A program made the translations under genes and the position numbers. A stretch of DNA of 64,000 nucleotides, from positions 62,001 through 126,000 of the IMG/VR virus record IMGVR_UViG_3300049793_000366; one strand, given 5' to 3'. Below, piece after piece: positions 1 through 64,000 of this stretch. Below the pieces are notes generated by a model. It saw only the letters and a list, made by a program, of their open reading frames with translations. It had not been told where the DNA came from and made no database searches. Positions within the stretch are counted from its first letter, which is position 1. The number at the start of each line of letters is the position of its first letter.

Positions 1-158
1 TGTTTATCTCTGTCCTTATTCTCTTCTTCTGTTAATTCATTTACCAATTTGACAACTTCTTCAAATTGCCAAAAAGGTAAATTATTAGCATCCGTCTCAG
101 ACATATGATAGTGCTTACTAAGCAATAGTTTATTTTTTAATAAACTGGTCAAAGGCAT
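1..158 (-). CDS. gp51-like baseplate hub assembly protein (3' end runs off the window)
   Basis: Not in the ORF track. ATG at 158 gives MPLTSLLKNKLLLSKHYHMSETDANNLPFWQFEEVVKLVNELTEEENKDRDK, resembling T4 gp51-like proteins. It overlaps the end of the gp26-like gene. Confidence 0.55.
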   Translation of the reverse strand, partial: MPLTSLLKNKLLLSKHYHMSETDANNLPFWQFEEVVKLVNELTEEENKDRDK

Positions 159-1071
159 CTGGAAGAGAGAAAATAGCTGACGGTCCGTTGGGAAATACCA
201 TATCAGTGTGGACCTCCTCGCCACACTGGGTACATTTCTTTTTTAAATTCTTAATACCAAACTGCATTTTATTAACAGCCGCATTTAAGAATTGGAAAGA
301 AGGAATAGACATTTGTTGGAATTCTAATAACTTAGATTTAATACCATCAACTGTAATACCATTTCTACCAACTAATGTGAATGGAATAATTTTCAAGAAT
401 GATAAGTTTGGTGTTTTCTTATCATTGTATTCCTTTACAATATATTCAGTGAATGACTTCTGTAACCCAATTGTTGGTGGTGCAATTTTAAACACAGAAC
501 CTTCAACTGTTTCGAAGATAAATTGTTTTTCAATGCTATCGAAATACTTATCAAGTGCTTCCGGCATTAAATGATGTTCAAAGTTTTGACGCTTTAATTC
601 AACTGATAATTCGCACCCACATTGACAAGTAGCATTTGTAGACAATATGTTACCAGCTTGGAATGTTAACTCACGAATTAAGAATATTAAGTATATTCTA
701 TCACCATCTTTAACATCCATGTATGAACCAACTCTATCATCAACATACTTTACACGAACGCAAGCAGATAGCATATCATTCATTTTTTCAATCATATCAT
801 AGAAGTTTTTATCATCTACCATTGAATATGCTTGAATTTCTTTTACCTGTGCCGCACGTACCATTATTTTAGTACCGTTTTGATAGAACATACCAAGCGG
901 TAAATCTTTAGCATCAAACGCGAAATACTGTAAATCTGCTATACGACCAGTATCTTCTTGTTTTAGCCCTTTAATAGATTCCTCAAATTGTGGAACCTTT
1001 GTTTTATTTACGTCAGTTTCATCTAAATACTTTTTTAGAAATTCTTCTTCGTTAATCTGAGATTGTGTCAT
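130..1071 (-). CDS. Baseplate hub subunit, T4 gp26-like
   Basis: DLPLGMFY...KIMVRAAQVKEI start, CQCG and C-terminal CTQC motifs; lies next to the sheath gene and the gp51-like ORF. Confidence 0.65.
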   Translation of the reverse strand: MTQSQINEEEFLKKYLDETDVNKTKVPQFEESIKGLKQEDTGRIADLQYFAFDAKDLPLGMFYQNGTKIMVRAAQVKEIQAYSMVDDKNFYDMIEKMNDMLSACVRVKYVDDRVGSYMDVKDGDRIYLIFLIRELTFQAGNILSTNATCQCGCELSVELKRQNFEHHLMPEALDKYFDSIEKQFIFETVEGSVFKIAPPTIGLQKSFTEYIVKEYNDKKTPNLSFLKIIPFTLVGRNGITVDGIKSKLLEFQQMSIPSFQFLNAAVNKMQFGIKNLKKKCTQCGEEVHTDMVFPNGPSAIFSLPDAFDQFIKK

Positions 1072-1155
1072 ATGACTTTATTATTTTTATCGATATCCTC
1101 TATTATAGAATTATATATTGGATTGTTTTCGATTCCCACCTCAATTGATGCAAAT

Positions 1156-1183
1156 AAAAAAGCCTTGATTTCTCAAGGCTTTT
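1156..1183 (-). terminator. Intrinsic terminator after the tail sheath gene
   Basis: AAAAAAGCCTTGA-TTTC-TCAAGGCTTTT inverted repeat with a U-tract on the minus strand. Confidence 0.8.
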
Positions 1184-1204
1184 GAATTATTAGTTTTTAA
1201 GTGA

Positions 1205-4200
1205 TTATGGGTTTAAGAAACCACCTGACTGAATAGCACCAGTTCTAAGAACCGTAACGTTATTCACAATAACACCCATACCTTTTATCGGTTCAACATA
1301 AGTATCTAAGACACCAAATTGATTATCGATAATTTCAGAAGTATTATTTTCTTCGTCAATCTTATTGAAGAAATTAAATAAACCATTTCTGTTTACAAAT
1401 CTCTCGCAGATTGCGTCAGCTTTTAACTTAATCTCTGCTCTAACATCTGGAGTATTGTACTTCCATTGGTAGTTTAATAACATAGCAGCTATTTCTTTCT
1501 CAAGCTCAATTAGAACCTCTCTAACGTGAATGAATGATAAAGCTGACCTTAATAATGTCTGAGCAGTGTTTTCAGTTTCAATTACGAAACCTCTGTTCTT
1601 CTTAGACACGATTGGATTGGCGTGCATTCCATTCAAGTTTTCAATGTCTTCTGAGTTGAAATTCATCTCAAGAGCGCCGATACCAGTAACAACACCGTTA
1701 GTAACACCAGCCGCGATTGTCCAAGGCGTAACGTTAGTTTGATTGCTGTTAATCTTTCTCATATACGTTGTCGCAACGAATGATGCTGGTGGGAATTCAG
1801 TAGGTCTTCCATTATCGTTTATGATAACATAAGGAGCGAAATAACCAACTGTTGACACACCTGCTCCTTCTGCGAAAGAGTATAAGAATGCTGGGCTTGA
1901 CTCAGGATCTCCACCTAAAGCTATATAGCTTGTTTGTAGAACACCTTCTGTATTTACGAATGTAGGTGATGTAGAGTTCTTAAAGCTTCTCATAGAAGGC
2001 ATATTTAAGAAACCAAATACATCTAATCTAGCACCGCAAACGTCAGCTAATTGTTGTTTAGATAACTCAGTTAAACCTAAACCGAAAGAGTCAGTTAAAT
2101 AACGGAAGCTGATAGCCTCTTTATCTGTTAACGCTTTGAAAAGGTTTGTACCTTTTGCTACCAAGTTCAGAATTCTATTCTGTCTTTCTTCTGTACCATC
2201 AGGCATAGAATCTTGACGGATTTTAAATCCTTTAAGTGCGATAGCTTTGTAAGTAGTTACGTAGTCATCAACTGCTGTGATTCTGTTAGTTTGAAGGTCA
2301 CCATTGAAGTCGTATGTTTTGATACGAGCATCACAAGTGATTTCAACTAAAGTTGTATCAGCAGCATATAATTTTTTGCTTGTAATTCTTGTTAATCTTT
2401 TTGGAATACCATTTGCTGAATCGTAATCAACATCAGATGGATCATTCTCAGGAGCAATATAAGCTTCTAAGTAGTCACCAACCTTAACTTCAGTGTAACG
2501 TGAACCGTTAACTAAAATCTTGTTTGGAGATTGAACATATCCTGTTGGTACTTCAATTTCAACACCTTGTCTGTAATTAGACTTCTGTGACTTAACAACA
2601 ACAGTAGTGTTTAAAGCTACGTCTGTAATAGGCTCAGCAGAAGATAATAAAGAATCAGTGAAAGCAACTTTAAGGTTGTTAGAACCATCAAGGTATGCTT
2701 TAATGAAGTGCTTAACAAGCGCATTCCACATTGTAGATACATCAGTCAATGATTCTGTTGTTACAGACTCGTTAACTTTAAATGCTCTATAATTAGCAGC
2801 TGGTGAATAACCAATAGCAGCTGCGAAGTTATTAGGGTCAATAACAGTTAATGTTCCTGTGTTCGATACTGAATCAGGGAATAATACCTTTTGATTAGTA
2901 GTGAATGTTGGGAAACTTGCTAAGTTGTTAGTGTTGTAGAATACAACGTAACCCTGACCAGTAGCAGTAACGAATGATACGTCAAATGGCTCAGCTAAAA
3001 TATTCTCGTAGAAATAGTCACCACTTTCGATGATACCATCGTTGTAGTTCTTATATAAAGACGAGTATTTAGCAACGATACCATCAGAAGATGTACCAGT
3101 TAATACTGCGGCTGTGTTTTTAGTAGACATACCATACTCAGCGAAGATTAACTCATCATCGATTGTATAGAATCCTAATACACCATTAGCAACATCAGTT
3201 AAAATAGTTGATGATAAGCCAGTTGCTAATGTGAATTTCTTATTAGCAGTAGAAGCAGTAACAACATTTGATAATGTCATAGTTGCTAATGAACGCTTTT
3301 CATTACCATCAACAACCATAGTCATTTTAGACTTGTTTGGTGAATCTAAAAGGTTAATTAAGTGGTTGAAGAATTTGAATCTTCTATATTGTCCGTAGTT
3401 TGCTGTTGAAGCAACTGCGTTAGTAGCTAACATTTCAACAGTTACATCACCACCAGTTGCTACTGTTACAGTGTAATCAGAACCAAGTGCTAATTCAACA
3501 TAACCAGAACCATTTACTGTGTAATCAGTATATACCGCGTTTTGAATTTGATTTATACCAGCTACAGTTTTGATACCGAATACAACGTGACCTAAAACTA
3601 TATCAGTTGTTCCAACTGCTACGTTTGATGAGCTTGTAGTATTTTCGTATTTTCCAATAGTACCTGTTGTATCTAATACGTAAGTAGTAGAGTAAGTTAA
3701 AGTAGATGCTGTAATACCAATGTATGAAGTAGGGTCAATTGTGAATGAACCAGTACCAGCAACATTGATTTGAACACCACCGATAACAGTGTATGCGTTA
3801 GCAGCCGCACCATAAGTAATAGTAGCAGAAGCAGTAGCGTAACTGAAAGTAGCAAGTGTAACACCATCAACATAACCCTCAGCGAAATAAGCTGAACGAA
3901 TTGTTGAACCAGTTAAACCTCTCAATTGAGAAGCTGTACCATCGATTGCTGAAACGTTTCCAGCTCTATCAAGGTATGTGTTGTTATATGTAACAGCTTC
4001 GATAATAGAATCCTTATAAGATAAGAATTCGATATCAGTGATGTCATCATTTGAAATTAAGTTGTTACCAACTATATCAATTAAACCATTTGGAGAATCT
4101 GTTTCAAGAGCTTCTGCGTTGAAAGCACAGAATAAACCTGTTTTGTCAGTATCTCTATTGACAACAGTTTCAACGAAAATGTTTCTTCCGTTTTTATCTC

Positions 4201-4996
4201 TAAAATATGGCACTAAAGATAAACCTTCGTAAAAGTTTAAAATGTTTACATTTCTATCATTGATAAAGTTAAGAACTTGGTCTTTCTTAAGACCAGATGT
4301 ATTAAAGTAGTTACCCCATCTTGAGTCAACTGATAATACAGCGTAGTTTGACCAATCACCTGATACAACAATAATGTCAACCATATAATCAGAAACTAAG
4401 TCATTGGCATATACATACGATGGTATTTTATCGGCAGAACCATAGTAGTCTAACATTGTTTGATTGTACCCTGTAATCTTAGATTTAACTGCGAATACAG
4501 TAATAGTCTTATCAGACATATTAGTAAACTGCATTACTCTTTGACTTGCGTTTGGATTGTTTTTAACAATATTTAAAAACGATTCTGTGTCTTTTGTCCA
4601 GAAACCAGTTGTGTCGAAGAATCTTCTATAAGCACCTGTTTTAACAGTATCGTTTAAATACTGTGTAGAAGTTGACAATGACTTATACTCTAATAAGTCT
4701 AAAGTGTCATCAGTTGCCAATAGATTCATAGCCCATACTGGACTAGATTCTAACATCTTAGTTACTGTTCTGTGGAAGTAAGAACCTTTCTTCTCCATAT
4801 TTCTGTCAATAGGACCAAAAATCTTTTCAAGGTCATTAACATTGTTTAGTAACACTGGATTATTAACAGGACCTTTTCTTGAAAAACCAATAACCATAGT
4901 AGTCAAACCTTGTACGATTGGGGTCTGAATTGCTGAGTTATCGAATTCTTCTATAAAGATTCCAGGTCTTTTGTATTTACCAATTTGAACTGCCAT
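1205..4996 (-). CDS. gp18: Contractile tail sheath protein with a large central insertion
   Basis: N-terminus RPGIFIEEFD...GFSRKGPVNNP; C-terminal sheath motifs PPASFVA, WTIAAG, FIHVREVLIELEK, IDEENNT, YVEP. Confidence 0.92.
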   Translation of the reverse strand: MAVQIGKYKRPGIFIEEFDNSAIQTPIVQGLTTMVIGFSRKGPVNNPVLLNNVNDLEKIFGPIDRNMEKKGSYFHRTVTKMLESSPVWAMNLLATDDTLDLLEYKSLSTSTQYLNDTVKTGAYRRFFDTTGFWTKDTESFLNIVKNNPNASQRVMQFTNMSDKTITVFAVKSKITGYNQTMLDYYGSADKIPSYVYANDLVSDYMVDIIVVSGDWSNYAVLSVDSRWGNYFNTSGLKKDQVLNFINDRNVNILNFYEGLSLVPYFRDKNGRNIFVETVVNRDTDKTGLFCAFNAEALETDSPNGLIDIVGNNLISNDDITDIEFLSYKDSIIEAVTYNNTYLDRAGNVSAIDGTASQLRGLTGSTIRSAYFAEGYVDGVTLATFSYATASATITYGAAANAYTVIGGVQINVAGTGSFTIDPTSYIGITASTLTYSTTYVLDTTGTIGKYENTTSSSNVAVGTTDIVLGHVVFGIKTVAGINQIQNAVYTDYTVNGSGYVELALGSDYTVTVATGGDVTVEMLATNAVASTANYGQYRRFKFFNHLINLLDSPNKSKMTMVVDGNEKRSLATMTLSNVVTASTANKKFTLATGLSSTILTDVANGVLGFYTIDDELIFAEYGMSTKNTAAVLTGTSSDGIVAKYSSLYKNYNDGIIESGDYFYENILAEPFDVSFVTATGQGYVVFYNTNNLASFPTFTTNQKVLFPDSVSNTGTLTVIDPNNFAAAIGYSPAANYRAFKVNESVTTESLTDVSTMWNALVKHFIKAYLDGSNNLKVAFTDSLLSSAEPITDVALNTTVVVKSQKSNYRQGVEIEVPTGYVQSPNKILVNGSRYTEVKVGDYLEAYIAPENDPSDVDYDSANGIPKRLTRITSKKLYAADTTLVEITCDARIKTYDFNGDLQTNRITAVDDYVTTYKAIALKGFKIRQDSMPDGTEERQNRILNLVAKGTNLFKALTDKEAISFRYLTDSFGLGLTELSKQQLADVCGARLDVFGFLNMPSMRSFKNSTSPTFVNTEGVLQTSYIALGGDPESSPAFLYSFAEGAGVSTVGYFAPYVIINDNGRPTEFPPASFVATTYMRKINSNQTNVTPWTIAAGVTNGVVTGIGALEMNFNSEDIENLNGMHANPIVSKKNRGFVIETENTAQTLLRSALSFIHVREVLIELEKEIAAMLLNYQWKYNTPDVRAEIKLKADAICERFVNRNGLFNFFNKIDEENNTSEIIDNQFGVLDTYVEPIKGMGVIVNNVTVLRTGAIQSGGFLNP

Positions 4997-5060
4997 ATTA
5001 ACTTTATTAATTTTATTTTATATATAAAAAAACAAAAACGATATTTTGTGAGTTTTGCTC

Positions 5061-5570
5061 TTACTTGTTAGTGTTAAGCAATTCCTTCTTTGTAGTTTCT
5101 ATCTCTGTTTTCATATATTTATCGAAATCCTGATAATCTTTATTAACCTTACTCTTCAACGCTGTTAACTCATCTGTTAACTTTTTATTATCATTTTGTA
5201 TTTGTGATAGTTGCGCTGCATTTTGTGATGCTAATGTTTTATCAGTTGTACTCTTTAAGTCATTTGTTTTATCCTGACCATCTTTAATACTTTTTTCTAT
5301 CTCACTTGCTCTTCTTTCGCTTTTAAGTATTTGAGCATATTTCAATAGATAGGCGTTCGGGATTTTAACACTACCGTTGACTACATTTGCTTTATCTAAA
5401 ATTCTCTTAGCTAAAGCATCAGGGTCTTCATTTGCATTATTCAAATAGATTGATTTCAATTGACCAGCAAAGGACTTATAATCCTTAACCATTTTACTTT
5501 TTGTTTCTAAACTTTGCGTTATAGATTTATCTAGGTCGTTAAACTCTTCGAACAATGCGATGTATTTCAT
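5061..5570 (-). CDS. Coiled-coil protein with capsid-targeting-like leader (putative internal head protein)
   Basis: Probable true start MKYIALFEEF at 5570, directly after an AATATATA motif (5576-5583). Confidence 0.6.
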   Translation of the reverse strand: MKYIALFEEFNDLDKSITQSLETKSKMVKDYKSFAGQLKSIYLNNANEDPDALAKRILDKANVVNGSVKIPNAYLLKYAQILKSERRASEIEKSIKDGQDKTNDLKSTTDKTLASQNAAQLSQIQNDNKKLTDELTALKSKVNKDYQDFDKYMKTEIETTKKELLNTNK

Positions 5571-5615
5571 ATAAGTATATATTAAATGAAAACATGAGTA
5601 TTTTGTCAAATAAAA

Positions 5616-5637
5616 AAGCCCTCTGATGTGAGGGCTT
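5616..5637 (-). terminator. Intrinsic terminator after the ankyrin gene
   Basis: AAGCCCTC-N6-GAGGGCTT stem with an adjacent A-tract (U-tract on the minus strand). Confidence 0.7.
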
Positions 5638-5640
5638 AGT

Positions 5641-7392
5641 TTATTGCTTGTTTTTACTGATATTATCCTTTAATAGTTTAATAATTTTTTGTGACCTAAT
5701 AGCTTCTTCGCCAGTAGAATCCTCAAGGGCAATCTCAGCCCATTTTATAGCTTGAACATATCCTCTATCAGCTCCATTTTCAATTAGCCATTGAACTAAA
5801 TCAAGGAATCCATTTTCAGCCGCAAATTTTAGTGGCATACCTTCTTTAGAGTTGATGTCAACACCTTTCTCTACTAAATATTTAATAAGTGGTAAGTTAC
5901 CTGTTCTACAAGCCGCTCTAATAGCATAAGAATCTTCGAAGTTAGGGTCAACACCATATTCTTCTACAATATACTTAACAGCATCGAAGTCACCTGATAA
6001 TGATTTAAATGCTTCCTTATTCATATTAGCACCATGTTTAAGTAATAACTTTAACATATCAAATGTTTTAACCAATGATACTGCTGTTTTATTTTTCTCA
6101 TAAGGGATATCCGGATTAGCACCATTATCCAATAAGAATTCAGCAACTTCTAAATTATTCGATTTAACAGCATTTCTAAGTGGTTTACCAGCTTCGATGT
6201 TAATATTAGCACCTTCCGCTAAACACTCTTTAATTCTATCAAGTGATGGAAGCTTTTCAGCTTTTAATTCTCTTGATGCTCTGTTATATTTTTCTTTTTG
6301 GTCTTTTTCTTCATTCGTCATTGCTCTTACAGCCGCATTCTCTTCTTCATCTAATCTTTTTCTAACTTGTCCTTCATCGATATAAGAGTCATTCTTAGTA
6401 TGTGCAGTGTCAAAAGTACCTTTCATATTAACTGTACAACCAATGATAGACTTTAAATCTGTTGGTGGTAAAGCATAGTCAAAAATAGCATACTGCTTTG
6501 TAAATTTATTCTCGTTACCAACGTATTGGTCCCAATGTCCTTGCGTTCTTGCGATACACCAGTTTGTTTGAGCGCATAATAATCGACAAGCATCAAATGA
6601 TTTTAATTCAACGATAACTCGTTCTTTTTCTTCATTCATAAATGCGATTGTAGCACCCCACTTTTCACCATATTTAGCATTAACATCTTCAACCTTCTTC
6701 AATAGTTCAGTCAAACCATCATTAGTACAAGCCTTAACGTATTGCTCCATCCTTTTAGTAGCCTCATCTGCTGTCTTAATAGCTGAAATCTTTTTGAAGA
6801 ATTCTTTTCTAAGAATTGGATCCAAATCGAATAGACCAATAGCAGCACCATCAAATCTTTCTTTTAATTTACCAGTGATACGCAAAACGTCATGTTTTAA
6901 CTCAGATGGTAACTCATCAATAATCTTTTTTACCTTACGGTAGTTTTTAATACGTTCGATATCATCGACTAAATCTTCATAAGCTGTTCTATCTTCAAGA
7001 CCATATCTCTTTTCAGATTCTAAATATTTATCAACTTGTTTAGGAAGCTTGTTTAAGCTATCTCGATTTTCAAGTAATGTATTATACAATGCTGTTAAAT
7101 CATCCATTGATACTTTATCTCTAAAAAAGAATCTTGTGAATACCTCAGTATAACCTGGGTTTCTTTCAACAAGTTTTTTAATTTTTAAGAAGTCAGGATC
7201 ATTTTCAGCCTTTCTAATTTCGTCTGGTGTTAATTTAGCTTGAACTGGTGCTTCTCCCTCTTTAGGTTCAACAGGAGTTTCACCCTCTGTTTTAGAAGCT
7301 AAATATGTATCACGCATGAATTTTTTAGCATTCTGTACGTTTTCATTGACAGTTTCTTTGTTTATAAAGTCGTTGTATTTACGCAAATTCAT
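5641..7392 (-). CDS. Ankyrin-repeat protein with N-terminal domain and capsid-targeting-like leader
   Basis: C-terminal ankyrin-like repeats (PLRNAVKSNNLEVAEFLLDNGANPD, AIRAACRTGNLPLIKYLVEKGVDIN, PLKFAAENGFLDLVQWLIENGAD); N-terminus MNLRKYNDFINKETVNE; central TNWCIA..W..Y motif. Confidence 0.85.
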   Translation of the reverse strand: MNLRKYNDFINKETVNENVQNAKKFMRDTYLASKTEGETPVEPKEGEAPVQAKLTPDEIRKAENDPDFLKIKKLVERNPGYTEVFTRFFFRDKVSMDDLTALYNTLLENRDSLNKLPKQVDKYLESEKRYGLEDRTAYEDLVDDIERIKNYRKVKKIIDELPSELKHDVLRITGKLKERFDGAAIGLFDLDPILRKEFFKKISAIKTADEATKRMEQYVKACTNDGLTELLKKVEDVNAKYGEKWGATIAFMNEEKERVIVELKSFDACRLLCAQTNWCIARTQGHWDQYVGNENKFTKQYAIFDYALPPTDLKSIIGCTVNMKGTFDTAHTKNDSYIDEGQVRKRLDEEENAAVRAMTNEEKDQKEKYNRASRELKAEKLPSLDRIKECLAEGANINIEAGKPLRNAVKSNNLEVAEFLLDNGANPDIPYEKNKTAVSLVKTFDMLKLLLKHGANMNKEAFKSLSGDFDAVKYIVEEYGVDPNFEDSYAIRAACRTGNLPLIKYLVEKGVDINSKEGMPLKFAAENGFLDLVQWLIENGADRGYVQAIKWAEIALEDSTGEEAIRSQKIIKLLKDNISKNKQ

Positions 7393-7395
7393 ATA

Positions 7396-8796
7396 TTACT
7401 TATTAATTTTTGATTCTTCTATTAAGTTAGCCTCGCGTAAATAAATCTCTACGGACATACTATCCTTTATAAAGCCAGAAAGCTTTTTAACTTTTTCATA
7501 ATCTTTAGCATCTAAGGCATCATCAATCTCACTACGTAAATCACTTTGAGACCATCCTGAATAATCTGTATCATCTGATTTAGTTTCTTGTGGTGTTTCA
7601 GCTTGAGTTGGTTCAGTATTATAGTCATCTTCACCATCATTTGGTAAAGCAGTATTATAATCATAATCCTTAAGCTCCTTAATTGTAGCAGCTATTAAGC
7701 TATCAACCTGAGTTCTAGCTTCATCTGTTTTCATTAAGATACCCTTCATTAACTTTAAGAAGTCCTCTGCTGGTAATACTATCATTTTACCAAATACAAA
7801 TTCTCTAATATTTGGAAAGTCATCAACACTTGTATTTACATTTAAGAAATCACGTAAGTCAGCTGCTACTTCTGGTCCGTATCTGAAATCCTCAGCTTCG
7901 TCTTCAAATGTATCAGTATTCATTAATACCTTTTTAGCAAGTTCTTCACTTCCTGGTATTCCTGCTGATGTTATTAATTCATAAATACCCTTAACTGCTT
8001 CGTGTAATAACATTGGAAAGTCAACACCGATTGCTTTAACTGTAATTTCAAATTCATTATATGATTCTTCTTGTTCTTCTTGTGCTTCTTCCTCTTTTTC
8101 CTCTTCCTTATTAGGGTCTTCTGGTTTATACTCTTTTGGTTTCCATTCAACTTTACAAGCTCCTGCTAAACCTTCTGGTACATTTTCCATCATATCACTC
8201 TTAGCTTCGATAGGAATAATCCAGTCTAACTTATCAGCAATAGAAGTAATTTCATTCCATACTTGAAATGCTCTTTCACCATCACGCTCACCTAATATTT
8301 GTTTAATGCCTTCTTTAACTTCTGGCATATTTAAGATGTGCTTTGTATTCTTAGCCTCACCTTGTGTTATAAGGTTTGCTATTTTTCTTTTATCAACTTC
8401 CGATTTCAATTCTGGATCTTCAACCTTTCTCAATTCTGGTAGTTTACAAGTTTCAGAATCACAATCATCCATAAAGTTTTTAACTGCTCTTCTACCACGA
8501 GCAAACTTAATATCCAATTTGATACCATCTAAGATAGCACCATAATTATCCATAATAACTTTAGTAGCTAAATTCTCAAGTTCTACTTCTTTACCAGAAA
8601 TTATTCCTTGTGATTCACCGACTAATTGCATAATCCTTGGTATTAGTGTGTGTGAATTTGTACGGTCATTAATACCGAATCTCTCTTTTGCTCTATCCTC
8701 TACGCTTTTAACGTACTTAGGTTCACTTCCCTTACCTGGAATACCATCATTATCTTTAATGCTGATTTCTTCTAAAAACTTCTTATAATCCTTCAT
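7396..8796 (-). CDS. Hypothetical protein (LLHEAVKG motif, short UVR-like helical pair near the C-terminus)
   Basis: 466-aa ORF starting MKDYKKFLEE; overlaps the upstream gene by a TAATG junction. Confidence 0.6.
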   Translation of the reverse strand: MKDYKKFLEEISIKDNDGIPGKGSEPKYVKSVEDRAKERFGINDRTNSHTLIPRIMQLVGESQGIISGKEVELENLATKVIMDNYGAILDGIKLDIKFARGRRAVKNFMDDCDSETCKLPELRKVEDPELKSEVDKRKIANLITQGEAKNTKHILNMPEVKEGIKQILGERDGERAFQVWNEITSIADKLDWIIPIEAKSDMMENVPEGLAGACKVEWKPKEYKPEDPNKEEEKEEEAQEEQEESYNEFEITVKAIGVDFPMLLHEAVKGIYELITSAGIPGSEELAKKVLMNTDTFEDEAEDFRYGPEVAADLRDFLNVNTSVDDFPNIREFVFGKMIVLPAEDFLKLMKGILMKTDEARTQVDSLIAATIKELKDYDYNTALPNDGEDDYNTEPTQAETPQETKSDDTDYSGWSQSDLRSEIDDALDAKDYEKVKKLSGFIKDSMSVEIYLREANLIEESKINK

Positions 8797-9029
8797 TATT
8801 TAACATAAGTTTTGATATCGTCGCCAGCATCATTTAAAAGGGCGATAAATCTTTTAGCAACATCCTCAGCACTTGCTTTAGGAGCAGGTTCAACAGATGG
8901 CTTATCTCTTCTTATTGGAGATGGTCTGCTTGGTCTTGGTGTTGTTGTAGGCTTGATACCAGGCGTTGTTGTAGGCTTAGTAGCCGGCTCAGCCATAGCA
9001 AAGGATTCAAATTTTTTAAGATATTTCAT
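8796..9029 (-). CDS. Small Pro/Thr-rich protein with capsid-targeting-like leader
   Basis: MKYLKKFESF leader, KPTTTP repeated twice; TATATATA at 9054-9061 upstream. Confidence 0.65.
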   Translation of the reverse strand: MKYLKKFESFAMAEPATKPTTTPGIKPTTTPRPSRPSPIRRDKPSVEPAPKASAEDVAKRFIALLNDAGDDIKTYVK

Positions 9030-9078
9030 AATTTCGGACTTTTACGTTTGCTGTATATATAAAATATTTAATTTTAAT

Positions 9079-9109
9079 TTTGAAAATTAAATTATTTTGC
9101 CTATATTTG
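9079..9109 (+). promoter_or_regulatory. Bacteroidota housekeeping-sigma promoter upstream of the ligase
   Basis: TTTG (9079-9082), 19-nt spacer, TATATTTG (9102-9109): matches the -33/-7 consensus TTTG-N19-21-TAnnTTTG. Confidence 0.8.
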
Positions 9110-9116
9110 TACAAAA

Positions 9117-10946
9117 TTGACCAGATATATGGAATTAGAAGCTTTAAGAAAAATTATAAAAGAAGCAAATGCCGCTTATAGAAAAGGTAACGCTATCATT
9201 TCGGACGAAGAGTATGATAACTACGTTGAAATGCTTGAAGAACTTTCACCAAATGATGATTTGTTAAATCAAATCGGATTTGAAATAGAGGATGATTCGA
9301 GAAAAGAACGTTTACCTATGCAAATGCGTTCGATGAATAAAGTTAAAACCTATGCTGAATTACACAGATGGTTGGAACTGAAGGGTATACCAAAAACTAC
9401 TGAGTTAGTAATTACACCAAAATATGATGGTATCTCATTTTGCGTAGAAGAAGATGTTAAAAAAGCATGGACAAGAGGTGATGGTGTGTTTGGTCAACGT
9501 TCTGATGAACATTACAAAACCATTGGTAACTCAAGTGATACACTTAAGCATTTAACATTTGGTGAGGTAATGATGCCTCGTGGTGTATTCGCGCAAAAAT
9601 ACAGCACTGATTTCAAGAATCCTCGAAATATGGTAGCTGGTCAAATCAATAATAAAGAGCCACAAAAAACATTAGCTGATTTAGTTTACATAAGATATGG
9701 TATTGGAAATAGTGAGTTTCCGACCAAATCAGCACAATTGGAATTCTTAAACAAAAACCAGGGCATCACTGTACCATTTTTCATTACAACTATCGATAAA
9801 CTATCAGAAGATAGTCTATTAGACCTATTCAATAAATTAAACACTGAGTTTGAGCTTGATGGTTTAATCATTGAAGTAAATGATGAATCACTGAGAACTA
9901 AACTTGGTCGCGAAACATCTACTGGAAATCCTTGTTTTGCTCGTGCTTATAAAGGTGCGTTTGAACAAGTAGAAGAAACAGAGGTTATTGGTATTTCTTG
10001 GAATATTTCTAAGCAAGGGTTATTGAAACCAATTCTTCACATCAAACCTATTCAGTTAGATGGTGTAACTGTGTCGAATGTTACCGGGAACAATGCTAAG
10101 TTTGTTAAAGACAATGGTATTGGTATTGGCTCTATGGTTAAAGTTAAGCGTTCTGGTATGGTTATCCCTTTAATCGTAGCTGTAACAAAAACAGTTGAGT
10201 TTCAAACACCAACTATCGAAGGTGTTGAAGTAGTGTGGAATGAAGCCGGTATTGAATTAATGACATTAACTGAAACTGATGAACAACGATTCAAACAGCT
10301 TGTTTCCTTCTTTGAAATTTTAGAAGTTGAGAACGTATCAGAAGGTATCATTAAGCAACTTTGGGAAGCAGGCTACACAAATGTAGCTGATATACTTAAA
10401 CTACAAGCATCGCAACTAAATACCTTAGAAGGTTTTGGTAAAAGAAAAGCTGAGATAGTTTACAACGCTATTCACGATAAAATGAAGAATGTTGAATTGT
10501 CTAAGTTACAACACGCTACTGGATTCTTTAAAGGATTGGGTTCTAAGAAATTAGCTCTACTTGAGCATTTCGAATCAAAACCATCAGTAAATGATATCGT
10601 TTCAATTGAAGGTTTCGCTGAGACATCAGCATTGTCTTACTTAGAGGGATTGGATAAATTTCATGAGTTTGTGAAAGACTTACCTATAACATTGAAGAAG
10701 ACTACCAAAGTAGAATCATTATCAAGTGAGCTATCTGGTCAGCAGTTTGTATTCACTGGTGTAAGAAGAGCAGACTTAGAAGTTGTAATCGCTGAAAAGG
10801 GTGGTGTTGTTGGTTCTGGTGTATCTAAAAGAACTACATACTTAGTAATGAAAGAAGTTGGCTCTGGTTCATCTAAAGAACAGAAAGCTCTTGAATTGGG
10901 TGTTAAAGTTATCACCGTTCAACAGCTTGAGTCGATGCTATCGTAA
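9117..10946 (+). CDS. ligA: NAD-dependent DNA ligase
   Basis: ISDEEYD domain Ia, KYDG adenylation motif, TRGDG, DGLII, OB fold, HhH (EGFGKRKA) and C-terminal BRCT (FVFTG...SKRTTYLV). Start may be the ATG at 9129. Confidence 0.95.
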   Translation: MTRYMELEALRKIIKEANAAYRKGNAIISDEEYDNYVEMLEELSPNDDLLNQIGFEIEDDSRKERLPMQMRSMNKVKTYAELHRWLELKGIPKTTELVITPKYDGISFCVEEDVKKAWTRGDGVFGQRSDEHYKTIGNSSDTLKHLTFGEVMMPRGVFAQKYSTDFKNPRNMVAGQINNKEPQKTLADLVYIRYGIGNSEFPTKSAQLEFLNKNQGITVPFFITTIDKLSEDSLLDLFNKLNTEFELDGLIIEVNDESLRTKLGRETSTGNPCFARAYKGAFEQVEETEVIGISWNISKQGLLKPILHIKPIQLDGVTVSNVTGNNAKFVKDNGIGIGSMVKVKRSGMVIPLIVAVTKTVEFQTPTIEGVEVVWNEAGIELMTLTETDEQRFKQLVSFFEILEVENVSEGIIKQLWEAGYTNVADILKLQASQLNTLEGFGKRKAEIVYNAIHDKMKNVELSKLQHATGFFKGLGSKKLALLEHFESKPSVNDIVSIEGFAETSALSYLEGLDKFHEFVKDLPITLKKTTKVESLSSELSGQQFVFTGVRRADLEVVIAEKGGVVGSGVSKRTTYLVMKEVGSGSSKEQKALELGVKVITVQQLESMLS

Positions 10947-10966
10947 TAACAACAAATTTTTATCTT

Positions 10967-11236
10967 ATGGAAAAGAACTGTTCTATTTGTGGGAATCCTA
11001 TCCCAGAAGGAAGGCTTAAGGCTATGCCCAATGCTAAAACTTGTGTTAAATGTTCTGATACTGATAAAGTATATGGACATAATATGATTACTGGTAAAAA
11101 TACCTACTCAGAGCTTCAAATTGTTGATGCTGAAACTTCTCGTAGATTGAGAGCATTAGAGAACAGGGCTGGGTATGGTGTATCGAATGGTGTTAAATTT
11201 GATTCGGATAAAACAAAAGAATCAGGCGAAGAGTAG
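10967..11236 (+). CDS. TraR/DksA-type C4 zinc-finger protein
   Basis: CSICGNPIPEGRLKAMPNAKTCVKC matches the DksA/TraR zinc-finger pattern. Confidence 0.8.
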   Translation: MEKNCSICGNPIPEGRLKAMPNAKTCVKCSDTDKVYGHNMITGKNTYSELQIVDAETSRRLRALENRAGYGVSNGVKFDSDKTKESGEE

Positions 11237-11269
11237 TAAACTTTTCGTGTTTTTGAATAATAAAACAGA

Positions 11270-12256
11270 ATGAAAGAATTTATTGAGAAAATAAATGAGC
11301 AAATTGTAGAAGCAGTTGATATTGCGAATACTTCTAATTTTAAGAAATATTCAAAGATATCAGAGGTTTTGATTTGTGGTGTGGGTGGCTCTGGTATCTC
11401 AGGTACTATCGTAGCAAATATATTCAAAGACGAATGTAAAGTTCCTATATTCGTGAATAAGTCGTATAATATACCAAAATGGGTCAATAAGAACACGTTG
11501 ACAATTATATCATCATATTCAGGTACAACAGAAGAAACGGTTTCTTGTCTTAACCAAGCACTAAAAGCTAATACACAGATATTGTGCATAGCTACTGGTG
11601 GAACTGTTATAGAAGAAGCTAAGGATAAGAACCTCGACTATATTATTATACCATCTGGTTATCAACCAAGAGCGGCTTTAATTTATTCACTGATTCAAAT
11701 AATTAACGTATTGAGTAGTCAGGGATTTATTTCTGATAAAACAAACGAAATTAAAAACGCATCTGAGATACTTAAGTCAGAATCATGTGATGCTGTTGAA
11801 TACGCCAGACATATCGCTAAATTTATGGTGGGTTCAATTCCTATTATATACTCCGATGATATCTACGAAGGTATTGCAATAAGATTCAGGCAACAGTTGA
11901 ATGAGAATGCTAAGATGATTGCTTTCTCTTCAACATTACCAGAAATGAACCATAACGAATTAGTGGCTTTATTTGGACAATCATCCAATAGTAAAAACTA
12001 TCGTTGTATCTTCATAAATACTGGTCACGACCATGTAGAAATGCGTAAGAGATACGACTTCTTAAAGATAACTCTTGATAAGAGAGGTATACAGTGGTTG
12101 GATATCATCACACAAGGAAATACACCTCTCGAAAAAGCTTTATATACAATCCATTTAGCTGATTGGATATCTTATTACCTTTCTATTGAGAACGATGTAG
12201 ATCCGTTTGATGTTGGTATCATTGGTGCCTTAAAAGACTTCATTAAGCGCGATTAA
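11270..12256 (+). CDS. Bifunctional phosphoglucose/phosphomannose isomerase (double SIS domain)
   Basis: ICGVGGSGISG, SYSGTTEET, GYQPRAA, RFRQQLNENAK and LPEMNHNE motifs of the PGI/PMI family. Confidence 0.88.
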   Translation: MKEFIEKINEQIVEAVDIANTSNFKKYSKISEVLICGVGGSGISGTIVANIFKDECKVPIFVNKSYNIPKWVNKNTLTIISSYSGTTEETVSCLNQALKANTQILCIATGGTVIEEAKDKNLDYIIIPSGYQPRAALIYSLIQIINVLSSQGFISDKTNEIKNASEILKSESCDAVEYARHIAKFMVGSIPIIYSDDIYEGIAIRFRQQLNENAKMIAFSSTLPEMNHNELVALFGQSSNSKNYRCIFINTGHDHVEMRKRYDFLKITLDKRGIQWLDIITQGNTPLEKALYTIHLADWISYYLSIENDVDPFDVGIIGALKDFIKRD

Positions 12257-14424
12257 AGTCTCTTTCCAAAAATATCGATATTATTACCTCTCTGTTGATT
12301 CTTATATTGGTTCATAAACTTTCTGTTTCTATTAACAGATAACATAGCACCATAATCAGTTCCTTCGCTATAATCAACATTCTTTAATTTCTCATTGATG
12401 AATGTTGCTAATTCTTTTGGTATACCTCTGGTAACCATCTGTTCACATAAATCTTTGAAGAATATTTTCTTGAATACTGTCGCGGCACTAACTAATGTCA
12501 TAACAGTATCATCATTACCAGTATCAGCTTGATATCTAACGTTACCAGCAGTTGTTATAGTCTTAATAAAGGTCGTAATCTCATGTATATTCTCAGCATT
12601 ATTAACCTGTATATCACCTCTTTGCATAGCATCTTGGTAATCTTTAATTAATAGATTTTTATTATCATTGATTTTAAGACCTATCTTCTCTTCAGTAGCA
12701 TCCGCGCGATGTTTATATCTAACGAATACACCAGAGCCATAATCATTATTACCATCAAATACCTGTGGCATATGTGCTAATAATTCAGAGCCATATGTAT
12801 TTAATTCTAATACAATCTTAACCTTGTCACCATTGAAATATTCAAAGGCAATTAAATAAAGTAACTCAGCTAATTGCTTAACTGATACAATATTGGATCT
12901 AAATAATCCAATTTGAGTCAATGTAAAGAAATCAGCAGTATTATTATACGTGTGATGTTGTAACTCTATTTTCTCCTTAGACTTAGGCATGAGTCGGAAT
13001 ATATTTAAAATAGAGTAATCCTGACCCAATCCCTCTGCTATATCTACCGATATAACAACATCATATGTTTTCCTTGCAATTGGCGCGAATAGATTAGGGT
13101 CGTCAATCCATTTCAAGTTTTGATATGACCATCTTAATTTTCTATCAAACTCATGTATTTGTTCAAATACATACTCTTTTTTACTCTTAAGTAACTCATC
13201 TATTATTTTCTCATCAAATAATGATTTAGATGCGTTTACGAAACGTAAGTCGTACTCTTGATTGAAAGCCTCTTCACCACCAATATCTTTGATGGCTTCT
13301 TCTTTCCATGATGTAACCTCACATAATTCAACGATAGGTACTTCGAGACCTAATCTATTAATAAACGTAATAGCTCTAACATCATCAGTAGAACATCTAT
13401 CACTGTTTTGTATGTGTATAACATCTTTATTTGTATTGTAGTCAAACTGTTCTGTTATTTGGTCAATTGCTAAACCACCCCAATCAAAGGTGTCTCGTAA
13501 TCTTGCTACGATATCATCCTTAGATATACCGTGTTCGTGTAATAGACCTTCATCAATACGTAGATATGTAACGAATCGATTTGGTACTTGCCACCAATAC
13601 ACACGCATGGCTTTATAGTTATTCTTAAGCTTATCACCTTCTGGTCTCTCAGCAGCTGCTAATAGCTTATAGAACATATTCATACCGTTAGGTGTTGATG
13701 TAATAATAATCTTAGAGTTACTAATCGCAGAAACCGTTGGGAATGCGGCAGTATAGTATGGTTCAATAATATTAGATGGAATGTGAGCAAACTCATCCAT
13801 GTATAAGAAGTCAATAGTAAAACCGATTGCTGGTGTCTTAGAACGAGCAGATGTTTTGATACGACATCCATTTTCGAAAATAAGTGACTTTTGATTCCAG
13901 TTCTTAACACCCTTTTGTAAAAAGAATGGCATCAATCTATAAATTGATTTAATCTTATCAACAATCTCTACTGCTGTATCACCTTTATTGGCGATAATCA
14001 TCACGTTTTTATCATTATTGAATAGTACGAAGTGTAGAATAGCAATCGCGGCTGATACAGTCTTACCAACCTGACGAGATGCCATTAAGATACTGAATCT
14101 ATTTTTTGTATATAAATCTAATATATCTTTTTGGTAATCACGTAGCTTCATTTGACCTACGGTACCATCCTCTCGTTTAATCTTACAGTATTTCTCAGAG
14201 AAGTAATGAATATCAAGTTTGCATTTAATGTATTCTTGGATTTCATCCTCTGTCATTGAATATACGCAACCCGCTCGTCTAACACCTATCTCACCACTGA
14301 ACCATGGGTTCATGAATCTCTTTATAGCATAACCGTCATTAATCTTGGCTGTTACGTCTACTACATTCTCGGCATTAAATATAAATTGTTTATCTGGGGT
14401 TGGCTTTTTTGTTTTAGTAGCCAT
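12253..14424 (-). CDS. gp17: Terminase large subunit
   Basis: LRDYQ, ASRQVGKT Walker A, LYMDEFAH Walker B, IITSTPNG, FNQEY, nuclease motifs SVDIAEG and NDDTVM. Confidence 0.95.
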   Translation of the reverse strand: MATKTKKPTPDKQFIFNAENVVDVTAKINDGYAIKRFMNPWFSGEIGVRRAGCVYSMTEDEIQEYIKCKLDIHYFSEKYCKIKREDGTVGQMKLRDYQKDILDLYTKNRFSILMASRQVGKTVSAAIAILHFVLFNNDKNVMIIANKGDTAVEIVDKIKSIYRLMPFFLQKGVKNWNQKSLIFENGCRIKTSARSKTPAIGFTIDFLYMDEFAHIPSNIIEPYYTAAFPTVSAISNSKIIITSTPNGMNMFYKLLAAAERPEGDKLKNNYKAMRVYWWQVPNRFVTYLRIDEGLLHEHGISKDDIVARLRDTFDWGGLAIDQITEQFDYNTNKDVIHIQNSDRCSTDDVRAITFINRLGLEVPIVELCEVTSWKEEAIKDIGGEEAFNQEYDLRFVNASKSLFDEKIIDELLKSKKEYVFEQIHEFDRKLRWSYQNLKWIDDPNLFAPIARKTYDVVISVDIAEGLGQDYSILNIFRLMPKSKEKIELQHHTYNNTADFFTLTQIGLFRSNIVSVKQLAELLYLIAFEYFNGDKVKIVLELNTYGSELLAHMPQVFDGNNDYGSGVFVRYKHRADATEEKIGLKINDNKNLLIKDYQDAMQRGDIQVNNAENIHEITTFIKTITTAGNVRYQADTGNDDTVMTLVSAATVFKKIFFKDLCEQMVTRGIPKELATFINEKLKNVDYSEGTDYGAMLSVNRNRKFMNQYKNQQRGNNIDIFGKRL

Positions 14425-14458
14425 ATATGTTCATTTTTTTAAGTAAAAAGCATTTCTT

Positions 14459-14468
14459 TATATATATT
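14459..14468. promoter_or_regulatory. Candidate bidirectional late promoter between terL and the terS-like gene
   Basis: TATATATATT sits in the 62-nt gap between the divergent starts at 14424 (-) and 14487 (+). Confidence 0.55.
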
Positions 14469-14486
14469 GAAAAAATAACTCTTACT

Positions 14487-15110
14487 ATGTCAAAGAAAGA
14501 AGAGAAAATAAACGAATTACAATCGGAGTTTGACTCCATACAAAATAATCCAGCCCAAACACCGGCGTTTGATCCAAACAATCATTTAGCTAATACTGAG
14601 GATATGCCAGACTTTGGTGAGCTTGAGATATATAATTATAACAATGATTTAGCCGAAGTGAGAGATGAAGCTACCGAGATTATGGACCATTTGGTCGATT
14701 TATATCTTGGTGATGCTCCTAAAATCACCAAACATCCGTACATTGTGCGAAAGATGAACGAAGATGCGAGAATATATGCTCGTTCATTATTCTTAGAGAG
14801 AATGTCTGAGAAGCTATTAATTCAGCAATTTAAACAAGTTGACCAGGGAGATAACTCAGCACGTATGCACGAGGTTATTAATCAAACAATGCGTGAGATG
14901 CGTGAAATTAACACAGATGGTCGTAAATCCAGAACTGAGATTGAAAAGTTATATAAAGAAATGAGAGATGATTTTGGATTGAATAATCTTTCTGATGCAA
15001 CTCCAATGTCAGAAGCTCCTGCTGAGGGTGCTACCGAAATAGGTAAGGTTGTAGATACCAGAGAGTTGAACGATGCAATTGATAAATACATACAACAGAA
15101 GAAAACTTAA
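14487..15110 (+). CDS. Putative terminase small subunit
   Basis: Helical protein with SARMHEVINQTMREMREIN, resembling the PRxYEV helix of T4 gp16-like proteins; adjacent to terL. Probable start MSKKEE. Confidence 0.5.
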   Translation: MSKKEEKINELQSEFDSIQNNPAQTPAFDPNNHLANTEDMPDFGELEIYNYNNDLAEVRDEATEIMDHLVDLYLGDAPKITKHPYIVRKMNEDARIYARSLFLERMSEKLLIQQFKQVDQGDNSARMHEVINQTMREMREINTDGRKSRTEIEKLYKEMRDDFGLNNLSDATPMSEAPAEGATEIGKVVDTRELNDAIDKYIQQKKT

Positions 15111-15219
15111 TTTCGGAAACGAATATATATCACACAAAAATTTTATATTGATTTAGATTAAAATGATGAAACCTTTTCTGAAAACTCAATATAACACAGT
15201 CTTGAAAAATTCCAATTTA

Positions 15220-15280
15220 AATAAAAAAGTCAGTTATAGATTACTATACGGTAGTGAGTCTATTAGCTGACTTTTTTATT
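15220..15280. repeat. Long imperfect inverted repeat (terminator-like or structured RNA)
   Basis: AATAAAAAAGTCAG / CTGACTTTTTTATT 14-bp perfect arms, plus inner pairings ATAGATT/AGTCTAT and ACTA/TAGT. Confidence 0.7.
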
Positions 15281-15304
15281 ATACAAACTAAAATTAATAG
15301 AGAA

Positions 15305-15544
15305 ATGGGAAAACAACCACTTATTGAAGAAATCTACGATAGAACCAAAGAATTAACTGGTTTTAAGATGATTAAAAACAAATCCATATATGACTTAATA
15401 ATGGAATTGAATCATTTAAATGAAATAAGTGACCTTACTATTAAAAGGAATAAGTACAATGGCGCATTGGTTAACGGTGTAAATTTTGAAATATCAGTTA
15501 AAAAGAATACAATATATTACGACTTAAATTTAAAACTATCATAA
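15305..15544 (+). CDS. Hypothetical protein
   Basis: Probable start MGKQPLIEE; contiguous with the next ORF. Confidence 0.5.
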   Translation: MGKQPLIEEIYDRTKELTGFKMIKNKSIYDLIMELNHLNEISDLTIKRNKYNGALVNGVNFEISVKKNTIYYDLNLKLS

Positions 15545-15754
15545 ATGGACAATAACAATAAAATATCAGTTATCAAACAAGAACGCAAAATTACCTGGAC
15601 AGAGACTAAAGAAACAGTAGAAGCGGTTATTAAATCACACGACATTGTAATATCAAAGAAGGATTTCACAATCTGGATGGGTAAACTCCCACTTAAGGGT
15701 TCGAAATCAATGGAAGAAGCAAAGGCAAAAGCGATTAGCCTTTTGGTTGATTAA
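15545..15754 (+). CDS. Hypothetical protein
   Basis: 69-aa ORF starting immediately after the previous stop. Confidence 0.5.
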   Translation: MDNNNKISVIKQERKITWTETKETVEAVIKSHDIVISKKDFTIWMGKLPLKGSKSMEEAKAKAISLLVD

Positions 15755-16601
15755 TAGATTTGCGAAAAGATTCGTAAGTTTTAATCAATTTCTCTTCAAG
15801 TTTTAATTCTACTTTATTGGAAATGAATTTCATAATTTTATTAGAAGTAACTTGTACTATATGTGCAATTGGTTTACTTTTAATAGAATCTTGAACTTTA
15901 AGCTTAACACCTTCGTCTTTTGTATTGTCAACTAATACATCAATAACTTTATTGATAGATTTACCCAATGCGATAGCTTTAGTTGAATCATCATAGAAAT
16001 ATACCTCTTCATATTTAGTTATTTCTTCTGCACTGAATCCTTTATTCTCTGTTCTCAGACCTATTAGGTGCTGTACCACGAGTTTAATCTTATTATATGC
16101 GATATCATCATCGGATTGATTATAGAACCTTTCATTTATGTGATAGAATGCTTTAATCTGTACACCTATCTCGGCAAGTTTTTCTTGAAGAGTTTTAAGA
16201 AATTTCTCATACTTAACTCTATCTTTTTTAGAGCAGATGATATATATGTCGTCTGGTGAGTTTTTTAAATGGTCGATATTCTCTACTAATATAGAGAACT
16301 CCAAGTTGTCAATAACGTCTTTATTTAAAAACTCCTGTAATGATAAACCTAAGTTAGACATCTTAGATTCGATGTTCTTAACTTTAACTTTTAGTTTTTC
16401 AACTAATTCATTTGGTAACCAATAAGTAGTACCATTGAATTTTATTTCATTTCCGTGTGAGCGAAATATTCCGGATTGATATACACTTAAGTCAGATGTT
16501 TCTATCTTAAGCAAAGGAATACTAGGCTTGGTTTTATCTATTACCCAAACTTGCTGTTTTACCTTTATTACTGTATCAATATTAAATATGTGTGCTTTCA
16601 T
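15735..16601 (-). CDS. HAD-fold-like protein with degenerate motif I
   Basis: IFNIDTV in place of FDxDxT; motif IV-like YFYDDS. Confidence 0.45.
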   Translation of the reverse strand: MKAHIFNIDTVIKVKQQVWVIDKTKPSIPLLKIETSDLSVYQSGIFRSHGNEIKFNGTTYWLPNELVEKLKVKVKNIESKMSNLGLSLQEFLNKDVIDNLEFSILVENIDHLKNSPDDIYIICSKKDRVKYEKFLKTLQEKLAEIGVQIKAFYHINERFYNQSDDDIAYNKIKLVVQHLIGLRTENKGFSAEEITKYEEVYFYDDSTKAIALGKSINKVIDVLVDNTKDEGVKLKVQDSIKSKPIAHIVQVTSNKIMKFISNKVELKLEEKLIKTYESFRKSINQPKG

Positions 16602-16608
16602 TAAATGA

Positions 16609-16860
16609 TTACTTTTCTTTCTTAACTATCTCTAATTCTTCTTCAAGAGATTTCAATTTGTCATTTATTTCATCTAATGAAATTTCTGACCATTTTCTAG
16701 TAGTCATGTTATAGTAACCAACTAATGTGTTCACGCAATTAGCATCATCAGATCCGTTTTTTAAAAACTTAGTAGATTTTAGTCTTTTTAAGACAGCAAT
16801 TTGTGATTCAATGCAATCAACTGATTCATTTATCTGTTGTGAGTTCTTTAAGTATTTCAT
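16609..16860 (-). CDS. Small protein with capsid-targeting-like leader
   Basis: MKYLKNSQQINES. Confidence 0.55.
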   Translation of the reverse strand: MKYLKNSQQINESVDCIESQIAVLKRLKSTKFLKNGSDDANCVNTLVGYYNMTTRKWSEISLDEINDKLKSLEEELEIVKKEK

Positions 16861-17081
16861 TACCTATCATATTTTTTTACACGGATATCTTCTCTATGAG
16901 GCATACCGTCAAATCTTTCACCCGCATATTCTTTATTCTCTACGAATGATACACCACCTGATAACTCGTTATTAAACGAATCACATTTCGGGCAAGTGGT
17001 AACTGGGTTATTTTCATCATATTTCTCGTCTGGTATAATGAATGTTCCTTTACACCAGAAGTTTTTACATACTATTCTCAT
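16860..17081 (-). CDS. Zinc-ribbon protein
   Basis: CKNFWC...CPKC; TATATATA at 17086-17093 upstream. Confidence 0.6.
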   Translation of the reverse strand: MRIVCKNFWCKGTFIIPDEKYDENNPVTTCPKCDSFNNELSGGVSFVENKEYAGERFDGMPHREDIRVKKYDR

Positions 17082-17222
17082 ACTCTATATATAAAATTCA
17101 TAACTCACTTAATAAGAGAATAATTAATATATCATGATGTTGTATTTTTAAGAAATTTTCAAGATTGTGTTTTTAGTCAGTAAAAAAAAGGAATATATAA
17201 CTAACCAAATACAATTTTTGTA

Positions 17223-17558
17223 ATGAGATATAAGAGTCTAATTTATAGTTCTCAAAAGTTCACACGAGAACTTGAAATCAATAAAATACTTATAGATAAC
17301 AATCTTGAGTGGCTTGATGATGCTGAATTCGAAAATGCTGAGATTGAAGTAGTAAACAATACTTTGATATGGCATAACGGAGAATGGTACTCAGGCGACT
17401 TTAACTATGGTATTTGGTTAAACGGTAAATTTTATGGAGGAACATTTATTAATGGAATATGGCAAAATGGCGAATTTCACGGCGGAACATTTGAAAGCGG
17501 CTTATGGAAAAACGGAAAGTTTATTGGAGGTGTCAATAGGCTGACCGATAAAAAATAA
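17223..17558 (+). CDS. Protein with 5-residue xGx(W/F)x repeats (beta-solenoid-like)
   Basis: NGEWY SGDFN YGIWL NGKFY GGTFI NGIWQ NGEFH GGTFE SGLWK NGKFI; AATATATA at 17192-17199. Confidence 0.7.
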   Translation: MRYKSLIYSSQKFTRELEINKILIDNNLEWLDDAEFENAEIEVVNNTLIWHNGEWYSGDFNYGIWLNGKFYGGTFINGIWQNGEFHGGTFESGLWKNGKFIGGVNRLTDKK

Positions 17559-17565
17559 AACACAC

Positions 17566-18039
17566 ATGATGAAAAAGAAAAAAGTAGCTGTTAAAGTTAA
17601 AGAAAGAAATCTTGACTTTACAATTTATACTAACGGCTTAGATGTGGAAATAGTAAGAGACTTAAAAGGCAATTTATACTTCAAAGTAGGAAAAGAATTA
17701 TCAAGCGATGTTGCTGAGGGCGTTGCCCTTCTTATGAGACATAAGAAATCTTTAAACGATAAAGAATTATGGGCAATAGATGTTAAAGATAATGGGTACA
17801 ACACATACCCAGAGAAAGCTCTTTACTGGTTAAGCGGTGGTGACACTGAATGGAACCTAAGAGATAACTACAAAAAAACATGGGGTGAATCTTACTGTCT
17901 TTTTCAAGAACAATTCGGGTTAACTATCTGTGATATTATAAACGAATCAAAAACCTTAGGAGAGGTTAAAACAAAATTTCAAAAACAACTCAACATATTA
18001 AATCTATATGAATTCGCCCTTGATAAGGGAATAGCATAA
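17566..18039 (+). CDS. Hypothetical protein
   Basis: 157-aa ORF followed by a terminator. Confidence 0.6.
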   Translation: MMKKKKVAVKVKERNLDFTIYTNGLDVEIVRDLKGNLYFKVGKELSSDVAEGVALLMRHKKSLNDKELWAIDVKDNGYNTYPEKALYWLSGGDTEWNLRDNYKKTWGESYCLFQEQFGLTICDIINESKTLGEVKTKFQKQLNILNLYEFALDKGIA

Positions 18040-18043
18040 AAAC

Positions 18044-18079
18044 AAAAAACCCTCACTATTAATTTAGTGAGGGTTTTTT
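18044..18079. terminator. Bidirectional intrinsic terminator
   Basis: AAAAAACCCTCACTA-N6-TAGTGAGGGTTTTTT between convergent genes. Confidence 0.85.
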
Positions 18080-18080
18080 A

Positions 18081-18269
18081 TTATATTATGGGTAAGCTTT
18101 GGACGAATATGAAGAACTCTTCATTTTTCTTACAAGTATCGATGAATTCTTCTTTATTTTTGAGAGCATCTATCGCTCTTTTCTTCCAGAGCGGATCTGT
18201 GTGATTCCTTTCAAAACTTTCAATTAGCGTTTTGCGCCAGTTGTCATAAAGACTATCAAAATCTATCAT
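18081..18269 (-). CDS. Hypothetical protein
   Basis: 62-aa ORF coupled to the upstream gene by an ATGA overlap. Confidence 0.5.
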   Translation of the reverse strand: MIDFDSLYDNWRKTLIESFERNHTDPLWKKRAIDALKNKEEFIDTCKKNEEFFIFVQSLPII

Positions 18270-18592
18270 ACTTTTTCGTAATCACCAACTTTTATCTTGA
18301 TGCCTTCAACTTTTGCTTCTTTTGCTAAGTCTTCTCTGCTTAAAACTGAATCTGCTACTGGTTCAAATCTCCAAGCACCAAATCCTGGTTCTGAACTGTG
18401 TGACTCACCAGCTTCGTTAACCCACTTAATTGGTGCGTTTTCGATGCCTTCAAGGTAGAAACCTTTAGCACTAAAACCACGAACTTTGTAGTAACCATAA
18501 AGAACAGGCTTCTTAATATCTAAGCCAGCGTATAAATTTGTATCATTTACAAATCTTACTGTTGAACCAATTTTTATGTTTTCGATTTTCAT
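18266..18592 (-). CDS. Hypothetical protein (SH3-like start: IKIGSTVRFV)
   Basis: 108-aa ORF directly downstream of a consensus Bacteroidota promoter. Confidence 0.6.
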   Translation of the reverse strand: MKIENIKIGSTVRFVNDTNLYAGLDIKKPVLYGYYKVRGFSAKGFYLEGIENAPIKWVNEAGESHSSEPGFGAWRFEPVADSVLSREDLAKEAKVEGIKIKVGDYEKV

Positions 18593-18608
18593 AGCTTTAT
18601 TTATATGT

Positions 18609-18640
18609 CAAATATAAGGACTTTATTCCAATTATGCAAA
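18609..18640 (-). promoter_or_regulatory. Bacteroidota-type promoter
   Basis: Minus strand TTTG-N20-TATATTTG. Confidence 0.75.
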
Positions 18641-18643
18641 TTT

Positions 18644-18691
18644 TTATGCTAATTTCTTGATTTTTAACAATTTAGAGAAAAGAGCGTCCAT
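18644..18691 (-). CDS. Possible 15-aa micropeptide MDALFSKLLKIKKLA
   Basis: ATG...TAA lying between two tandem consensus promoters; amphipathic pattern. Confidence 0.25.
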   Translation of the reverse strand: MDALFSKLLKIKKLA

Positions 18692-18701
18692 AATCACTGG
18701 A

Positions 18702-18733
18702 CAAATATACGGATCAAATAGGTAAAATCCAAA
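18702..18733 (-). promoter_or_regulatory. Bacteroidota-type promoter (second, tandem)
   Basis: Minus strand TTTG-N20-TATATTTG. Confidence 0.7.
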
Positions 18734-18784
18734 TTTTCGAGACTATTTTTTTAATATATATACTACAAAATATGCCCATTTTAG

Positions 18785-20935
18785 ATGAAGTACGTAATTA
18801 ATCGCGAAGAATTTGTTAAAAAAATGAACGAAAGTGTTGATAAGACACAGTTTATCAACGAAGTTATGTCAAATGACATAGGCTGGGGTGATTCATTAGT
18901 AGGTAGAATGTTTGCTTCTATATTTAGAGTAGCTAAAATGGGAGTTGATAATAAGCGAGTAGACTTCGCTTTGGGTAGATTAAAGTCATTAGCTGAGAGT
19001 ACTATTGTTTTATCAGTAGAAGAAGCTAAGAAAGAGATAGAGACTCTTAAACAAGAGGCTGAAACAGTTGCTAAAAAAGAAGCATTTGTTGATGCTATTA
19101 AGAATAATCAAGTAGACACTGCGGTTAAAGCATTAGGTCAAGCAAAAGTTATAGAAGTTATCGCTGAATTACCAGAAGAAATACAACCAGTATTCCTTGC
19201 TATTATATCAAATAGTACAGCATTAGCTACATCAAACACATCTGCTACTGCTTCTGGTGGTACAAATAGCATTGCTTCTTCTACGGATAAACCAGAAGGT
19301 GCTGGTGTTTCAGATAAACCAGAGGTTGTTGGACAAGCGGCATCAGGTGATGAAGGAAAATTACAGAAGATTCAAAATACAATTAATTCTTTAAAGAAGA
19401 TTATTGAAGATAAGAAAGCAAAAGGAGAAGATACTGCTCAGGATGAAAATCAATTAGCAGTAGCCGAAAGAACTCATAAAGTTATATCAGAAAAATTAGC
19501 TAAGGCTAAAGCTGAGGCTGAAAAACAACCAGTAGCTTCGGCTGAACAGGGTGTTCCTGATTCTATACAAGAAGCTATTGCTATCTTAGAACATATTGTT
19601 GAGTCTTTATGTACATCTTTAAACTATCAACCAATTAATGAAGAGTTAACTGGTGGTATCAAAACTAACAGCATATTGGATGCCTTTAGAAAGCAGACCA
19701 ATAAAGAGGTTAAAGAGATGAGTAAAGAAGATGCTGAGAAAGAATTACCAAACGCTATTAAAGAGCTTGAGAAGTCAGCACAAGAAGATGTTAAGAAGAT
19801 TGCACAAGAAGCTAATGAAACTGGTAAGAAATACGAAACAGTTATTAAGTCGAATAAAAAAGTATTAACGGATCCAATTGAAGTATTGAGAATATTTAAT
19901 GACGTTAATAGAATTATGATTAAAGGTAATATACCATCTGTAAGAACTGGTGGTAAAGTTAGTGTATCAAGAGCTAATAACTGGGAGAAGTTAGATGGTA
20001 GTTCTGTTAACCCTACATCACCAGGTGGTGGTCCTTTTAGAAATATTAAATTATTCAGCAAGTGGAATGATGGTGTGTTAGCATTGATGAAAGATAAAGC
20101 ATTAGAATCATTTTTTAACAGTAAATGGATTCTTGTTGATGGTGAAGAGAAACAAGTTTCTTATACAATAACATCTTTCATTACTGATATGTTAAATGAC
20201 CAACAGGCATTTGGAAAACCAGGATATCAAAAAACATACTTAGAAAAACACTTTGGTGTTAAAGGTGTTAGTCTTGGTAATGACGCTAAGAAAACTACTG
20301 CTTCTGCTGATGCTACTGAAGAAGAAAAAGCAGAACAACAAGATGTTAAAGAATGGTCATTTGTTGAATATAATGAAAATTTAAACATATCTAATTTTGC
20401 TGATAAGAAAAGCTTTAGAGTTAAGTGTACTTATAAGATGGATGGTAAGGAAAAAGAAGGTTATGTTTACTTTGTAGGATATAACAATACACTTGAGAAC
20501 AATGAATTAATCAATAAAGATATATTCAAAGGTTCTAAATTATTCCAAGTATCACTTGATAATGATTATTATATTAGTCAGTATAAGGGTTCTTCTTATA
20601 AACCAAAAAGTAGCGTTGATGTAAATAAACAAGTTTACTCAGTTATTGTAAATGATAAGGACTTTAAGAAAGAAGGTTCATTTAATTTATATGCATTACC
20701 AGCTATGAAGAGAGACCAATTAGCTGGTGCTGATCCTTCTGCGTTAGATATAAAGAAAATAACTGCGATTGATGTTCTTTCAAAAGAAGGTAAGCCAGTT
20801 GTTATGAACGTTGGTGTTACTGATAAAGATAATCAATTAAAGAAGTCTGAAAAATGGTTCCCATATACTCAAAAGGAAACAGTACAAATAATGTACGATA
20901 AGTTTTCTAAAATGAAAGGGTTCAGAGCGGCTTAA
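18785..20935 (+). CDS. Large putative internal head protein
   Basis: Leader MKYVINREEFVKKMNES, further FINE and PINE sites, Ala/Glu/Lys-rich linkers; AATATATA at 18753-18760. Confidence 0.6.
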   Translation: MKYVINREEFVKKMNESVDKTQFINEVMSNDIGWGDSLVGRMFASIFRVAKMGVDNKRVDFALGRLKSLAESTIVLSVEEAKKEIETLKQEAETVAKKEAFVDAIKNNQVDTAVKALGQAKVIEVIAELPEEIQPVFLAIISNSTALATSNTSATASGGTNSIASSTDKPEGAGVSDKPEVVGQAASGDEGKLQKIQNTINSLKKIIEDKKAKGEDTAQDENQLAVAERTHKVISEKLAKAKAEAEKQPVASAEQGVPDSIQEAIAILEHIVESLCTSLNYQPINEELTGGIKTNSILDAFRKQTNKEVKEMSKEDAEKELPNAIKELEKSAQEDVKKIAQEANETGKKYETVIKSNKKVLTDPIEVLRIFNDVNRIMIKGNIPSVRTGGKVSVSRANNWEKLDGSSVNPTSPGGGPFRNIKLFSKWNDGVLALMKDKALESFFNSKWILVDGEEKQVSYTITSFITDMLNDQQAFGKPGYQKTYLEKHFGVKGVSLGNDAKKTTASADATEEEKAEQQDVKEWSFVEYNENLNISNFADKKSFRVKCTYKMDGKEKEGYVYFVGYNNTLENNELINKDIFKGSKLFQVSLDNDYYISQYKGSSYKPKSSVDVNKQVYSVIVNDKDFKKEGSFNLYALPAMKRDQLAGADPSALDIKKITAIDVLSKEGKPVVMNVGVTDKDNQLKKSEKWFPYTQKETVQIMYDKFSKMKGFRAA

Positions 20936-21288
20936 TTTGAGCCTGTTCCGTAGGTAAAATCAAGATAGAATAATTGACCGCTTGGTCCCTCTGATGGAAT
21001 GTAGTCAGGGTGATCCGTTATAGTTTTTTCGACATATGCCTTATCTTCTATAAGAGATTCGATTTTATTTTCTCTATTTTCTTCCTTAATTTCTCGTCTA
21101 ATGCGGTTTAATTCCTCACCATTATTACCACCACCCATTGGTTGGACTGGTACTATATTAGTGGCAATTGTTTGAGCGAATACTCTTTTTATTGTAGGAA
21201 AAACAACTGAGTTAAATGAATCAGTCGTTGATTGGGTCGCATTAAGCGAACCATCATAATCCCAGTGGTCTATTAATCTGTGTCCCAT
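20932..21288 (-). CDS. Mini-protein homologous to the N-terminal (Gol-region) segment of the major capsid protein
   Basis: VFPTIKRVFAQTIATNIVPVQPM...GPSGQLFYLDFTY aligns by eye with LLPVAMKIAAQTIGLDLVAVKPTPGPKIDLLYVDFAY in the capsid protein at 33750. Confidence 0.7.
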   Translation of the reverse strand: MGHRLIDHWDYDGSLNATQSTTDSFNSVVFPTIKRVFAQTIATNIVPVQPMGGGNNGEELNRIRREIKEENRENKIESLIEDKAYVEKTITDHPDYIPSEGPSGQLFYLDFTYGTGSN

Positions 21289-21292
21289 AAAA

Positions 21293-21320
21293 ATTATATA
21301 CGGGCTATTAATGAAAGTTT
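21293..21320 (-). promoter_or_regulatory. Candidate middle (ECF-sigma) promoter
   Basis: Minus strand AAACTT-N16-TATAAT, 5 nt before the ATG at 21288. Confidence 0.65.
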
Positions 21321-22293
21321 ATTTAATCTTGATATTGAAGTAAATCCAATAATTATGTGGTTTAACTGATACTAATATCTTTTCAGACCAATTGTATTTG
21401 GTTAACCAAGTTTTGAAGTTTTGCTTGATGTTTTCGTATTCACCTTGGTCGAGATTCATACCATCCCATTTACCAACACCATATAAACCAAATGACATAA
21501 CACCATTTGTAATTTGAATAGGGCTTCTTTCTTGATAGTTAGATGGTTTGTATTCAAGTAATTCACGCTTAACTATCATGAATAATTTTATAATTCTTAT
21601 TGTAGTATCTTTCAACTCTTTTCTAAAGCTATTTAAAGACTTGTTTGGCTTGTTTAAAATAGAAATCAATACAGAGTCAGTCATTTTAAATTGACCCATT
21701 AAAATGCGCTCTCCGTCTACTAATACACCATAATCTAAATATACTGTGTTGTTGTTAAATGAAACACCGTAAAACAAACCAGATGTCTTCTTAGCTTGTT
21801 GTATATGTTGTGCGCCTATTTGTAATGAGCGATATCTTGATAGTAAATCTGATATATCCATCTTATCACCATCACAAGACCAATAAGCATAATAATCTCT
21901 TGGACAATCTTTCCAATTAGGCTCTAATTTTGATTGTAAAGCTGTTAGAACGTAAAGAAAGCAATTAAATGTGTATTTGCCTGATATTGCTACTTTTTCT
22001 ATCTCATCCATTGTTGCTGTGTTTTCATTCACAACATCAGTAGTCGCAATAACTTCTGTGTGGTCTTGATGTCCAGATATAGTATCTTCAATTTCTTTAA
22101 TGAGTACCTTTTGGTCATAATCGCTTAATAAATTAACAGCATTTGATACTGAAATATCAGGGCTAATATTGTTTATATACTTATTTACAATCTTAACTAA
22201 ATCTTTATTACCTTCTAATTGCTTCTCAACCCACTGTCCTGTTGTGGACTCGGTTGACTCTGTAATAAAATCGCTATATTTCTTAATTCTCAT
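21319..22293 (-). CDS. Hypothetical protein with capsid-targeting-like leader
   Basis: MRIKKYSDFITES. Confidence 0.6.
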   Translation of the reverse strand: MRIKKYSDFITESTESTTGQWVEKQLEGNKDLVKIVNKYINNISPDISVSNAVNLLSDYDQKVLIKEIEDTISGHQDHTEVIATTDVVNENTATMDEIEKVAISGKYTFNCFLYVLTALQSKLEPNWKDCPRDYYAYWSCDGDKMDISDLLSRYRSLQIGAQHIQQAKKTSGLFYGVSFNNNTVYLDYGVLVDGERILMGQFKMTDSVLISILNKPNKSLNSFRKELKDTTIRIIKLFMIVKRELLEYKPSNYQERSPIQITNGVMSFGLYGVGKWDGMNLDQGEYENIKQNFKTWLTKYNWSEKILVSVKPHNYWIYFNIKIK

Positions 22294-23101
22294 TTTCAAC
22301 ATTGTTATTTAATTCACCATCATTTATCGGTGTGAATTCAGAAAACTTCTGAACTGTTGGTTGTATATTCGTTACTTCTTCTGCGCCTAATGCGCTTTCT
22401 ATATCAGTAACTTGTGCATCTTTCAAATTAAACCTTTCTTTCATCTTAGATATTAAATCTACGATATAGTTATTTGTAATTAGTGTAGTTAATCCAGACC
22501 CAGCACCAATGAGCATACCTGGTAATACTTCCATATCAATCTTATACTTATCTATTAAATTTGATAGTATTTGTATGATTGGTGTTAACAAAGTCATATA
22601 ATTAAACAAGTCCAAGAACTGATAAACTAATTTACCGATATGTTTAGAGATGATGTTAAATATAGAGCGAATAGAATTAATACATCTAACGGCTTTCTTA
22701 ACAATACCATATATCCCCTGCATTCTAAATTCTTCCAATTCTAATTGGATATCTCTAACTATTAATTCTTTTTCCTTAATTGGTATATCTGCTCTTTTGT
22801 CTTCAACGTGCGTTATTGCTACCGCGCATATCGTCATATTAACAACCATATCTGGTGTTATTGTAACAGTTGACTTCTCGTTTTTAACTAAACTATTTAT
22901 AAAGTCATATAGCGGTAGAATATCGATTGACCTAATAAAGTCGAAACTATGCTTTAAATCATTAAATGCTTTGTTGTGTAGTTCATCCCATGTTGTGGAA
23001 GAAGATTCGTGTAAATTATCAGATAATAGACCCTTTAGGAAATCTTGACAAAAGACTTCCATGTATGACTGTGAATACTCTTCGAATTTTTGAACCTTCA
23101 T
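22283..23101 (-). CDS. Hypothetical protein with capsid-targeting-like leader
   Basis: MKVQKFEEY; AATATATA at 23107-23114 on the minus strand. Confidence 0.6.
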   Translation of the reverse strand: MKVQKFEEYSQSYMEVFCQDFLKGLLSDNLHESSSTTWDELHNKAFNDLKHSFDFIRSIDILPLYDFINSLVKNEKSTVTITPDMVVNMTICAVAITHVEDKRADIPIKEKELIVRDIQLELEEFRMQGIYGIVKKAVRCINSIRSIFNIISKHIGKLVYQFLDLFNYMTLLTPIIQILSNLIDKYKIDMEVLPGMLIGAGSGLTTLITNNYIVDLISKMKERFNLKDAQVTDIESALGAEEVTNIQPTVQKFSEFTPINDGELNNNVENEN

Positions 23102-23129
23102 GTTCCTATATATTAAATGTCAAAATTAA

Positions 23130-23507
23130 TTAGCCGAAATAAGAATAGACTTCATAATCTTTTATCTTGAAGTCAATAAACATCATATCTTGATATCTTT
23201 CCGGATCTGCGACAAATCTAACATCTAATACATAGTTGATTCCTGCAATTTCTGTGATGTAGCTTTCTATCTGACTTATTATTTCAGATTTTATAAAGTC
23301 AGATGAAACTCTTGTTTCGTGTAAATATTTATATAAATCGGCACCAAACTCTGGATCCCCAAGTAATTCGCCTTTTGAAGTGAATAATATCATTTCATAT
23401 TTTTGAATAATTACTTCTATGACTTCATCTTCGATGATTTCATTTGGGTTATACCTATGATGACCTTCGTATAGAATATAGAAGTCTGTGAAATTGAAAT
23501 TAGCCAT
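23130..23507 (-). CDS. gp25: Baseplate wedge protein, gp25/GPW-like
   Basis: ILFTSKGELLGDPEFGADLYKYLHE pattern. Confidence 0.8.
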   Translation of the reverse strand: MANFNFTDFYILYEGHHRYNPNEIIEDEVIEVIIQKYEMILFTSKGELLGDPEFGADLYKYLHETRVSSDFIKSEIISQIESYITEIAGINYVLDVRFVADPERYQDMMFIDFKIKDYEVYSYFG

Positions 23508-23537
23508 AGATTATATATAAAAAAAGAATTATTACCA

Positions 23538-23792
23538 ATGTGGTTTGTTTACTTAGTTGAATGTTCGGATGGTACGTTGTATTGTGGTATATCAAATGAT
23601 GTTGATAAGCGCATAGATAAGCATAATACCAAAAAGGGTGCTAAATACACATCAACGAGAACACCTGTAAGACTTGTATATAAAGAAAAAGCAGATGATA
23701 GGTCATCTGCTTCAAAAAGGGAATATGTTATAAAGAAATTAAGTAGAGATAAAAAACTATTATTGATTAAGAGCTTTAACCTCGCCGAATAA
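23538..23792 (+). CDS. Small GIY-YIG nuclease (YhbQ-like)
   Basis: FVYLVECSDGTLYCGISNDVDKRIDKHN...GAKYT...REYVIK. Confidence 0.9.
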   Translation: MWFVYLVECSDGTLYCGISNDVDKRIDKHNTKKGAKYTSTRTPVRLVYKEKADDRSSASKREYVIKKLSRDKKLLLIKSFNLAE

Positions 23793-24704
23793 TGATAATC
23801 CTACGATTATTGGATCTGTGCCTGAGTTTTCTAAAAATGTTGTATGCTCAGTTACTAACCTCGATACTTTGAATATCTTATCTACGAAAGGTTTCTTGTT
23901 TTCAAAAATCCACTGTATGAATGGCTTACCCATTAATCTAATCATTTCGTCTATCTTATCTGCTCCGAAATTTGTCATCAAGAAGTGATAAACTTGTTCA
24001 GGTGTATCATTTGAGAAAACCATATCATATAACTGCATTCTTAACTTTAAGTCTATGTTAGAACCAGTTGATGATAACTCACCAGTTTCTTTAAAGTTTT
24101 GTAACTGAACAAGTATAGCGCGAAAATCAGGAAAGTATTTGTTTATCAGTTTAACTAAGTCATCCTTACTTATTGTTATATCTTCCGCTGGACAAATTAC
24201 TTCCATGATGCGTTTATACATCTGTGTTTTAAGAAACTTCTCTTCTTCAAGACTTTGTGCATTGAAATCAATGATTAGAAATCGAGAATGTAGTGGGTCT
24301 ATTATCTTACTCAGATTATTAGTGGTAGCAATGAACCTAACTGTTGTGTGCTTTTCGATGAAGCCCTTGAAAGCTTCTTGAAATTGCCGAGATGCACCCT
24401 CAAACTCGTCTAAAAATACAACCTTTGTATCATCAGCGGAATCAAACATTGACATAGTAGAACAGAATTCTTCTATCTTTGAACGTAACGTATCAATAGA
24501 TGTCTCCATCGATGTATTGATTGATAGACAAGGCTTACCGTTTGATAATATCTTAGATAATGTTGTTTTACCAATACCAGAAGTTCCGTATAGTATAATG
24601 TTTTTACTTAGTCCATTTTCGATAGACTTTCGTATTCTTGGTAGAAGGATTATATCGTCCAATGTAGACGGACGCCATTTTTCCCAAAATAGTTTATTTT
24701 TCAT
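23760..24704 (-). CDS. gp44: Sliding-clamp loader AAA+ subunit (gp44/RFC-small-like)
   Basis: WEKWRP, GTSGIGKTT, VVFLDEFE, FIATTN, LHSRF, FPDFR motifs. Confidence 0.9.
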   Translation of the reverse strand: MKNKLFWEKWRPSTLDDIILLPRIRKSIENGLSKNIILYGTSGIGKTTLSKILSNGKPCLSINTSMETSIDTLRSKIEEFCSTMSMFDSADDTKVVFLDEFEGASRQFQEAFKGFIEKHTTVRFIATTNNLSKIIDPLHSRFLIIDFNAQSLEEEKFLKTQMYKRIMEVICPAEDITISKDDLVKLINKYFPDFRAILVQLQNFKETGELSSTGSNIDLKLRMQLYDMVFSNDTPEQVYHFLMTNFGADKIDEMIRLMGKPFIQWIFENKKPFVDKIFKVSRLVTEHTTFLENSGTDPIIVGLSLFGEVKALNQ

Positions 24705-24709
24705 ATGTT

Positions 24710-24737
24710 ATTGTATTTAAAAATGAAGCAATGGTTT
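24710..24737 (-). promoter_or_regulatory. Candidate middle promoter for the clamp loader
   Basis: Minus strand AAACCA-N16-TACAAT. Confidence 0.45.
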
Positions 24738-24781
24738 TAGAATATATAATGGTATTATTTAAAATAAACAAAGTTTATAAA

Positions 24782-26098
24782 ATGAAGTTACCAACTAACC
24801 CAGACCATCGATTTAATTATGATGATGTATTTTTCAGAGACTTAACAGCTTGTTTACTCGATACTATTGATGGTCAATTAACATGGGTTAATAGATTTTC
24901 ATCTGGTGACGTACAGGTTAGAGTTCCAATTTTTTATTCAATGACTGGTGATGAGAGTTTTCTATTAGATTCATTCTCAGATGATATAGTATCAAATTCA
25001 AGATATGTTGAGGTAAATACTTCAATGATTCCTAGAGGGCATATGACATTAACATCATATTCTATTAAAGGTGATGAATTTGCTAATCCAAATGTATGGT
25101 TGAAATGGGTTAGAGAAGATAATGATGAGATTCGTAAAATATTAACTAAAGTAAGAGCTGTTCCGTTATCCGTTAAGTTTGACTTACAGATTATGGTTAA
25201 AAGTGAAATAGACGCATTTAAATGTCAGGAAGCTATTATAAATATGTTCTGGTTATATAAGTATATGTTTTTTGAACATAACTTTATGAATATTGATGCA
25301 GTATTTGTTGTACCAGATGACTCCAACGTTGAAATACAAAGAGAACAGAATTTAGCAGCAGAGAATGTTATTAAATTAACTACCTCATTTGAAGTACATA
25401 CTTACTATCCAGCGGTTAGACCACAGAACTATGATTATAAGAAAGGTAGAATTGGTGGTGCTGGTCAAGATGGTATTGTGAGTGATGATGCTACGAATAT
25501 GCCGGGATTATTTGGTGGTGATATGATGATTCCAAAAAGAGTTAAATGGAGAACACATACAAATAGGGTTGCTGGTTATGGTGAAGTTGAAGCCGCATAT
25601 TTAGAAAATACATTTGCAATCGATAAAAATAGTGAAGTAATAGCTATTATTGAAAATATTAATAATAATACATTTGAAGTTGCGAGAACATATAAATTAA
25701 AAGATACTCTATCAATTACTGAATTGTTGAGACCAGCTAATCAATATGAGATAGATAACTTCGTTTTATCTTTTAATAGTAACTTTAGCCCACTAAACGT
25801 TACATATACGAGTGTTTCACCCACACTTAAGGGTCTAACGTTATCTGTGACACATTACCCTGCTGGTGCGACTATATCACAACCGATTGATTATTTAACT
25901 ACATTGAGTTCTACTGTTTCATTTTGGAGCATATCATCATATAGTATTTTAGACTATTATAATCAATCACTCGGAATCACTGTTTCCAATGCTAATTTAC
26001 GAATATCCAACGATGATTCAAGTTACACGGATTATATTGGAGGAAATAATATATACAATCAACAGTTTTTAATTCAGTATGGCATTAACAAGGTGTAA
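24782..26098 (+). CDS. Tail completion/sheath stabilizer (gp15-like) with C-terminal extension
   Basis: N-terminal half resembles gp15-like proteins (VRVPIFYS, IPRGHMTL..Y, AVPLSV.FDLQI); AATATATA at 24741-24748. Confidence 0.6.
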   Translation: MKLPTNPDHRFNYDDVFFRDLTACLLDTIDGQLTWVNRFSSGDVQVRVPIFYSMTGDESFLLDSFSDDIVSNSRYVEVNTSMIPRGHMTLTSYSIKGDEFANPNVWLKWVREDNDEIRKILTKVRAVPLSVKFDLQIMVKSEIDAFKCQEAIINMFWLYKYMFFEHNFMNIDAVFVVPDDSNVEIQREQNLAAENVIKLTTSFEVHTYYPAVRPQNYDYKKGRIGGAGQDGIVSDDATNMPGLFGGDMMIPKRVKWRTHTNRVAGYGEVEAAYLENTFAIDKNSEVIAIIENINNNTFEVARTYKLKDTLSITELLRPANQYEIDNFVLSFNSNFSPLNVTYTSVSPTLKGLTLSVTHYPAGATISQPIDYLTTLSSTVSFWSISSYSILDYYNQSLGITVSNANLRISNDDSSYTDYIGGNNIYNQQFLIQYGINKV

Positions 26099-26163
26099 TA
26101 AAGGGGAAAAAACGAGTTTTAAAATAAATATATATAGTAATATATAAAAAAAATATCTTAGAT

Positions 26164-27456
26164 ATGAACAAACCATTGGATTTAAAATTAGAGCTTTTCA
26201 ACTTTAAGAAGAAACTTAACTTGGATCAAGAAGAGGTTTTTCAAATTGTAGAAGGACATATGACTGCTCTTAATACTTTTTCTGAAAAGCAAGTAATAGA
26301 GTCGTTAAACGAAAGATTGAAGATTTACACTTACGACAAAGATGTTAAGTCTTTATTAGAGAACATGAATCTTTGCCTTGAAACATACAAACTTTTGTAC
26401 GAACTTAAACACTTATATAAAGTAATTGAATCAAAAAACTTAGGTATGATTTATCGTCAGCCACTTAAAGTTCTTTTTGACATCATTAATGTTGAAGCGG
26501 AAGAAGATAGAATGTCTAAGATTCTTAACGAATTAGCAGTATATGACTATGTTCCAGAGATTAAATTGTTTGTTCATAATTTAACTAAGTCTCCTGAACA
26601 AAAGCAAAACTTATTATCAGGTGGTAGAGCTGAATCAGTATTTACTATCGTTGAACAAGTTGAAGACGGTCACCTTGCTTATGTAAGAGATTCTTGGTTC
26701 TTATTGAACGAAGAAACTATCGAAAAAACTTTACTTGAAACACACGTAAAGGATGAGACTAAATTACGTACTCTAAGATTATTAGAAACAGCTATGAAAT
26801 ATGCTTCTATTGATGACAATAGAATTAACTTCAGAATTTCTGAAAACTTAGTAGTTGGTATGTCAGTTGACAAAAAAGGTACAATGTTCATCAATGAAGA
26901 TGAATTAAATGAAGAGACTACTCTTGAGAGTTTATTTGCTTCACCAATTGTTCCGATTGTTAATAAGAACTTCTACCCATTATTAATCGAAACTTCAAAG
27001 AATCTTGATAAGTTTGTTGAATTAGACGTTGTTAAACGTGTATCTAACTTAATCAATCCTTACTTAGAGGCTTTCACATTCAATTACAAAGAAAGCGTAT
27101 TTATGTATCGTTGTGATGAAAGATATGGTAATTCATTCTACCGTTATGATTCAGCTCTTGAGCTTGTAACAGAAGTTAGAAACGAATTAAACTTCGACCT
27201 TACTTATTTCTTCGAAAACAAAATCGGTAAAGAAATTATCGTTAAGCGTCAATTAGAAGATAAAGAAAGAGAAATCACTCTTCAATTAGAAGACGTTGAT
27301 TCAAACATCGATAAAGTAAAATTCACTCTATCTGATATGAATGATTCTGAAACTTTAACTAAAGCATTACATATGCTTGAAGAAAGAAAGAAGTCTTTAA
27401 ACACTGAATTAGAATCAATTAAAGAACAACAATTAACAGAAGTTACTAGAAAATAA
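26164..27456 (+). CDS. Late protein, possibly prohead core component
   Basis: Two AATATATA motifs (26127, 26139), several I/L-N-E sites (SLNE, FINE, ELNE), C-terminal coiled coil; lies just before the head cluster. Confidence 0.45.
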   Translation: MNKPLDLKLELFNFKKKLNLDQEEVFQIVEGHMTALNTFSEKQVIESLNERLKIYTYDKDVKSLLENMNLCLETYKLLYELKHLYKVIESKNLGMIYRQPLKVLFDIINVEAEEDRMSKILNELAVYDYVPEIKLFVHNLTKSPEQKQNLLSGGRAESVFTIVEQVEDGHLAYVRDSWFLLNEETIEKTLLETHVKDETKLRTLRLLETAMKYASIDDNRINFRISENLVVGMSVDKKGTMFINEDELNEETTLESLFASPIVPIVNKNFYPLLIETSKNLDKFVELDVVKRVSNLINPYLEAFTFNYKESVFMYRCDERYGNSFYRYDSALELVTEVRNELNFDLTYFFENKIGKEIIVKRQLEDKEREITLQLEDVDSNIDKVKFTLSDMNDSETLTKALHMLEERKKSLNTELESIKEQQLTEVTRK

Positions 27457-27476
27457 TCAATTTCTTGAGATAAATT

Positions 27477-27506
27477 AAAAAAGAGAGCTAAAAACTCTCT
27501 TTTTTT
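27477..27506 (+). terminator. Intrinsic terminator
   Basis: AAAAAAGAGAG-N6-CTCTCTTTTTTT. Confidence 0.7.
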
Positions 27507-27528
27507 GTGCCTTTTACAAACCTTTTCT

Positions 27529-27556
27529 AAACTTATCATGATGAGTATTGTATAAT
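27529..27556 (+). promoter_or_regulatory. Candidate middle (ECF-sigma) promoter of the late sigma gene
   Basis: AAACTT-N16-TATAAT. Confidence 0.65.
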
Positions 27557-27596
27557 TTTAAACTATCCAATTGGATCTAAAAACTAATGACTATGA

Positions 27597-27962
27597 ATGT
27601 ATTTAAATAATCGAGATTTATTTGTTGAAATCGTTGTGTCTAAAGCACAGGGCAAATTAACACCAAAGGCAAAAGTAATGCTTGAACTTCTTGCAAAGAA
27701 GACTATTAAAAAAATGCGTTACTATAACAACGACGATAGAATGGATTGTTATCAATCAGGTCTTCTTGATATGTTTTCAAACTGGCATAACTTCAATGAA
27801 GAGAAATCAACAAATGCTTTCGCTTATTATACAGAAATCTTCAAAAGAGGATTAGCAAAGGGATATAATGAATTGTATAAGAAAAAAGGCGATGCCGAAC
27901 ATTTAATTAAACTAGTATCATTGGATAGCTCTAATGATGGACAAGGATTACACTCAATATAA
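27597..27962 (+). CDS. gp55: Late-transcription sigma factor, gp55-like
   Basis: YLNNRDL start, DRMDCYQSG, KSTNAFAYYTEIFKR (equivalent to the NPFAYFTQ motif of gp55-like proteins). Confidence 0.8.
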   Translation: MYLNNRDLFVEIVVSKAQGKLTPKAKVMLELLAKKTIKKMRYYNNDDRMDCYQSGLLDMFSNWHNFNEEKSTNAFAYYTEIFKRGLAKGYNELYKKKGDAEHLIKLVSLDSSNDGQGLHSI

Positions 27963-27963
27963 C

Positions 27964-28281
27964 ATGGAAAAGGAAAAAATTGTGGTTCTCCAACTTTGGG
28001 AAGAATCAGAAAAGGGATGGGGAGTTAGACCAGATGGTTGCTCACTACATACAGACGTAATAGAATGCCAAAATCATATAAAGTCTATCTATAATAGTAG
28101 AAGTAAAGAAGTACCAAGCGAATACTCGCGTGTTTGTGGAAAACCTCTATACGTTCACGTAAGTGATACTTTATATAATTTAGTACAGAAGGATAAAACA
28201 GTAGTTTTACTTGAAAACTCGTTGACTAATTTAAAGGATCTAAGTGAAATTATCTACTTAGAACCTATTTTAGCTGGCTAA
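27964..28281 (+). CDS. Hypothetical protein
   Basis: Probable start MEKEKIVVLQLWEESE. Confidence 0.55.
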   Translation: MEKEKIVVLQLWEESEKGWGVRPDGCSLHTDVIECQNHIKSIYNSRSKEVPSEYSRVCGKPLYVHVSDTLYNLVQKDKTVVLLENSLTNLKDLSEIIYLEPILAG

Positions 28282-28807
28282 TTCTATTAATGAAGTCTTC
28301 GGTTATGATTATAAATTTCATACCCTTCTTCAAACTAAATTCTTCCATTGCCTTCCACTTGGATGAGTTTTTCTGAGCCATTTTAAACTGATACTCAAGA
28401 TTTTTTAATCTCTTTGAGTTTAGATTATTTGGTATGTGAAACTTACCCTCGTTGAACATTTCAACATCTTTAACCTCTTTCATAGGTTTAACTTCGGCTA
28501 TGACTTCTTTTATAGAACCATCAGCCGATTTTATTTTATAATAAAAATCAGGATAATATCTTCTGTGCTTTGTTCTAACCATCTGTGCATCTCTATCATA
28601 TTCTTGTGATGCGTATGGTATTTCGAGCCCTTCGGCACCCCACATTACAATTTCCTCTTTCATATCTAAGTAAATCATAATCTTCTTCTCCCAAGAACTA
28701 CGATAGTATAGACCACCCTTCTCATTTAGCTTAAGCACCTTGTTTTTGTTTTGTGGAACATATAGTCCACTATTATAATTAGCATTATTTGGCTTAGCGT
28801 TTAACAT
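28265..28807 (-). CDS. gp4: Head completion nuclease, gp4-like (TnsA-N / PD-(D/E)xK)
   Basis: YRSSWE, WGAE, RYYPDF, EVKP and KWKA motifs. Confidence 0.85.
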   Translation of the reverse strand: MLNAKPNNANYNSGLYVPQNKNKVLKLNEKGGLYYRSSWEKKIMIYLDMKEEIVMWGAEGLEIPYASQEYDRDAQMVRTKHRRYYPDFYYKIKSADGSIKEVIAEVKPMKEVKDVEMFNEGKFHIPNNLNSKRLKNLEYQFKMAQKNSSKWKAMEEFSLKKGMKFIIITEDFINRISQLK

Positions 28808-28837
28808 AGATTAAAACTGTTTTTTAATATATATTAT

Positions 28838-29533
28838 ATGGGAGTACTTCTACAAACACTTAAAGAGTCAGGAAAGAATTTACCGGCTACATATAAAGAG
28901 AATACAAATTACTTTGGATTAGCTTATAGTAAGGCTAACACTGATAATGGTGTAGTTAAGACTATTGATAAAGGTAAAATGCAAAAGGGTAGATTTTATT
29001 TTTTACACTACGCAGATGATTCCACTTGGATGAAGTATTCACCTATAATGACTGTTGATTTCAAAAGGTTTAATAATATGATTGTTGTTCAAGCAATTAA
29101 TCTAAACTTCATTCCGATGCAAATACGTGCCTTATTCTTTGATAAGTTCATAAAAAACTTCGAGAAAGATGACCAATTAAATTGGGTTAACTATCAGAGA
29201 GTATATACTGAGCTATTAAAGATAGGATATGAGTATGCACTTGTTGAATATAATCTTGCTATGGTTAAGACTGTACATAAGATTGATATATCTAATATTA
29301 ATCGATTTCTATATTCTGGTCACCCTAAAGTTAAATATGACCCCAAGAAGCTATATGAAATTTGGTCTGTCAAGATAGAAACAAAGCGAGAAAGACATGA
29401 AGAGATAATGAAATTCATGCTCGATGACTTCTATAAAATAGATGAAGAGATGCGAAGCGAATACACTGAGTTAAAAGGGCATATAGACAGAATACAGAAG
29501 AATTTAACCAAATACGGGGGTAGGTCTTTTTAA
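28838..29533 (+). CDS. DNA end-protector protein, gp2-like
   Basis: GRFYFLHY.D...YSPI...AINLNFIP..IR; located between gp4 and the portal. Confidence 0.7.
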   Translation: MGVLLQTLKESGKNLPATYKENTNYFGLAYSKANTDNGVVKTIDKGKMQKGRFYFLHYADDSTWMKYSPIMTVDFKRFNNMIVVQAINLNFIPMQIRALFFDKFIKNFEKDDQLNWVNYQRVYTELLKIGYEYALVEYNLAMVKTVHKIDISNINRFLYSGHPKVKYDPKKLYEIWSVKIETKRERHEEIMKFMLDDFYKIDEEMRSEYTELKGHIDRIQKNLTKYGGRSF

Positions 29534-29591
29534 TTATAAGTAAAAGGAAAACTGGAAACTAAATATATACCTAAAAATTAGCAAAAATTTA

Positions 29592-31331
29592 ATGGCCAGT
29601 TATAACCCACAGAACAATCCGCAAAATCAAGTTGTGACAGGGGGTGCCGCACAGAATCGCGGTGTTTTCAGTAGAATACTAAGAGATTTATCGTCGTGGG
29701 GAATGAATTATGATGACATGATTATCAAAAATTCATATGCTATTTCCATTAATGAAGATCCATATTCTCAAAAGGGATTTGGTATGTACGATTTCTTTTC
29801 ACAAAAGGCTATTGCCTCTATTATGGCTAAGAAGTCTATTCCTTATTTAGATAGAGCTTACCCAGATAAAAGAAGAATATTAAGAGAATATTCAATCAAA
29901 GATGAAGTACGAGATTTTGTTACTACAATAGCTGATGAGGTTATTATTTATGGTGATGATGGTCAGAAGTTTTGTAAGCCGAGGTCATTACCAGATGAAT
30001 ACTCTCAAGAAATTAAGAATAAATATCAAGAAGTATTTGAGAAGATATATTCTAAATATGGATTTAATGATGGTATATCTGCTTGGTACTATATAAAGGG
30101 ATTTCTTATTGATGGTTACTTAGCATTCGAAATCGTTTATGATGATAAATTCAAGAATATCATTCACTTTAACCAATTAGACCCAGCTACTCTAGTTCCG
30201 GGTTATGAACCAGCAACGGGTAAACATATTTGGATTCAATATCCAGAAGACCCACAGCTTAGAAAGATTCTATTAGACTCACAAGTTGTTTTCATATCAT
30301 ATTCAACACAAAAAGAATATTCTGAGACATCTTATGTTGAGGGATTAATTAGACCATATAATCAATTAAAAATCATAGAGCAAACAAGAATTATGTTCAA
30401 TATGTTGAACGCTATGATTTATCAGAAGTTTACAATTCCAATTACAGGTTTATCGCGTCAACGTGCAGAAGAGCAAATATCACAATTGATATCCGATTAT
30501 TCAGAAGAGGTTGAATGGGATGACTCATTAGGAACTGTTATGATTAATGGTTCGAAGCATTTACCATATAACAAACAATTGTGGTTCCCTGAGGGTGAAG
30601 GTGGGTCTCCTGCTTTTGAATTAGTATCACCAGAAGGACACAATCTAAATGAGTCTGATATGCTTACTTGGTTTTTTAATGCACTTAAGAGAGCAAGTAG
30701 AATTCCATTCTCACGATTTGATAAGGATAATGGTGGTGGTAATATATTCTCTGATGCATCTGAGATGACAAGAGATGAGGTGAAATTTTCAAACTTCATT
30801 AATAGATTAAGAACCGCTTATAGAGAGATACTTGTTAAGCCAATGAAACTTCAAATGATTATTGAATTTCCTGAGCTTATAAAGGATGAAATATTTCAAA
30901 ATGCTGTTGGTATCGAATTCAATTCAAATGATTTATTTGAAGAATGGAAGAAACTAAATAACCTACAGAAGAGAGCAGAGATTGTATCAAGTATGTTAGG
31001 TTCAATTCAAACAGCAGATGGTCAACCATATTTTCATGTTGACTATTTAGTAGATACAGTTTTAAAGTTGACTGAGGATGAAAAACAAGCTAACGCACGT
31101 TACAAACTTAAAGGTGGAGCAAATGCTACCGCTGGAGAAGGTGGCGCACCAGGCGGTGTAGGCGGAGCTGAACCAGGTGGACCTGATTTAGGTGGTGGTG
31201 GTGGAGCTGAACCAGGTGGTGACATCGGTGGCGCACCAGAAGAAGGTGGTGATGTAGGTGGTCCTGAACCGGGTGGTCCTGAACCAGGAGGTGATACAGA
31301 AGGTGCTGGTGGTGACGAATTTGAATTCTAA
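29592..31331 (+). CDS. gp20: Portal protein with Gly/Pro/Glu-rich C-terminal tail
   Basis: FLIDGYLAFE, LDPATL, SYVEGLIRPYNQLKIIE, WFP..EG, LKRASRIPFSRF, ITRDE-like MTRDEVKF; AATATATA at 29562-29569. Confidence 0.93.
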   Translation: MASYNPQNNPQNQVVTGGAAQNRGVFSRILRDLSSWGMNYDDMIIKNSYAISINEDPYSQKGFGMYDFFSQKAIASIMAKKSIPYLDRAYPDKRRILREYSIKDEVRDFVTTIADEVIIYGDDGQKFCKPRSLPDEYSQEIKNKYQEVFEKIYSKYGFNDGISAWYYIKGFLIDGYLAFEIVYDDKFKNIIHFNQLDPATLVPGYEPATGKHIWIQYPEDPQLRKILLDSQVVFISYSTQKEYSETSYVEGLIRPYNQLKIIEQTRIMFNMLNAMIYQKFTIPITGLSRQRAEEQISQLISDYSEEVEWDDSLGTVMINGSKHLPYNKQLWFPEGEGGSPAFELVSPEGHNLNESDMLTWFFNALKRASRIPFSRFDKDNGGGNIFSDASEMTRDEVKFSNFINRLRTAYREILVKPMKLQMIIEFPELIKDEIFQNAVGIEFNSNDLFEEWKKLNNLQKRAEIVSSMLGSIQTADGQPYFHVDYLVDTVLKLTEDEKQANARYKLKGGANATAGEGGAPGGVGGAEPGGPDLGGGGGAEPGGDIGGAPEEGGDVGGPEPGGPEPGGDTEGAGGDEFEF

Positions 31332-31359
31332 AAATAGAAAAAAGTGATATTTCCAAGTA

Positions 31360-31367
31360 AATATATA
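31360..31367 (+). promoter_or_regulatory. Late promoter core AATATATA
   Basis: Same octamer found upstream of most structural genes. Confidence 0.7.
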
Positions 31368-31392
31368 CTATACAGAAAAAATAAAAAAAAAT

Positions 31393-33666
31393 ATGAAACC
31401 AGTATTAATTGTAGAACACAACACTAGTTCACTTCGTCCTCTAAATGAGAACGCGACTGGGGAAAAAGATTGGATCTTAAGCGGAACGTTTACTGAATTC
31501 GGTGTAAAAAACCGTAATGAGCGTATCTATACTGCTGAAAAATTTCTTCCTTGTCTTAACGAATTGAACGAGCGTATTACTACTATGGGTGTAGTTTACG
31601 GTGAGTTCGACCATCCAGATGTATTTGATACATCTCTATCTAGAGCGTCACACCTTATCAAGTCTACACGCTATGTAAACGAGTCTAACAAAGTAGAAGG
31701 TGAAATTAAATTACTTAACACTTATTGGGGTAAAGAAGCTAAAGCATTAGTTCAAGACGGATGCCCAATCTTTGTTTCTTCAAGAGCTGCTGGTATCACT
31801 GAATCTGACGGAACTGTAACACTTAAAAAGTTATTTACTTATGACATTGTTGCTGATCCTGGTTTTGCTTCTGCTAAGATGGAAGTAAGATCCTTAAATG
31901 AATCTTTTGGATTTAATTCTAACGCAAACTTCAGAATATATGAAATGTCTAACGACTCAAAAATTAATGATTTATTCAATATGAACAAGAATGAATTTGT
32001 AACAAAGCAACAATTGACTGATTACTCTAAGTATTTAGTTAAGGAACTTGCTTCGACTAAAGAACAAGTTACCAAAGCTATTAAGACTGGAAACGTTGAG
32101 CCAAAGAAATTGGATCAAATGATGGAGTATTATGAGAACTTAAATACTACAAGTACACAAATTGTTAAATACTTAGATTATTTATCAGAAAAAGTACAAA
32201 TCGTAGTTAACGAAAACAATTCTTTAAAAGAAACTGCTTCTAAGCTTATGAAGCATAATGATTATTTAGCTGAGAACTTAGAAAAAGCAATTGGTTATAC
32301 TGAATACTTAGCTGAGAACTTAGATAAGAACATTGAATACTCTGAATATTTAGCGGAAAATTTAGATAAGAATATTTCTTATGCTGAATACCTTGCTGAG
32401 AATGTTGACAAAAACATTTCTTACTCAGAATATATTGCTGAGAACTTAGATAAAAACATTGCATACTCTGAATATTTAGCAGAAAACTTAGATAAGAATA
32501 TTGCTTACTCTGAGTATATCGCTGAAAATTTATCAAAAAACATTGACTATTCTGAATATTTAGCAGAACACGTTGATAATACAATTGCGTATTCTGAATA
32601 TTTAGCAGAACACGTTGAAGGAAACATCAAATACTCTGAATATTTAGCAGAGAATTTAGATGATACTATTGCATACTCGGATTATATCGCTGAGTCTTTA
32701 GATAAAACTATTACTTATGCTGGTATGATTACTGAAAAATTAAATGGTTCAAAATTAAATGAATCAATTGAAGGTGGTAAAATTTTAACACTTGAAGATT
32801 ATGGATTTGAAGCAGAAGAAGAAGTTCTTCCAATCGAAAACGGTCAAGAAGAAGGTGCTGAAGAAGAATTACTTCCACTTGAAGACGGAGAAGAGAATAT
32901 CGATGACGTTGATGGTGAAGAACAACCACAAGAAGGTGATGAATCAATCATCGCTAAATTACAAGACTTAAACGCAGAAGAAGGTGACTTATTAAACGCA
33001 TTAGCAGGTGAAGAATCTGTTGAAGGTGAAGAGTCTGCTGAAAATCTTCCATTGGAAGGTGAAGAAGCTCCTGCTGAGGGTGGTCAAGAAGAAGGTGCTG
33101 AAGGAGAAGAAGACTTCGACGGTGGTGCTGATGAAGACGAAACTCAATTTGAGTCCAACACGGATCTATCAAAACAAATAGATACTCTAATCGCAGAAGC
33201 TAAGAAACGTAAAGCTTCAGAAACAAGCGATTTACATTTCTTGAAATTTTTAAACAAGAGTCAAGCTGACAGTTTCAACAGCTTAACAAATGAAGAACGC
33301 GAACTTGTTACTGTGTACCTAAACGAAAACACGTATTTCTCAAGCGCAGATGTTCTACGTTTAATGAATGAAGCTCTATCGACTAAAAATGAGTCAATGG
33401 AAGAAAAGCTAATCAGATTGATGCCAGAAAACATTAAGCCAATTTGGGAGCAAATGAATGAATCTTCAAAGAAGAGCATTTTATCACAAGCAAGATTATA
33501 TCCTGACTTGAACAGTGAGCAAAAAGTAGAACACTTTTGGTTAACGAGAAACCTTAAAAAGAACGAGTCAACTAAGAAATTAGTATCTCACGAGGCTATC
33601 ATTCAAGAAGATAAATTATCTGACAATGAGATGAATTCTATCTTAGAAAGATTTAAAAATCTATAA
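31393..33666 (+). CDS. gp21: Prohead protease (gp21-like) fused to a scaffold/core domain
   Basis: NRNERIY, GEFDHP, VSSRAAG and YDIVADPG protease motifs; followed by a coiled coil, tandem 14-aa repeats and an acidic region. Confidence 0.9.
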   Translation: MKPVLIVEHNTSSLRPLNENATGEKDWILSGTFTEFGVKNRNERIYTAEKFLPCLNELNERITTMGVVYGEFDHPDVFDTSLSRASHLIKSTRYVNESNKVEGEIKLLNTYWGKEAKALVQDGCPIFVSSRAAGITESDGTVTLKKLFTYDIVADPGFASAKMEVRSLNESFGFNSNANFRIYEMSNDSKINDLFNMNKNEFVTKQQLTDYSKYLVKELASTKEQVTKAIKTGNVEPKKLDQMMEYYENLNTTSTQIVKYLDYLSEKVQIVVNENNSLKETASKLMKHNDYLAENLEKAIGYTEYLAENLDKNIEYSEYLAENLDKNISYAEYLAENVDKNISYSEYIAENLDKNIAYSEYLAENLDKNIAYSEYIAENLSKNIDYSEYLAEHVDNTIAYSEYLAEHVEGNIKYSEYLAENLDDTIAYSDYIAESLDKTITYAGMITEKLNGSKLNESIEGGKILTLEDYGFEAEEEVLPIENGQEEGAEEELLPLEDGEENIDDVDGEEQPQEGDESIIAKLQDLNAEEGDLLNALAGEESVEGEESAENLPLEGEEAPAEGGQEEGAEGEEDFDGGADEDETQFESNTDLSKQIDTLIAEAKKRKASETSDLHFLKFLNKSQADSFNSLTNEERELVTVYLNENTYFSSADVLRLMNEALSTKNESMEEKLIRLMPENIKPIWEQMNESSKKSILSQARLYPDLNSEQKVEHFWLTRNLKKNESTKKLVSHEAIIQEDKLSDNEMNSILERFKNL
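32254..32757 (+). repeat. Twelve tandem 42-nt (14-aa) coding repeats in the scaffold
   Basis: Consensus YSEYLAENLDKNIx from HNDYLAENLEKAIG to YAGMITEKLNGSKL; synonymous variation between copies. Confidence 0.9.
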
Positions 33667-33710
33667 TCTAAACAAAATTTCAAAATAGAAAAAAACGACT
33701 TTTTTGAAGT

Positions 33711-33718
33711 AATATATA
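33711..33718 (+). promoter_or_regulatory. Late promoter core AATATATA (major capsid gene)
   Basis: 31 nt upstream of the capsid start, in a context similar to 31332-31380. Confidence 0.7.
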
Positions 33719-33749
33719 GATATAGAAAAAACAAAAACAAAACAAAATT

Positions 33750-35426
33750 ATGTCACACATTAGAATAGACAAACAAAAAGCAATTAAGAAGTGGACACCT
33801 GTTCTTGAGAACATGGGAGTTAAAGATTCTGAAAGAATCGACTGGATGGCGGAATACGCTGAGTTCCACTCAATTAATGAAAATGCTTACGTTAATCAGC
33901 ATAACTTAGCTGGTTTAGGTAACGCTCTTTCTCCTCAACCTTCAAGCATCCCAGGTCAAACTATCGGTGCTTACACAACTAACGGTGGTGTAGTTGGTTC
34001 AGGTGATATCGGACAACAACTTTTACCAGTAGCGATGAAGATTGCTGCTCAAACTATCGGTCTTGACTTGGTAGCGGTAAAGCCAACTCCGGGTCCAAAA
34101 ATCGATTTATTATATGTAGATTTCGCATATGATGACACTCCAATGGGTGAAGGTCGTCCTCAAGTTTTCAAAGTAAACAACGCTTCTGCGGCTGCTATTG
34201 CTAACTTAAGAACCCTTATCACAATCGCTGGTGCGCGTGAAGTGCAAGGTGGATTAACTGGTGCTAAAATTTGGGTTTCTATCAACGCAACTGCGTCTGG
34301 TACTTTCTCTTACGGTGCAACAGAAAACTCTGCTCCTGCGAACAAAAAAGGATGGGTTGAATTCTTAGGTTTCTCTCGTATCGATGGTTATCCAATGTTA
34401 CGTGCTTACCGTCAGAACAACTACACAGGACAAAACAATTGGGCATATGACCAAACAGTAAATACATTCACTTCAACAGGTGATATCGCATCTCAAATCA
34501 CTATGATTTCTGGTGTAGCATTCTCTTCTGCTGCTGTAGAATTAATTTCTGCTCTTGAAGACCATATCCCAGGTTTCGTATCTAACTGGGCTGATAATAA
34601 CTTATCTCCAATGAACCGTAATGCTGATGAGAACTCTTATCCTGGTATTATTGCTCCAAGAGTATCAAGTAAATCAGTACAAGTTGGTACTATCGAAATT
34701 TCTTCTGCTTTAAAGCGTACAGAAATTGAAGATATCAAAGCTAACACAGGTATGGATATCGTTCAAAAGATGGAATCTATCCTTGTTAACGAATTATCTC
34801 AAACAATCTCTAAACAAATTGTTGCGAAGATTTTCGAAATGGGTGATTTAAACAGAGCTTCTGCTCCAACTTTAACTGCTACGGCTGGTATCGCGGACAG
34901 AACTATCTTCGACTTTGACGTTACAAGTTATTTAGCTACTAACGCACCAGGTGGAGAAACATCTCACGCAGTTCAACGTAAGTTAATCTCTAAGATTTTC
35001 AACGCAAGTAACTACTTAGCAACAGAAGGACGTATCGGGCCTGCACAGTTCGCTGTGACAAACGGTAACTTAGCTTCTGTATTAATGGATATCTCTGGAT
35101 ATACTATTAACCCAGCTAAGTCTAAGTTAAATACTGCTGGACAATTATACCCAGTTGGAACAATCGGTGATATCACTATCTACGTTGATCCATACATGAA
35201 GTATAACGACAACCGTATCGTTTTAGGACGTAAGAACAACCCTGACCAACCAGGTATCATCTTCGTTCCTTACTTGATGGCACAATCAATCAGCATCATC
35301 TCTGAAGCGACTTTCGCTCCAAGAATGTTACTAAGAAGCCGTTACGCGGTGACTGAAGTAGGTTGGTTCCCTCAAAAACAATATATGACACTTAAGGTGT
35401 ACGATGCAAATCAGAACCTTATCTAA
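33750..35426 (+). CDS. gp23: Major capsid protein
   Basis: W.PVLE start, AQTIGLDLVAVKP, ELSQTISKQI, GTIGDITIYVDPY, FVPY, TFAP...SRYAV; putative maturation site SINE/N. Confidence 0.93.
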   Translation: MSHIRIDKQKAIKKWTPVLENMGVKDSERIDWMAEYAEFHSINENAYVNQHNLAGLGNALSPQPSSIPGQTIGAYTTNGGVVGSGDIGQQLLPVAMKIAAQTIGLDLVAVKPTPGPKIDLLYVDFAYDDTPMGEGRPQVFKVNNASAAAIANLRTLITIAGAREVQGGLTGAKIWVSINATASGTFSYGATENSAPANKKGWVEFLGFSRIDGYPMLRAYRQNNYTGQNNWAYDQTVNTFTSTGDIASQITMISGVAFSSAAVELISALEDHIPGFVSNWADNNLSPMNRNADENSYPGIIAPRVSSKSVQVGTIEISSALKRTEIEDIKANTGMDIVQKMESILVNELSQTISKQIVAKIFEMGDLNRASAPTLTATAGIADRTIFDFDVTSYLATNAPGGETSHAVQRKLISKIFNASNYLATEGRIGPAQFAVTNGNLASVLMDISGYTINPAKSKLNTAGQLYPVGTIGDITIYVDPYMKYNDNRIVLGRKNNPDQPGIIFVPYLMAQSISIISEATFAPRMLLRSRYAVTEVGWFPQKQYMTLKVYDANQNLI

Positions 35427-35444
35427 TATAATGTTAGAAACACA

Positions 35445-35474
35445 CAAAAGTCCACTCTCAGAGTGGACTTTTTG
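35445..35474 (+). terminator. Intrinsic terminator after the capsid gene
   Basis: CAAAAGTCCACTC-TCA-GAGTGGACTTTTTG. Confidence 0.85.
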
Positions 35475-35528
35475 TTTGCACTATATTTTTAATTTCATCC
35501 GGTAATAATAAATTAATTATGGTCAAAT

Positions 35529-35559
35529 GTTGGAATCGACAAATAAATTATTAAATTTG
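35529..35559 (+). promoter_or_regulatory. Near-consensus Bacteroidota promoter
   Basis: GTTG-N19-TAAATTTG; an AATATATA also lies at 35598-35605. Confidence 0.5.
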
Positions 35560-35609
35560 CATAAAAATAGCAATTAGTAAAATTAAAAACAGCAATTAAT
35601 ATATAGTAT

Positions 35610-36959
35610 ATGATAATATTAAGCCCGGAATTACTAATGATTTTAAGCGAAATTGATGATGAAGTATCATCGGCAATTATGGAGCTTGATAGAAATGGTA
35701 ACATTGAAAATAGCCACGGTGTATCTAAAATAGACATATCTGATAAAGATTGGATGTTTGAAGTAACAATCGGTAAAAGAATTGGTAGTGTTAAAGTTGG
35801 TAGTTTGGTACGAGATTTCTTTGGTAATAGTCTTACACAGAAGCAAATAACAGAATTCACAGTTGATTACAACGAGATAAAGAATGAATTATTTAATTTT
35901 GGTAAGCCTGAAAAGAAAAAACTACCACCAAGAACACCATTACAAGTAGAGGCTAAGAAAGCTAACTATAATAATGTTAGAGAAACATTCTTATCATTGG
36001 TTACAGAGACATATCCACATGGACACGAAGAAGAAGTAATGCATTTGATGCCTTCTGATTTAGAGAAGGATATGTATGGTAACTACTATAAGATAATTGG
36101 TGATTCTGATGTTATGTTCACATCACACTTAGACACCGCCTCTTATAAAAAATCCAAAATTAATTTATTTACATATAAAGAAGGTGACGATGATATCATC
36201 TGTACTGATAATAAAACTATATTAGGTGCTGATGATAAGGCTGGTGTAGCTGTTATGCTGTATATGATAACACATAATGTACCAGGTGTATATTATTTCT
36301 TTATGGGTGAGGAAAGAGGATGTATTGGTTCATCATCAGTTGTATCAAACCTCGATTCATTTAAATTCCTAAAAAATATTAAAAAGGTAGTTTCTTTTGA
36401 TAGAAGAAATTATAACTCTGTTATAACTGTTCAAATGGGCGGCGAATGCTGTTCTAATGAATTTGCTGATGCTTTAGCGGCTGAGTTAAATAAGAATGGT
36501 ATGTCTATGAAGAAGGATCCTACTGGTATCTTTACTGATTCAGCCTGTTTTATGGATGATATGCCAGAGATAACAAATATATCAGTTGGTTATTTCAATG
36601 AACATCAAGATTCAGAGATACAAAACATATCATTTCTTGAAAGATTAGCAGAGGCATCAGTTAAAGTTGACTGGGCATCACTTCCGGTTAGAAGGAGAGT
36701 TGGTATATCACCTGACTTATTAAGTAAGTTTAAAGGCGTTATTTCAGCAACCAAAGCATATTCATTTGATGCTGAGAATCCAATTAAAGTAATTGGTGAT
36801 GGTGATAACGTTATCATTAAAATAGAAGTTGTTGAGCCATCATTTGATAAGTTCTACAAAGATATAATGGCATTGAATAAAATTGTAATTAGTAATAACG
36901 TTAATAGTGTAGTAACTTTTGACGAAAACCGAATGAAAATCAATATTAAAGGCAAATGA
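35610..36959 (+). CDS. M20/M28-type metallopeptidase with an N-terminal phage module
   Basis: FTSHLDT, LGADDKAGV, GEERGCIGS, SFDRR, TGIFTDS, NISVGYFNEH. Confidence 0.85.
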   Translation: MIILSPELLMILSEIDDEVSSAIMELDRNGNIENSHGVSKIDISDKDWMFEVTIGKRIGSVKVGSLVRDFFGNSLTQKQITEFTVDYNEIKNELFNFGKPEKKKLPPRTPLQVEAKKANYNNVRETFLSLVTETYPHGHEEEVMHLMPSDLEKDMYGNYYKIIGDSDVMFTSHLDTASYKKSKINLFTYKEGDDDIICTDNKTILGADDKAGVAVMLYMITHNVPGVYYFFMGEERGCIGSSSVVSNLDSFKFLKNIKKVVSFDRRNYNSVITVQMGGECCSNEFADALAAELNKNGMSMKKDPTGIFTDSACFMDDMPEITNISVGYFNEHQDSEIQNISFLERLAEASVKVDWASLPVRRRVGISPDLLSKFKGVISATKAYSFDAENPIKVIGDGDNVIIKIEVVEPSFDKFYKDIMALNKIVISNNVNSVVTFDENRMKINIKGK

Positions 36960-37321
36960 TAAAAAAATACCAAAAGTACGTCAATGAAGCCAATGGTGAA
37001 GACGCTGATATCAATGAACAAATGGAGCAACTTGAACATTTGCTTGGTTTATTATTTAAGAATTCAGGAATTGAAGCATATGATATTGAAGCCGATGGTT
37101 TGAATTTCAATATGTATGTGATGCTTTCTAAAACAGAAAAGTTATCAAATATAGTAAAGGTATTAGATGTTTGTAAGAAGCTACACACAGATGTTCTTAT
37201 TCAATATGTTGTTGAGTTTGATTTGTGGGAAACAAAGTCTGGCTTCCCGTTAATGACTATAAATTATATTATAGAGGACGAGGTAGATGATTCAGTAATT
37301 GTAAATGAAGAAGAAAAATAA
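36956..37321 (+). CDS. Hypothetical protein with capsid-targeting-like leader
   Basis: MIKKYQKYVNEA. Confidence 0.6.
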   Translation: MIKKYQKYVNEANGEDADINEQMEQLEHLLGLLFKNSGIEAYDIEADGLNFNMYVMLSKTEKLSNIVKVLDVCKKLHTDVLIQYVVEFDLWETKSGFPLMTINYIIEDEVDDSVIVNEEEK

Positions 37322-37326
37322 CAACT

Positions 37327-37346
37327 AACCCTCTAAAGAGGGTTTT
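37327..37346 (+). terminator. Intrinsic terminator
   Basis: AACCCTC-TAAA-GAGGGTTTT. Confidence 0.75.
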
Positions 37347-37399
37347 GTTTTTAAAACAATTATACATTTATTCGTATAAATTAAAAATTAGCAGTAATA

Positions 37400-37879
37400 A
37401 TGAAGAAAATCGAAACCGAAAAATCAGAAGACTTTGAAAAAATATTTGAAAGTTTCTCTAAGGAGAATTCTGATAATACTGTGGATAGCAGACCAATCGC
37501 TATTCACCACGTTGAGAGACAAAAAACATATTTATGGATTAGAGTTTACCTTTCAGTTGAAAGAGTAGATTTAACACCAAATGATGTAATTACTGTTACA
37601 TACGCACCAACCAATGAAAAGCTTAACGCTAAATTTGCGTGTTATGCTAAAAAAGGATTGGATAAAGATGGTGGTGAATTTATAAATGCTTACAATCCAG
37701 AAGATGATAAGAAGATATTATGTCTAATGGTTGATAGTGATGATTTAGGATTTCACATACCTACATTGAGTTCTTTATTCAAGAATACAATACATTATAA
37801 ACACCAACTTTTGAAAAGAAGTGAGTTAACATTTTCGTTTAAAAATTCTGATTTAGAATATTTCGATAGCGAATTTTAA
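37400..37879 (+). CDS. Hypothetical protein
   Basis: 159-aa ORF. Confidence 0.55.
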   Translation: MKKIETEKSEDFEKIFESFSKENSDNTVDSRPIAIHHVERQKTYLWIRVYLSVERVDLTPNDVITVTYAPTNEKLNAKFACYAKKGLDKDGGEFINAYNPEDDKKILCLMVDSDDLGFHIPTLSSLFKNTIHYKHQLLKRSELTFSFKNSDLEYFDSEF

Positions 37880-39426
37880 GTACATTCTGGACAATCTCTG
37901 TCACCTTCACCGTGACATACACCACAGTCTACTTTACCATCACCGCTACATGAATCACATGATAGTATGTTTGTTCCGTCACAGTTAGTACAGGTTTTTT
38001 TACCTGTGTTGTTACATTCTTCGCATCCATTACCGGAACATTCTGTACATTCTACCACGCCTGTTTCTTCACAGAAATAACAATCTGTTTCACCGCTACC
38101 ATTACAATCAGTACATGATTTGGTACCATTGCCATGACAGCTTGTACATTCGATAGCTTGTGTATTATCGCAGTATCTACAAACACCATTTGTACCATCT
38201 TGAGATTCTAACTTCCAAGCTGTTTCACCATAGTCAGCAATGACGCTCTTTTTATTTGATGCTTGTGTTGTATCAGGGTTGAAGAATTTTAAGGAATCCA
38301 TATATGGTAATTCCCAATACTCTTTAAAATTATCAAATGTTAATCTTAATGTAGCATCGGATATACTTGACTTACCTTCTAAATTAAATATCTCTGTTGA
38401 TTGTTGTAATTGTTTATAATACCAACCTCTATCTTTAGCATAGTTTGTAAATTGAATTATATCAGAGTCTTCATTTGTGTATATTCTATCCATAAATGTT
38501 ATCTTCTCTGAACCACCATCAGTGATGAGTTCAACATTCCATAACAATGCTCTACCTTTTATCTTCTCAGATACAGGCTCTAATAGAATAAGCATTTTGA
38601 CTTGATTCTCATTCTCAGTATATAATTGGAAAAATGTTTGACAGCTATCATATTTCATACAAGAGTTACCAAGTGACCCACCTTGTGAGTAGTAAGTATC
38701 TTCTGAATAATATGTTCGTATATCTTCGCCTTTGACTGTCTCGAAATTTCTAAATTTATCTTTAAGTATTTTAAATGTAGCCTTATATTGATTAACAAAA
38801 TCTTCAATTTGCTTATCAGTTGCTTTATATCCACCAATTTGTAATAATCTATTAACTAAGCGACCAACCTTAATTGGATTTCTACCCTTAGTCATCTTTG
38901 TAATCTCGCTGTACTGGTCAATATATCTCACAGCCGCGTCATTTTCATCAGAAGCATATACTGAATCAACTTGTTCATTATCGTTGCTTAAATCAGCTTT
39001 AAAGTGTACTATATCAACATCACCGTATTTCTCATCTTTAGCCCAACCCTTTGTTCCTATTTGATGTGGTTGATATACTTTTCCTTTTAGATTCAACTGT
39101 CTGAACATATCAGTGTGAGTTGTGTATGCTCTACTAGGATTAATCAAAATAGCTCTTCTCCAACCCTTTTCTGATGTCGGTGGTTTAGCCACTAAATCAT
39201 CAGTTTTAGCATCAGGTATGAAGCTTAATTGGTCTTCACTATCAGTAACGTCTATATAATTGATGTCGGTATCTTTATCATCCGAGTTCATAGCTAATAA
39301 CTCAGTAGATATCTCTGATTTAATTCGCTTAAGTGTTTCTACAAATTCATCCGAAAAGTAAATAACGGACTCGTCAAGTCTCAGTAATAAACTTTCTACA
39401 ATAAAATCATTATACCTATTAATCAT
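37876..39426 (-). CDS. Leader-bearing protein with a conserved phage domain and C-terminal DnaJ-type CxxCxGxG zinc repeats
   Basis: MINRYNDFIVES leader; NSCM...VKMLIL...GRALLW...FMDRIY core shared with 52810-54216; about 8 CxxCxGxG-like units at the C-terminus. Confidence 0.75.
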   Translation of the reverse strand: MINRYNDFIVESLLLRLDESVIYFSDEFVETLKRIKSEISTELLAMNSDDKDTDINYIDVTDSEDQLSFIPDAKTDDLVAKPPTSEKGWRRAILINPSRAYTTHTDMFRQLNLKGKVYQPHQIGTKGWAKDEKYGDVDIVHFKADLSNDNEQVDSVYASDENDAAVRYIDQYSEITKMTKGRNPIKVGRLVNRLLQIGGYKATDKQIEDFVNQYKATFKILKDKFRNFETVKGEDIRTYYSEDTYYSQGGSLGNSCMKYDSCQTFFQLYTENENQVKMLILLEPVSEKIKGRALLWNVELITDGGSEKITFMDRIYTNEDSDIIQFTNYAKDRGWYYKQLQQSTEIFNLEGKSSISDATLRLTFDNFKEYWELPYMDSLKFFNPDTTQASNKKSVIADYGETAWKLESQDGTNGVCRYCDNTQAIECTSCHGNGTKSCTDCNGSGETDCYFCEETGVVECTECSGNGCEECNNTGKKTCTNCDGTNILSCDSCSGDGKVDCGVCHGEGDRDCPECT

Positions 39427-39437
39427 ATTGTTATATA

Positions 39438-40100
39438 TTAAATATGTACTGATAATTTATCAGCCTTAATGTATCTATTTACATAGCTACAAAGTGGTCT
39501 TAAGTTTGAGTAATGGTTTAATCTATAAACATCACTTTCTGTTATAGCCGATGATACTGGTATTATGTGGTCTAAATCCCATCCGTAATTTAACTCACCA
39601 TTATATTTGCCCCAATTTTCCCAACTCATCCACGGTTCAAATTTAGATTCTATATAAATCTTAAACTCAATAGGGCTTAGTCCTATAATTTCATGAGTTC
39701 TATTGCTTTTTATATGTCCTCTTTTTCTAAGAACTGCCCTTATTGAGTCTGATATGGTTTCTTTCAATCTATTACTTATGTTTGACATCCTACTTTTGTG
39801 TAGTTTATCCTTATTGATTAATCTATAATTTAAATTTTTTGCTAAAATAACATCCCTGTTTTTAAGGTAATGTTCATGTTTATACTTCTTTAGTACTTCT
39901 TTGTCTATTTTGCGTTTTTCCCTATTATATTTATTCACTCTATTCTTTTCCTTATCTATGTTCTTCTGTCTATACGTATCATAATATACTTTACAACAAT
40001 CTTTACAATTTATTTTAAGACCATCCTTTTTATGTTTATCGGTTGTATAATGTGTTATTTCTTTGTCCTCTTTACACGTTGAGCATACTTTCATATTCAT
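39438..40100 (-). mobile_element. Free-standing HNH homing endonuclease
   Basis: N-terminal CSTC...CKDC, C-terminal WMSWENWG...WDLDHIIP...LNHYSNLRPL; divergent from the polymerase gene. Confidence 0.8.
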
Positions 40101-40133
40101 ATACTATATATTGATATTGAGTATCTATGGGTA

Positions 40134-40161
40134 AAACTTTCTCACAAACAATTTGTATAAT
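40134..40161 (+). promoter_or_regulatory. Candidate middle (ECF-sigma) promoter of polB
   Basis: AAACTT-N16-TATAAT. Confidence 0.65.
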
Positions 40162-40181
40162 ACTAAAATAAAATACTAAAA

Positions 40182-41699
40182 TTGTTAATCGATACTCAAT
40201 ACCTGGCTCATTCAAAACAGCTACTAGCTTCATATGTTGACGCAAGTGGTCAAATAAAACATAAGTACTTTAAGTGGGATGACCCACGAAAGTATGAGAT
40301 TTGTGACGTATCAGATAAACACAAGCATCCAACATTTCGCTCTTGGGATGGATATCCAGTAAAACAAGTGGAAGTATCTCATCCTGATAGATATGCTATT
40401 TATGAATTTTTGGACTCTTTACCAAAAGAACAAAAAGCTGAAATTTTTGACTACCATTTACCTAAAATGTACTTTGTCGATATTGAGGTTGCTCAGAAGC
40501 CAGAAGGTGGATTCTCTGAACCAAAAGATGCGGAGTGCCCAATTATATCTATATCAGTTGTATATGATGATAAAATCATATTAATGGGTACTGATGAAAT
40601 GCCAAAAGAAATGCAAACTCGAATAATCGAAAAAACAAATGATTATTTTAAGAAGTTTGGTGTTGAATATAAATTCAAATACATGAAGTATGATGATGAG
40701 TTCGATATGATGAGACATTTCTTTGAACACTATATTCCTAAAATGCCTTTAATCACTGGTTGGAATTTCGTTGGCTATGACTGGGTATATATGGTTAATA
40801 GATGTAGACGCTTAAAGAAAGTCATCAATGGTATCACTAATCACATTGACCCTGCTATTTCTTCTTTTACAAAACGTTTAAATAAAATATTCTTAACAGA
40901 GCAAGAAATGCCTGCTCATAGAATGATTTTTGACTATATGCAATTGTATGAAATATGTGATACATCTGTTAAGGTTAAAGAATCATCATCATTAGATTTC
41001 GTATCTACTGCTCTATTAGGTGTTAATAAGATTAAATATACTGGTTCATTACAGAAGTTATATGAAGATGATTTTGAAACATTCATGTACTACAACTGTG
41101 TCGATTCAATTCTTGTTCAGAAAATACACGAGAAAACAAACTACATATCAATTGTATTTGCGATTTCCTCATTGGCTCAAATAAAAATTGTAGACGTTAT
41201 TTCCAACTTAAATAATGCGCTTGGTTCATTAGCTATCACTGAAGGTGTATTGCGTAATAGATTCCGTGAGCAAGATAACATTGTTCTATTTAAAGACCAT
41301 TCGGTTAAGGAGGTAGCGGTTGATGCTTCTAAAATTGAGGGTGGATGGGTTAAAGACCCAAGAGTTGGGATGAATCAGTGGGTTGTATGTTATGACTTTG
41401 CTTCTCTATATCCAACTACACAAAGACAGTTTTATATCGCACCAGAGACATTCGTAGGTATTGTTGATAAGAAAGACCCATCCTTCGCTGAATATGGTTC
41501 TCGTGTTACTAAAATAGAACCAGATAAGCACGTAGTTTGTGTGAATGGTGTTGTATTCGAAAAACGTCCGTCACCAACATTACGAATGTTGGAAGATGTT
41601 TATGCTGACCGTAAGAAAGCTAAGAAGGTAATGATGGGTAAAAAGGACGAATATTATAAAGTTTTGGAAGAAATTAAACAATTAGAGGATAGTTTATAA
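40182..41699 (+). CDS. Family B DNA polymerase, N-terminal subunit of a split enzyme
   Basis: Exo I FVDIEV, Exo II GWNFVGYD, Exo III YNCVDS, motif A CYDFASLYP and DRKKAK; ends before the KxxxNSxYG and YGDTDS motifs. Confidence 0.88.
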   Translation: MLIDTQYLAHSKQLLASYVDASGQIKHKYFKWDDPRKYEICDVSDKHKHPTFRSWDGYPVKQVEVSHPDRYAIYEFLDSLPKEQKAEIFDYHLPKMYFVDIEVAQKPEGGFSEPKDAECPIISISVVYDDKIILMGTDEMPKEMQTRIIEKTNDYFKKFGVEYKFKYMKYDDEFDMMRHFFEHYIPKMPLITGWNFVGYDWVYMVNRCRRLKKVINGITNHIDPAISSFTKRLNKIFLTEQEMPAHRMIFDYMQLYEICDTSVKVKESSSLDFVSTALLGVNKIKYTGSLQKLYEDDFETFMYYNCVDSILVQKIHEKTNYISIVFAISSLAQIKIVDVISNLNNALGSLAITEGVLRNRFREQDNIVLFKDHSVKEVAVDASKIEGGWVKDPRVGMNQWVVCYDFASLYPTTQRQFYIAPETFVGIVDKKDPSFAEYGSRVTKIEPDKHVVCVNGVVFEKRPSPTLRMLEDVYADRKKAKKVMMGKKDEYYKVLEEIKQLEDSL

Positions 41700-41720
41700 A
41701 ATTTTTAGTATATTTGTATC

Positions 41721-42404
41721 ATGGATGTAAAATCATTTAATAATTATAATATGGACAAAGTTGATATTTTCGGTGATTCTCAAGTAGGACCTGCTAAAGT
41801 TTTGAAAACTGAACCATATGGTGAAGGATTTGTAGTGTACACAAATGCTGGTGGATTCTATATAAGTGAAAAAACTTGCCCATCTATTGTTGTGGATAGT
41901 GGTGTTTTAATAAAACCACATCTTGATTACACATATGTGTTCGATACTGATTCAAAAACCATCGTTGATATTGCGATGTCAACGGTTGATTTGTTGATAT
42001 TTCATAAGAACTCAAATAGTTTACAATTACTTGCTATAAAAAGAGGACACCCGCCATTCGTTGGTTCATGGGCTAATCCGGGTGGTAACATTGATGAAAG
42101 CGAAGCACCAATACAAGCGGCTATTCGTGAATTGGAAGAAGAAACGAGTGTTATTCTATCTGATACTGATTTGAAATTCATCGGTAAGTTTGATAAGCCT
42201 TGGAGAGATCCAAGAAGTAAAATATGCGTTAGTTATGCTTTCGCTTGTGTTTTATCAGAGAAGCCAGCTACCGTAGCTCAGGATGATGCCGATGATGTTA
42301 CTTGGTTAGATATTGTTGATGGTAAAATTCTTAATAATGGTGTAGCTGTTGAAATGGCTTTTGACCACGAAGAGATTATTAAATCAGCACTTACACTAAT
42401 TTAA
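41721..42404 (+). CDS. Nudix hydrolase (ADP-ribose pyrophosphatase-like)
   Basis: Nudix box GGNIDESEAPIQAAIRELEEET, plus RDPR and AFDH; TATATTTG at 41709-41716. Confidence 0.88.
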   Translation: MDVKSFNNYNMDKVDIFGDSQVGPAKVLKTEPYGEGFVVYTNAGGFYISEKTCPSIVVDSGVLIKPHLDYTYVFDTDSKTIVDIAMSTVDLLIFHKNSNSLQLLAIKRGHPPFVGSWANPGGNIDESEAPIQAAIRELEEETSVILSDTDLKFIGKFDKPWRDPRSKICVSYAFACVLSEKPATVAQDDADDVTWLDIVDGKILNNGVAVEMAFDHEEIIKSALTLI

Positions 42405-42967
42405 TCAATTATTGTGTTTTTGTCTATTATACTTAAGTAGAGTTCAGATATAACGAACTTACCAGTAGATAATAATTTAACAAATTCTGAGAACATTTCT
42501 TTAGTTGCGTAGTTTCTACTAGTTTCCTCGTTAAACTCTTCATCATATACTTCAAATAAGGTTATAACTAAGTCTAATCCAATATCCGATAGCTTCTTAT
42601 AAGCATTGAGTAAAGCATTCACAAACTTATCACTGATAAAATCAACCTCTCCACCTTCATCAATATGTCTTATATCATTGGTGATTTTATATTTAAATTC
42701 GTGTATTATTAAATGACCACCATCTTTGGTGTGTGTCCTACCGAAAATGACATTATCTATCATCTTTGCTGAACCGTGTGTCATAAAGTCATCCTGTACT
42801 AAATCATAATCATCCATTAATATACTCAGGCATTCTTCTATTCTTGGTTTTAATTCCTTAATAGTTCTCTCAAGTAGCTCTTCACGCTCTTGCTCTATGC
42901 GCTTTTCGATACTTATTAGTTCCATATTTTTATCTCTAATAAATCCTTCGTATAGCTTAATTTTCAT
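42401..42967 (-). CDS. Hypothetical protein with capsid-targeting-like leader
   Basis: MKIKLYEGF; AATATATA at 43004-43011 on the minus strand. Confidence 0.6.
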   Translation of the reverse strand: MKIKLYEGFIRDKNMELISIEKRIEQEREELLERTIKELKPRIEECLSILMDDYDLVQDDFMTHGSAKMIDNVIFGRTHTKDGGHLIIHEFKYKITNDIRHIDEGGEVDFISDKFVNALLNAYKKLSDIGLDLVITLFEVYDEEFNEETSRNYATKEMFSEFVKLLSTGKFVISELYLSIIDKNTIID

Positions 42968-43013
42968 AAATATTTAGTATATTTGTTTGTATAACTCTTG
43001 ATGTATATATTAA

Positions 43014-43040
43014 AAACTTACGCTAATTATTAAATATAAC
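43014..43040 (+). promoter_or_regulatory. Candidate middle promoter of the helicase
   Basis: AAACTT-N15-TATAAC. Confidence 0.45.
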
Positions 43041-43044
43041 ATCA

Positions 43045-44715
43045 ATGAGAGACCTTAAGAAAGACCTAAAATACAAACCGCGTAAGGAACAACAAGAATC
43101 ACTTGATTTTGTAGGCGATATTTTCAAAAATAAACCAAATTATAAACATATTCTACTTGATTTACCAGTGGGTATTGGTAAGTCATATCTTGCTCTTATG
43201 GTTGCTGATTGGTATCAAAAGAACATCGACAAGAGTGCTAAGTTTGATATCCTAACAAATTCAAAATATCTTCAAGAGCAATACACTGATGAATTTCAGT
43301 CTATACAATCACTATCAGGAAAGGATAATTTCAATTGTGACCAATATGCTTGTTCTTGCGCCCAGGGTAAAGAATTCAATCGTTTAAATAAAACATCTTG
43401 TGATTCTTGTCCATATGATAGAGCAAAAGCTGGTTTCGTAACTGGTGATGTTTCTCTTACTAACTTTCACTTGTATATTCTATATGCATTGTATATGCCA
43501 GAATTTCTAAAGGGTAGAGGTGCTAAGGTTTTGATTATTGATGAGGCACATGATTTTGACCAAATATTCTCAGACTTTATTTCTATTTCAATCACTGAGC
43601 CATTAGTTAAACGATTGAGATTTTCTAATGATACTCAGATTATAAGCGACCTTAATAAGGTTAAAACAGTTAATGATTATGTTAGTTTTCTTAAGGATTT
43701 ACTTGGTGAGATTAAGCAAACTGTTTCTGAAATAGAGAAAGTTCTTGGTACTTCAAATAAAAACACTAAAATAACAAAGCGCAACCAGAAGGTGAGTAAA
43801 GTTTTAAGTGAAAGAACATCTGATGTTAAATTAATGTCAACCATAGCTGATTTAAATCAGTTAGAGTTGAAGATTGAAGTATTCTTAAAGGAGTTTAAAG
43901 AAGAACCTGAGAATTGGGTATTAGAAAGTTCATATAATGAAAAAACAAGACAGAAATCATTATCACTTGAACCAATATGGGCATATAACTACTTAGATAA
44001 GTATATTTGGTCTAACTACGACCATATTATTATGATGTCTGGGACAATTCTTGATAAGAATTTATTCTGTTATCTCAATGGTTTAGATGTTACGCAAACC
44101 GCGTACTATTCAATACCATCACCGTTTCCTGCTACGAATAGACCAATCTATTATATGCCGGTTGCTCGAATGACGTATCAGAACAAGGAAGCGGCATTTA
44201 AGCAATACGTACCATATATCGATAAGTTATTATCCAAATATCAAAATCATAAAGGAATTATACACACGAATTCATTTGAATTAGCCAATTGGATAAAACG
44301 TGATGTGAAAGATAAAAGGCTTCTATTTCACGAGTCTGATACCAAGTCTGAAATATTACGTCAGCACTTTGATACTGATAAACCAACAGTTGTTGTTAGT
44401 CCTTCGGTTTCTACTGGTGTATCATTTGATAATGACCGAAGTAGATTTCAAGTAATTGCTAAAATTCCATTTCCATCATTAGCTTCACAGAAGAATAAGA
44501 TGCGTCAGAAAATGATGCCTGATTGGTATAGTTGGAGAACAGTGGCTACGATGATTCAAATGACTGGTCGTTCAGTTCGTTCATTTAACGATTATGCTGA
44601 TACTATTATAATTGATGGATGTTTCTCTGATATTATGAAGTACTCAAGCCATTTGCTACCTGGTTACATACAGGATGCTATTAAGAAGATTAATGTTAAT
44701 GCGACATCCAAATAG
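43045..44715 (+). CDS. DinG/XPD-like SF2 helicase
   Basis: PVGIGKS, Cys cluster (CDQYACSC...CDSCPY), IIDEAH, MMSGT, STGVSF and QMTGRSVR. Confidence 0.88.
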   Translation: MRDLKKDLKYKPRKEQQESLDFVGDIFKNKPNYKHILLDLPVGIGKSYLALMVADWYQKNIDKSAKFDILTNSKYLQEQYTDEFQSIQSLSGKDNFNCDQYACSCAQGKEFNRLNKTSCDSCPYDRAKAGFVTGDVSLTNFHLYILYALYMPEFLKGRGAKVLIIDEAHDFDQIFSDFISISITEPLVKRLRFSNDTQIISDLNKVKTVNDYVSFLKDLLGEIKQTVSEIEKVLGTSNKNTKITKRNQKVSKVLSERTSDVKLMSTIADLNQLELKIEVFLKEFKEEPENWVLESSYNEKTRQKSLSLEPIWAYNYLDKYIWSNYDHIIMMSGTILDKNLFCYLNGLDVTQTAYYSIPSPFPATNRPIYYMPVARMTYQNKEAAFKQYVPYIDKLLSKYQNHKGIIHTNSFELANWIKRDVKDKRLLFHESDTKSEILRQHFDTDKPTVVVSPSVSTGVSFDNDRSRFQVIAKIPFPSLASQKNKMRQKMMPDWYSWRTVATMIQMTGRSVRSFNDYADTIIIDGCFSDIMKYSSHLLPGYIQDAIKKINVNATSK

Positions 44716-45193
44716 AAGCTAATTCTATTATTCTTGTTTCCGGTACTTTAAGGAAGAAATTAATATTATTCTCATCACCTAATCGATAATGAATCATATC
44801 TAAATTTAGAGCTTTCTTGGCTCTCAATTTAAGATTCTCGCGAGCATTTTGGTCAAACATACGACCTTCTAATTTAATAGACCTAAAGTAATAAGTGTCA
44901 AACTTATCAGTATCGGATATTTTATTTAAATAGAATGGTGAACGCGATGATAGAAACTCAGGTAAAACTTCACCAATGCTATTGATAAACCCATTTCTTG
45001 TGTACTTAGGATAAATGCCTTTATTAAATGTGTGAAATAATTCAACATCGTATAGTAATTCAACATCATAATCATCATATATGGGTTGCATTAACTGAGT
45101 AAAGTCAGCATCATTAATAGCATCGCCTCTAAGTATTTCAATTACTTGTTTTTCTGTAACAGATTCGTTAAAAGATTTCCAATTTTTAATCAT
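44696..45193 (-). CDS. Hypothetical protein with capsid-targeting-like leader
   Basis: MIKNWKSFNES. Confidence 0.6.
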   Translation of the reverse strand: MIKNWKSFNESVTEKQVIEILRGDAINDADFTQLMQPIYDDYDVELLYDVELFHTFNKGIYPKYTRNGFINSIGEVLPEFLSSRSPFYLNKISDTDKFDTYYFRSIKLEGRMFDQNARENLKLRAKKALNLDMIHYRLGDENNINFFLKVPETRIIELASIWMSH

Positions 45194-45197
45194 CGTA

Positions 45198-45812
45198 TTA
45201 GTTTTTTATAGGGCAATGTGCCGCTGAGTAGATATAGCTATGATTTAACTTTACTATTAACCCGAATGATTCTGCGGCTGTAACAACATCATCTAAACAC
45301 TCGTTATCAGCACCGCCTACAATATAAACAGTTTGTCCTTTCAATGATTCAAATAATTTATGTAGCTTCTTAGGAACGTGCATCCATTGATGTTTATTAC
45401 CGATATAAACAAGAGGTGTTGAATATTTAGTCCAAATAACATCACCTTTCTTATAAGTTTTCTTGCTTAACTCTTTCCAATTCTCTATGATGTTTTTGAA
45501 ATGCTCAATATCAACATCATATTTATATCTTTTTTCTATAAATTGCTTCTGGTTAGGAAAGTCATACAAATCTATACCATCATTATTACTTTGATATGGG
45601 TCATATAAATATGTTTTATCTTTATCTTTTCCTTCGAAATGATTATCCCATATTTGATATACGTTGGTGAATTGTGAAGCATATTCCTTCAGTCTATGTA
45701 TATACATTTCAGTAAAAAACTTCTTAAAAGCTGGTTGTACATCAACTATAATTAGATTCTGATTAGGATTGCTATTTTCCTTAAATATTCTATATGGTAC
45801 CAAGCTTTTCAT
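45198..45812 (-). CDS. Isochorismatase/nicotinamidase-like cysteine hydrolase
   Basis: LIIVDVQP and IVGGADNECL motifs; leader MKSLVPYRIFKEN; AATATATA at 45817-45824. Confidence 0.7.
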   Translation of the reverse strand: MKSLVPYRIFKENSNPNQNLIIVDVQPAFKKFFTEMYIHRLKEYASQFTNVYQIWDNHFEGKDKDKTYLYDPYQSNNDGIDLYDFPNQKQFIEKRYKYDVDIEHFKNIIENWKELSKKTYKKGDVIWTKYSTPLVYIGNKHQWMHVPKKLHKLFESLKGQTVYIVGGADNECLDDVVTAAESFGLIVKLNHSYIYSAAHCPIKN

Positions 45813-45830
45813 GTAGTATATATTAAAACA

Positions 45831-45855
45831 AAAAGCGAGTCTTTCGACTCGCTTA
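45831..45855 (-). terminator. Intrinsic terminator
   Basis: AAAAAGCGAGTC-TTTC-GACTCGCTT. Confidence 0.8.
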
Positions 45856-45881
45856 ATTTGAACAAATATTATTGATTAAAA

Positions 45882-46475
45882 TTATTGAGGTAATTCCTCA
45901 TTGCTTTCACCTTCTTGAGATTCTTCTTCTTTAACTTCCTCAGTTTCTTCTACTTTCTCTTCTGTTGATTCAACGTTTTCATCAACGCTTTCTTCAACAC
46001 TTTCGAAACCACCTTGTGATTCAACAGTTGGTTCAGTTTGTGCTTGGACTTGCGCCTGAGCCTGACCTTCTGGTTGAGATTGAATAGAAACTTCTGGTTG
46101 TTCTGGTTGTTCTTGTACCTGTGCTTGAGCTTGACCCTGAGCTGGTGGAACTTGAGCAACTGGTTGTCCAGGCTGTCCAGGTTTTACTTCACCTCCAACA
46201 AGCGCTGCTGTTGGGATAGCATCAGAATTAACAAAAGTTTGGTTTACATATTTAATGATTTCCTCAGCGATGTCTTGGTCACCATAGAAGTTTCTAAGAT
46301 CCTTACCGCTTTCGTCTTTTACTTTTTTAATTACTTGATTGATAAGTGATTTAGGGATGTCCACAACAGCTTTAACTTTGTAGATATCGTTTACCTGCAT
46401 CACAGATTCTTGAATTGCGTCACCTAATCTTTTTTTGATTTGGAAGCTTTCAAATTTTGAAACGTGTTTTTTCAT
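45882..46475 (-). CDS. Leader-bearing protein with a Gln/Glu-rich low-complexity tail
   Basis: MKKHVSKFESF; QPGQP, QAQAQ and EE-rich C-terminal half. Confidence 0.65.
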   Translation of the reverse strand: MKKHVSKFESFQIKKRLGDAIQESVMQVNDIYKVKAVVDIPKSLINQVIKKVKDESGKDLRNFYGDQDIAEEIIKYVNQTFVNSDAIPTAALVGGEVKPGQPGQPVAQVPPAQGQAQAQVQEQPEQPEVSIQSQPEGQAQAQVQAQTEPTVESQGGFESVEESVDENVESTEEKVEETEEVKEEESQEGESNEELPQ

Positions 46476-46546
46476 ATTAATCAATATTTTTTGTTATTTG
46501 TAGTATTATATATTAAATTGAAAAACTCAATTTTCATACATTATCA

Positions 46547-47044
46547 TTAAAGAATAAGCAACGCCAGTAAAACTATTATAGCGGCTCCACCACCAATGAA
46601 TCCACCTATCTTTTGTCGCTTATGCTTTTGTATTTGTTCGTCCTTTTCGCCTATTATAAGGTCTTTCTTCGCTAATTCTTCTTTACTAAGCGCATCCTTT
46701 GCCTTATATTCGGCAACTTGTGACTTAAGATTAGTGATTTCTTCTGTTTTAGTTTTATCCAATGACTGTAATGCTGATATCTGTACTTTTAAACCAGCGA
46801 TTTCTTTACCCTGAGCATCAACAACTTTGATACAAGCAGAGTCAACACTATTGAAATCAGCATTTAACTGTTTGAATAATTTAAGAAGTTCTCCGTCATT
46901 ATCAAGCTTTTGAGCTTGTTCGATAGTCATAACAACTACTTGTTTACCATTCTCAACTGAGTAATGTGGATATGTGATAGTATCTTGTGCGTTAGAAATG
47001 AATACAGACAAGAATAGAAGTATTGTGAATAATAATCTTTTCAT
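46547..47044 (-). CDS. Secreted coiled-coil protein with C-terminal membrane anchor (candidate spanin partner)
   Basis: Signal peptide MKRLLFTILLFLSVFISNA/QD, long coiled coil, C-terminal IGGFIGGGAAIIVLLALLIL. Confidence 0.55.
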   Translation of the reverse strand: MKRLLFTILLFLSVFISNAQDTITYPHYSVENGKQVVVMTIEQAQKLDNDGELLKLFKQLNADFNSVDSACIKVVDAQGKEIAGLKVQISALQSLDKTKTEEITNLKSQVAEYKAKDALSKEELAKKDLIIGEKDEQIQKHKRQKIGGFIGGGAAIIVLLALLIL

Positions 47045-47045
47045 C

Positions 47046-47462
47046 TTATTTTGTTTTATTTTTTAGTGAATTAAGTAAATCATCACCTTCTCGTTTAACT
47101 GGATTCTTAAGTAACTCAGCTATTTTGTCCTGCGTCTCTTTTAGCTTTTTCCTAGTTTCTTCAAGTCCCTTTTGTGCATAAGCTACCTGATTGGCTAACA
47201 ATACGTTACCTCTTGCTAGGTCTTCAACCAGTTGAGTTTTAACCGCGATGGTAGCTTCTAAATCTTTCTGTTGGTCTTGTAACACTTTGATGTTAGCATC
47301 TCTTTGTGCTTTCTCTTTCTGAATTAGTTCAATCTGACCTTCTAATTCTTTGATTTTTGATTTGGCAACGTCATCTCCTTTGAAATACCATTTACCCACA
47401 AATACCAATGATATGATTAGTAAAACTACTATAATCCAGCTTTTTACGTCTAATTTCTTCAT
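47046..47462 (-). CDS. N-anchored coiled-coil membrane protein (i-spanin-like)
   Basis: Single N-terminal hydrophobic helix followed by about 100 aa of heptad coiled coil; AATATATA at 47496-47503. Confidence 0.6.
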   Translation of the reverse strand: MKKLDVKSWIIVVLLIISLVFVGKWYFKGDDVAKSKIKELEGQIELIQKEKAQRDANIKVLQDQQKDLEATIAVKTQLVEDLARGNVLLANQVAYAQKGLEETRKKLKETQDKIAELLKNPVKREGDDLLNSLKNKTK

Positions 47463-47551
47463 ATTTTTAATATTTTTTGATATATTGACTTTTGGTATAT
47501 ATTACGAATTGCTATATTCGTCAAAAAATGTCCAATATTCTGGTTAAAATA

Positions 47552-47583
47552 TTTGGTTTTCTGATATTAATTTACGATATTTG
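47552..47583 (+). promoter_or_regulatory. Near-consensus Bacteroidota promoter
   Basis: TTTG-N20-GATATTTG upstream of the HAD gene. Confidence 0.55.
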
Positions 47584-47614
47584 TAATCACAATTAAATAA
47601 AATAGCGGACATAA

Positions 47615-48130
47615 ATGAAAGATATCCAAAACATAATAGTATTTGACTTCGATAAAACTCTTATATACACAGTTGAAAGAGAAGAAGGTGAGAAGTTATA
47701 TAAGCAAGCTACTGGTAGAGACTGGGAGCATAAAGGGTGGTGGAGTCGTAAGGAAACGCTTGATATCGATATATTCTATCCCGTTAAGAATGAATGGGTT
47801 TACAAAAAATACCTTGAGGCTAAAGCTATGCCGAACACTATCATAATTCTTATGACTGGTCGTATTCTTCCATTAGAAGATGCTGTTATGAAGATATTAA
47901 ACCATCACGAGTTTGAGTTTGACCGCGTTTTCTGCTGTGATCCTCGTCAGGGTGGTGGTCACCCAATGGGCGCAACTTATGGCTTTAAGCTTAAAAAGTT
48001 TGAATCTTTGCTTCGTGAGTTCCCATATGCGAACCTAACTATGTATGACGATAGAACTGAACACGTTTTGGAATTCCAAAAGTGGGCAAGAACAACTAAA
48101 AGAAATATAGAAATTGTACACGTTAAATAA
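47615..48130 (+). CDS. HAD phosphatase resembling the 'Swiss Army Knife' RNA-repair HAD family
   Basis: VFDFDKTL, WWSRKETLD, ILMTGR, FK..F..LL and MYDDRTEH. Confidence 0.75.
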   Translation: MKDIQNIIVFDFDKTLIYTVEREEGEKLYKQATGRDWEHKGWWSRKETLDIDIFYPVKNEWVYKKYLEAKAMPNTIIILMTGRILPLEDAVMKILNHHEFEFDRVFCCDPRQGGGHPMGATYGFKLKKFESLLREFPYANLTMYDDRTEHVLEFQKWARTTKRNIEIVHVK

Positions 48131-48240
48131 TGAATCACAACGAGAAATTATTTATAATAATATTGTTCGTTTTGGGCATGGGTTATTTGATAATAACTGG
48201 TTTCATGTTTATAATTGATATTTTACATCGTATTTTATAA
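48130..48240 (+). CDS. Small membrane protein (36 aa)
   Basis: Not in the ORF track. The ATG overlaps the previous TAA and gives MNHNEKLFIIILFVLGMGYLIITGFMFIIDILHRIL. Confidence 0.45.
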   Translation: MNHNEKLFIIILFVLGMGYLIITGFMFIIDILHRIL

Positions 48241-48299
48241 CAAACAAATCAATTAAAAAGTAATATATAATCAACAAAATAAGATAAAAATCAAAAGAA

Positions 48300-48578
48300 A
48301 TGACAATAACTAAAGAAAAGAAGGATGCGAGTGTAAAGGAAACAACCGCGCATACTAAAAAACTTGTGTTACACAATGATGATTTCAACTCATTCGACCA
48401 TGTTATCGACTCACTCGTACAAGTGTGTGGACACCAGAGTGAGCAGGCAACGCAGTGTGCCTATATTGTTCACTATAAAGGTGAGTGTGATGTTAAATTA
48501 GGTGACGAAGAGACACTTTCTCTTATGAAAGATAAGCTGGTATTCAGAGGTCTTTCTGTTACCTTAGAAGATAATTAA
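48300..48578 (+). CDS. clpS: ClpS N-degron adaptor
   Basis: LVLHNDDFNSFDHVIDSLVQVC...QA.QCAYIVHYKG. Confidence 0.88.
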   Translation: MTITKEKKDASVKETTAHTKKLVLHNDDFNSFDHVIDSLVQVCGHQSEQATQCAYIVHYKGECDVKLGDEETLSLMKDKLVFRGLSVTLEDN

Positions 48579-48579
48579 T

Positions 48580-49365
48580 ATGAATGACAAAGAACTCCTA
48601 TTATCAATTTTAAATGCACCAGATCCATCAGCAGAGCTTATTAAGCTTGATGAATCTGGTGTACTTGATAAATTATTGCCCGAACTTACGGCATTAAAGG
48701 GAGTTGATTCTATTGATGGCCAACAACATAAAGATAACTTCGCACATACTTTACAGGTTTTAAAACAAACTGCTGAAGTATCACAGAATCCTTATCTAAG
48801 ATTAGTTGCCATTCTACACGATGCTGGTAAAGCACCAACCAAAAGATTCGATAAAGAGAGAGGATGGACATTTCACGACCATGAAAATGTAAGTGCTAAA
48901 ATGTCTGTTAAATTATTCAACAGATTAAACCTCGATATTGAAAATCTTGACTATGTTTCTACAATAATAAAATTTCATGGTATAACCAAAGCTCTTACTG
49001 AGCCAGGTGTTACTGACACTGCTATCAAACGATTCTATAATGAATTGGGTGAGTATGTGAGTGATTTATTATTATTTTGTAGTTGTGATATGACCACTAA
49101 ATCAGAAGCTAAACGTCTTAGATTTAGAAAAAGTCTAATAGAACTACACGAGAGAATTACTTCGATTAAGGAATCAGAAGAAGCTAAATTATGGAGGTCA
49201 CCAATCACTGGTGATTTTATCATGAAGGAGCTTGATATAAAGCCTTCTAAGAGGTTGGGTAATATTAAGTCTGAGATAGAACGTGCTATCAAAGCAAATG
49301 AAGTAGAGGATAATTTTGAATCTGCTTACAAGTATTTGTATCTTATCAAAGATAAGTTTCCTTAG
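48580..49365 (+). CDS. HD-domain protein corresponding to the C-terminal half of HD-type CCA-adding enzymes
   Basis: LLPEL...HKDNFAHTLQV...AILHDAGKAPT...FHDHE...A, SPITGDFIMKEL.IKP...LG.IK; no nucleotidyltransferase head. Confidence 0.8.
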   Translation: MNDKELLLSILNAPDPSAELIKLDESGVLDKLLPELTALKGVDSIDGQQHKDNFAHTLQVLKQTAEVSQNPYLRLVAILHDAGKAPTKRFDKERGWTFHDHENVSAKMSVKLFNRLNLDIENLDYVSTIIKFHGITKALTEPGVTDTAIKRFYNELGEYVSDLLLFCSCDMTTKSEAKRLRFRKSLIELHERITSIKESEEAKLWRSPITGDFIMKELDIKPSKRLGNIKSEIERAIKANEVEDNFESAYKYLYLIKDKFP

Positions 49366-49379
49366 TAATTTTTCTTTTT

Positions 49380-49706
49380 ATGACACCACAACAAATCCAA
49401 TTACAGCTACTTAAGCTGTGTCCTAAATTTAATAATAACGCTGATGATATTATCAGAAGCCTTATTGATAATGAACCATATTGGGATTCAATGATTGTGG
49501 ATAATGATTTGATGGTTAAATTAAGAGATTTGGGTACTGGTATCTGGAATGCTGATACTATTTATATAATGACTCACCACCGCGATGTGATGGAGCCAGT
49601 TGTAGAAAGCTGGAATCCCTCTGCCTGGGAATGGATTTCAAATCCGGATGATTTCTTAGGTGGTGCTGATGTAGATTGTCAGGTTGTTAAAGTATGGTTC
49701 GATTAA
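49380..49706 (+). CDS. Hypothetical protein
   Basis: 108-aa ORF in an operon-like run. Confidence 0.55.
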   Translation: MTPQQIQLQLLKLCPKFNNNADDIIRSLIDNEPYWDSMIVDNDLMVKLRDLGTGIWNADTIYIMTHHRDVMEPVVESWNPSAWEWISNPDDFLGGADVDCQVVKVWFD

Positions 49707-49716
49707 TAAGAAATAT

Positions 49717-49896
49717 ATGATATCAAATAACTTTTTAGACGAAATGACTAAGCTTGGTTATAGCGTCCATATTGATGTAGATGAAAAAATAAAAATAATT
49801 AAGGACAATCAGGAAATAATCCTTAGCTTTGAAAAAATTAGACGCATTTTTTTAAATGCTTTAGTGTCACACATAGATAACGCAAAAGATGTATAA
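49717..49896 (+). CDS. Hypothetical protein
   Basis: Probable start MISNNF. Confidence 0.45.
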   Translation: MISNNFLDEMTKLGYSVHIDVDEKIKIIKDNQEIILSFEKIRRIFLNALVSHIDNAKDV

Positions 49897-50197
49897 GTTC
49901 GAACCAGATGAAATTAGAGACTTTAAAATCATTGATATCAATGGTGGTCTCAAAAAGAAAGTCAAACTTACTTTAGTTGGATTAGATGGTAATGCTCACA
50001 ATTTAATTGGTAAGTTTCAATTAGCCGCTAAGAAAGCTGGGTGGTCAAAAGAAGATGTTAATTTCGTAGTTTGGAAAGCAACATCTGGTAATTATGATAA
50101 TCTTCTTGCTACTCTGATGGAATATTCATCGGATCCATTTGGTTCAGACGATGATGATATCGTCTATGTAGATGGTCAACCTTATAAAAAGATGTAA
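49889..50197 (+). CDS. Hypothetical protein
   Basis: LVGLDGNAHNLIG...A.K.GW....SGNYDNLL motif, which I recall from other small phage proteins. Confidence 0.6.
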   Translation: MYKFEPDEIRDFKIIDINGGLKKKVKLTLVGLDGNAHNLIGKFQLAAKKAGWSKEDVNFVVWKATSGNYDNLLATLMEYSSDPFGSDDDDIVYVDGQPYKKM

Positions 50198-50198
50198 A

Positions 50199-50657
50199 AT
50201 GGTAATGGAGATAACAGTATTGGTTTTATGTTTGTCGTTATTAGTCATGTCGTTTCTTGCCGTGAAGCAATATGGTAACAACCTACACCTGAGAGAAGAG
50301 AACGAATTATTAAAGAAGGAAGTCACTAAAAGCAAAACAGATAAGGATTATCTCGTTTCTATTGACCCTGGTGATAGAGCTATCATTCCTAACTATTCTT
50401 TGGTATACGCAAAGGGTGAAAAAGATGAACATCATTTCGAAGTAACATATGAAGTGGAGATAGTAGAAGTATCTCTTGATAAAGTAAAAGTTAAAGCAAC
50501 TGGATTAACAACACACGATAGTAAAATAAATAACGAGCCGTCACGCCGGGCATCATGTATAGCATTTATGCAGGACAAATGGATAAGCAGAAAAAGTATA
50601 GAATTAGTGGTGGATGACACAATGCGAAGAGATGCAAAATTACAACAATTATTATAG
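50199..50657 (+). CDS. N-anchored membrane protein
   Basis: Hydrophobic N-terminus VLVLCLSLLVMSFLAV; ends RDAKLQQLL. Confidence 0.55.
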   Translation: MVMEITVLVLCLSLLVMSFLAVKQYGNNLHLREENELLKKEVTKSKTDKDYLVSIDPGDRAIIPNYSLVYAKGEKDEHHFEVTYEVEIVEVSLDKVKVKATGLTTHDSKINNEPSRRASCIAFMQDKWISRKSIELVVDDTMRRDAKLQQLL

Positions 50658-50678
50658 TAATTTATGCTTAGGAAGCAA

Positions 50679-50706
50679 CAACTATTTTATAAATAATTAC
50701 TATAAT
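50679..50706 (+). promoter_or_regulatory. Candidate autoregulatory ECF promoter
   Basis: CAACTA-N16-TATAAT upstream of the ECF sigma gene. Confidence 0.55.
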
Positions 50707-50757
50707 AGTAATAACGGCAATTGAGGTAATCAAAAATTAAAAAATTAACGGCAATTT

Positions 50758-51378
50758 ATGAATTTAGACGGCAATCTAGTTGAATTTTCTGAACAAGAAA
50801 CTCTTTTCAGAGAGCGAACAGGGAACGATTTCGCATTCTTTTACAAGAAATATTACCCAAAACTTATTTACTACACATCCAAAATGTGTAATGATCCTCA
50901 AGAAGCAGAGGATGTATCTACCGAATCTTTTATGGTAGCTCTTCAAAAAATCGACAAGTACGAGAAAGACAAAGCACAATTTTCCACTTGGTTATTTACG
51001 ATAGCTCGAAACCTTATGTTACAAAATTTAAAAAGCAAGAAAAAGTTTGTATCAATGGATTACGAGATTGATGAAGAGGGAACAACAATGAAAGACTTTA
51101 TCCAAGAACCACATCAAGAGGGTTCTCATTCAGATGAACAGTTCTATGAGCTTTTTGATAAAAAGGCTGAGATTCTGAAAAAACACATCGATAAGCTTGA
51201 ACCAATTTACCGTACGGTTATTGAAATGAGAGAGCTTAAAAAAATGCCCTACAAGGACATCGCGGTTATACTTAATCTGAATGAAAATACAGTTAAGTCG
51301 CAGATACGCAATGGGCGAATAAAACTACAGAAAATGGTCAAGAAAGAATTTGATGTTCTTGACGAAATGTTCACGTAG
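50758..51378 (+). CDS. ECF-type (RpoE-like) sigma-70 factor
   Basis: Region 2 EAEDVSTESF...FSTWLFTIARN; region 4 PYKDIAVILNLNENTVKSQIRNGRIKL. Confidence 0.9.
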   Translation: MNLDGNLVEFSEQETLFRERTGNDFAFFYKKYYPKLIYYTSKMCNDPQEAEDVSTESFMVALQKIDKYEKDKAQFSTWLFTIARNLMLQNLKSKKKFVSMDYEIDEEGTTMKDFIQEPHQEGSHSDEQFYELFDKKAEILKKHIDKLEPIYRTVIEMRELKKMPYKDIAVILNLNENTVKSQIRNGRIKLQKMVKKEFDVLDEMFT

Positions 51379-51407
51379 TATATTGATTACCTCCGTTAGT
51401 TATGAGA

Positions 51408-51439
51408 ATAGCCTCGACCAAAATCGGGGCTTATTTTTT
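51408..51439 (+). terminator. Intrinsic terminator
   Basis: AGCCTCGA-CCAAAA-TCGGGGCT followed by a T-tract. Confidence 0.7.
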
Positions 51440-51440
51440 G

Positions 51441-51468
51441 CAACTTATTACTATATACTCACTATAAT
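51441..51468 (+). promoter_or_regulatory. Candidate middle promoter of thioredoxin
   Basis: CAACTT-N16-TATAAT. Confidence 0.6.
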
Positions 51469-51492
51469 TTAAACAAAAATAATATTCAAATA

Positions 51493-51819
51493 ATGGTTGC
51501 ATTTATAACAGAATTAAACAACACAAACTATAATGACTTCATTAAAAATGATGTAGTATTAGTTGATATTTGGGCGCAGTGGTGTGGTCCTTGTAAACAA
51601 ATAAGTCCTATAGTTGATGAAATATCAATCGACTTTAAAGATAGAGTATTCGTTGGTAAACTTGATGCTGATGCTGATGATAACAAAGAAATTCTTGCTG
51701 AACTTGGTGTTAGAAATATTCCTACAATTTTAATTTTCAAAAACGGTGTTATCGTAGATAAGAGTGTTGGTATGGTTTCTAAAACTGCTTTAGAAGATTT
51801 GCTTAATAAGCATTTATAG
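51493..51819 (+). CDS. trxA: Thioredoxin
   Basis: WAQWCGPCK active site and VRNIPT. Confidence 0.95.
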   Translation: MVAFITELNNTNYNDFIKNDVVLVDIWAQWCGPCKQISPIVDEISIDFKDRVFVGKLDADADDNKEILAELGVRNIPTILIFKNGVIVDKSVGMVSKTALEDLLNKHL

Positions 51820-51838
51820 TATTATATTAAATTGGGTG

Positions 51839-51928
51839 GCTCCCTTGAGTAGAAATACTCCTAAATACGAAAGTATAGAATAGTTAAGGCTGACCTTTAA
51901 GCATCCATCGAAAGATTATACAGGGGGC
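51839..51928 (+). ncRNA. Candidate structured ncRNA (five-way junction)
   Basis: Closing stem GCTCCCT/AGGGGGC encloses GAGTA-GAAA-TACTC, ATAC-GAAA-GTAT, TTAAGG-CTGA-CCTT(T)AA and ATC-GAAA-GAT. Confidence 0.6.
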
Positions 51929-51991
51929 GAAAAATTTAGTATAGTGAAAGAAAGAACCGTAATTGGTTCTTTTTTTATTTATATATACTAC

Positions 51992-52282
51992 ATGAAACAT
52001 CTAAGAAGATTTAACGAAGAGGTAATAAATGCGGAAGAACACAAGATAAAGTTCAGTTGTGATTTTGATCCAAGTTATAGTAAAATGATTTTAGATGCTG
52101 CTGAATCTGCTGGTGTAGACCTAATGGTTCCAGAGGGAGTTAAAAGAAGATATGTAGAAGAAATGCTACATATGTTAATGACCGATTATATCGAGGTTAT
52201 GATGCAGGAAACATTAAACGAATGGGTAGACCACAATGAATCCACTTTCGAAGATGTTATGAAACAAGTTTCTGCTGAATAA
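51992..52282 (+). CDS. Small protein with capsid-targeting-like leader
   Basis: Probable start MKHLRRFNEE, directly after TATATATA. Confidence 0.6.
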   Translation: MKHLRRFNEEVINAEEHKIKFSCDFDPSYSKMILDAAESAGVDLMVPEGVKRRYVEEMLHMLMTDYIEVMMQETLNEWVDHNESTFEDVMKQVSAE

Positions 52283-52774
52283 TTACTTACCTAAGTAATT
52301 CATTAATTCAATAATATTCTTGATTGTATATTGAAGTGATTCTAAGTTCTTAGAACAAGCTCTTAAGAATTCAATGTGAACATCAATAATTTGAATATTT
52401 CTCTCGTTCTCACCAAGATGTCCATCAATAAGAATTGATTTCTCACCCATGTTAGTTTTCAACCCAACACCAGTTGCGTAAAATAAGAACTTATCCTGTT
52501 TAATTTTCTTAAGCTTAACTTCTTCTTTGGATCTTCTGTTTAGGTAGAAGGAAATTTCCTCATTTATTGTTTGACGATAGTTAAGAGCATTCGATTGCAT
52601 TTCCATTATTTTCTTGGAATTACCAGCATTGAAATCAGATTTTAATACTTCATAAAGAGGGTTTATGTTTTCGTTCCAAATGCTTCTCTTCTTGGAGAAG
52701 AATTCTTCCAATTTATCATTTGTTTCGCTAGCCTTATTTATTCTATCGATTTCTTCTGGTGTATATACGTTCAT
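52283..52774 (-). CDS. Possible UvsY-like recombination mediator
   Basis: All-helical 163 aa ending EFL...KNLESLQYTIKNIIEL, resembling the UvsY C-terminus. Confidence 0.45.
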   Translation of the reverse strand: MNVYTPEEIDRINKASETNDKLEEFFSKKRSIWNENINPLYEVLKSDFNAGNSKKIMEMQSNALNYRQTINEEISFYLNRRSKEEVKLKKIKQDKFLFYATGVGLKTNMGEKSILIDGHLGENERNIQIIDVHIEFLRACSKNLESLQYTIKNIIELMNYLGK

Positions 52775-52809
52775 AAGTAATTTTATTATTTAAAAGTTAA
52801 AAGTTTTTA

Positions 52810-54216
52810 TTAATTATCCTCTTCTTCATCTTCTTCTGGTACATCATCGTAGCTCTCATCTGCGCCCTGCCATGTACCATTCGTAGAATTAAGAACATAG
52901 TCGTAGTCAAAGCCAGAATCGTTTGTTAGCATAAGTACATCTCTATTATCAGTTAGGTAACACAATGTATCTAAATACGGATAATAAGTACCATCCATAT
53001 CATTATCAAGACTTACTCTCAATATAGCATTTGGTAGTTGTTCATTGTCTTTACATATCGACTTAGTATTATCCTTATATGACCATCCGTTTTTAATTGC
53101 GTAATTGATGAATAGCTTTTCATCAGAGTCATTTATTGAATAAATTCTATCCATAAATACACCCTCGATTGATATATCTTTTAATTCGTCTTCAGTAGAT
53201 ATATCATCTAAATACCAAAGTAATGCTCTACCCACGATTTTATCTTCTTTGGTTACTAAGATGAGCATTTTTACTTGCCCTGGATTATTAGTGTATATTG
53301 AGAAATACTTCTGACATCTATTTAATCTCATACACGAGTTCCATAAAGTACCCTTGTGTATTCTATTTTCATAACCATGATATGTAGAATAGTGGTAGTA
53401 TTTAGCAACATCATCACCTTCTACTATTTTAAACTCTACACCGATTTCATCCAAGTTTAATTCTTTTCTTAATGCTAAAAATTCATTTACGAACTTCTCA
53501 ATATCAGAGTCAGTGAATGTTGGTGTACCATCAAATGTAACAGTACCTTCTACTAATACAGGTCTTGACTTTATAAACGTAAGTGGTTCATATTTATAAT
53601 CAACCATTGCTATGTTTTTACCATTATAGAATCTATATTTAGACCAGATTTGTTCAGTTGTAGTTATTGATTCTGCTTTAGCCTCTACATTTATTTGTTG
53701 ACTATCAACTTCATCAATATTACCATTCTCGATATTAAGCTCACCTATTAGTTTACCAGACATCCTTAGTTTACCGTTAAGTTTAATCAGAGCATTTATA
53801 AACTTAATATCATCTTTTGATAATTGGTCTGCGCTATTTAATATTACTTTATTATTATCATAGAAGTAAAACTGACCAGTATAGGTAAAGGTTAATTTAT
53901 TAGTCTTTAAATCAGTGATTATTTTACGAACTAATCTACCAGTTTTGATTGACTGTCTCCTACTATCTTCGAAGTTTGCTAACCAGTCAATTGTGTCTAC
54001 ACGATTCTTTGCTAAGAATGATAATTCAGTTAGGTTAGAACCTAAGTCAATATAATCAGTTGAAAAAATAAAGGCATCTCTGCTTATTCTTATTTTCATA
54101 AGAAACTCAGCTATCTTATCCTTTTTAGCTTTTAATATCTCTAAAATACCATATAAGTCGGTAGACATCTCCAACTCTTCATTGATGCTATTAAATTTAT
54201 TAAAGTTTGTAATCAT
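52810..54216 (-). CDS. Leader-bearing paralog of 37876-39426
   Basis: MITNFNKFNSINEE; IKTGRLVRKI, TDSDIEKFVNEF, WNSCMR, QVKMLIL, VGRALLW and FMDRIY. Confidence 0.75.
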   Translation of the reverse strand: MITNFNKFNSINEELEMSTDLYGILEILKAKKDKIAEFLMKIRISRDAFIFSTDYIDLGSNLTELSFLAKNRVDTIDWLANFEDSRRQSIKTGRLVRKIITDLKTNKLTFTYTGQFYFYDNNKVILNSADQLSKDDIKFINALIKLNGKLRMSGKLIGELNIENGNIDEVDSQQINVEAKAESITTTEQIWSKYRFYNGKNIAMVDYKYEPLTFIKSRPVLVEGTVTFDGTPTFTDSDIEKFVNEFLALRKELNLDEIGVEFKIVEGDDVAKYYHYSTYHGYENRIHKGTLWNSCMRLNRCQKYFSIYTNNPGQVKMLILVTKEDKIVGRALLWYLDDISTEDELKDISIEGVFMDRIYSINDSDEKLFINYAIKNGWSYKDNTKSICKDNEQLPNAILRVSLDNDMDGTYYPYLDTLCYLTDNRDVLMLTNDSGFDYDYVLNSTNGTWQGADESYDDVPEEDEEEDN

Positions 54217-55001
54217 TAGTTAAATCTATTATTGAACTTCAAAAGTCTCTTTGAAGCATTTTTAAGTGGTGTTCTTTTAAATATTTGTTCCGACTCTCTA
54301 TTCCATTCGATAATGTCATCCAAAAGAGTACTGTTTATTTTATCTATCAATTCCTTATAATCCATTACACCAAAGTGTTCTATTCTCTTAAACATACTTT
54401 GACCGTTACCAATAGTTTCGATTTTATATGACATTGTATATTCATCGATTTTATTAACACCGATTAATATTTCAATTATAAAAGAAACAACATCAGACTC
54501 AGTAAACTTTACTGTATCATCTTTCTTAAGCCATAATTCTTTTTCGCTACCAAATGGAGAAAGCTCATCTATGAATGGAGCATCCCATTTTAATTTATAA
54601 AGTAAATTCTCAACCGGGCTTAATTTATCAACCGCGGTCTTTATTAATTCTTTCTTGTCAATATTACCGCTCAAGAAGTCTATTTCTTGACTATTCTTAA
54701 GTTCTTCTGTATCAAATAGCTCAGATAATCTTTTATCTTCATTCCATTCAACTCTTTTAACATCCTCAAGGTTTACATAGTGTGGGTTACCCTCTATCTT
54801 AACACCTATTCTACCATCTTCGATATCGAATGGTGTCAATGGTTCTTTCTCCCAATTTTCATTATCAGAATATTCAGATACTATTTCTGAATATATAACT
54901 CCGCCGGCTTTGATACAATCAACTATATCTTGCTCGGTGATATTGTTGACTTTGTAGTTCTCATTAATGAAACTATTAAAACTCTTTATCTTTTTCATCA
55001 T
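54216..55001 (-). CDS. Hypothetical protein with capsid-targeting-like leader
   Basis: Probable start MMKKIKSFNSFINEN, after TATATATA at 55007-55014. Confidence 0.6.
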   Translation of the reverse strand: MMKKIKSFNSFINENYKVNNITEQDIVDCIKAGGVIYSEIVSEYSDNENWEKEPLTPFDIEDGRIGVKIEGNPHYVNLEDVKRVEWNEDKRLSELFDTEELKNSQEIDFLSGNIDKKELIKTAVDKLSPVENLLYKLKWDAPFIDELSPFGSEKELWLKKDDTVKFTESDVVSFIIEILIGVNKIDEYTMSYKIETIGNGQSMFKRIEHFGVMDYKELIDKINSTLLDDIIEWNRESEQIFKRTPLKNASKRLLKFNNRFN

Positions 55002-55031
55002 ATATCTATATATAAAATATATTAACATAAA

Positions 55032-56174
55032 ATGCTGGATGTAACTAAACAATGGATCGAAAACACACCGAAAGAATACAGAAAGAAATTCGGTCAATAT
55101 TTTACCCCTTCTCAAATAAGAAGTAGGCTATTCGAACTTTTACCAAAAATGGAGAATGCCTTAGTGCTTGAACCAGCTATTGGAACTGGTGAGTTTGTAG
55201 AAGACATACAACAGAATTTAAAAGGTTGTACGATAAATGGTTGTGATATAGATCCTGAAATAATTAAGAATGTATCACCGAGCATCCCTGTTAAATGTAT
55301 GTCATTCCTTGACATGAAAGCTGAATCGATATATGATTACGTTATTACTAACCCACCATATTATGAATTTACATTAGATGAGTCTACTAAAGAGAAATTC
55401 AATTATGTAGTTGATGGTAGAGTAAATATTTACTCTCTTTTCATAAAACATTCTATTGATTTCTTAAAGCCAGGTGGTTATTTAGCATTTGTGGTTCCTA
55501 CGTCAATGAATAATGGTAGATACTTCGAAAGACTTAGAAGCTATATAATGAATAATTGTGAGATTGAACACATTGAACTATTTAACAGTAGAAACTTTAT
55601 TGATGCTCAACAGAATGTACAGATTGTTATTCTTAGAAAAGCTTTAAATACTGGTAAGAATATATTTTCTAAAAATGGGCTTATTATATTTACACCTGAC
55701 TGGCAGAAACTTTCAAGTTACTATAAAGACAGTAAATCGATTAAAGAACTTGGATATGCGGTAAAAACTGGTAGTGTTGATTGGTCTAAGAATAAAGAGA
55801 AGCTAATCAACGATTCAAGTTACACGAAGTTAATCTGGTCTCATAATATTAAAAGAGGTAGTATAACACTTAGTACCAATAATGATAAGAAGCCTCAGTA
55901 TATAAATGCTCATGGTATAGAAGGCCCAGCAATAGTAGTCAATAGAATTACGGGTGCTGTTGGTAAAGGTGCTATCAAAGCTGGTATTGTTACTGGACGA
56001 TTTTTAGCTGAAAATCACGTAAATGTGATTACTCCGACTAACCCTCAATGTGAACTTAGTGTGATTTTGAAGTCCTTATGTGACCCAAGAACAGTTGAGT
56101 TATTACAGATGATAACTGGTAATACCCAGCTTTCTAAGACAGAATTAGAAAATTTAATACCAATTCGTATATAA
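55032..56174 (+). CDS. Solitary amino (N6-adenine-type) DNA methyltransferase, TaqI/Eco57I-like
   Basis: FGQYFTP, LEPAIGTG, NPPY, NIYSLF, GGYLAFVVP and a C-terminal target-recognition-like region. Confidence 0.85.
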   Translation: MLDVTKQWIENTPKEYRKKFGQYFTPSQIRSRLFELLPKMENALVLEPAIGTGEFVEDIQQNLKGCTINGCDIDPEIIKNVSPSIPVKCMSFLDMKAESIYDYVITNPPYYEFTLDESTKEKFNYVVDGRVNIYSLFIKHSIDFLKPGGYLAFVVPTSMNNGRYFERLRSYIMNNCEIEHIELFNSRNFIDAQQNVQIVILRKALNTGKNIFSKNGLIIFTPDWQKLSSYYKDSKSIKELGYAVKTGSVDWSKNKEKLINDSSYTKLIWSHNIKRGSITLSTNNDKKPQYINAHGIEGPAIVVNRITGAVGKGAIKAGIVTGRFLAENHVNVITPTNPQCELSVILKSLCDPRTVELLQMITGNTQLSKTELENLIPIRI

Positions 56175-56188
56175 ATTGTCCGGAATAT

Positions 56189-56219
56189 TTTGATATATAA
56201 CTGAAATTCACTATATTTG
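56189..56219 (+). promoter_or_regulatory. Bacteroidota promoter with an embedded late-like motif
   Basis: TTTG (56189-56192)-N19-TATATTTG (56212-56219); GATATATA at 56192-56199. Confidence 0.75.
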
Positions 56220-56223
56220 TGGT

Positions 56224-57441
56224 ATGACCAAAATTCAAAAGTTTTTTCAGTTTAATGAAAGTGCGCTAGGCTCTACTTTTTGGAATTTAATTCCAGAGTC
56301 TATTAAGACTATTCATGCCGTTTTTCAAGCAAGTGGTTATAAGCTATTCTTGGTCGGCGGTGCTGTGCGAGATTTTATTCAAGATGATATTCCAAAAGAT
56401 TATGACTTAGCTACTGATGCTCACCCGAAAGAGGTCATGAGCCTATTGGATGGTTATGAACTTAACTTACAAGGTAAAGCATTTGGTGTGGTTGTGGTAT
56501 ATACCGAAGACCAACCTCTTGGTATGGAGATAGCTACATTCAGAAAGGATGTTTCTAAAGGTAGAAATCCTTTAGTTGAGCTTATTGGTGTTACAATAGA
56601 AGATGATGTTAGAAGACGTGATATCACATACAATGCGTTATTCTTCGATTTGGATAAAAAGGAGATTGTAGATTTAGTTGGTGGCGTTGAAGATTTGAAG
56701 AACAAAATCACAAGAATGGTTGGTGATGCGATTGAGCGATTAGATGAAGATTCATTGAGAATTCTTAGAGCGTTCAGATTCGCCGCGAGATATAACAGTG
56801 AACTTGATGCTGATTTAGTTTCAGCATTGAGAAGAAGAAACTGGTTGAAAAATATTAACCACGAGACTGGTAAGCTTGAAAGAATCTCACAAGAGAGAAT
56901 TTGGCAAGATGAAATTGTTAAAGCATGGAAACAAGCTAAGAACAACTATACCAAGTATTTAAAATTCTTCACTGAGTTTGATATGTGGCCAGAAGTATTT
57001 CCGGGTGCTGTAATAAACTCTGATATCGTTAAGTGTGAACACTTCGAGGTTTACATGGCTAACCTTTTCAGAAATATGGATGTGGATGTTGCTCACCCTC
57101 AGAAGTCAGAAGCAGTATTGGTAGCTAATTACAAAATTGATGGTAATACAGCCGCAGTGATTGTTTTCTTAGTTAGTTTGTTACAGTTAACACCACAGAA
57201 TGCTCTTAGATTGTATAGAACTAAGACAAGATGCGTTTCTATGGGCTTTGAAGATATAGACCCAATGATAATCGATTGGTTCAATGTTAACTCAATAACC
57301 GATTCGACACATTCTAAATTCATCAGTTACAGACCTACTGTTGATGTTGAGTTTTTAAAATCTCAGGGTTTTAAAGATAAAGCTCTTGGTGATGAAATTC
57401 AGCGATTAGAGGTGATAGAATTCACTAAGTTAATAAAGTAA
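56224..57441 (+). CDS. cca: Class II tRNA nucleotidyltransferase (CCA-adding / poly(A) polymerase family) without HD domain
   Basis: LVGGAVRD, PKDYDLAT, EIATFR, RRDITYNAL, GGVEDL, EDSLRILRAFRFAAR and ISQERI; leader MTKIQKFFQFNES. Confidence 0.9.
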   Translation: MTKIQKFFQFNESALGSTFWNLIPESIKTIHAVFQASGYKLFLVGGAVRDFIQDDIPKDYDLATDAHPKEVMSLLDGYELNLQGKAFGVVVVYTEDQPLGMEIATFRKDVSKGRNPLVELIGVTIEDDVRRRDITYNALFFDLDKKEIVDLVGGVEDLKNKITRMVGDAIERLDEDSLRILRAFRFAARYNSELDADLVSALRRRNWLKNINHETGKLERISQERIWQDEIVKAWKQAKNNYTKYLKFFTEFDMWPEVFPGAVINSDIVKCEHFEVYMANLFRNMDVDVAHPQKSEAVLVANYKIDGNTAAVIVFLVSLLQLTPQNALRLYRTKTRCVSMGFEDIDPMIIDWFNVNSITDSTHSKFISYRPTVDVEFLKSQGFKDKALGDEIQRLEVIEFTKLIK

Positions 57442-57466
57442 AATTAGAATTCAATATATAACGACA

Positions 57467-58210
57467 ATGGCAAGATTACAATACATAAAAGATGTTTTAG
57501 GAAATAACTATGTGGGTATAGATGTTTACGCAGAAGAGGTTGCTCCTTATTTACAAAAACTGAAAGATTACATAGATGATGATAAGCAATTTGAAATACT
57601 AACTGCTAATCAAAAGTTGCGTGACCACGATAAATGGCACATCACTGTAATTAATGTATTTGATTATAACGACTTAGCTAAGTCACTTGGAATGAAAAAC
57701 TTTCTTGAGAGGTTAGATAATATCTTCAAGATGGAAGTTAACGATATCGATTTTAAAGGTATCGGTAGAGCAGAAAGAAATGGTAATGAAGCTTACTTTG
57801 TTGTTTGTCAGTCTGACTTTTTGAATTCTATTCGAGATTCTTTCAAATTAAACCCAATTGACCTTCATTGTACACTTGGGTTTAATAGAAAGGATGTTCA
57901 TGGTGTGAGGAAGAATGAGATTTTGGAGAATAAACCAAAATTTTTAAAAACTATTTCCAATCTTTATCATAAAGATAAATCTCTATCATTTATAAACGAC
58001 ATTCAAAATTTAGGAATGAAGTTAGATAATATAGAGGTTTTATCCATTACTGATACAGTGTTAACTATTCGTTCAAACGATGTGTGTTATGGTATATCTT
58101 TAATAAACACTGGTGATGAAGACGTTCTACGTATTGTATCGCAGTACGCAGATAATGGGAGTAAATCAATCAATCAATATCAAATAGAGAAAATACTGGG
58201 TAAACTATGA
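57467..58210 (+). CDS. 2H phosphoesterase
   Basis: Two HxT motifs (WHITVI, LHCTLGF) about 75 aa apart; AATATATA at 57453-57460. Confidence 0.75.
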   Translation: MARLQYIKDVLGNNYVGIDVYAEEVAPYLQKLKDYIDDDKQFEILTANQKLRDHDKWHITVINVFDYNDLAKSLGMKNFLERLDNIFKMEVNDIDFKGIGRAERNGNEAYFVVCQSDFLNSIRDSFKLNPIDLHCTLGFNRKDVHGVRKNEILENKPKFLKTISNLYHKDKSLSFINDIQNLGMKLDNIEVLSITDTVLTIRSNDVCYGISLINTGDEDVLRIVSQYADNGSKSINQYQIEKILGKL

Positions 58211-58536
58211 CCAGAATAAAAATTAAGCGCACCACAATGACAGAGGTTTTAGGGTACTTTAACTTATCGGAATGTACCGACAGAAAAAAAGTAACAACGT
58301 ATCTCAATGATTTAGCTGATAATTGTAAGATTACTTGGCACCAAGAAGATTATGACACTATAAAGATAGTGGATCTTGATTTGGATGAAACAGAGATAGA
58401 GGACATTACTAAGTTCTTGAGCGATTACGATGTAATACAAGATATCATTCAAGAGGATAATGATGATGATTTTTATGATTCTCGTGGTGATTTCGATGAT
58501 GATTTCAGTGATTTTGGCTATGGTGACATGGTTTAG
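58207..58536 (+). CDS. Hypothetical protein with acidic C-terminus
   Basis: ATGA overlap with the 2H gene; D-rich tail. Confidence 0.55.
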   Translation: MTRIKIKRTTMTEVLGYFNLSECTDRKKVTTYLNDLADNCKITWHQEDYDTIKIVDLDLDETEIEDITKFLSDYDVIQDIIQEDNDDDFYDSRGDFDDDFSDFGYGDMV

Positions 58537-58621
58537 TCTTATTTTTATTTATCTTTAAGTATCTGATTATCAACAAGTTATGTTTTATTTTAAATATTGG
58601 ATGAAAATAGTTCGCTAAAAA

Positions 58622-58653
58622 CTTGCACAATAAGAAAAGCGTCCGTATATTTG
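58622..58653 (+). promoter_or_regulatory. Bacteroidota-type promoter, probably driving ORF 58694 and the RNA array
   Basis: CTTG-N20-TATATTTG; the first obvious downstream terminator is at 59760. Confidence 0.65.
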
Positions 58654-58693
58654 TACTCAGCTAATAAATAATATAAACTTAAATAAACACACT

Positions 58694-59314
58694 ATGGCAG
58701 GTATCTTCGACAAAGCAAAAAAGAACGCAGTTGTTAAAACAGCAGCAAAAGACGAAAAAACTCGTGTAACTATCGATAACCCAGAGTTCTTCGATAAAAT
58801 TGCTACTTTACAAGTACTTAACGAAAACATGAAACGTGATAAAGCGAAAGCTGACATGATTTCTGATGAAGTTAAAGAAATGGGTATCGAGAAGTGGGCT
58901 GACCTTTATACCGAAAAAGGTAAAAATCCTGAAACCATCATGCTTGAAGCACAAAACGCTACTGGTGACACTGCTCAAGCAATGTTCATGGTTACAGACA
59001 AATACATCAAAATTGACGAAGCTCGTGCTGAACAGTTGAAAGAATCTTATGGTGATGATATCGTTACCGAAGAAACTACTTTCGCTTTCGATGCTAAGAT
59101 GCTTGAGAAATATGCTGATATCATCAGCGAATTAATTGAAAATAGCGACAAAATTAAAGATGCCGACAAAGGCCAGTTAATTGTTGCTACAACCTCTTAC
59201 AACGTAGCAAAAGGTACTATCGACAAGCTTGATAAGTACGGAGAAGTTGCTACAATGGTTCAAGAAGTGAAACCAGTTGTAATGATGAAAAATGTAGAGG
59301 TTATCAACGGGTAA
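58694..59314 (+). CDS. Hypothetical early protein
   Basis: 206-aa Lys/Ala/Asp-rich ORF with strongly biased, high-expression-like codon use. Confidence 0.7.
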   Translation: MAGIFDKAKKNAVVKTAAKDEKTRVTIDNPEFFDKIATLQVLNENMKRDKAKADMISDEVKEMGIEKWADLYTEKGKNPETIMLEAQNATGDTAQAMFMVTDKYIKIDEARAEQLKESYGDDIVTEETTFAFDAKMLEKYADIISELIENSDKIKDADKGQLIVATTSYNVAKGTIDKLDKYGEVATMVQEVKPVVMMKNVEVING

Positions 59315-59316
59315 CC

Positions 59317-59436
59317 TTTTAGGAGCGTCTCTTGTTGTCGAAGAGTGGTGAGAAATCATCACTCTTTGTCAGATGGTGACTAAATGATACAACCAAATAG
59401 GTCACGCTACTATTTAATATAGTAGTTCTCTTAGAA
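59317..59436 (+). ncRNA. Candidate four-way-junction RNA
   Basis: Closing stem TTTTAGGAG/CTCTTAGAA; arms CGTCT/AGATG ending in an 11-bp GAAA hairpin, GTGACT/GGTCAC and CTACTAT/ATAGTAG. Confidence 0.5.
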
Positions 59437-59445
59437 ATTAAAAAT

Positions 59446-59511
59446 GGGGATTTAGCTCAGTGTTTAGAGCGTCTGTAAAGAAGGTCGGTGGTTCGATTCC
59501 ATCAATCTCCA
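59446..59511 (+). tRNA. tRNA-Ala-like RNA with a truncated anticodon arm (no anticodon)
   Basis: Acceptor GGGGATT/AATCTCC (G3:U70) with A73; D-stem GCTC/GAGC; T-arm GGTGG-TTCGATT-CCATC; variable AGGTC; anticodon arm only TCT-GTAA-AGA. Confidence 0.75.
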
Positions 59512-59513
59512 CA

Positions 59514-59624
59514 AGTGTTGTAGGGCATATTAGGTCAGTTAAAGCACTGACATAGGGGTAGAATGACAGTACTTCGTTTTACCAAACAAAAACTACAAGT
59601 GTTTACCCGACACTTGGCAACACT
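59514..59624 (+). ncRNA. Candidate multi-stem RNA between the two tRNAs
   Basis: AGTGTTG/CAACACT closing stem; hairpins GTCAGT/ACTGAC, GGTAGAA/TTTTACC and CAAGTGT/ACACTTG. Confidence 0.5.
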
Positions 59625-59629
59625 GACCC

Positions 59630-59701
59630 GGTTTGGTAGCTCAATGGCAGAGCGGCGGATTCTAAACCCGAAGGTTGTGGGTTCGAACCCCATCCGAACC
59701 A
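59630..59701 (+). tRNA. Amber suppressor tRNA (anticodon CUA)
   Basis: Acceptor GGTTTGG/CCGAACC with A73; D-arm GCTC-AATGGCA-GAGC; anticodon loop TT-CTA-AA (59660-59666) on CGG/CCG; T-arm GTGGG-TTCGAAC-CCCAT; no encoded CCA. Confidence 0.78.
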
Positions 59702-59702
59702 C

Positions 59703-59757
59703 ACTGCTTAGTTACATAGTGTGTTACAGATTCTCCTTTAGCAAGAGGATCAGCAGT
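59703..59757 (+). ncRNA. Small candidate structured RNA after the suppressor tRNA
   Basis: ACTGCT/AGCAGT closing stem stacked on a GATTCTC/GAGGATC hairpin. Confidence 0.35.
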
Positions 59758-59759
59758 AA

Positions 59760-59789
59760 AACCCGTTCTTCGAGCGGGTTTTCTTTTTT
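59760..59789 (+). terminator. Intrinsic terminator ending the RNA array
   Basis: AACCCGTT-CTTCG-AGCGGGTT followed by TTCTTTTTT. Confidence 0.85.
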
Positions 59790-60492
59790 ACAATAAATTG
59801 ATTTTGGATATTGGTCTATCACCGCTCTTGAATACACCCATTCCTATAATTACGGAAATAGTATCATCTTTCTCTTCGGTTTTTATTGCGCGACTTATAA
59901 CTACGTCTAAATCATTCTTATTTATGATTAGAACAGACTTCTCAGTCCAAGTGGGTACTACATAGCATTTTCTATTATTAATGAAGCCAGCCTCAGAGAA
60001 ACCCATATTCTTACTAAATAGTAGACTATTCTGCTTTTTGTAAATATCATTGAATGCAGGCATACTGAATAAAACTATTGAGTCAGCCTTTAGACATGAT
60101 TCTATACTCGACATTACGTATTCCTTAGACTTAGTTTTCTTTGAGAAAAGTCTCTTGAAGAAATTCTTTGCCTTATAAAACTTGATGTATTCTATTACAT
60201 TAGCATTTGATGATAAATAATTTAGAATGTGACTATGAATGTGACTCTTAGCTAAATTAGCAGCTATTGGTGTTAAGTCAATATCATTTTTATTATGTTG
60301 GATATCAATATTATGTTCATCCAAAACACAGTCTATAAGTACCGTATCAGTTTCGATTAGGTCGCCTTTGTTGACGGTTGTTTGCTTTTGATACTTACCT
60401 TTATTTCTATCGATGTAGAAAATATTTACAATATCGCTAACGTTAGATGCATTCATAGCACCTGATAAAATCTCGTGTTTATCTATGTTCAT
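59788..60492 (-). CDS. Hypothetical protein
   Basis: 234-aa ORF converging on the terminator. Confidence 0.55.
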   Translation of the reverse strand: MNIDKHEILSGAMNASNVSDIVNIFYIDRNKGKYQKQTTVNKGDLIETDTVLIDCVLDEHNIDIQHNKNDIDLTPIAANLAKSHIHSHILNYLSSNANVIEYIKFYKAKNFFKRLFSKKTKSKEYVMSSIESCLKADSIVLFSMPAFNDIYKKQNSLLFSKNMGFSEAGFINNRKCYVVPTWTEKSVLIINKNDLDVVISRAIKTEEKDDTISVIIGMGVFKSGDRPISKINLL

Positions 60493-60524
60493 AGATTTGA
60501 TTTTCTCTTTTATATTAAAAAATG

Positions 60525-61217
60525 TTAGATTGTTCTATTGACAAGTTCAATAGCACTTAAAGGAATTGAGTCAAATGTCATTACAACATCTTCTCTCTTG
60601 TGGAAATTTAAATCCATCCACCATTTATTTGGAATCATTGATGTGTCAATTCTCCATTTATCCATATCGTCTCTCCAATTATCACTGGGGTGATTTATAG
60701 CGAATACTGCTGGTGGGTATGCTAAGTCATTACTGCCTTTCCAGTTAGTACTCTGCTTATGATTTCTTGCTTTTATACCGTCTTTTAAAATCTCTTGTCT
60801 ATTAGATTTGTTAGAGAAGTGATATACATATCTATCGGTTTTAATTCTTGTATTGTGTATATCTTTAAAGAATAGGTTATAGCTGTATGTCCATGTACCA
60901 GTAGTTTCGAAGTCAAGTGAATCACCACCCATAAACTTTAAATCTGGTATTTTGGAAAAAGTATATGATAACATTACACCAATTCGCGTAAGTTTATGTT
61001 CCCACTTATCTAATATTTTGATAATAGAATCATGTGATTCTACTGAAAGATGTCTTATTTGTAATTCGTGAAAACGCTGTCTGTCTTTATCGTACTTAAC
61101 ATTATCTCTCTTTATTGATGATTCAACGCCTTGAATATCTTTAAGAATAGATTTCATATATGACTTAACTAATAACTCATTACTGACTGTCTCGTTAAAT
61201 GATAGTAGGTGCTTCAT
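60525..61217 (-). CDS. Leader-bearing protein with a putative ADP-ribosyltransferase-like C-terminal domain
   Basis: MKHLLSFNET; YVYHFSNKSNRQEILKDGI...AVFA...TFDSIPLSAI pattern. Confidence 0.55.
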   Translation of the reverse strand: MKHLLSFNETVSNELLVKSYMKSILKDIQGVESSIKRDNVKYDKDRQRFHELQIRHLSVESHDSIIKILDKWEHKLTRIGVMLSYTFSKIPDLKFMGGDSLDFETTGTWTYSYNLFFKDIHNTRIKTDRYVYHFSNKSNRQEILKDGIKARNHKQSTNWKGSNDLAYPPAVFAINHPSDNWRDDMDKWRIDTSMIPNKWWMDLNFHKREDVVMTFDSIPLSAIELVNRTI

Positions 61218-61636
61218 ATTAATTTAGCATTTTTATATCTTACCTTAATGTATTTAAATTCTGGATGTATAATCTGTGTACTCATTCTTACTGATGAAAC
61301 ACAATCTAAATCTTCTATTTTTCTAACTGCTTTATTTACTGACTTTTCTAGTTCTTCTATATTAGATTCTTTAGTTCCTGATATAATAAATTCATCCTGT
61401 ATTTTAATTACTGTGGATAGGCTACTCTTATCAATATTATCTTTAACGATGATAGATGTAGTTAATATATTAGAATGCTCGAATTTTGAGTTATGGTTCA
61501 TTTCGAATGTTCTTTCTCTATCTACGGTTATACCATCGTCAACCATACCAAAGAATATTTCAATACACTCGTTATCTGACATCACACCTGTGACTCCATT
61601 GCTATTAAATGATTCAAATAATTTAATGTGCTTCAT
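61214..61636 (-). CDS. Hypothetical protein with capsid-targeting-like leader
   Basis: Probable start MKHIKLFESF. Confidence 0.6.
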   Translation of the reverse strand: MKHIKLFESFNSNGVTGVMSDNECIEIFFGMVDDGITVDRERTFEMNHNSKFEHSNILTTSIIVKDNIDKSSLSTVIKIQDEFIISGTKESNIEELEKSVNKAVRKIEDLDCVSSVRMSTQIIHPEFKYIKVRYKNAKLI

Positions 61637-61640
61637 CAGG

Positions 61641-62609
61641 TTATACTTTCTTTTCAAAGATGTATAAGTCATAAATGTTATTACCCTTTATGCGCTTAAT
61701 CTTCTTTAGTACATCACCAGTTACAGAATCAAGTACTTTATATACACCCAATGTTGTACCGTTGCTTGTCAATACTTTTACAGTATTACCAGTTTGACCT
61801 AATGCTCCTAATATTGCGATGAATTTATTACCATAAATACTCTTTAAGAAAGATAATCTCATGTTAGCAACATCTTTAACTTGTGCTACATAAGCATTTT
61901 CAAATGGTTCATTTAAGTCTAATAAAGTATCAGTCTTAGTAACTTTAATAGTTGCGAACTTAGAACCTTTCTCAGACATAGTAACATCTTCCTTATTTTG
62001 GATTGTTTGTGTCTTAACAAGATTCTGTTGATTTCTTCTAATTTCATTAAAGTCAGCACGAGCGATGATACCACCTCTCATACCCTTATCATTCATATTA
62101 TATCCTTCTGGTGGTAAACGGTAGAAAGATCCGGTAAATGTCATTGATAATATACGGTCTGCTCTGAATAAACGCCAGATTTTCTTAATATGTGAGTTCT
62201 GTGATACAGACCAACCATTTAAGTGATAACCTCTAAGTAAAAGTTTACCCTTTGATGATTTACCATATACCATAGGATAGATAACCCTCTCGTGACCAGC
62301 AAAGTGCTTATCTTTTTCACCCTTATAGTTAATAAGGAAAATCATACCGTATTTAATAGCTCTGATTAATATATCAGGATTGAATTTAATTGGTTCGTTT
62401 ACTGGAATATCTTTAAAGATGGCTACATCATTTAATGAGAATCGAGGTACGAAAGATGTATCTTCAATTAAATCATTATAGTTTTCCCTTAATACAAACT
62501 CAAGTGGCTTTTTAACAGAATTATACACTGGTGGTTGCCAAGTATCTTCAAGCTTATTAAGAGCTTCGTTTGTTTTCTTTATAAAGGATTCTTTGTTATT
62601 ATCAACCAT
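61641..62609 (-). CDS. WYL-like domain protein
   Basis: INYKG...RVIYPMVYG...LLRGYHL.G.S...IWRLFRADRILSM; AATATATA at 62614-62621. Confidence 0.65.
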   Translation of the reverse strand: MVDNNKESFIKKTNEALNKLEDTWQPPVYNSVKKPLEFVLRENYNDLIEDTSFVPRFSLNDVAIFKDIPVNEPIKFNPDILIRAIKYGMIFLINYKGEKDKHFAGHERVIYPMVYGKSSKGKLLLRGYHLNGWSVSQNSHIKKIWRLFRADRILSMTFTGSFYRLPPEGYNMNDKGMRGGIIARADFNEIRRNQQNLVKTQTIQNKEDVTMSEKGSKFATIKVTKTDTLLDLNEPFENAYVAQVKDVANMRLSFLKSIYGNKFIAILGALGQTGNTVKVLTSNGTTLGVYKVLDSVTGDVLKKIKRIKGNNIYDLYIFEKKV

Positions 62610-62644
62610 GTGTTATATATTAATTTCACCATGACCAAAAACAA

Positions 62645-62670
62645 AAAAAGAGACCCATAAGGTCTCTTTT
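62645..62670 (-). terminator. Intrinsic terminator after the lipoprotein gene
   Basis: AAAAAGAGACC-CATAA-GGTCTCTTTT. Confidence 0.75.
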
Positions 62671-62692
62671 CTGTAAGTATCGCGATTAACGA

Positions 62693-62866
62693 TTACTTTG
62701 TAGTGTCAACTGCTGTTGTAGTTGAACAAGCTGCTGTTGTGTCAACGGCAACTACTGCTGAATCAACTGCTGTTGAATCAGTCTTTGGAGCTTCAGCTTC
62801 CGTAGTGCTACCACCACAAGATGCAAGAACTACTACAAAGCCAAGTGCTAAGAATAAATTTTTCAT
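62693..62866 (-). CDS. Small lipoprotein (57 aa) with Bacteroidota O-glycosylation motifs
   Basis: Not in the ORF track. MKNLFLALGFVVVLAS-C lipobox, then GGSTTEAEAPKTDSTAVDSAVVAVDTTAACSTTTAVDTTK; own TATATATA (62909-62916) and terminator. Confidence 0.8.
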   Translation of the reverse strand: MKNLFLALGFVVVLASCGGSTTEAEAPKTDSTAVDSAVVAVDTTAACSTTTAVDTTK

Positions 62867-62975
62867 AATTTGTTTTGTTTTATTGTTTTTTAATTATTGT
62901 TTGAGTAGTATATATAAAGATGAACATCTTTAGTTTAGTGTGTTTTTGAAAAAAATTAAAATAATATATACATTT

Positions 62976-63701
62976 ATGAAGCAGAAGATTGAAAACCGAA
63001 AACAGCTAAATGACTTTTTCAAAAAAGTAAACGAAGAAGTTGATAAGTATCTTATTGAACATCAAATCAAACCAAGTAGACTTGCTAAGTATATTATCAG
63101 TAATGGTGGGATAGATAAGTTTGTTGAAGAGATTGGACTATCTGAAATTGATGGTATAAATAAAGTTGTTGACCAGGTTCTTAAATCAAGAGTTCATATG
63201 GAAAGGGATGGTATTATGAAGTTTGAGTCATTCAGACTAAATGAAGATGCTGTTGTAACTGGACCCAGCCTATTGACAGTAGATGTATTATTTGATACAA
63301 TCGGTAAGGCTACTATTGAACACGAGAAGATATTAGGGGATTACTTTGATACATCACTTGGTCACATAGAAGAATTTAATGCTTTAAAACATCTTTATAT
63401 CGTTGATTCAACAGAAGGTAAGTATTATGCTTATGCCTTCACTGATAGTGATATGGACACAATGTTCAATAACATTAAAGAGTTCGTATATAACAACATA
63501 CCACTTGAGGTAGAAGTTAAACTAACCGCTAATAAGTCAATTAGTATTCCGGTAACAGAAGCGAACGTAGAAGCTAAAGTAAATTCTTTGGATGTTACTT
63601 CAATATTGGAAGAATTATTTAGTGATTACACGATAGAGAAATTCGATACATCAAGTGATAATCACAACGAAGCTATCGTAATCTATAAGAAGAGTAACTA
63701 A
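62976..63701 (+). CDS. Hypothetical protein with an internal leader-like motif
   Basis: Probable start MKQKIEN after AATATATA (62963-62970); internal IMKFESFRLNED. Confidence 0.6.
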   Translation: MKQKIENRKQLNDFFKKVNEEVDKYLIEHQIKPSRLAKYIISNGGIDKFVEEIGLSEIDGINKVVDQVLKSRVHMERDGIMKFESFRLNEDAVVTGPSLLTVDVLFDTIGKATIEHEKILGDYFDTSLGHIEEFNALKHLYIVDSTEGKYYAYAFTDSDMDTMFNNIKEFVYNNIPLEVEVKLTANKSISIPVTEANVEAKVNSLDVTSILEELFSDYTIEKFDTSSDNHNEAIVIYKKSN

Positions 63702-64000
63702 TTTTTAGTCACAAACTTAACGTAATTCTTAGTCTCTTTAATGTTTGGAACATTTTCATTTGCTTCCAATACATTAACTATACCAGCATTATATTCAGAT
63801 AGTGCTAATTCCCACGCTTTGTCTTCATCGTATTTCTTATTCCACTTATCATACAGAACGTGTAATAGATACACGCCTACTTTTATATTATTTTCAGGTG
63901 TATGTCCACCAGTCAAATTTAGCTTTTTATAATTTGACGAGAATGTACCAGGCATTATTTGCATATAACCCTTGGCACCAGCAGAGCTTATAGCTTTTGA
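63698..64000 (-). CDS. Lytic transglycosylase (SLT domain), 5' end outside the window
   Basis: The frame is open to the window edge: ...AISSAGAKGYMQIMPGT...N...G..LL...AL..YNAG...ETKNYV. Confidence 0.88.
   Translation of the reverse strand, partial: SKAISSAGAKGYMQIMPGTFSSNYKKLNLTGGHTPENNIKVGVYLLHVLYDKWNKKYDEDKAWELALSEYNAGIVNVLEANENVPNIKETKNYVKFVTKN

Follow-up and report, generated by a model that had tools for sequence, protein, structure and literature searches.

In phage T4, the capsid-targeting sequence (CTS) MKTYQEFIAE directs diverse internal proteins, as well as foreign proteins, to the scaffolding core and is removed by the prohead protease (PMC8442874, PMC3012670, PMC5694885). [quoted passage not shown] A second system is provided by the inner-body or ejection proteins of phiKZ-like giant phages (phiKZ, 201phi2-1, SPN3US), whose heads are loaded with many non-structural proteins and whose N-terminal propeptides, thought to target proteins into the prohead, are removed after Glu by a T4-gp21-related protease (PMC5694885, PMC13282480). 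Huge Mahaphage-type genomes such as LR745206.1 and LR756502.1 (Al-Shayeb et al. 2020, PMC7162821) were described for their size, tRNAs, CRISPR and translation genes, and no mention of a shared N-terminal tag or of capsid targeting was found in the papers searched.

Here we examine a window of 64,000 nucleotides from a huge, uncultured soil phage (IMGVR_UViG_3300049793_000366, positions 62,001 to 126,000), in which a quarter of the genes carry an N-terminal tag of about 10 residues very like the T4 signal. A sequence-only reading of this DNA had proposed that about 20 unrelated proteins share a T4-internal-protein-like leader ending in (I/F/V/M)-x-E, that many of them follow a late motif, that the same type of site recurs in the capsid protein and the protease-scaffold, and that the phage thereby tags dozens of cargo proteins, enzymes included, for encapsidation and injection. 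What it observed in the sequence is real. All 20 leaders translate exactly from the start positions and strands assigned to them, and they are listed below with their leave-one-out (LOO) scores against a matrix of the motif, ↓ marking the inferred junction after the Glu.

5061..5570, minus strand: tagged gene, 169 aa, leader MKYIALFE↓EF; LOO 13.7; AATATATA ends 4-5 nt before the ATG.
5641..7392, minus strand: tagged gene, 583 aa, ankyrin repeats (Pfam Ank_2, E=1.6e-20), leader MNLRKYNDFINKE(TVNE); LOO 9.7; downstream gene of a late-motif unit.
7396..8796, minus strand: tagged gene, 466 aa, leader MKDYKKFLE↓E; LOO 10.3; the LR745206 ortholog has MKNFKDFMNEE.
8796..9029, minus strand: tagged gene, 77 aa, leader MKYLKKFESFAMAE↓P; LOO 17.5; TATATATA lies 31 nt upstream.
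16609..16860, minus strand: weakly tagged gene, 83 aa, MKYLKNSQQINE↓S; LOO 0.8; late-motif unit.
18785..20935, plus strand: weakly tagged gene, 716 aa, MKYVINREEFVKKMNE↓S; LOO 3.1; AATATATA lies 32 nt upstream.
21319..22293, minus strand: tagged gene, 324 aa, leader MRIKKYSDFITE↓S, the closest to T4 KTYQEFIAE; LOO 11.8.
22283..23101, minus strand: tagged gene, 272 aa, leader MKVQKFEE↓Y; LOO 11.4; AATATATA ends 5 nt before the ATG.
36956..37321, plus strand: tagged gene, 121 aa, leader MIKKYQKYVNE↓A, in the head module after the capsid protein and M28 peptidase; LOO 9.3; orthologs in relatives have MKINKYKKFLEK and MKLKKYKDIFEK.
37876..39426, minus strand: tagged gene, 516 aa, leader MINRYNDFIVE↓S, paralog of 52810-54216; LOO 1.8, although the LR745206 ortholog MIKKYLDFIKES scores 13.3.
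42401..42967, minus strand: tagged gene, 188 aa, leader MKIKLYE↓GF; LOO 7.6.
44696..45193, minus strand: tagged gene, 165 aa, leader MIKNWKSFNE↓S; LOO 6.9.
45198..45812, minus strand: diverged tag, 204 aa, MKSLVPYRIFKE↓N; LOO -5.4; orthologs have MKYIRTYESY (11.1) and MKHIKIFEDF (14.7).
45882..46475, minus strand: tagged gene, 197 aa, leader MKKHVSKFESF...AIQE↓S; LOO 14.7; an ortholog has MKHIRTYENY.
51992..52282, plus strand: tagged gene, 96 aa, leader MKHLRRFNE↓E; LOO 14.1; TATATATA ends 4 nt before the ATG.
52810..54216, minus strand: tagged gene, 468 aa, leader MITNFNKFNSINE↓E; LOO 4.9.
54216..54998, minus strand: tagged gene, 260 aa, leader MKKIKSFNSFINE↓N; LOO 19.0.
56224..57441, plus strand: tagged CCA-type tRNA nucleotidyltransferase, 405 aa, leader MTKIQKFFQFNE↓S (Pfam PolyA_pol, E=9e-28; PHROG tRNA nucleotidyltransferase).
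60525..61217, minus strand: tagged gene, 230 aa, leader MKHLLSFNE↓T; LOO 9.4.
61214..61636, minus strand: tagged gene, 140 aa, leader MKHIKLFE↓SF; LOO 21.2.
41721..42404, plus strand: possible 21st tag, absent from the sequence-only list, on a NUDIX protein (E=8.5e-17), MDVKSFNNYNMDK; matrix score 12.2. Two NUDIX proteins of LR745206 are tagged, but here no Glu directly follows the motif and the promoter is host-type, so the assignment is uncertain.

Fourteen of the 20 leaders score 6.9 or more, whereas the 99th percentile of 381 internal-Met pseudo-N-termini from the same window is 3.3. Five leaders are weak (54216, 18785, 39426, 16860 and 45812), although the orthologs of 45812 and 39426 in relatives carry canonical leaders. 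Unsupervised EM on the N-termini gives log-likelihoods of 128-208, against 93-141 (sd 4-9) for random internal segments. The originally proposed ending, (I/F/V/M)-x-E, is too loose to be significant alone, occurring in 54% of N-termini and 37-47% of controls; the informative core is instead Φ-x-x-[F/Y] followed by E at +1 or +2, within a motif M-K-x-Φ-x-x-[F/Y]-x(0-2)-E that is often followed by S. Only the one pair noted above (37876-39426 and 52810-54216) is detectably paralogous among the 20 carriers. Of the functions originally proposed, the CCA-type nucleotidyltransferase and the ankyrin protein are confirmed by Pfam, while cysteine hydrolase, ART-like and zinc-finger labels received no Pfam or PHROG support among the tagged proteins at E<0.01.

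A matrix trained only on the window finds the motif in three independent sets. In 81 related loci it is present in 149 of 1659 N-termini (9.0%) against 22 of 8167 internal-Met controls (0.27%), and in the complete 635-kb relative LR745206.1 it is present in 111 of 881 genes (12.6%) against 10 of 2909 controls. These Mahaphage-type genomes and related IMG/VR contigs share the same head module at 54-80% protein identity, and the same tag occurs on both orthologous and non-orthologous genes. In 50-kb stretches of T4, pT24 and Lak-B1 no N-terminus scores 7 or more, yet in the T4 stretch the only scores above 5 belong to IPII and IPIII, which at 5.6 rank first and second of 91 ORFs. The T4 CTS is thus the best hit in T4 DNA while nonetheless falling below the working threshold of 7.

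The tag is modular. In all, 131 tagged proteins fall into 110 BLAST clusters, and carriers have unrelated folds, including CCA nucleotidyltransferase, ankyrin, NUDIX, Rnl1, M15 peptidase, NFACT-R, 2H/Acb1-like and methyltransferase. The tag is present or absent among orthologs: one family has 9 members with MKHLRKFEEL and 6 orthologs that start directly at the mature sequence. In a 129-aa family, leaders of different length all end in an invariant E↓[S/G]KKDKFP junction. Across leaders, E lies at +1 or +2 from the anchor aromatic in 78%, and the next residue is S in 46%, then N, E and A. Orthologs of the CCA enzyme all carry variable leaders in which F10 and E12 are as invariant as the catalytic residues, and in a confident AF2 model of this protein residues 1-16 have pLDDT below 50 while the enzyme averages 88.8, so that the tag is predicted to be disordered. 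Codon usage in the leaders equals genome usage (same-codon fraction 0.61 against 0.58 expected), as expected for selection at the amino-acid level.

Tagged genes lie almost only in transcription units with the late-type motif [A/T]ATATATA, the promoter classes being assigned by association. That many leaders follow AATATATA holds: eleven have the motif or a one-base variant within 45 nt and the rest are downstream genes of such units, so that 19 of 20 tagged genes in the window, versus 37 of 56 others, lie in late-motif units. The exception is the CCA enzyme, the only tagged gene of the 20 behind a host-type (TAnnTTTG) promoter. In the complete relative, 95 of 111 tagged genes versus 317 of 770 others lie in [A/T]ATATATA units (odds ratio 8.5, p=2e-19), and 6 versus 220 lie in TAnnTTTG units. 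Equal frequency in early genes, which had been named beforehand as grounds for rejecting the idea, is therefore not what was found. The same motif precedes the portal, protease, capsid and sheath genes. Ligase, polymerase, helicase, clamp loader, terminase, sigma factor, portal and capsid protein lack the tag.

Candidate machinery for removing such a tag is encoded in the same window.

29592..31331, plus strand: portal protein (T4 gp20 family; Pfam Portal_T4, E=9e-59), untagged.
31393..33666, plus strand: prohead protease (residues 1-~170, predicted gp21 fold) fused to a scaffold; Pfam S77, E=0.0013; profile against PDB, 5JBL T4 gp21, E=0.002; AF2 plus Foldseek, top 3 hits 5JBL, E=6e-8. H74 and S129/S130 are invariant, and E19 and N169-E170-S171 are invariant candidate self-cleavage sites.
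32259..32707, plus strand: scaffold repeat array, 10.7 copies of a 14-aa unit EYLAENLDKNIAYS, each holding a Y-[L/I]-A-E↓N site.
33750..35426, plus strand: major capsid protein (gp23 family; Pfam Gp23, E=4.6e-27) with S-I-N-E44↓N-A-Y and P-V-L-E20↓N sites in the N-terminal propeptide, conserved across 63 orthologs.
35610..36959, plus strand: M28-family peptidase (Pfam, E=8.7e-7), conserved next to the capsid gene in relatives, untagged.

The Φ-N-E sites that had been noticed in the head proteins are present and conserved. Relative to T4, the present system shares the extreme N-terminal position and approximate length of the tag, the pattern of K, a hydrophobic residue, x-x, F and then E (MKTYQEFIAE in T4; MRIKKYSDFITE, MINRYNDFIVE and MKHLKKFNE here), an end in Glu followed by a small residue, attachment to otherwise unrelated proteins, a gp21-fold protease, a gp23-family capsid protein with a propeptide, and late-type expression context. 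It differs in scale (20 or more carriers in 64 kb and about 111 in a 635-kb genome, against about 3-4 in T4), in leaders that vary in sequence and length rather than being identical copies, in a preferred site of F/I-N-E↓S rather than I-A-E↓A, in the fusion of protease and scaffold, and in carriers that are mostly acidic and include enzymes up to 716 aa; packaging and cleavage, moreover, are here only inferred. Relative to the phiKZ-like phages, whose propeptides are mostly longer than 100 residues, are not a shared short tag and have a cleavage motif S/A/G-x-E with a small P3, the P3 here is hydrophobic or aromatic. The lineages are also unrelated, with Pseudomonadota hosts and virion RNA polymerase on the one hand and, on the other, a Mahaphage-type phage whose capsid protein is 29% and 25% identical to those of Prevotella phage Lak-B1 and Tenacibaculum phage pT24.

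Given these similarities, we propose that the leaders, of about 8-17 residues with the consensus M-K-[K/H/Y]-[L/I/Y]-K-K-[F/Y]-[N/E]-E followed by S, N, A or G, work like the T4 CTS. In this view, tagged proteins would be made late in infection and docked by the tag onto the scaffold/core while the prohead assembles; the gp21-type protease would then remove the tag after the Glu, trim the capsid protein at S-I-N-E↓N and degrade the repeat scaffold at Y-L-A-E↓N, and the mature proteins would stay in the head and enter the cell with the DNA. We consider this somewhat more likely than not. What the analysis itself establishes is that the tag is real, position-specific, conserved across the clade, selected at the amino-acid level, modular, predicted to be disordered, found almost only in late-type units and similar to the T4 sequence, and that a protease of predicted gp21 fold with conserved Glu sites is encoded; docking, cleavage, retention in the virion and injection are inferences, every functional step being indirect and drawn from sequence and predicted structure. 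The interpretation offered by the sequence-only reading is accordingly supported in part, through the resemblance to T4, the protease, the matching Glu sites, the promoter context, the modularity and the absence from replication and other non-virion genes, although the scale is larger than it proposed. Some observations sit less comfortably with the model. A set of 111 tagged proteins in one genome would far exceed any known packaged set, as T4 has a handful and SPN3US has about 50 head proteins of which 8 are processed (PMC5694885). The tagged proteins have a median pI of 4.8, with 83% below 6, so co-packing with DNA is less obviously favorable than for the basic T4 proteins. Many FESF/FEEF leaders place K, not a hydrophobic residue, at P3 of the first Glu, and the exact cut site is therefore uncertain. 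Cleavage-like motifs are not depleted in the mature parts of tagged proteins, which is uninformative rather than contrary.

Whether the tag is a genuine trans-recognized linear motif that does something other than load the capsid is the most serious alternative, possible although unlikely. It might be a recognition or cleavage signal for timed activation or turnover of late proteins, read by the prohead protease outside the head, the adjacent M28 peptidase, or the phage ClpS with host Clp, or it might be an address for another late assembly or compartment. The number and acidity of the carriers fit poorly with a DNA-filled head, the tag is conserved and predicted to be disordered like any short linear motif, and the phage does encode ClpS and a conserved M28 peptidase in the head module. 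However, the motif matches the T4 CTS specifically, the Glu junction matches the sites in the capsid protein and protease, several tagged genes lie inside the head module itself, and no compartment-forming gene was seen in the window. ClpS recognizes N-terminal L/F/Y/W, which neither the intact nor the post-Glu N-terminus provides.

Less probable still is common descent, in which the carriers form one or a few huge, fast-evolving paralog families whose N-terminus alone stayed recognizable. At least 6 LR745206 proteins share a further ...ELxDDGF motif after the leader, one paralog pair lies in the window, and about 90% of carriers have no Pfam or PHROG hit, so remote paralogy cannot be excluded. 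Yet the BLAST clusters, the clearly unrelated folds of the annotated carriers and the presence or absence of the tag among orthologs argue otherwise, and even then retention of only the N-terminus would require selection on it. An RNA- or DNA-level feature of near-leaderless late mRNAs (a translation-initiation region, promoter-proximal element or recombination cassette, with the peptide a by-product) is very unlikely and already largely refuted. The late motif does end only 4-5 nt before the ATG in most directly promoted tagged genes and the leader codons are A/T-rich, but synonymous codon choice is that of the genome, the hydrophobic position accepts L/I/Y/V/W/F with unrelated codons, and about half of the tagged genes are operon-internal without the promoter. 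Likewise, late genes with the same promoter spacing lack the motif (M28 peptidase, 28838, 39438, 57467, 61641), and the T4, pT24 and Lak stretches, all A/T-rich, show no such N-termini apart from the T4 internal proteins.

On balance, the tag is best regarded as part of a probable, greatly expanded counterpart of the T4 capsid-targeting/internal-protein system, apparently unreported to date. Its presence on a quarter of the genes in the window and on more than 100 genes in a complete relative suggests, but does not prove, an exceptionally large protein cargo delivered together with the DNA.

The window is 32% G+C and 94% coding under the standard code, and is identical to part of the 508-kb IMG/VR contig IMGVR_UViG_3300049793_000366; one of its proteins is also recorded on a 711,805-bp contig. 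A search of public sequencing runs found the sequence in a single DNA soil metagenome, probably the source, and in no RNA dataset. The nearest records in annotated collections are the 635-kb and 642-kb uncultured phage genomes LR745206.1 and LR756502.1, at about 77% DNA identity in head genes, which come from the huge-phage survey that named the Mahaphage clade (PMC7162821). The window carries a T4-like head and tail module comprising a portal (Portal_T4, E=9e-59), a protease-scaffold fusion, a gp23-family capsid protein (E=4.6e-27), an M28 peptidase, a sheath protein, a gp15-like protein and a large terminase. The window holds the following features.

31393-33666: protease-scaffold fusion, with the predicted gp21-family protease domain in residues 1 to about 170.
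32259-32707 (+): scaffold part of the fusion, with 10.7 tandem 42-nt (14-aa) repeats followed by a very acidic E/G-rich stretch.
35610-36959 (+): M28-family peptidase directly downstream of the capsid gene, conserved in this position across relatives; an unusual member of a head module that might trim or degrade released leader or scaffold peptides.
28265-28807 (-): TnsA-like endonuclease N-terminal domain protein between tail and portal genes, conserved in 46 related loci and so a stable part of the module rather than a stray mobile element.
40182-41699 (+): family-B DNA polymerase ORF of only 505 aa, with the exonuclease domain and just the first third of the polymerase domain; the gene may be split or interrupted.
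48300-48578 (+): phage-encoded ClpS adaptor homolog (Pfam ClpS, E=2.9e-16), conserved in LR745206.
50758-51378: ECF-type sigma factor.
47615-48130, 56224-57441 and 57467-58210: an RNA-repair gene set of HAD-SAK, CCA-type nucleotidyltransferase (tagged) and 2H-SAK phosphoesterase.
11270-12256 (+): bacterial-type phosphoglucose isomerase (SIS domains, E=8e-46), an auxiliary metabolic gene whose N-terminus MKEFIEKINEQ looks leader-like by eye but does not score.
59630-59702 (+): tRNA with anticodon CTA, labelled tRNA-Pyl by ARAGORN, which would read TAG as sense, although TAG is the stop of 10 of the 76 genes of the window.

The observation made by the sequence-only reading, that some 20 proteins share a T4-like N-terminal leader, holds: all 20 peptides translate exactly from their assigned start positions. 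The pattern by which it defined them, however, is too loose, as a hydrophobic residue-x-Glu motif (Φ-x-E) is barely enriched at N-termini (54% against 37-47% of controls). The leaders do share a tighter core, Φ-x-x-[F/Y] with the aromatic at residue 6-10, followed by Glu. Unsupervised EM finds far more signal in the 76 N-termini than in random internal segments, with log-likelihoods of 128-208 against 93-141 (sd 4-9). A matrix was built from 18 anchored leaders and each leader was scored leave-one-out; 14 of 20 score 6.9 or more, whereas the 99th percentile of internal-Met pseudo-N-termini is 3.3. Five leaders are weak (those starting at 54216, 18785, 39426, 16860 and 45812), although for two of these the orthologs in relatives carry canonical leaders. 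Only one pair of the 20 proteins is detectably paralogous. Of the functions proposed for the carriers (CCA nucleotidyltransferase, cysteine hydrolase, ART-like, ankyrin and zinc-finger proteins), Pfam at the thresholds used recognises only the ankyrin protein and the CCA-type nucleotidyltransferase; PHROGs adds nothing and gave no virion-related annotation for any tagged protein.

Applied to sequence it had never seen, the window-trained matrix gave scores of 7 or more, the working threshold, for 149 of 1,659 N-termini (9.0%) in 81 related loci, against 22 of 8,167 internal-Met controls (0.27%), a 33-fold enrichment. In the complete LR745206.1 it did so for 111 of 881 genes (12.6%), spread over the whole genome, against 10 of 2,909 controls (0.34%). 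Chance and composition are thereby excluded. The consensus of these independent leaders is M-K-[K/H/Y]-[L/I/Y]-K-K-[F/Y]-[E/N]-E-[F/S]. Glu lies at +1 or +2 of the aromatic anchor in 78% of them and the first Glu is followed by Ser in 46%, then by N, E, A or G, in keeping with a gp21-type site; in 'KFESF' leaders, however, P3 is Lys and the exact cut site is ambiguous. The motif is not a general property of A/T-rich phages, as 50-kb stretches of Tenacibaculum phage pT24 (86-136 kb) and Prevotella phage Lak-B1 (30-80 kb) give no score of 7 or more. In 50 kb of T4 the only two high scorers are IPII and IPIII, whose N-terminus is the classical capsid-targeting sequence (CTS) MKTYQEFIAE; they rank first and second of 91 ORFs with a score of 5.6, above the control 99th percentile but below the working threshold. 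Lak-B1 and pT24 appear to have their own recurrent N-termini, MNKLIKKL(V/M)E(S/G)LFDD and ...LNESLFDD (KL(x)ES|LFDD) in the former and MRDI(R/T)(D/H)YIKE(S/E)LE (MRDIxxYIKE) in the latter. These may be lineage-specific versions of the same kind of tag, which hints that the principle is widespread among large phages with T4-like heads.

Selection acts on the peptide. Synonymous codon usage inside the leaders equals genome usage, identical residues use the same codon in 61% of pairs against 58% expected, and the hydrophobic position accepts L, I, Y, V, W or F. The tag, 7-23 aa long, is also modular. The mature parts of 131 tagged proteins fall into 110 BLAST clusters, and the annotated carriers have unrelated folds: CCA nucleotidyltransferase, ankyrin, NUDIX, T4-type RNA ligase 1, M15 peptidase, NFACT-R, 2H/Acb1-like phosphoesterase, methyltransferase, Toprim, MazE-like and RNase T. 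The Rnl1-type RNA ligase and a 2H/Acb1-like protein are tagged in LR745206. In one family nine members begin MKHLRKFEEL-DYSTY while six orthologs begin directly at M-[K/N]-YSTY, and in the 129-aa NFACT-R family next to the capsid gene leaders of different length and sequence all end at an invariant E|[S/G]KKDKFP junction. In 28 CCA orthologs the leader varies, but F10 and E12 are invariant. A search for homologs of the CCA enzyme, aimed at cellular ones, returned only phage orthologs among the 120 best hits, and the entries of 374-376 aa that start at 'MW' look like alternative start calls, not tag-less genes. In a confident AF2 model of the CCA protein (mean pLDDT 88.8), residues 1-16 are below 50 and have no secondary structure; a conserved yet disordered segment is the signature of a short linear motif read by another protein. 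A subfamily of small tagged proteins in LR745206.1 (for example 37041-37391, 596245-596655 and 8750-9208) shares a second motif about 15 residues after the leader, (D/E)I.D.F.EL.DDGF, and the window gene 61214-61636 (…CIEIFFGMVDDGI…) seems to belong to it. The carriers are mostly acidic, with a median pI of 4.8 for the mature parts and 83% below pI 6, and their median length is 167 aa, ranging up to 716 aa; they are thus not small, highly basic, DNA-associated proteins of the classical IPI-III type.

An [A/T]ATATATA motif precedes the portal, protease, capsid, M28, sheath and other structural genes. This late-type motif, (T)AATATATA, often ends only 4-5 nt before the ATG (for example 5575-5583, 23106-23114, 39431-39439 and 45816-45824), which suggests leaderless or near-leaderless late mRNAs. 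A second promoter type, the Bacteroidota-type TAnnTTTG, identified with host sigma-A promoters, sits equally close to the ATG of ligase, NUDIX, HAD and CCA genes. When each gene was assigned the promoter type of its transcription unit, 95 of 111 tagged genes of LR745206.1 lay in late-motif units, against 317 of 770 other genes (OR 8.5, p=2e-19), and in the window 19 of 20 did so, against 37 of 56 others (p=0.016). Only 6 tagged genes of LR745206.1 lie in TAnnTTTG units, against 220 others. Late timing is inferred from this association alone. Untagged genes of the window include NAD-ligase, family-B polymerase, helicase, clamp loader, terminase, the ECF-type sigma factor, thioredoxin and a DNA methylase, and the large families of core head and tail proteins have no tagged member. 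Equal frequency of the tag in early or non-virion genes had been named beforehand as a ground for rejecting the packaging hypothesis, which survives this comparison.

The protease domain is assigned to the gp21 (S77) family. A single-sequence search against the PDB found nothing, but a profile of 32 orthologs has T4 gp21 (PDB 5JBL) as its best PDB match, at E=0.002, with the catalytic His and Ser motifs aligned. An AF2 model of only moderate confidence (pLDDT 65), from an alignment that left out sequences of annotated records, gives 5JBL chains as the top three Foldseek hits at E=6e-8, followed by herpesvirus proteases. H74 and S129/S130 are invariant, as are two Glu sites: E19 in the N-terminal segment, and N169-E170-S171 at the end of the domain, which aligns with the T4 gp21 C-terminal I-T-E|S. 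The capsid protein has a conserved S-I-N-E44|N-A-Y, and P-V-L-E20|N, in its propeptide, and each 14-residue scaffold repeat, EYLAENLDKNIAYS, holds a Y-[L/I]-A-E|N site. The Φ-N-E / Φ-x-E logic of the leaders is therefore the same as that of the presumed natural substrates of the protease. Protease-like sites are not depleted in the mature parts of tagged proteins (z between 0 and 0.9), a comparison that is uninformative.

In T4, diverse internal proteins share only a roughly 10-residue CTS that brings them into the scaffolding core and is then cut off by gp21, and foreign proteins fused to it are packaged too (PMC3012670, PMC8442874, PMC5694885). The tag found here has the same position, length, pattern, terminal Glu, inferred expression class and accompanying protease. 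The most economical mechanism is thus the same one, in which tagged proteins would dock on the scaffold, be cut after Glu, stay in the head and enter the cell with the DNA. The annotated carriers, covering tRNA and RNA repair, NUDIX, an Acb1-like phosphoesterase, an antitoxin-like protein, ankyrin and a cell-wall peptidase, would be useful in the first seconds of infection, which agrees with the model but is only suggestive. The interpretation that the tag serves encapsidation and injection is supported only in part. What the sequences establish is a specific, modular N-terminal motif selected as a peptide, whereas incorporation into the prohead core, cleavage, retention in virions and injection of an uncultured phage's proteins are all inferred, no step after translation having been observed. 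Given in addition the unprecedented number of carriers (about 12% of a proteome), their acidity and the ambiguous cut site of 'KFESF' leaders, this explanation is rated only slightly more likely than not. By contrast, the propeptides of phiKZ-like inner-body or ejection proteins, which exceed 100 aa and are cleaved at S/A/G-x-E (PMC5694885), are a poor match for leaders of about 10 aa with an aromatic or aliphatic residue at P3.

Other fates for a real motif remain possible, if less likely: the tag could direct activation, turnover or another late assembly, with ClpS and the M28 peptidase as conceivable partners, although the T4-specific resemblance and the head-module location argue against this. 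Common descent of one giant family is unlikely as a general explanation, given the unrelated folds and the presence or absence of the tag among orthologs, even though at least one subfamily shares more than the leader. An RNA- or DNA-level signal is very unlikely, being contradicted by codon usage, by operon-internal carriers and by untagged late-type genes with identical promoter spacing.

No paper was found that links capsid-targeting sequences to huge or mega-phages, and the 2020 survey, a 2021 comparative analysis and a 2026 review of jumbo phages do not mention such a tag. The mechanism class is known from T4 and, more loosely, from phiKZ-like inner-body proteins; what is new is the roughly 30-fold expansion, the diversification of the tag, the acidic and enzymatic cargo, and its occurrence in a Mahaphage-type lineage. 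A bolder and more tentative reading is that a whole clade of soil and freshwater huge phages (635 kb to at least 712 kb) may use a T4-like linear address tag to load more than 100 different proteins, mostly unknown and acidic, into the capsid. The annotated ones include RNA-repair enzymes (CCA-adding enzyme, Rnl1, 2H/Acb1-like), NUDIX, a MazE-like antitoxin, ankyrin and M15 peptidase. The virion would then deliver a pre-made starter kit and counter-defence arsenal, by far the largest injected proteome of any bacterial virus, and the tag would act as a sequence-readable label sorting huge-phage 'dark matter' genes into virion cargo and intracellular proteins.

Most genes of huge phages have no known function, and what fills their very large capsids besides DNA is not known. 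Even if the proteins are not packaged, a conserved linear motif on 12% of a proteome is a new sorting or processing signal. If the tag is an address label, function-agnostic sequence analysis alone could list the virion cargo of hundreds of uncultured megaphages, a cargo likely to be rich in first-minute counter-defence and RNA-repair factors. It would also show that the T4 capsid-targeting mechanism is ancient and can be scaled about 30-fold, and the natural repertoire of working tag variants could then inform the design of protein delivery in phage capsids.

What the first reader, a model, noticed from the sequence alone, without database searches (positions are those of the whole stretch)
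20932..21288. Stand-alone mini-paralog of the capsid protein's Gol region, expressed from a middle promoter
Seen: the 118-aa ORF contains VFPTIKRVFAQTIATNIVPVQPM-(about 45-aa charged insert)-GPSGQLFYLDFTY. This parallels LLPVAMKIAAQTIGLDLVAVKPTPGPKIDLLYVDFAY of the real capsid protein, and nothing else of the capsid fold is present. It has an AAACTT-N16-TATAAT promoter rather than the late motif. Known: the matching stretch of T4 gp23 is the Gol peptide (AVMGMVRRAIPNLIAFDICGVQPMNSPTG), which binds EF-Tu and triggers the Lit protease; other defences also sense capsid proteins. Inference: a decoy made before the capsid protein to titrate a capsid-sensing defence, an EF-Tu modulator, or an assembly regulator.
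Basis: partly seen in the sequence, partly recalled or inferred. Interest (0 to 1): 0.75.

Follow-up and report, generated by a model that had tools for sequence, protein, structure and literature searches.

The report
Stand-alone mimic of capsid N-terminus
A giant soil phage encodes a small, conserved protein that copies only the N-terminal arm of its own capsid protein (the stretch equivalent to T4's Gol peptide), appears to be switched on with replication genes rather than capsid genes, and has an untested function.

Summary
ORF 20932-21288 (minus strand, 118 aa) is a partial paralog of the window's major capsid protein (33750-35426). A profile of 15 relatives matches capsid residues 6-114 at E=1.4e-18. 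The window copy maps onto T4 gp23 ~90-130, which includes the Gol region.

It is not an eroding fragment. It represents 621 clusters of small proteins (60-236 aa among the best 150), with dN/dS 0.19-0.43.

AAACT[TA]-N15-16-TATAAT occurs 13 times in the genome (3.6 expected), 10 of them 4-40 nt before a called gene. Those genes include DNA polymerase and the gp55-like late sigma. The element is conserved before five of six orthologs. It is distinct from the late-type TAATATATA motif that precedes the capsid, portal and sheath genes.

The "charged insert" is an internal copy of a motif, RDxK(I/L)xx(I/L)(I/L), that ends 78 otherwise unrelated small non-late ORFs of this genome. The motif was abundant in the stretches sampled from the two GenBank megaphages that have the mini gene and rare in those sampled from four that lack it.

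Function is unproven: co-folding with the capsid protein gave no answer and no RNA data were listed. I favour a pre-late competitive mimic of the free capsid N-arm. Decoy versus assembly role is open.

The parts
20932..21288 (-). Mini-paralog ORF, 118 aa (short form of the family).
   Evidence: the family has 621 clusters at E<=1e-3, and the best 150 are all 60-236 aa. dN/dS is 0.19-0.43.
21136..21219 (-). aa 24-51: the segment homologous to the capsid N-arm. It corresponds to window MCP residues 86-114 and T4 gp23 ~90-117 (Gol region).
   Evidence: Pfam Gp23 profile positions 3-32; hhalign; alignment with T4 gp23.
20989..21135 (-). aa 52-100: 49-aa insert at the turn between the two capsid-like segments. 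It contains the only confidently predicted helix (aa 57-81).
   Evidence: AF2 model; alignment.
21049..21075 (-). aa 72-80 (RENKIESLI): internal copy of the clade-wide RDxK(I/L)xx(I/L)(I/L) motif. N71, R72 and K75 are nearly invariant in the 120-member family alignment.
   Evidence: A tail HMM built without the mini scores 13.3 bits at aa 66-80.
20950..20988 (-). aa 101-113 (GPSGQLFYLDFTY): homologous to capsid residues 112-127 (PTPGPKIDLLYVDFAY) and T4 gp23 ~118-130.
   Evidence: In relative P0025 the corresponding C-terminal segment (aa 120-146) matches phrog_138 positions 82-107.
21293..21320 (-). Promoter-like element AAACTT-N16-TATAAT, ending 4 nt before the ATG.
   Evidence: The element occurs 13 times in the genome against 3.6 in shuffles, 10 of them 4-40 nt upstream of a called gene. 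It is conserved before orthologs.
21319..22302 (-). Conserved upstream neighbour, 327 aa, function unknown.
   Evidence: Synteny in all six loci examined. It occurs in the same two GenBank phages as the mini. AF2 pLDDT is 81, with no informative fold match.
33750..35426 (+). Major capsid protein, 558 aa. It is the parent of the mini; residues 6-127 are the duplicated part.
   Evidence: Pfam Gp23 4.6e-27.
27529..27556 (+). Second copy of the AAACTT-N16-TATAAT element, 40 nt before the gp55-like late sigma gene (27597-27962).
   Evidence: phrog_234 E=1.4e-7.
40134..40161 (+). Third copy of the element, 20 nt before the family-B DNA polymerase ORF (40182-41699).
50758..51378 (+). Phage-encoded sigma-70-family factor with regions 2 and 4. 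It is a candidate reader of the AAACTT/TATAAT class (inference).
   Evidence: PF04542 at 63.3 bits and PF04545 at 32.9 bits in one open frame.

Best explanation
Origin and anatomy. The gene arose by duplication of the 5' end of the major capsid gene. Its product keeps the capsid protein's N-arm segment and the strand that follows it, equivalent to T4 gp23 ~90-130 (Gol region included). Longer relatives also keep the propeptide start. None of the HK97 body remains, so it cannot build a shell. A helix carrying the clade's RDxK(I/L)xx(I/L)(I/L) motif is inserted at the turn between the two capsid-like segments. On its own the protein is predicted to be disordered apart from that helix.

Expression. 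It has its own AAACTT-N16-TATAAT promoter-like element. That class also precedes DNA polymerase and the late sigma gene. It is probably read by the phage's own sigma-70-family factor, so the protein would be made before the capsid protein and probably alongside it.

Mechanism (inferred). It acts as a competitive mimic. It occupies whatever binds the free N-terminal arm of unassembled capsid protein, and through the inserted motif it is tied to the partner shared by about 78 small non-late proteins. I favour a pre-assembly guard role over a role as a virion building block. That guard would either shield or titrate a host factor or sensor that sees the free N-arm, or hold that arm's binding site until assembly.

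Shown: homology, conservation, the motif, the promoter class. Inferred: timing, binding, role.
For: Homology to capsid residues 6-114 is shown at E=1.4e-18. The family profile also matches the T4 gp23 propeptide, residues 1-39, at E=3.2e-6.

The family is large and made of small proteins. It is under purifying selection. It has long and short forms, 78 and 78 of 164.

AF2 gives a mean pLDDT of 61, with only helix 57-81 confident. The ESM Atlas model of relative P0016 has pLDDT 0.40.

The promoter class is enriched and gene-proximal, and precedes DNA polymerase, the gp55-like sigma, a glycosyltransferase, a GNAT and an HNH gene. It is conserved before orthologs at varying distance from the ATG. 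A phage sigma factor with regions 2 and 4 is present.

The late-type TAATATATA motif precedes the capsid, portal, protease and sheath genes but not the mini.

The motif is shared with 78 ORFs, of which only 1 has the late-type core motif (ATATATA) upstream, against 159 of 646 genes overall. The motif and the mini co-occur in the same two GenBank megaphages.

Against: There is no binding evidence of any kind. Co-folding of the mini with the capsid protein scored 0.00, which the tool reports as 'no answer' and not as evidence.

Timing is inferred from promoter class only; no RNA run was listed.

The gene lies 30 nt after a gene run headed by a late-type motif, with no terminator-like site in 20500-23700, so it may be mainly late.

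A peptide carrying the Gol-like epitope would be expected to trigger a Lit-type sensor rather than block it. No such sensor was looked for in the host lineage.

The co-occurrence of motif and mini rests on one subclade and on 50-100 kb sampled per genome.
Confidence: 0.4

Rival explanations
1. Head-assembly component. The protein uses capsid-like propeptide and N-arm contacts to dock onto the scaffold/protease, the portal or neighbouring capsid subunits. It would act inside the prohead as a minor core, plug or size-regulating protein, possibly cleaved at its conserved (L/I)-x-E site.
For: The gene lies in the structural module, after a gp25-like baseplate gene and 12 kb from the portal-protease-capsid genes. 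Its conserved upstream neighbour carries the late-type motif 4 nt before its ATG in four relatives. Long forms keep the propeptide start, which in T4 lies in the part of gp23 thought to face the scaffold core. A conserved S-L-I-E / S-L-V-E sequence sits in the insert.
Against: Its own promoter belongs to the non-late class. Half of the family has lost the propeptide part. It shows no similarity to T4 gp67 or gp68. It is absent from four related megaphages that have the same capsid type. The putative cleavage site is missing in P0002 and P0003. Co-folding gave no answer.
Confidence: 0.3
2. It is simply one member of the RDxK(I/L)xx(I/L)(I/L)-motif set of small non-late proteins. The motif does the work, and the capsid-like flanks are an evolutionary leftover with no mimicry function.
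For: The motif is the most conserved part of the family: N71, R72 and K75 are nearly invariant. A tail HMM recognises 98 of 164 members. The gene shares the non-late character of the motif set.
Against: The capsid-like residues are also conserved across hundreds of clusters: P31, T40, Y108 and D110 are nearly invariant, within consensus blocks LLPIAxKVAAxTIG and LFYLD. Here the motif is internal, not C-terminal as in the 78 other ORFs.
Confidence: 0.15
3. It is a non-functional, decaying fragment of a capsid gene duplication.
For: The window copy is a short form lacking the propeptide part. The single-sequence similarity is weak.
Against: The family has 621 clusters, with frames intact in all members retrieved. 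dN/dS is 0.19-0.43. Synteny and promoter are conserved.
Confidence: 0.02

Closest known systems
T4 gp23 Gol region (residues ~94-122), the trigger of the Lit protease through EF-Tu
   Same: It is the homologous stretch of a Gp23-family capsid protein, down to the V-Q-P-M turn.
   Different: Here it is a separate gene rather than part of the capsid protein. It is interrupted by a 49-aa insert just after the QPM turn. The likely host is Bacteroidota, where no Lit/EF-Tu interplay is known. Binding was not tested.
Capsid-gene paralogs such as the T4 gp24 vertex protein
   Same: Both arose by duplication of the major capsid gene and retain the N-arm motif.
   Different: gp24 keeps the whole HK97 fold (Pfam Gp23 positions 2-376). 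The mini keeps only profile positions 3-32 plus one strand.
T4 alt.-1/alt.-2, annotated as an old duplication of the first part of gene alt
   Same: They are a precedent for a stand-alone duplicate of the 5' end of a head-associated gene (record annotation).
   Different: They have no known conservation as a large family, and no inserted motif.
T4 small prohead core proteins gp67 and gp68, and the internal proteins with capsid-targeting sequences
   Same: They are small proteins associated with head assembly that depend on short targeting peptides.
   Different: There is no sequence similarity (hhalign E=0.28 and 0.68). The mini's promoter class is non-late.

Membership tests
Pfam PF07068 Gp23 (major capsid protein, HK97 fold) | Score above the curated gathering cut-off. 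| tested here: not met
   19.7 bits against a cut-off of 24.4. The long relatives P0016, P0005 and P0012 give no hit at E<=0.01.
Pfam PF07068 Gp23 (major capsid protein, HK97 fold) | Presence of the HK97 body (P and A domains). | tested here: not met
   Only profile positions 3-32 of 376 are matched, and the protein has 118 aa. hhalign covers capsid residues 6-114 only.
Pfam PF07068 Gp23 (major capsid protein, HK97 fold) | Homology of the N-terminal propeptide/N-arm segment. | tested here: met
   hhalign gives probability 99.1% and E=1.4e-18 against the phage's own capsid protein, and E=3.2e-6 against T4 gp23 residues 1-39.
Gol-type trigger peptide of the Lit system | Sequence equivalent to T4 gp23 94-122. 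| tested here: met
   Mapping through the Pfam profile and an alignment with T4 gp23 taken from NC_000866. The equivalent stretch is split by the insert after QPM.
Gol-type trigger peptide of the Lit system | Binds EF-Tu and activates a Lit-like protease. | not testable with these tools
   This needs biochemistry. The host is unknown, although relatives are predicted to infect Bacteroidetes (PMC7162821).
Prohead core / internal head proteins (T4 gp67, gp68, IPs) | Sequence relationship to known core proteins. | tested here: not met
   hhalign E=0.28 (gp67) and E=0.68 (gp68).
Prohead core / internal head proteins (T4 gp67, gp68, IPs) | Late expression together with the head genes. | tested here: inconclusive
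   Its own promoter-like element is of the non-late class. Read-through from a late-type operon upstream remains possible.
Anti-defence decoy | Made before the molecule it imitates. | tested here: inconclusive
   This rests on promoter-class inference only. No RNA run was listed.
Anti-defence decoy | Binds and blocks a host sensor. | not testable with these tools
   The host and any sensor are unknown.
RDxK(I/L)xx(I/L)(I/L)-motif small proteins of this megaphage subclade (defined here) | Carries the motif. | tested here: met
   The tail HMM scores 13.3 bits at aa 66-80. It scores 98 of 164 family members at >=8 bits and none of the shuffled, MCP-family or neighbour-family controls.
RDxK(I/L)xx(I/L)(I/L)-motif small proteins of this megaphage subclade (defined here) | Motif within 12 aa of the C-terminus. 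| tested here: not met
   In the mini and five orthologs checked the motif is internal, 38-48 aa from the C-terminus.

The most novel reading that the evidence does not exclude
A megaphage subclade makes, from a middle-class promoter read by its own sigma factor, a disordered mimic of the capsid protein's free N-arm. The mimic blocks or pre-empts a host factor that senses unassembled capsid protein. It is wired through an inserted short linear motif into a network of about 80 small pre-late proteins that all dock on one common partner.
Probability: 0.2. Interest if true: 0.85.

Novelty: new variant of a known kind. Interest (0 to 1): 0.62.

Why it matters
Capsid proteins are now known to trigger several bacterial immune systems, and the T4 Gol region is the classic example. 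This is a widespread, conserved family that reproduces exactly that stretch as a separate small protein, apparently on an earlier transcription programme than the capsid gene. It is a concrete candidate either for a capsid-mimic countermeasure or for a trans-acting regulator of giant-capsid assembly. Either can be tested by pull-downs.

The side findings matter in their own right. A peptide motif ends about 12% of the genome's ORFs. The three promoter classes suggest a possible host-sigma, phage-sigma, gp55-like-sigma cascade. Both give handles on how uncultured half-megabase phages organise infection.

Tried and rejected
- Co-folding of the capsid protein with the mini, using my own alignments, gave 'no answer' (score 0.00). 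It is not used as evidence.
- Search for RNA runs: none was listed. Only one DNA run, a soil metagenome and probably the source sample, holds the region.
- Fold searches for the 327-aa neighbour in PDB and BFVD gave no informative match. Neither did the Atlas.
TATAAT alone is not enriched upstream of genes (81 genes against 67 in shuffles). A standard sigma-70 scan shows no excess (13 sites against 18.6). The box ends only 4 nt before the ATG.
- I withdrew that doubt for three reasons. The full two-part pattern is enriched and gene-proximal. It is conserved before orthologs. The late-type motif sits at the same 4-nt distance before 37 genes, so near-leaderless starts seem normal here.
- A late-motif weight matrix gives the mini's upstream region only a background score.
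- Similarity to T4 gp67 and gp68: none.
- I considered whether the mini and the 263-aa capsid-C-terminal-like ORF are two halves of one split capsid paralog. The only shared piece is the short motif (hhalign probability 27%), which many unrelated ORFs also carry. I rejected the idea as unsupported.
- A viral-contig scan for relatives of that 263-aa ORF found nothing.
- I checked whether the motif could be a clamp-binding tail. The gp55-like sigma ends differently (...LVSLDSS...), so this is not supported.
- TM-like hydrophobic stretches are not enriched among the motif ORFs (6 of 78 against 33 of 380).
Full report
**What is there.** The ORF lies at 20932..21288 on the minus strand, with an ATG start and 118 aa. 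The capsid stretch they were compared with is residues 91-127 of ORF 33750..35426. That ORF is a Gp23-family major capsid protein (Pfam E=4.6e-27).

The window belongs to a 507,910-bp virus record with 33% G+C. Its capsid protein is 65% identical to those of the 634-642-kb "uncultured phage" genomes LR745206 and LR756502. Those are Mahaphage-clade genomes predicted to replicate in Bacteroidetes (PMC7162821). The one run found to hold the region is a soil metagenome, possibly the source sample.

The surrounding genes are structural and replicative:
- tail sheath, 1205-4996
- large terminase, 12253-14424
- gp25-like baseplate protein, 23130-23507
- clamp loader, 23760-24704
- portal, 29592-31331
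- prohead protease, 31393-33666
- capsid protein, 33750-35426

**Is the similarity real?** For the single sequence it is marginal. BLASTP against the phage's own capsid protein gives two HSPs at E=0.002 each. Pfam Gp23 gives 19.7 bits, below the 24.4-bit cut-off, matching aa 24-53 to profile positions 3-32.

The family settles it. A word-indexed search found 15 small relatives of 106-153 aa (alignment A1). Their profile aligns to capsid residues 6-114 with probability 99.1% and E=1.4e-18.

Long family members also carry the capsid propeptide start (K-K-W-x-P-I-L-x-x-M-G ... W-x-S-E-Y-A-E). The profile even matches residues 1-39 of T4 gp23 (E=3.2e-6). The window copy is a short form that keeps only "LIDHW" of that part.

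The Gol mapping holds as well. The Pfam profile begins at T4 gp23 residue 88, so mini aa 24-53 correspond to gp23 ~90-119. The Gol peptide occupies 94-122 in the T4 record. The insert falls right after the Q-P-M turn. The C-terminal strand (LFYLDF) aligns with T4 "QVFALRAVY" and with the capsid "LLYVDF".

**Is it a functional gene?** Yes.
- An exhaustive profile search found 621 clusters (at 50% identity) with E<=1e-3 and 214 with E<=1e-10. All of the best 150 are 60-236 aa, so these are stand-alone proteins and not capsid fragments.
- Of 164 members collected, 78 are long forms with the propeptide-like start, 78 are short forms, and 8 are intermediate. All begin with M.
- Pairwise dN/dS among six orthologs is 0.19-0.43, with dS saturated.
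- No Pfam or PHROG family describes them.
- In GenBank phages only LR756502 and LR745206 have a stand-alone copy. In four other megaphage records (LR756500, LR756501, LR756503 and LR756504; LR756501 and LR756503 give identical hits) the query hits only the capsid gene's own 5' end.

**Structure.** AF2 with the family alignment gives a mean pLDDT of 61. Only helix 57-81, inside the insert, is confident. The ESM Atlas model of the long relative P0016 has pLDDT 0.40. The protein therefore looks disordered on its own and would fold on a partner.

[quoted passage not shown] It is thought to contact the scaffolding core, and after expansion it forms the N-arm and N-fist. Met98 contributes to the portal-whisker contact (PMC9546572).

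**The insert is a copy of a genome-wide motif.** An HMM of the insert, run against all ORFs of the genome, picked up dozens of weak hits at the extreme C-termini of small ORFs.

- The pattern R-[DEN]-x-[KQT]-[ILV]-x-x-[ILV]-[ILV] occurs 94 times in the genome's ORFs, 78 of them within 12 aa of a C-terminus. Reversed sequences give 0 C-terminal hits, and shuffles give a mean of 0.8.
- The 78 ORFs have a median length of 98 aa. Their bodies are unrelated by BLASTP (70 components among 73). Codons at the motif vary, so the constraint is on the peptide.
- Only 1 of the 78 has the late-type core motif (ATATATA) within 80 nt upstream, against 159 of 646 genes overall. They are nearly absent from the structural region.
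- A tail HMM built without the mini scores the window mini at 13.3 bits (aa 66-80). It scores 98 of 164 family members at >=8 bits. It scores none of the shuffled minis, none of 120 capsid proteins, none of 26 neighbour proteins, and 20 of 3,656 other ORFs.
- In the 120-member alignment the nearly invariant residues are P31, T40, N71, R72, K75, Y108 and D110. Both the capsid-like parts and the motif are therefore under constraint.
- The tail motif also ends small ORFs in related loci.
- It is frequent in the two GenBank megaphages that have the mini (7 and 13 per 50 kb). It is rare (0-1 per 50 kb) in LR756504, LR756501, LR756500 and Lak-C1, which lack the mini. Only 50-100 kb per genome were sampled, and this is one subclade, so the association is suggestive only.

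**Promoter.** Two motifs dominate gene starts in this genome.
- (T)AATATATA is found before 111 genes, against 12.6 in shuffles. It precedes the capsid, portal, protease and sheath genes, and often ends 4-6 nt before the ATG.
- The Bacteroidota-type TAnnTTTG is found before 55 genes, against 14.5 in shuffles.

The mini has neither.
- AAACTT-N15-17-TATAAT occurs 3 times in the window, against 0.39 expected.
- AAACT[TA]-N15-16-TATAAT occurs 13 times in the genome, against a shuffle mean of 3.6 and a maximum of 6. Ten copies lie 4-40 nt upstream of a called gene on the same strand. An eleventh lies 20 nt before the DNA polymerase ORF, which starts with TTG.
- The genes served include the gp55-like late sigma factor (27597-27962, phrog_234 E=1.4e-7) and family-B DNA polymerase (40182-41699). 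They also include a glycosyltransferase, a glutamine-synthetase-like protein, an HNH endonuclease and a GNAT acetyltransferase.
- The element is exact before the mini orthologs in L012, L004 and L013. It has one mismatch in L014 and two in L002. The rest of each spacer and the distance to the ATG (4-19 nt) differ.
- The phage encodes a sigma-70-family factor with regions 2 and 4 at 50758-51378.

From my own knowledge, an "AAC"-containing -35 element is typical of ECF-type sigma promoters. In T4, gene 55 is transcribed before late genes.

A cascade of host sigma, then phage sigma, then gp55-like sigma is therefore a reasonable inference. It would place the mini in the middle class. No RNA data could be found to test it.

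The gene also sits 30 nt downstream of the 327-aa gene, with no terminator-like site in 20500-23700. In the window the run is headed by a late-type motif before the 272-aa gene (22283-23101). In four relatives the 312-319-aa homolog of the 327-aa gene carries the late-type motif 4 nt before its ATG. Late read-through is therefore likely as well.

**Context.** In all six loci the mini follows a 312-327-aa protein, with 0-5 small ORFs between them; where compared directly the homolog is 33-36% identical to the window's. That protein occurs in the same two GenBank phages as the mini. It folds confidently (pLDDT 81) but matches nothing informative.

**Interpretation.** What is shown:
- a conserved stand-alone paralog of the capsid N-terminus
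- no capsid body
- an internal copy of a clade-specific peptide motif
- its own promoter-like element of a non-late class

What is inferred is that the protein competes for whatever binds the free N-arm of unassembled capsid protein. I give about 0.4 to a pre-assembly guard or decoy-type role. I give about 0.3 to a role inside the assembling head, 0.15 to the view that the motif alone matters, and 0.02 to a dead fragment. The single co-folding job gave no answer and is not counted either way.

Noticed in passing
Whole genome G000. In the window, for example, 50172-50657 (+) ends ...RRDAKLQQLL.: 78 small ORFs (median 98 aa, about 12% of genes) end in R-[DEN]-x-[KQT]-[ILV]-x-x-[ILV]-[ILV]. Reversed sequences give 0 and shuffles give 0.8. 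Their bodies are unrelated, codons at the motif vary, and they lack the late motif. They are densest at 425-508 kb of the genome. No Pfam or PHROG family matches them.
   Followed up: partly
Window 50758-51378 (+), 27597-27962 (+), and motif sites 21293-21320 (-), 27529-27556 (+), 40134-40161 (+).: There are three promoter-like classes: TAnnTTTG (host type), AAACT[TA]-N15-16-TATAAT, and TAATATATA. The phage also encodes a sigma factor with regions 2 and 4 and a gp55-like sigma. The gp55-like gene sits behind the second class, which suggests a sigma cascade.
   Followed up: partly
G000 278551-278748 (-) = L010 1321..2079, and G000 199835-200623 (+) = L011 1150..1941.: Two further partial capsid paralogs of 252 and 263 aa resemble only the C-terminal part of the capsid protein (hhalign E=6.8e-8 and 2.8e-6). 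The 263-aa ORF and its convergent 189-aa neighbour each carry a sequence resembling the RDxKI motif near the N-terminus.
   Followed up: partly
Genome-wide, for example window 5061-5570 (-), 22283-23101 (-), 37876-39426 (-).: The late-type motif AATATATA ends exactly 4 nt before the ATG of 37 genes, and 5-6 nt before 20 more. This implies leaderless or near-leaderless late mRNAs.
   Followed up: no
Window 20932-20935.: The mini and the convergent 716-aa ORF (18785-20935) overlap by 4 nt at their stop codons (TTAA). There is no intergenic space and no terminator-like hairpin.
   Followed up: no
Window 21319-22302 (-).: The 327-aa neighbour is confidently folded. It has an N-terminal helical part, a disordered linker at 78-105, and an alpha/beta C-terminal domain. 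It has no informative structural match and co-occurs with the mini in the same genomes.
   Followed up: partly
Window 40182-41699 (+).: The family-B DNA polymerase ORF covers the exonuclease domain and only positions 21-155 of 453 of the polymerase domain, then stops. The gene seems to be split or interrupted.
   Followed up: no
Window 23538-23792 (+).: An 84-aa ORF is wedged between the gp25-like gene and the clamp-loader gene. Its counterpart in relative L012 carries a GIY-YIG Pfam hit, and the arrangement is conserved there. It looks like a homing-endonuclease-type insertion.
   Followed up: no

What the first reader, a model, noticed from the sequence alone, without database searches (positions are those of the whole stretch)
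21293..51468. Three-tier transcription cascade: an AAC-N17/18-TATAAY promoter class linked to the phage ECF sigma
Seen: AAACTT-N16-TATAAT before gp55 (27529), polB (40134) and the mini-capsid gene (21320, -); CAACTT-N16-TATAAT before thioredoxin (51441); CAACTA-N16-TATAAT before the ECF sigma itself (50679); variants before the clamp loader (24737, -) and helicase (43014). Known: ECF sigmas typically read an AAC-containing -35 (E. coli sigmaE GAACTT, 16-nt spacer) and often autoregulate; T4 uses AsiA/MotA for middle genes instead. Inference: host sigma drives early genes, the phage ECF sigma drives replication genes plus gp55, and gp55 drives AATATATA late genes.
Basis: partly seen in the sequence, partly recalled or inferred. 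Interest (0 to 1): 0.65.

Follow-up and report, generated by a model that had tools for sequence, protein, structure and literature searches.

The report
Megaphage middle promoters tied to ECF sigma
A 508-kb phage of Bacteroidota-type bacteria carries about 80-100 copies of a conserved two-box promoter (AAAC, 17-18 bases, TATAA) in front of its replication genes, its late-sigma gene and its own ECF-type sigma gene, which fits a host sigma, then phage ECF sigma, then gp55-like sigma cascade, although no transcript data exist to prove it.

Summary
An unbiased search over the whole 507,910-bp genome recovers AACT-N17-TATAA as one of the most enriched two-box motifs upstream of genes (18 against 1.9 expected). 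The refined consensus is tTAAAC(T/A)(T/A)(T/A)t ... aTAtAAt, on about 100 genes.

Evidence that the sites are promoters:
- They sit in non-coding DNA in sense orientation.
- They are phased to start codons.
- Orthologous genes keep the class at about 49% protein identity (21 of 33, p 7e-11).
- AAAC-N17 or N18-TATAA is the top-ranked motif in LR756504 and Prevotella phage Lak-A1 and among the top few in an IMG/VR relative. It is not enriched in Bacteroidota phages lacking the sigma orthologue.

The regulon is replication, recombination and nucleotide genes, plus the gp55-like gene and the sigma gene.

Two other classes exist. The other is the late AATATATA class, before the portal, capsid and terminase genes.

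The link to the phage ECF sigma is inferred, not shown. It is the only detectable protein with sigma regions 2 and 4. It is closest to SigW. The -35 box has the ECF hallmark of AAC plus a T-tract. No AsiA, MotA or phage RNA polymerase was detected. I judge this a new variant of a known kind, the phage sigma cascade.

The parts
50758..51378 (+). ECF-type (group IV) sigma factor gene, 206 aa
   Evidence: Pfam Sigma70_r2 (E 1e-16) and Sigma70_r4_2 (E 8e-14) only. NCBIfam sigma70-ECF superfamily; best named relatives are Sig70_bacteroi1, SigW and SigM, all below their equivalog or subfamily cut-offs. Best solved structure is B. subtilis SigW, 5wuq, E 6e-17. It is the only ORF in the genome with a sigma region 4 match over the cut-off.
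50677..50708 (+). Class A promoter of the sigma gene (AACAACTATT-N10-TTACTATAATAG), about 50 nt before the ATG
   Evidence: 16.9 bits. An equivalent nAACTTTT-N12-nnTATAAn site lies 70-100 nt upstream of the sigma ATG in all 13 IMG/VR relatives with 55-66% identical sigma.
50714..50775 (+). Three copies of ACGGCAAT in the sigma leader and first codons (50714, 50748, 50768); unexplained
   Evidence: Two or three copies of AACGGCAA(T/A), the last directly before the ATG, occur in all 13 relatives.
51410..51440 (+). Intrinsic-terminator-like hairpin plus T-run directly after the sigma gene
   Evidence: 8-pair stem with 5 GC pairs, then TATTTTTT. Its T-run abuts the thioredoxin promoter.
51439..51470 (+). 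Class A promoter of the thioredoxin gene (51493-51819)
   Evidence: 14.2 bits. Thioredoxin Pfam E 2e-25. Orthologues in G001 and LR756504 are also class A.
27527..27558 (+). Class A promoter of the gp55-like gene
   Evidence: 18.0 bits. 71 of 80 IMG/VR relatives have a class A site 40-57 nt upstream of this gene. These are 50 distinct sequences with diverged spacers and conserved AAAC and TATAA(C).
27597..27962 (+). gp55-like late sigma gene, 121 aa
   Evidence: PHROG 234 'late sigma transcription factor', E 1.4e-7. Weak Sigma70_r2 match, E 0.003. No region 4.
40132..40163 (+). Class A promoter of the family B DNA polymerase N-terminal half (40182-41699)
   Evidence: 18.7 bits. Pfam DNA_pol_B_exo1 and DNA_pol_B. 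The LR756504 orthologue is class A.
41674..41704 (+). Class A promoter of the NUDIX hydrolase gene (41721-42404)
   Evidence: 17.7 bits. Pfam NUDIX E 9e-17.
43012..43042 (+). Class A promoter of the helicase gene (43045-44715); leaderless-type spacing
   Evidence: 18.5 bits; the ATG follows the scored block by 2 nt. Pfam Helicase_C_2 and ResIII. The G001 orthologue is class A.
24709..24778 (-).
   Evidence: 15.7 bits and 16.0 bits. Pfam AAA and Gp44_lid. Orthologues in G001 and LR756504 are class A.
21291..21322 (-). Class A promoter of ORF 20932-21288 (118 aa, weak Gp23 N-terminal similarity); leaderless-type spacing
   Evidence: 19.1 bits. Gp23 match E 6e-4, below the cut-off. The G001 orthologue is class A.
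52778..52808 (-). Class A promoter of the UvsY-like gene (52283-52774)
   Evidence: 18.8 bits. PHROG 231 UvsY-like, E 3e-5. Orthologues in LR756504 and LR756501 are class A.
37352..37382 (+). Class A promoter of ORF 37400-37879 (function unknown)
   Evidence: 15.3 bits.
11236..11268 (+). Class A promoter of the SIS-domain (phosphoglucose-isomerase-like) gene 11270-12256
   Evidence: 15.5 bits. Pfam bact-PGI_C E 8e-46.
47549..47584 (+). Host-type (class H) promoter ATATTTGGT-N14-TTACGATATTTGT at the head of the plus-strand cluster 47615-51378, which ends with the sigma gene
   Evidence: 23.0 bits. Between it and the sigma gene the scan listed only one weak plus-strand hairpin (48445-48462, 5 pairs, not followed by a T-run).
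58619..58654 (+). Best class H promoter in the window (AAACTTGCA-N14-TCCGTATATTTGT)
   Evidence: 30.2 bits. Class H consensus is aTTTGg-N20-TAtATTTG, on 66 genes.
33711..33718 (+). Late-type AATATATA box before the Gp23-like major capsid gene (33750-35426)
29562..29569 (+). Late-type AATATATA box before the T4-like portal gene (29592-31331)
14461..14468 (-). Late-type AATATATA box before the large terminase gene (12253-14424)

Best explanation
The window lies in a 508-kb T4-like megaphage of the Mahaphage/Lak lineage that has no RNA polymerase of its own. It appears to programme the host core enzyme with three specificity factors in turn.

1. The host primary sigma, of Bacteroidota type, reads class H promoters, aTTTGg-N20-(tCCG)TAtATTTG. 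One of these heads the gene cluster that ends in the phage ECF-type sigma gene.
2. The phage ECF sigma (ORF 50758-51378) then reads class A promoters, tTAAAC(T/A)(T/A)(T/A)t followed 17-18 nt after the C by TAtAAt. These precede its own gene (positive feedback), the replication, recombination and nucleotide-metabolism genes, and the gp55-like gene.
3. The gp55-like protein reads (TT)AATATATA boxes before the virion genes.

Shown here: the three motif classes, their positions, their conservation and their gene sets.

Inferred: which protein reads which class, and the temporal order.
For: The motif class is real.
- Unbiased dyad enrichment recovers it. Enrichment against shuffles and confinement to non-coding sense positions hold.
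- Distance to the start codon is bimodal in all three classes. There is a sharp peak with the ATG 5 nt after the -10 box, almost no sites (one in class A, none in H or L) at 9-13 nt beyond the scored motif, then a broad mode.

It is conserved.
- AAAC-N17 or N18-TATAA is the top dyad in LR756504 and Lak-A1 and ranks fourth in G001.
- Class A is retained at orthologues: 21 of 33 in G001 (p 7e-11) and 12 of 25 in LR756504 (p 1e-5).
- 71 of 80 relatives keep it before the gp55-like gene, with diverged spacers. All 13 relatives keep it before the sigma gene.

The regulon is coherent. It comprises both halves of PolB, a gp32-like protein, primase, a Rad50-like protein, topoisomerase II, clamp loader, helicase, a UvsY-like protein, NUDIX, thioredoxin, methyltransferases, the sigma and the gp55-like gene. 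The late class precedes portal, capsid and terminase.

Link to the ECF sigma.
- It is the only detectable ORF with sigma regions 2 and 4. No AsiA, no MotA C-terminal domain and no RNA polymerase beta subunit were found. The search for a T7-type polymerase was also blank, but its control was uninformative.
- The host-type consensus is TAnnTTTG/TTTG, and classical -10/-35 boxes are not used by Bacteroidota (PMC7366714). E. coli-type promoters are not enriched here.
- The -35 block, AAAC plus a T-rich tract, matches the ECF hallmark tGAAACnTTTt (PMC5758882). The geometry matches SigW, TGAAAC-N16,17-CGTA(T) (PMC2375139).
- The sigma is closest to SigW. It keeps the SigW residues that read A-34 and C-31 (T178, K180, S181). 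It has lost the two arginines that read G-35 (Q182, N185). The motif has invariant AAAC and almost no G 5' of it (PMC6713349).
- The fixed pattern is enriched only in genomes carrying the sigma orthologue. It is not enriched in pT24, MaF61 or MA9V-2.
Against: - There is no transcript, start-site or biochemical evidence. Only the source DNA run holds this sequence.
- The co-occurrence of motif and sigma is confounded by shared ancestry, because it is effectively one clade.
- The -10 box, TAtAAt, lacks the CGT or GTC core usual for ECF promoters.
- LR756504 lacks a good class A site within 260 nt of its sigma gene.
- LR756501, whose sigma is 35% identical, shows only weak enrichment (9 against 2.0).
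- crAss-like phages with a 27-31% identical ECF sigma lack the motif.
- Most of the roughly 780 ORFs have no known function, so a divergent second sigma or a MotA-like activator could escape Pfam.
- Seven genes carry both class A and late boxes.
Confidence: 0.62

Rival explanations
1. Class A sites are genuine middle or early promoters, but they are read by host RNA polymerase redirected by an unidentified phage factor. This could be a sigma-appropriation system analogous to T4 AsiA/MotA, with AAAC(T)TT acting as an activator box, or a second, highly divergent phage sigma. The ECF sigma would then serve another small regulon.
For: Most of the roughly 780 ORFs have no family match. Divergent phage sigmas such as phiEco32 gp36 are hard to detect. 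The -10 box, TAtAAt, is not typical of ECF promoters. LR756504 carries extra sigma-like ORFs.
Against: No AsiA or MotCF match was found. Only one region 4 ORF exists. The -35 block matches the ECF AAC plus T-tract signature, and the sigma's DNA-contact residues fit it. The sigma gene carries the motif in all 13 relatives. The host sigma of Bacteroidota needs TTTG in its -7 box.
Confidence: 0.15
2. Class A promoters are read by a host ECF sigma that the phage exploits. The phage sigma would be a xenologue with the same or a different specificity.
For: Bacteroidota encode many ECF sigmas. AAC-type -35 boxes are generic to ECF sigmas.
Against: The motif is identical in phages from soil and from the gut genus Prevotella. 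That would require the same host ECF specificity across very different hosts, whereas the phage-borne sigma travels with the motif. The nearest cellular relatives found are at most about 30% identical, though that scan used only two peptide patterns.
Confidence: 0.1
3. The assignments of readers are right, but the order is not a strict three-tier cascade. Class A could be an early class, for example if the sigma is made immediately or delivered with the virion, running in parallel with class H rather than after it.
For: Classes H and A are interspersed along the genome and drive overlapping kinds of genes; NAD ligase and a CCA/poly(A) polymerase are class H. No timing data exist.
Against: Where the context could be read, the sigma gene either lies behind a host-type promoter, at the head of its cluster or in tandem (five of eleven loci), or follows co-directional genes. 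The gp55-like gene has only a class A site.
Confidence: 0.08
4. The sites are not promoters. They would be A+T-rich sequence near start codons, or translation signals, that match a loose pattern by chance.
For: The genome is 33% G+C and intergenic DNA is richer still in A+T. Bacteroidota use A-rich sequence before start codons.
Against: Enrichment holds against dinucleotide shuffles and against the antisense orientation. AAAC is invariant at a fixed distance of 17 or 18 nt. Spacers have diverged while the boxes are conserved across 50 distinct sequences. Class is retained at orthologues, p 7e-11. The pattern is absent from equally A+T-rich pT24.
Confidence: 0.03

Closest known systems
Bacillus phage SPO1 sigma cascade (host sigma A, then gp28, then gp33/34)
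   Same: A lytic phage without its own RNA polymerase switches host core enzyme from the host sigma to successive phage-encoded sigma-family proteins for middle and late genes (abstract of PMC13401047).
   Different: Here the middle factor is a recognisable ECF-type sigma (regions 2 and 4, closest to SigW). The late factor is a T4 gp55-type minimal sigma. The host is Bacteroidota-type with TTTG/TAnnTTTG promoters. Nothing has been shown experimentally.
Escherichia phage phiEco32 gp36 (with gp79)
   Same: A phage-encoded distant sigma homologue directs middle and late transcription by host core enzyme. Early genes use the host sigma (PMC12276001).
   Different: The phiEco32 promoters have a single AATGTA box at -11.5 and need gp79. 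Here the promoter is two-box, AAAC-N17/18-TATAA, and late genes use a separate gp55-like factor. No gp79-like partner has been identified.
Phage T4 early/middle/late programme (sigma70; AsiA plus MotA; gp55, gp33 and gp45)
   Same: The core is T4-like: Gp23 capsid, Gp20 portal, gp32-like, UvsY-like, gp44-like clamp loader and gp55-like proteins. A late box resembling TATAAATA precedes the virion genes. The middle class drives replication genes and the late-sigma gene.
   Different: No AsiA or MotA was detected. A complete ECF-type sigma would fill the middle tier instead of sigma appropriation.
B. subtilis SigW and E. coli sigma E promoters (cellular ECF sigmas)
   Same: The -35 box has AAC followed by a T-rich tract, with similar spacing to the -10 box, and the sigma gene is autoregulated. 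SigW is TGAAAC-N16,17-CGTA(T), and sigma E has GGAACTT as its -35 box. The residues reading A-34 and C-31 are kept.
   Different: The -10 box is TAtAAt rather than CGTA or TCTGA. There is no G at -35, and the two arginines that read it are replaced. There is no adjacent anti-sigma gene: the next gene is thioredoxin, with its own promoter. The regulon is phage replication, not envelope stress.
Group 2 jumbo phages as defined by Iyer et al. 2021
   Same: That survey noted that group 2 jumbo phages, including Lak, lack an RNA polymerase and encode both a minimal sigma and a fuller sigma. It inferred that they recruit host core enzyme (PMC7824862).
   Different: The passages of that survey I read, those mentioning sigma factors, give no promoter motifs, regulons or hierarchy. 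Those are what is added here.

Membership tests
ECF (group IV) sigma-70 family | Only sigma regions 2 and 4, about 200 aa, with no region 1.1 or 3 | tested here: met
   206 aa. Pfam Sigma70_r2 (residues 28-96) and Sigma70_r4_2 (142-190) only. NCBIfam sigma70-ECF superfamily, 92.8 bits against a cut-off of 42.9.
ECF (group IV) sigma-70 family | Cognate promoters with an AAC-containing -35 box, about 16-17 nt from a short -10 box | tested here: inconclusive
   The candidate regulon motif, AAAC plus T-tract then N17/18 then TATAA, fits the -35 rule and the spacing. Its -10 box is not CGT-type. That this sigma reads it has not been shown.
ECF (group IV) sigma-70 family | Co-transcribed anti-sigma factor | tested here: not met
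   The sigma gene ends in its own terminator. The next gene is a thioredoxin with its own promoter. The upstream ORFs 49889-50657 have no family match. This feature is common among ECF sigmas but not universal.
ECF (group IV) sigma-70 family | Positive autoregulation from its own promoter type | tested here: inconclusive
   A class A site lies upstream of the sigma gene here and in 13 of 13 close relatives. It was not found in LR756504. Its activity was not tested.
SigW / SigM / Sig70_bacteroi1 equivalogs or subfamilies | Score above the NCBIfam curated cut-off | tested here: not met
   SigW 90.6 bits against 209. Sig70_bacteroi1 92.9 against 126.4. SigM family 86 against 148. The protein is a relative, not a member.
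T4 gp55-type late sigma | Sequence membership in the gp55 family | tested here: met
   PHROG 234 'late sigma transcription factor', E 1.4e-7. The Sigma70_r2 match is weak (E 0.003) and there is no region 4. No solved-structure match by single sequence. At 121 aa it is shorter than T4 gp55 (about 185 aa, from my own knowledge), so membership is weakly supported.
T4 gp55-type late sigma | A single -10-type late box (T4: TATAAATA) before virion genes, with no -35 box | tested here: met
   AATATATA occurs 128 times upstream of genes against 12 expected. In the window, 24 of 28 copies lie within 60 nt upstream of a gene in sense orientation. It precedes portal, Gp23 and terminase. That gp55 reads it is inferred.
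T4 AsiA/MotA sigma appropriation | AsiA and MotA homologues present | tested here: not met
   No match to PF09010 or PF09158 in the 507,910-bp genome. Divergent analogues cannot be excluded.
Bacteroidota primary-sigma promoters | TTTG at about -33 and TAnnTTTG at about -7 | tested here: met
   Class H consensus is aTTTGg-N20-TAtATTTG, on 66 genes, with a single dominant spacing. The same TATATTTG enrichment is seen in Tenacibaculum phage pT24, and TATCTTTG in Prevotella phage Lak-A1. The consensus is taken from PMC7366714.

The most novel reading that the evidence does not exclude
An ECF-sigma-dependent middle regulon with the promoter AAAC-N17/18-TATAA is a defining, conserved feature of the whole Bacteroidota megaphage lineage, from soil Mahaphages to human-gut Lak phages, and stands in for the T4 AsiA/MotA system. 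In addition, about a third of the promoters of all three classes sit so that the transcript would start at the AUG. That would be a phage-wide use of leaderless mRNAs in a host phylum where they are rare (3.7% of B. thetaiotaomicron 5' UTRs are under 10 nt).
Probability: 0.4. Interest if true: 0.7.

Novelty: new variant of a known kind. Interest (0 to 1): 0.58.

Why it matters
None of the megaphages compared here comes from a cultured isolate, so nothing is known of how they run their very large gene sets. A defined promoter code for each tier lets anyone sort the hundreds of unknown genes in these genomes into early, middle and late classes from sequence alone. The three codes are TTTG-N20-TAnnTTTG, AAAC-N17/18-TATAA, and AATATATA (AATAAATA in Lak).

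It also offers a compact sigma-and-promoter pair that may be orthogonal to the Bacteroidota primary sigma. That would be of practical use for gene expression tools in Bacteroides and Flavobacteria.

Finally, it shows how a T4-like core can replace sigma appropriation with a captured ECF-type sigma.

Tried and rejected
- **A fourth promoter class.** The dyad GAGA-N17-TATTA (19 against 2.3 expected) turned out to be the coding C-terminus of a family of small paralogous genes, not a promoter.
- **RNA evidence.** The run search found only the source soil-metagenome DNA run. I therefore did not use read laying, and no start sites are available.
- **Cellular relatives of the sigma.** I hoped to borrow a known promoter from them. 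A genome-contig scan found only relatives at about 30% identity or less, from many phyla. The one 56% hit is on a MAG contig and is probably a mis-binned phage. I did not take this further.
- **crAss-like phages with a 27-31% identical ECF sigma, as an independent lineage.** There was no enrichment of the motif. This is uninformative at that divergence and with about 100 genes per genome.
- **E. coli-type sigma-70 promoter scan.** No enrichment: 26 found against 24 expected.
- **Solved structure related to the gp55-like protein.** No significant hit with a single sequence.
- **The costly protein searches** (search for homologous proteins, the search of protein representatives). I did not run them, because the family scans already placed the sigma.
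- **Genetic code.** I used table 11 throughout for the window. TAG was read as sense only in my gene-calling script for Lak-A1 and the two crAss-like genomes, where it raised coding coverage from 68-75% to 91-93%.

Full report
**What the window is**

The window is bases 62,001-126,000 of a single 507,910-bp, 33% G+C virus contig. Table 11 gives 780 crude genes covering 93.6% of the contig.

Its family B DNA polymerase and its sigma are closest to the 634-642-kb 'uncultured phage' genomes LR745206 and LR756502. Next come LR756504, LR756501/3 and the Prevotella Lak phages. These genomes belong to the Mahaphage clade, whose largest members and the Lak phages are predicted to infect Bacteroidetes (PMC7162821). 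The only public run that holds this sequence is a soil-metagenome DNA run.

**The observation**

The exact pattern AACTT-N15-17-TATAAT occurs four times in the window against 0.86 expected, and none of 100 shuffles reached four.

AACT-N17-TATAA (18 against 1.9 expected; 27 copies in the whole genome) and AAAC-N18-TATAA (20 against 2.6) rank among the top dozen dyads.

Iterative refinement gives the consensus tTAAAC(T/A)(T/A)(T/A)t ... aTAtAAt.
- A, A, A and C are at 80, 99, 98 and 99%.
- T, A, A and A of the -10 box are at 99, 99, 93 and 91%.
- The distance from the C to the first T of TATAA is 17 or 18 nt, in about equal numbers.
- About 100 genes have a site at 12 bits or more.
- At 14 bits or more there are 75 upstream regions against 3.3 in dinucleotide shuffles. 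Of 106 genome-wide hits, 78 lie in the 6.4% of the genome that is non-coding.

The matrix was trained on this genome, so the untrained fixed pattern is the cleaner number: 41 upstream regions against 5.6 in shuffles and 15 in antisense.

The site at 21293 (-) precedes ORF 20932-21288, not ORF 21319-22302.

**Are they promoters?**

Three independent kinds of evidence say yes.

1. *Phasing to the start codon.* The distance from the box to the start codon is bimodal. There is a sharp peak with the ATG 5 nt after TATAA(T), almost nothing (one site) at 9-13 nt beyond the scored motif, and then a broad mode. The same pattern holds for the other two motif classes and for class A in G001 and LR756504. 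This is what leaderless plus leadered transcripts would give.

2. *Conservation at orthologous genes.* With a median protein identity of 49%, 21 of 33 class A genes are class A in the IMG/VR relative G001 (Fisher p 7e-11). With LR756504 the figure is 12 of 25 (p 1e-5).

3. *Footprinting.* In 71 of 80 related contigs the gp55-like gene has a class A site 40-57 nt upstream. These are 50 distinct sequences in which AAAC and TATAA(C) are kept while the spacer has diverged. All 13 relatives with a 55-66% identical sigma have the site 70-100 nt before the sigma ATG.

**The other tiers**

The k-mer and dyad counts reveal two further classes.

*Class H.* The consensus is aTTTGg, 20 nt, (tCCG)TAtATTTG, found on 66 genes with essentially one spacing. 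This is the Bacteroidota primary-sigma consensus, TTTG at -33 and TAnnTTTG at -7. Classical -10/-35 boxes are not used in that phylum (PMC7366714). The same box is enriched in Tenacibaculum phage pT24, and a TATCTTTG version in Lak-A1. It matters because TATAAT is then not a host -10 box. E. coli-type promoters are not enriched in the window stretch I scanned (47300-52400).

*Class L.* The box is (TT)AATATATA, 128 upstream copies against 12 expected. In the window, 24 of 28 copies lie within 60 nt upstream of a gene in sense orientation. They precede the T4-like portal, the Gp23-like capsid protein and the large terminase.

A fourth apparent dyad, GAGA-N17-TATTA, is a coding C-terminal motif of a paralogous gene family, not a promoter.

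**The class A gene set**

In the window:
- PolB N-terminal half
- NUDIX hydrolase
- helicase
- gp44-like clamp loader
- UvsY-like protein
- thioredoxin
- a SIS-domain enzyme
- the gp55-like gene
- the sigma gene

Elsewhere in the genome, among genes whose class A label is shared with an orthologue:
- a gp32-like protein
- a Toprim primase
- a Rad50/SbcC-like ATPase
- two DNA methyltransferases
- adenylate kinase
- ClpP and a ClpB-like ATPase
- an S1-domain protein
- the PolB C-terminal half

The topoisomerase II subunit A gene is also class A in this genome, but its orthologues in G001 and LR756504 are not.

Class H genes include an NAD-dependent ligase, a CCA/poly(A) polymerase and a HAD-family protein.

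**Which factor reads class A?**

This step is inference. The genome has exactly one ORF with sigma region 2 above the cut-off and one with region 4, and they are the same ORF, 50758-51378. The only other region 2 signal is the gp55-like ORF. No AsiA, MotA C-terminal domain or RNA polymerase beta subunit is detectable. A T7-type polymerase search was also blank, but its control was uninformative. This agrees with the published view that group 2 jumbo phages, Lak included, lack a polymerase and carry a minimal sigma and a fuller sigma (PMC7824862).

The sigma is ECF-type: only regions 2 and 4, and a member of the NCBIfam sigma70-ECF superfamily. It is closest to Sig70_bacteroi1, SigW and SigM, but scores below their cut-offs. 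The best solved relative is B. subtilis SigW, E 6e-17.

The class A -35 block, AAAC followed by a T-rich tract, matches the ECF promoter signature tGAAACnTTTt described for B. subtilis (PMC5758882). SigW promoters are TGAAAC-N16,17-CGTA(T) (PMC2375139), which is compatible in geometry within about one base.

In the SigW sigma4/-35 structure, T168, K170 and T171 read A-34 and the partner of C-31, while R172 and R175 read G-35 (PMC6713349). By the alignment, the phage sigma has T178, K180 and S181 at the first set and Q182 and N185 at the second. T178, K180 and S181 are invariant or nearly so across the clade. The motif correspondingly has invariant A, A, A, C and almost no G at the position 5' of AAAC: 0-14% in four genomes. 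This agreement is suggestive, not a test.

**Distribution across phages**

The fixed pattern AAAC-N17/18-TATAA in upstream sense, against shuffled controls:

| Genome | Observed | Shuffled |
|---|---|---|
| This genome | 41 | 5.6 |
| G001 | 42 | 4.8 |
| LR756504 | 56 | 5.1 |
| Lak-A1 | 47 | 5.0 |
| LR756501 | 9 | 2.0 |
| Chryseobacterium phage MA9V-2 | 2 | 2.1 |
| Flavobacterium phage MaF61 | 1 | 1.2 |
| Tenacibaculum phage pT24 | 2 | 2.6 |
| crAss-like cr4_1 | 2 | 0.5 |
| crAss-like cr115_1 | 2 | 0.6 |

So it is enriched in the first four, weakly in LR756501, and not in the rest. The motif travels with the sigma orthologue. Because the carriers form one clade, the correlation is confounded by descent.

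**How the cascade would start**

The sigma gene has its own class A promoter (50677-50708) and its own terminator (51410-51431). It is the last gene of a plus-strand cluster headed by a class H promoter at 47549-47584, and between the two the scan listed only one weak hairpin (48445-48462, 5 pairs, no T-run). A class H site heads the equivalent cluster in four relatives. In the two relatives where the sigma gene follows divergent genes, a class H site lies about 100 nt upstream of the class A site.

The picture is host-sigma priming followed by positive feedback. The gp55-like gene has only a class A site.

**Weak points**

- There are no transcripts, no start sites and no biochemistry.
- The -10 box is TATAAT-like rather than the CGT-type usual for ECF sigmas.
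- There is no anti-sigma gene next to the sigma gene.
- LR756504 lacks a good class A site near its sigma gene.
- LR756501 shows only weak enrichment.
- Most ORFs are unannotated, so an undetected specificity factor remains possible.

**Comparison and novelty**

Sigma cascades in phages without their own polymerase are textbook: SPO1 and phiEco32 gp36 (PMC12276001). What is new here:
- the specific two-box promoter and its regulon;
- an ECF-type sigma in the middle tier of a T4-like core that lacks AsiA and MotA;
- conservation of the motif from soil megaphages to gut Lak phages.

In the literature I searched and read I found no description of these promoters. I rate this a new variant of a known kind.

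My confidence that class A is a genuine promoter class is about 0.9. My confidence in the full model, including the sigma assignment, is about 0.6.

Noticed in passing
window 50714-50775; also genome 230598-230613 (window coordinates about 168599, minus strand): ACGGCAAT occurs three times within 62 nt in the sigma leader and first codons. Genome-wide it occurs only 8 times against about 9.5 expected. Two or three copies of AACGGCAA(T/A), the last abutting the ATG, are kept in all 13 sigma relatives. The only other gene here with CGGCAA within 14 nt of its start is the gp32-like gene (AAACGGCAATTATG). This may be a translational or transcriptional operator.
   Followed up: partly
whole genome; in the window, for example 43012-43047, 21286-21322 (-) and 52772-52808 (-): In all three promoter classes about 30-45% of sites place the ATG 5 nt after the -10, -7 or late box, with almost no sites (one in class A, none in H or L) at 9-13 nt beyond the scored motif. 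This implies many leaderless mRNAs. In B. thetaiotaomicron only 3.7% of 5' UTRs are under 10 nt.
   Followed up: partly
window 40182-41699 (+) and genome 274856-276301 (-), outside the window: The family B DNA polymerase appears split into two genes more than 170 kb apart. The N-terminal piece covers the exonuclease domain plus polymerase profile positions 21-155. The C-terminal piece starts at profile position 137. Both have class A promoters.
   Followed up: partly
genome about 470,000-507,900 (window coordinates about 408,000-446,000), outside the window: At least a dozen near-identical class H modules of about 40 nt (ATTTGGTAATCCGGAATATTATCCGTATATTT) precede small ORFs at one end of the contig. 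This is probably an early-gene region. The conserved TCCGGAAT spacer may be an operator.
   Followed up: no
genome about 462,000-467,500 (window coordinates about 400,000-405,500), outside the window: A tandem family of small paralogous genes shares a C-terminal coding motif (GAGA-N17-TATTA, roughly R-D/E-x-x-L-x-x-L-L). It mimicked a promoter dyad in the enrichment screen.
   Followed up: partly
Prevotella phage Lak-A1, loci L188-L207: Lak-A1 shows the same three-class layout: AAAC-N18-TATAA (42 against 4.1, with almost only the 18-nt spacing), a host-type TGTATCTTTG box, and a late-like AATAAATA box. Its class A sites sit mostly 26-30 nt before the start codon.
   Followed up: partly
Flavobacterium phage MaF61, loci L060-L068: There is a different strong two-box motif, TGCAAC-N15-GCATT (20 upstream copies against 1.7 expected). 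The genome has no clear sigma: only a weak region 2 hit in a 238-aa ORF.
   Followed up: no
window 20932-21288 (-): A 118-aa ORF has sub-threshold similarity to the N-terminus of the Gp23 capsid protein. It carries one of the strongest class A sites in the window with leaderless-type spacing. Its 35% identical orthologue in G001 is also class A.
   Followed up: no
locus L120 (JALOAD010000029.1): A 43-kb contig binned in a 'Candidatus Muiribacterium halophilum' MAG encodes a sigma 56% identical to the phage sigma. All other cellular hits are at most about 30% identical. It is probably a megaphage contig mis-binned into the MAG.
   Followed up: no
LR756504 (W01), record positions 529326-529496 and 456128-456337: This relative has two further sigma region 2 matches besides the orthologue and the gp55-like ORF, so it may run additional promoter classes.
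   Followed up: no
window 48300-48578 (+); genome 189407-190066 (-) and 442219-444348 (+), both outside the window: The phage encodes a ClpS adaptor, ClpP and a ClpB/ClpC-like ATPase. The last two are behind class A promoters. Together they would form a phage-borne proteolysis module.
   Followed up: no
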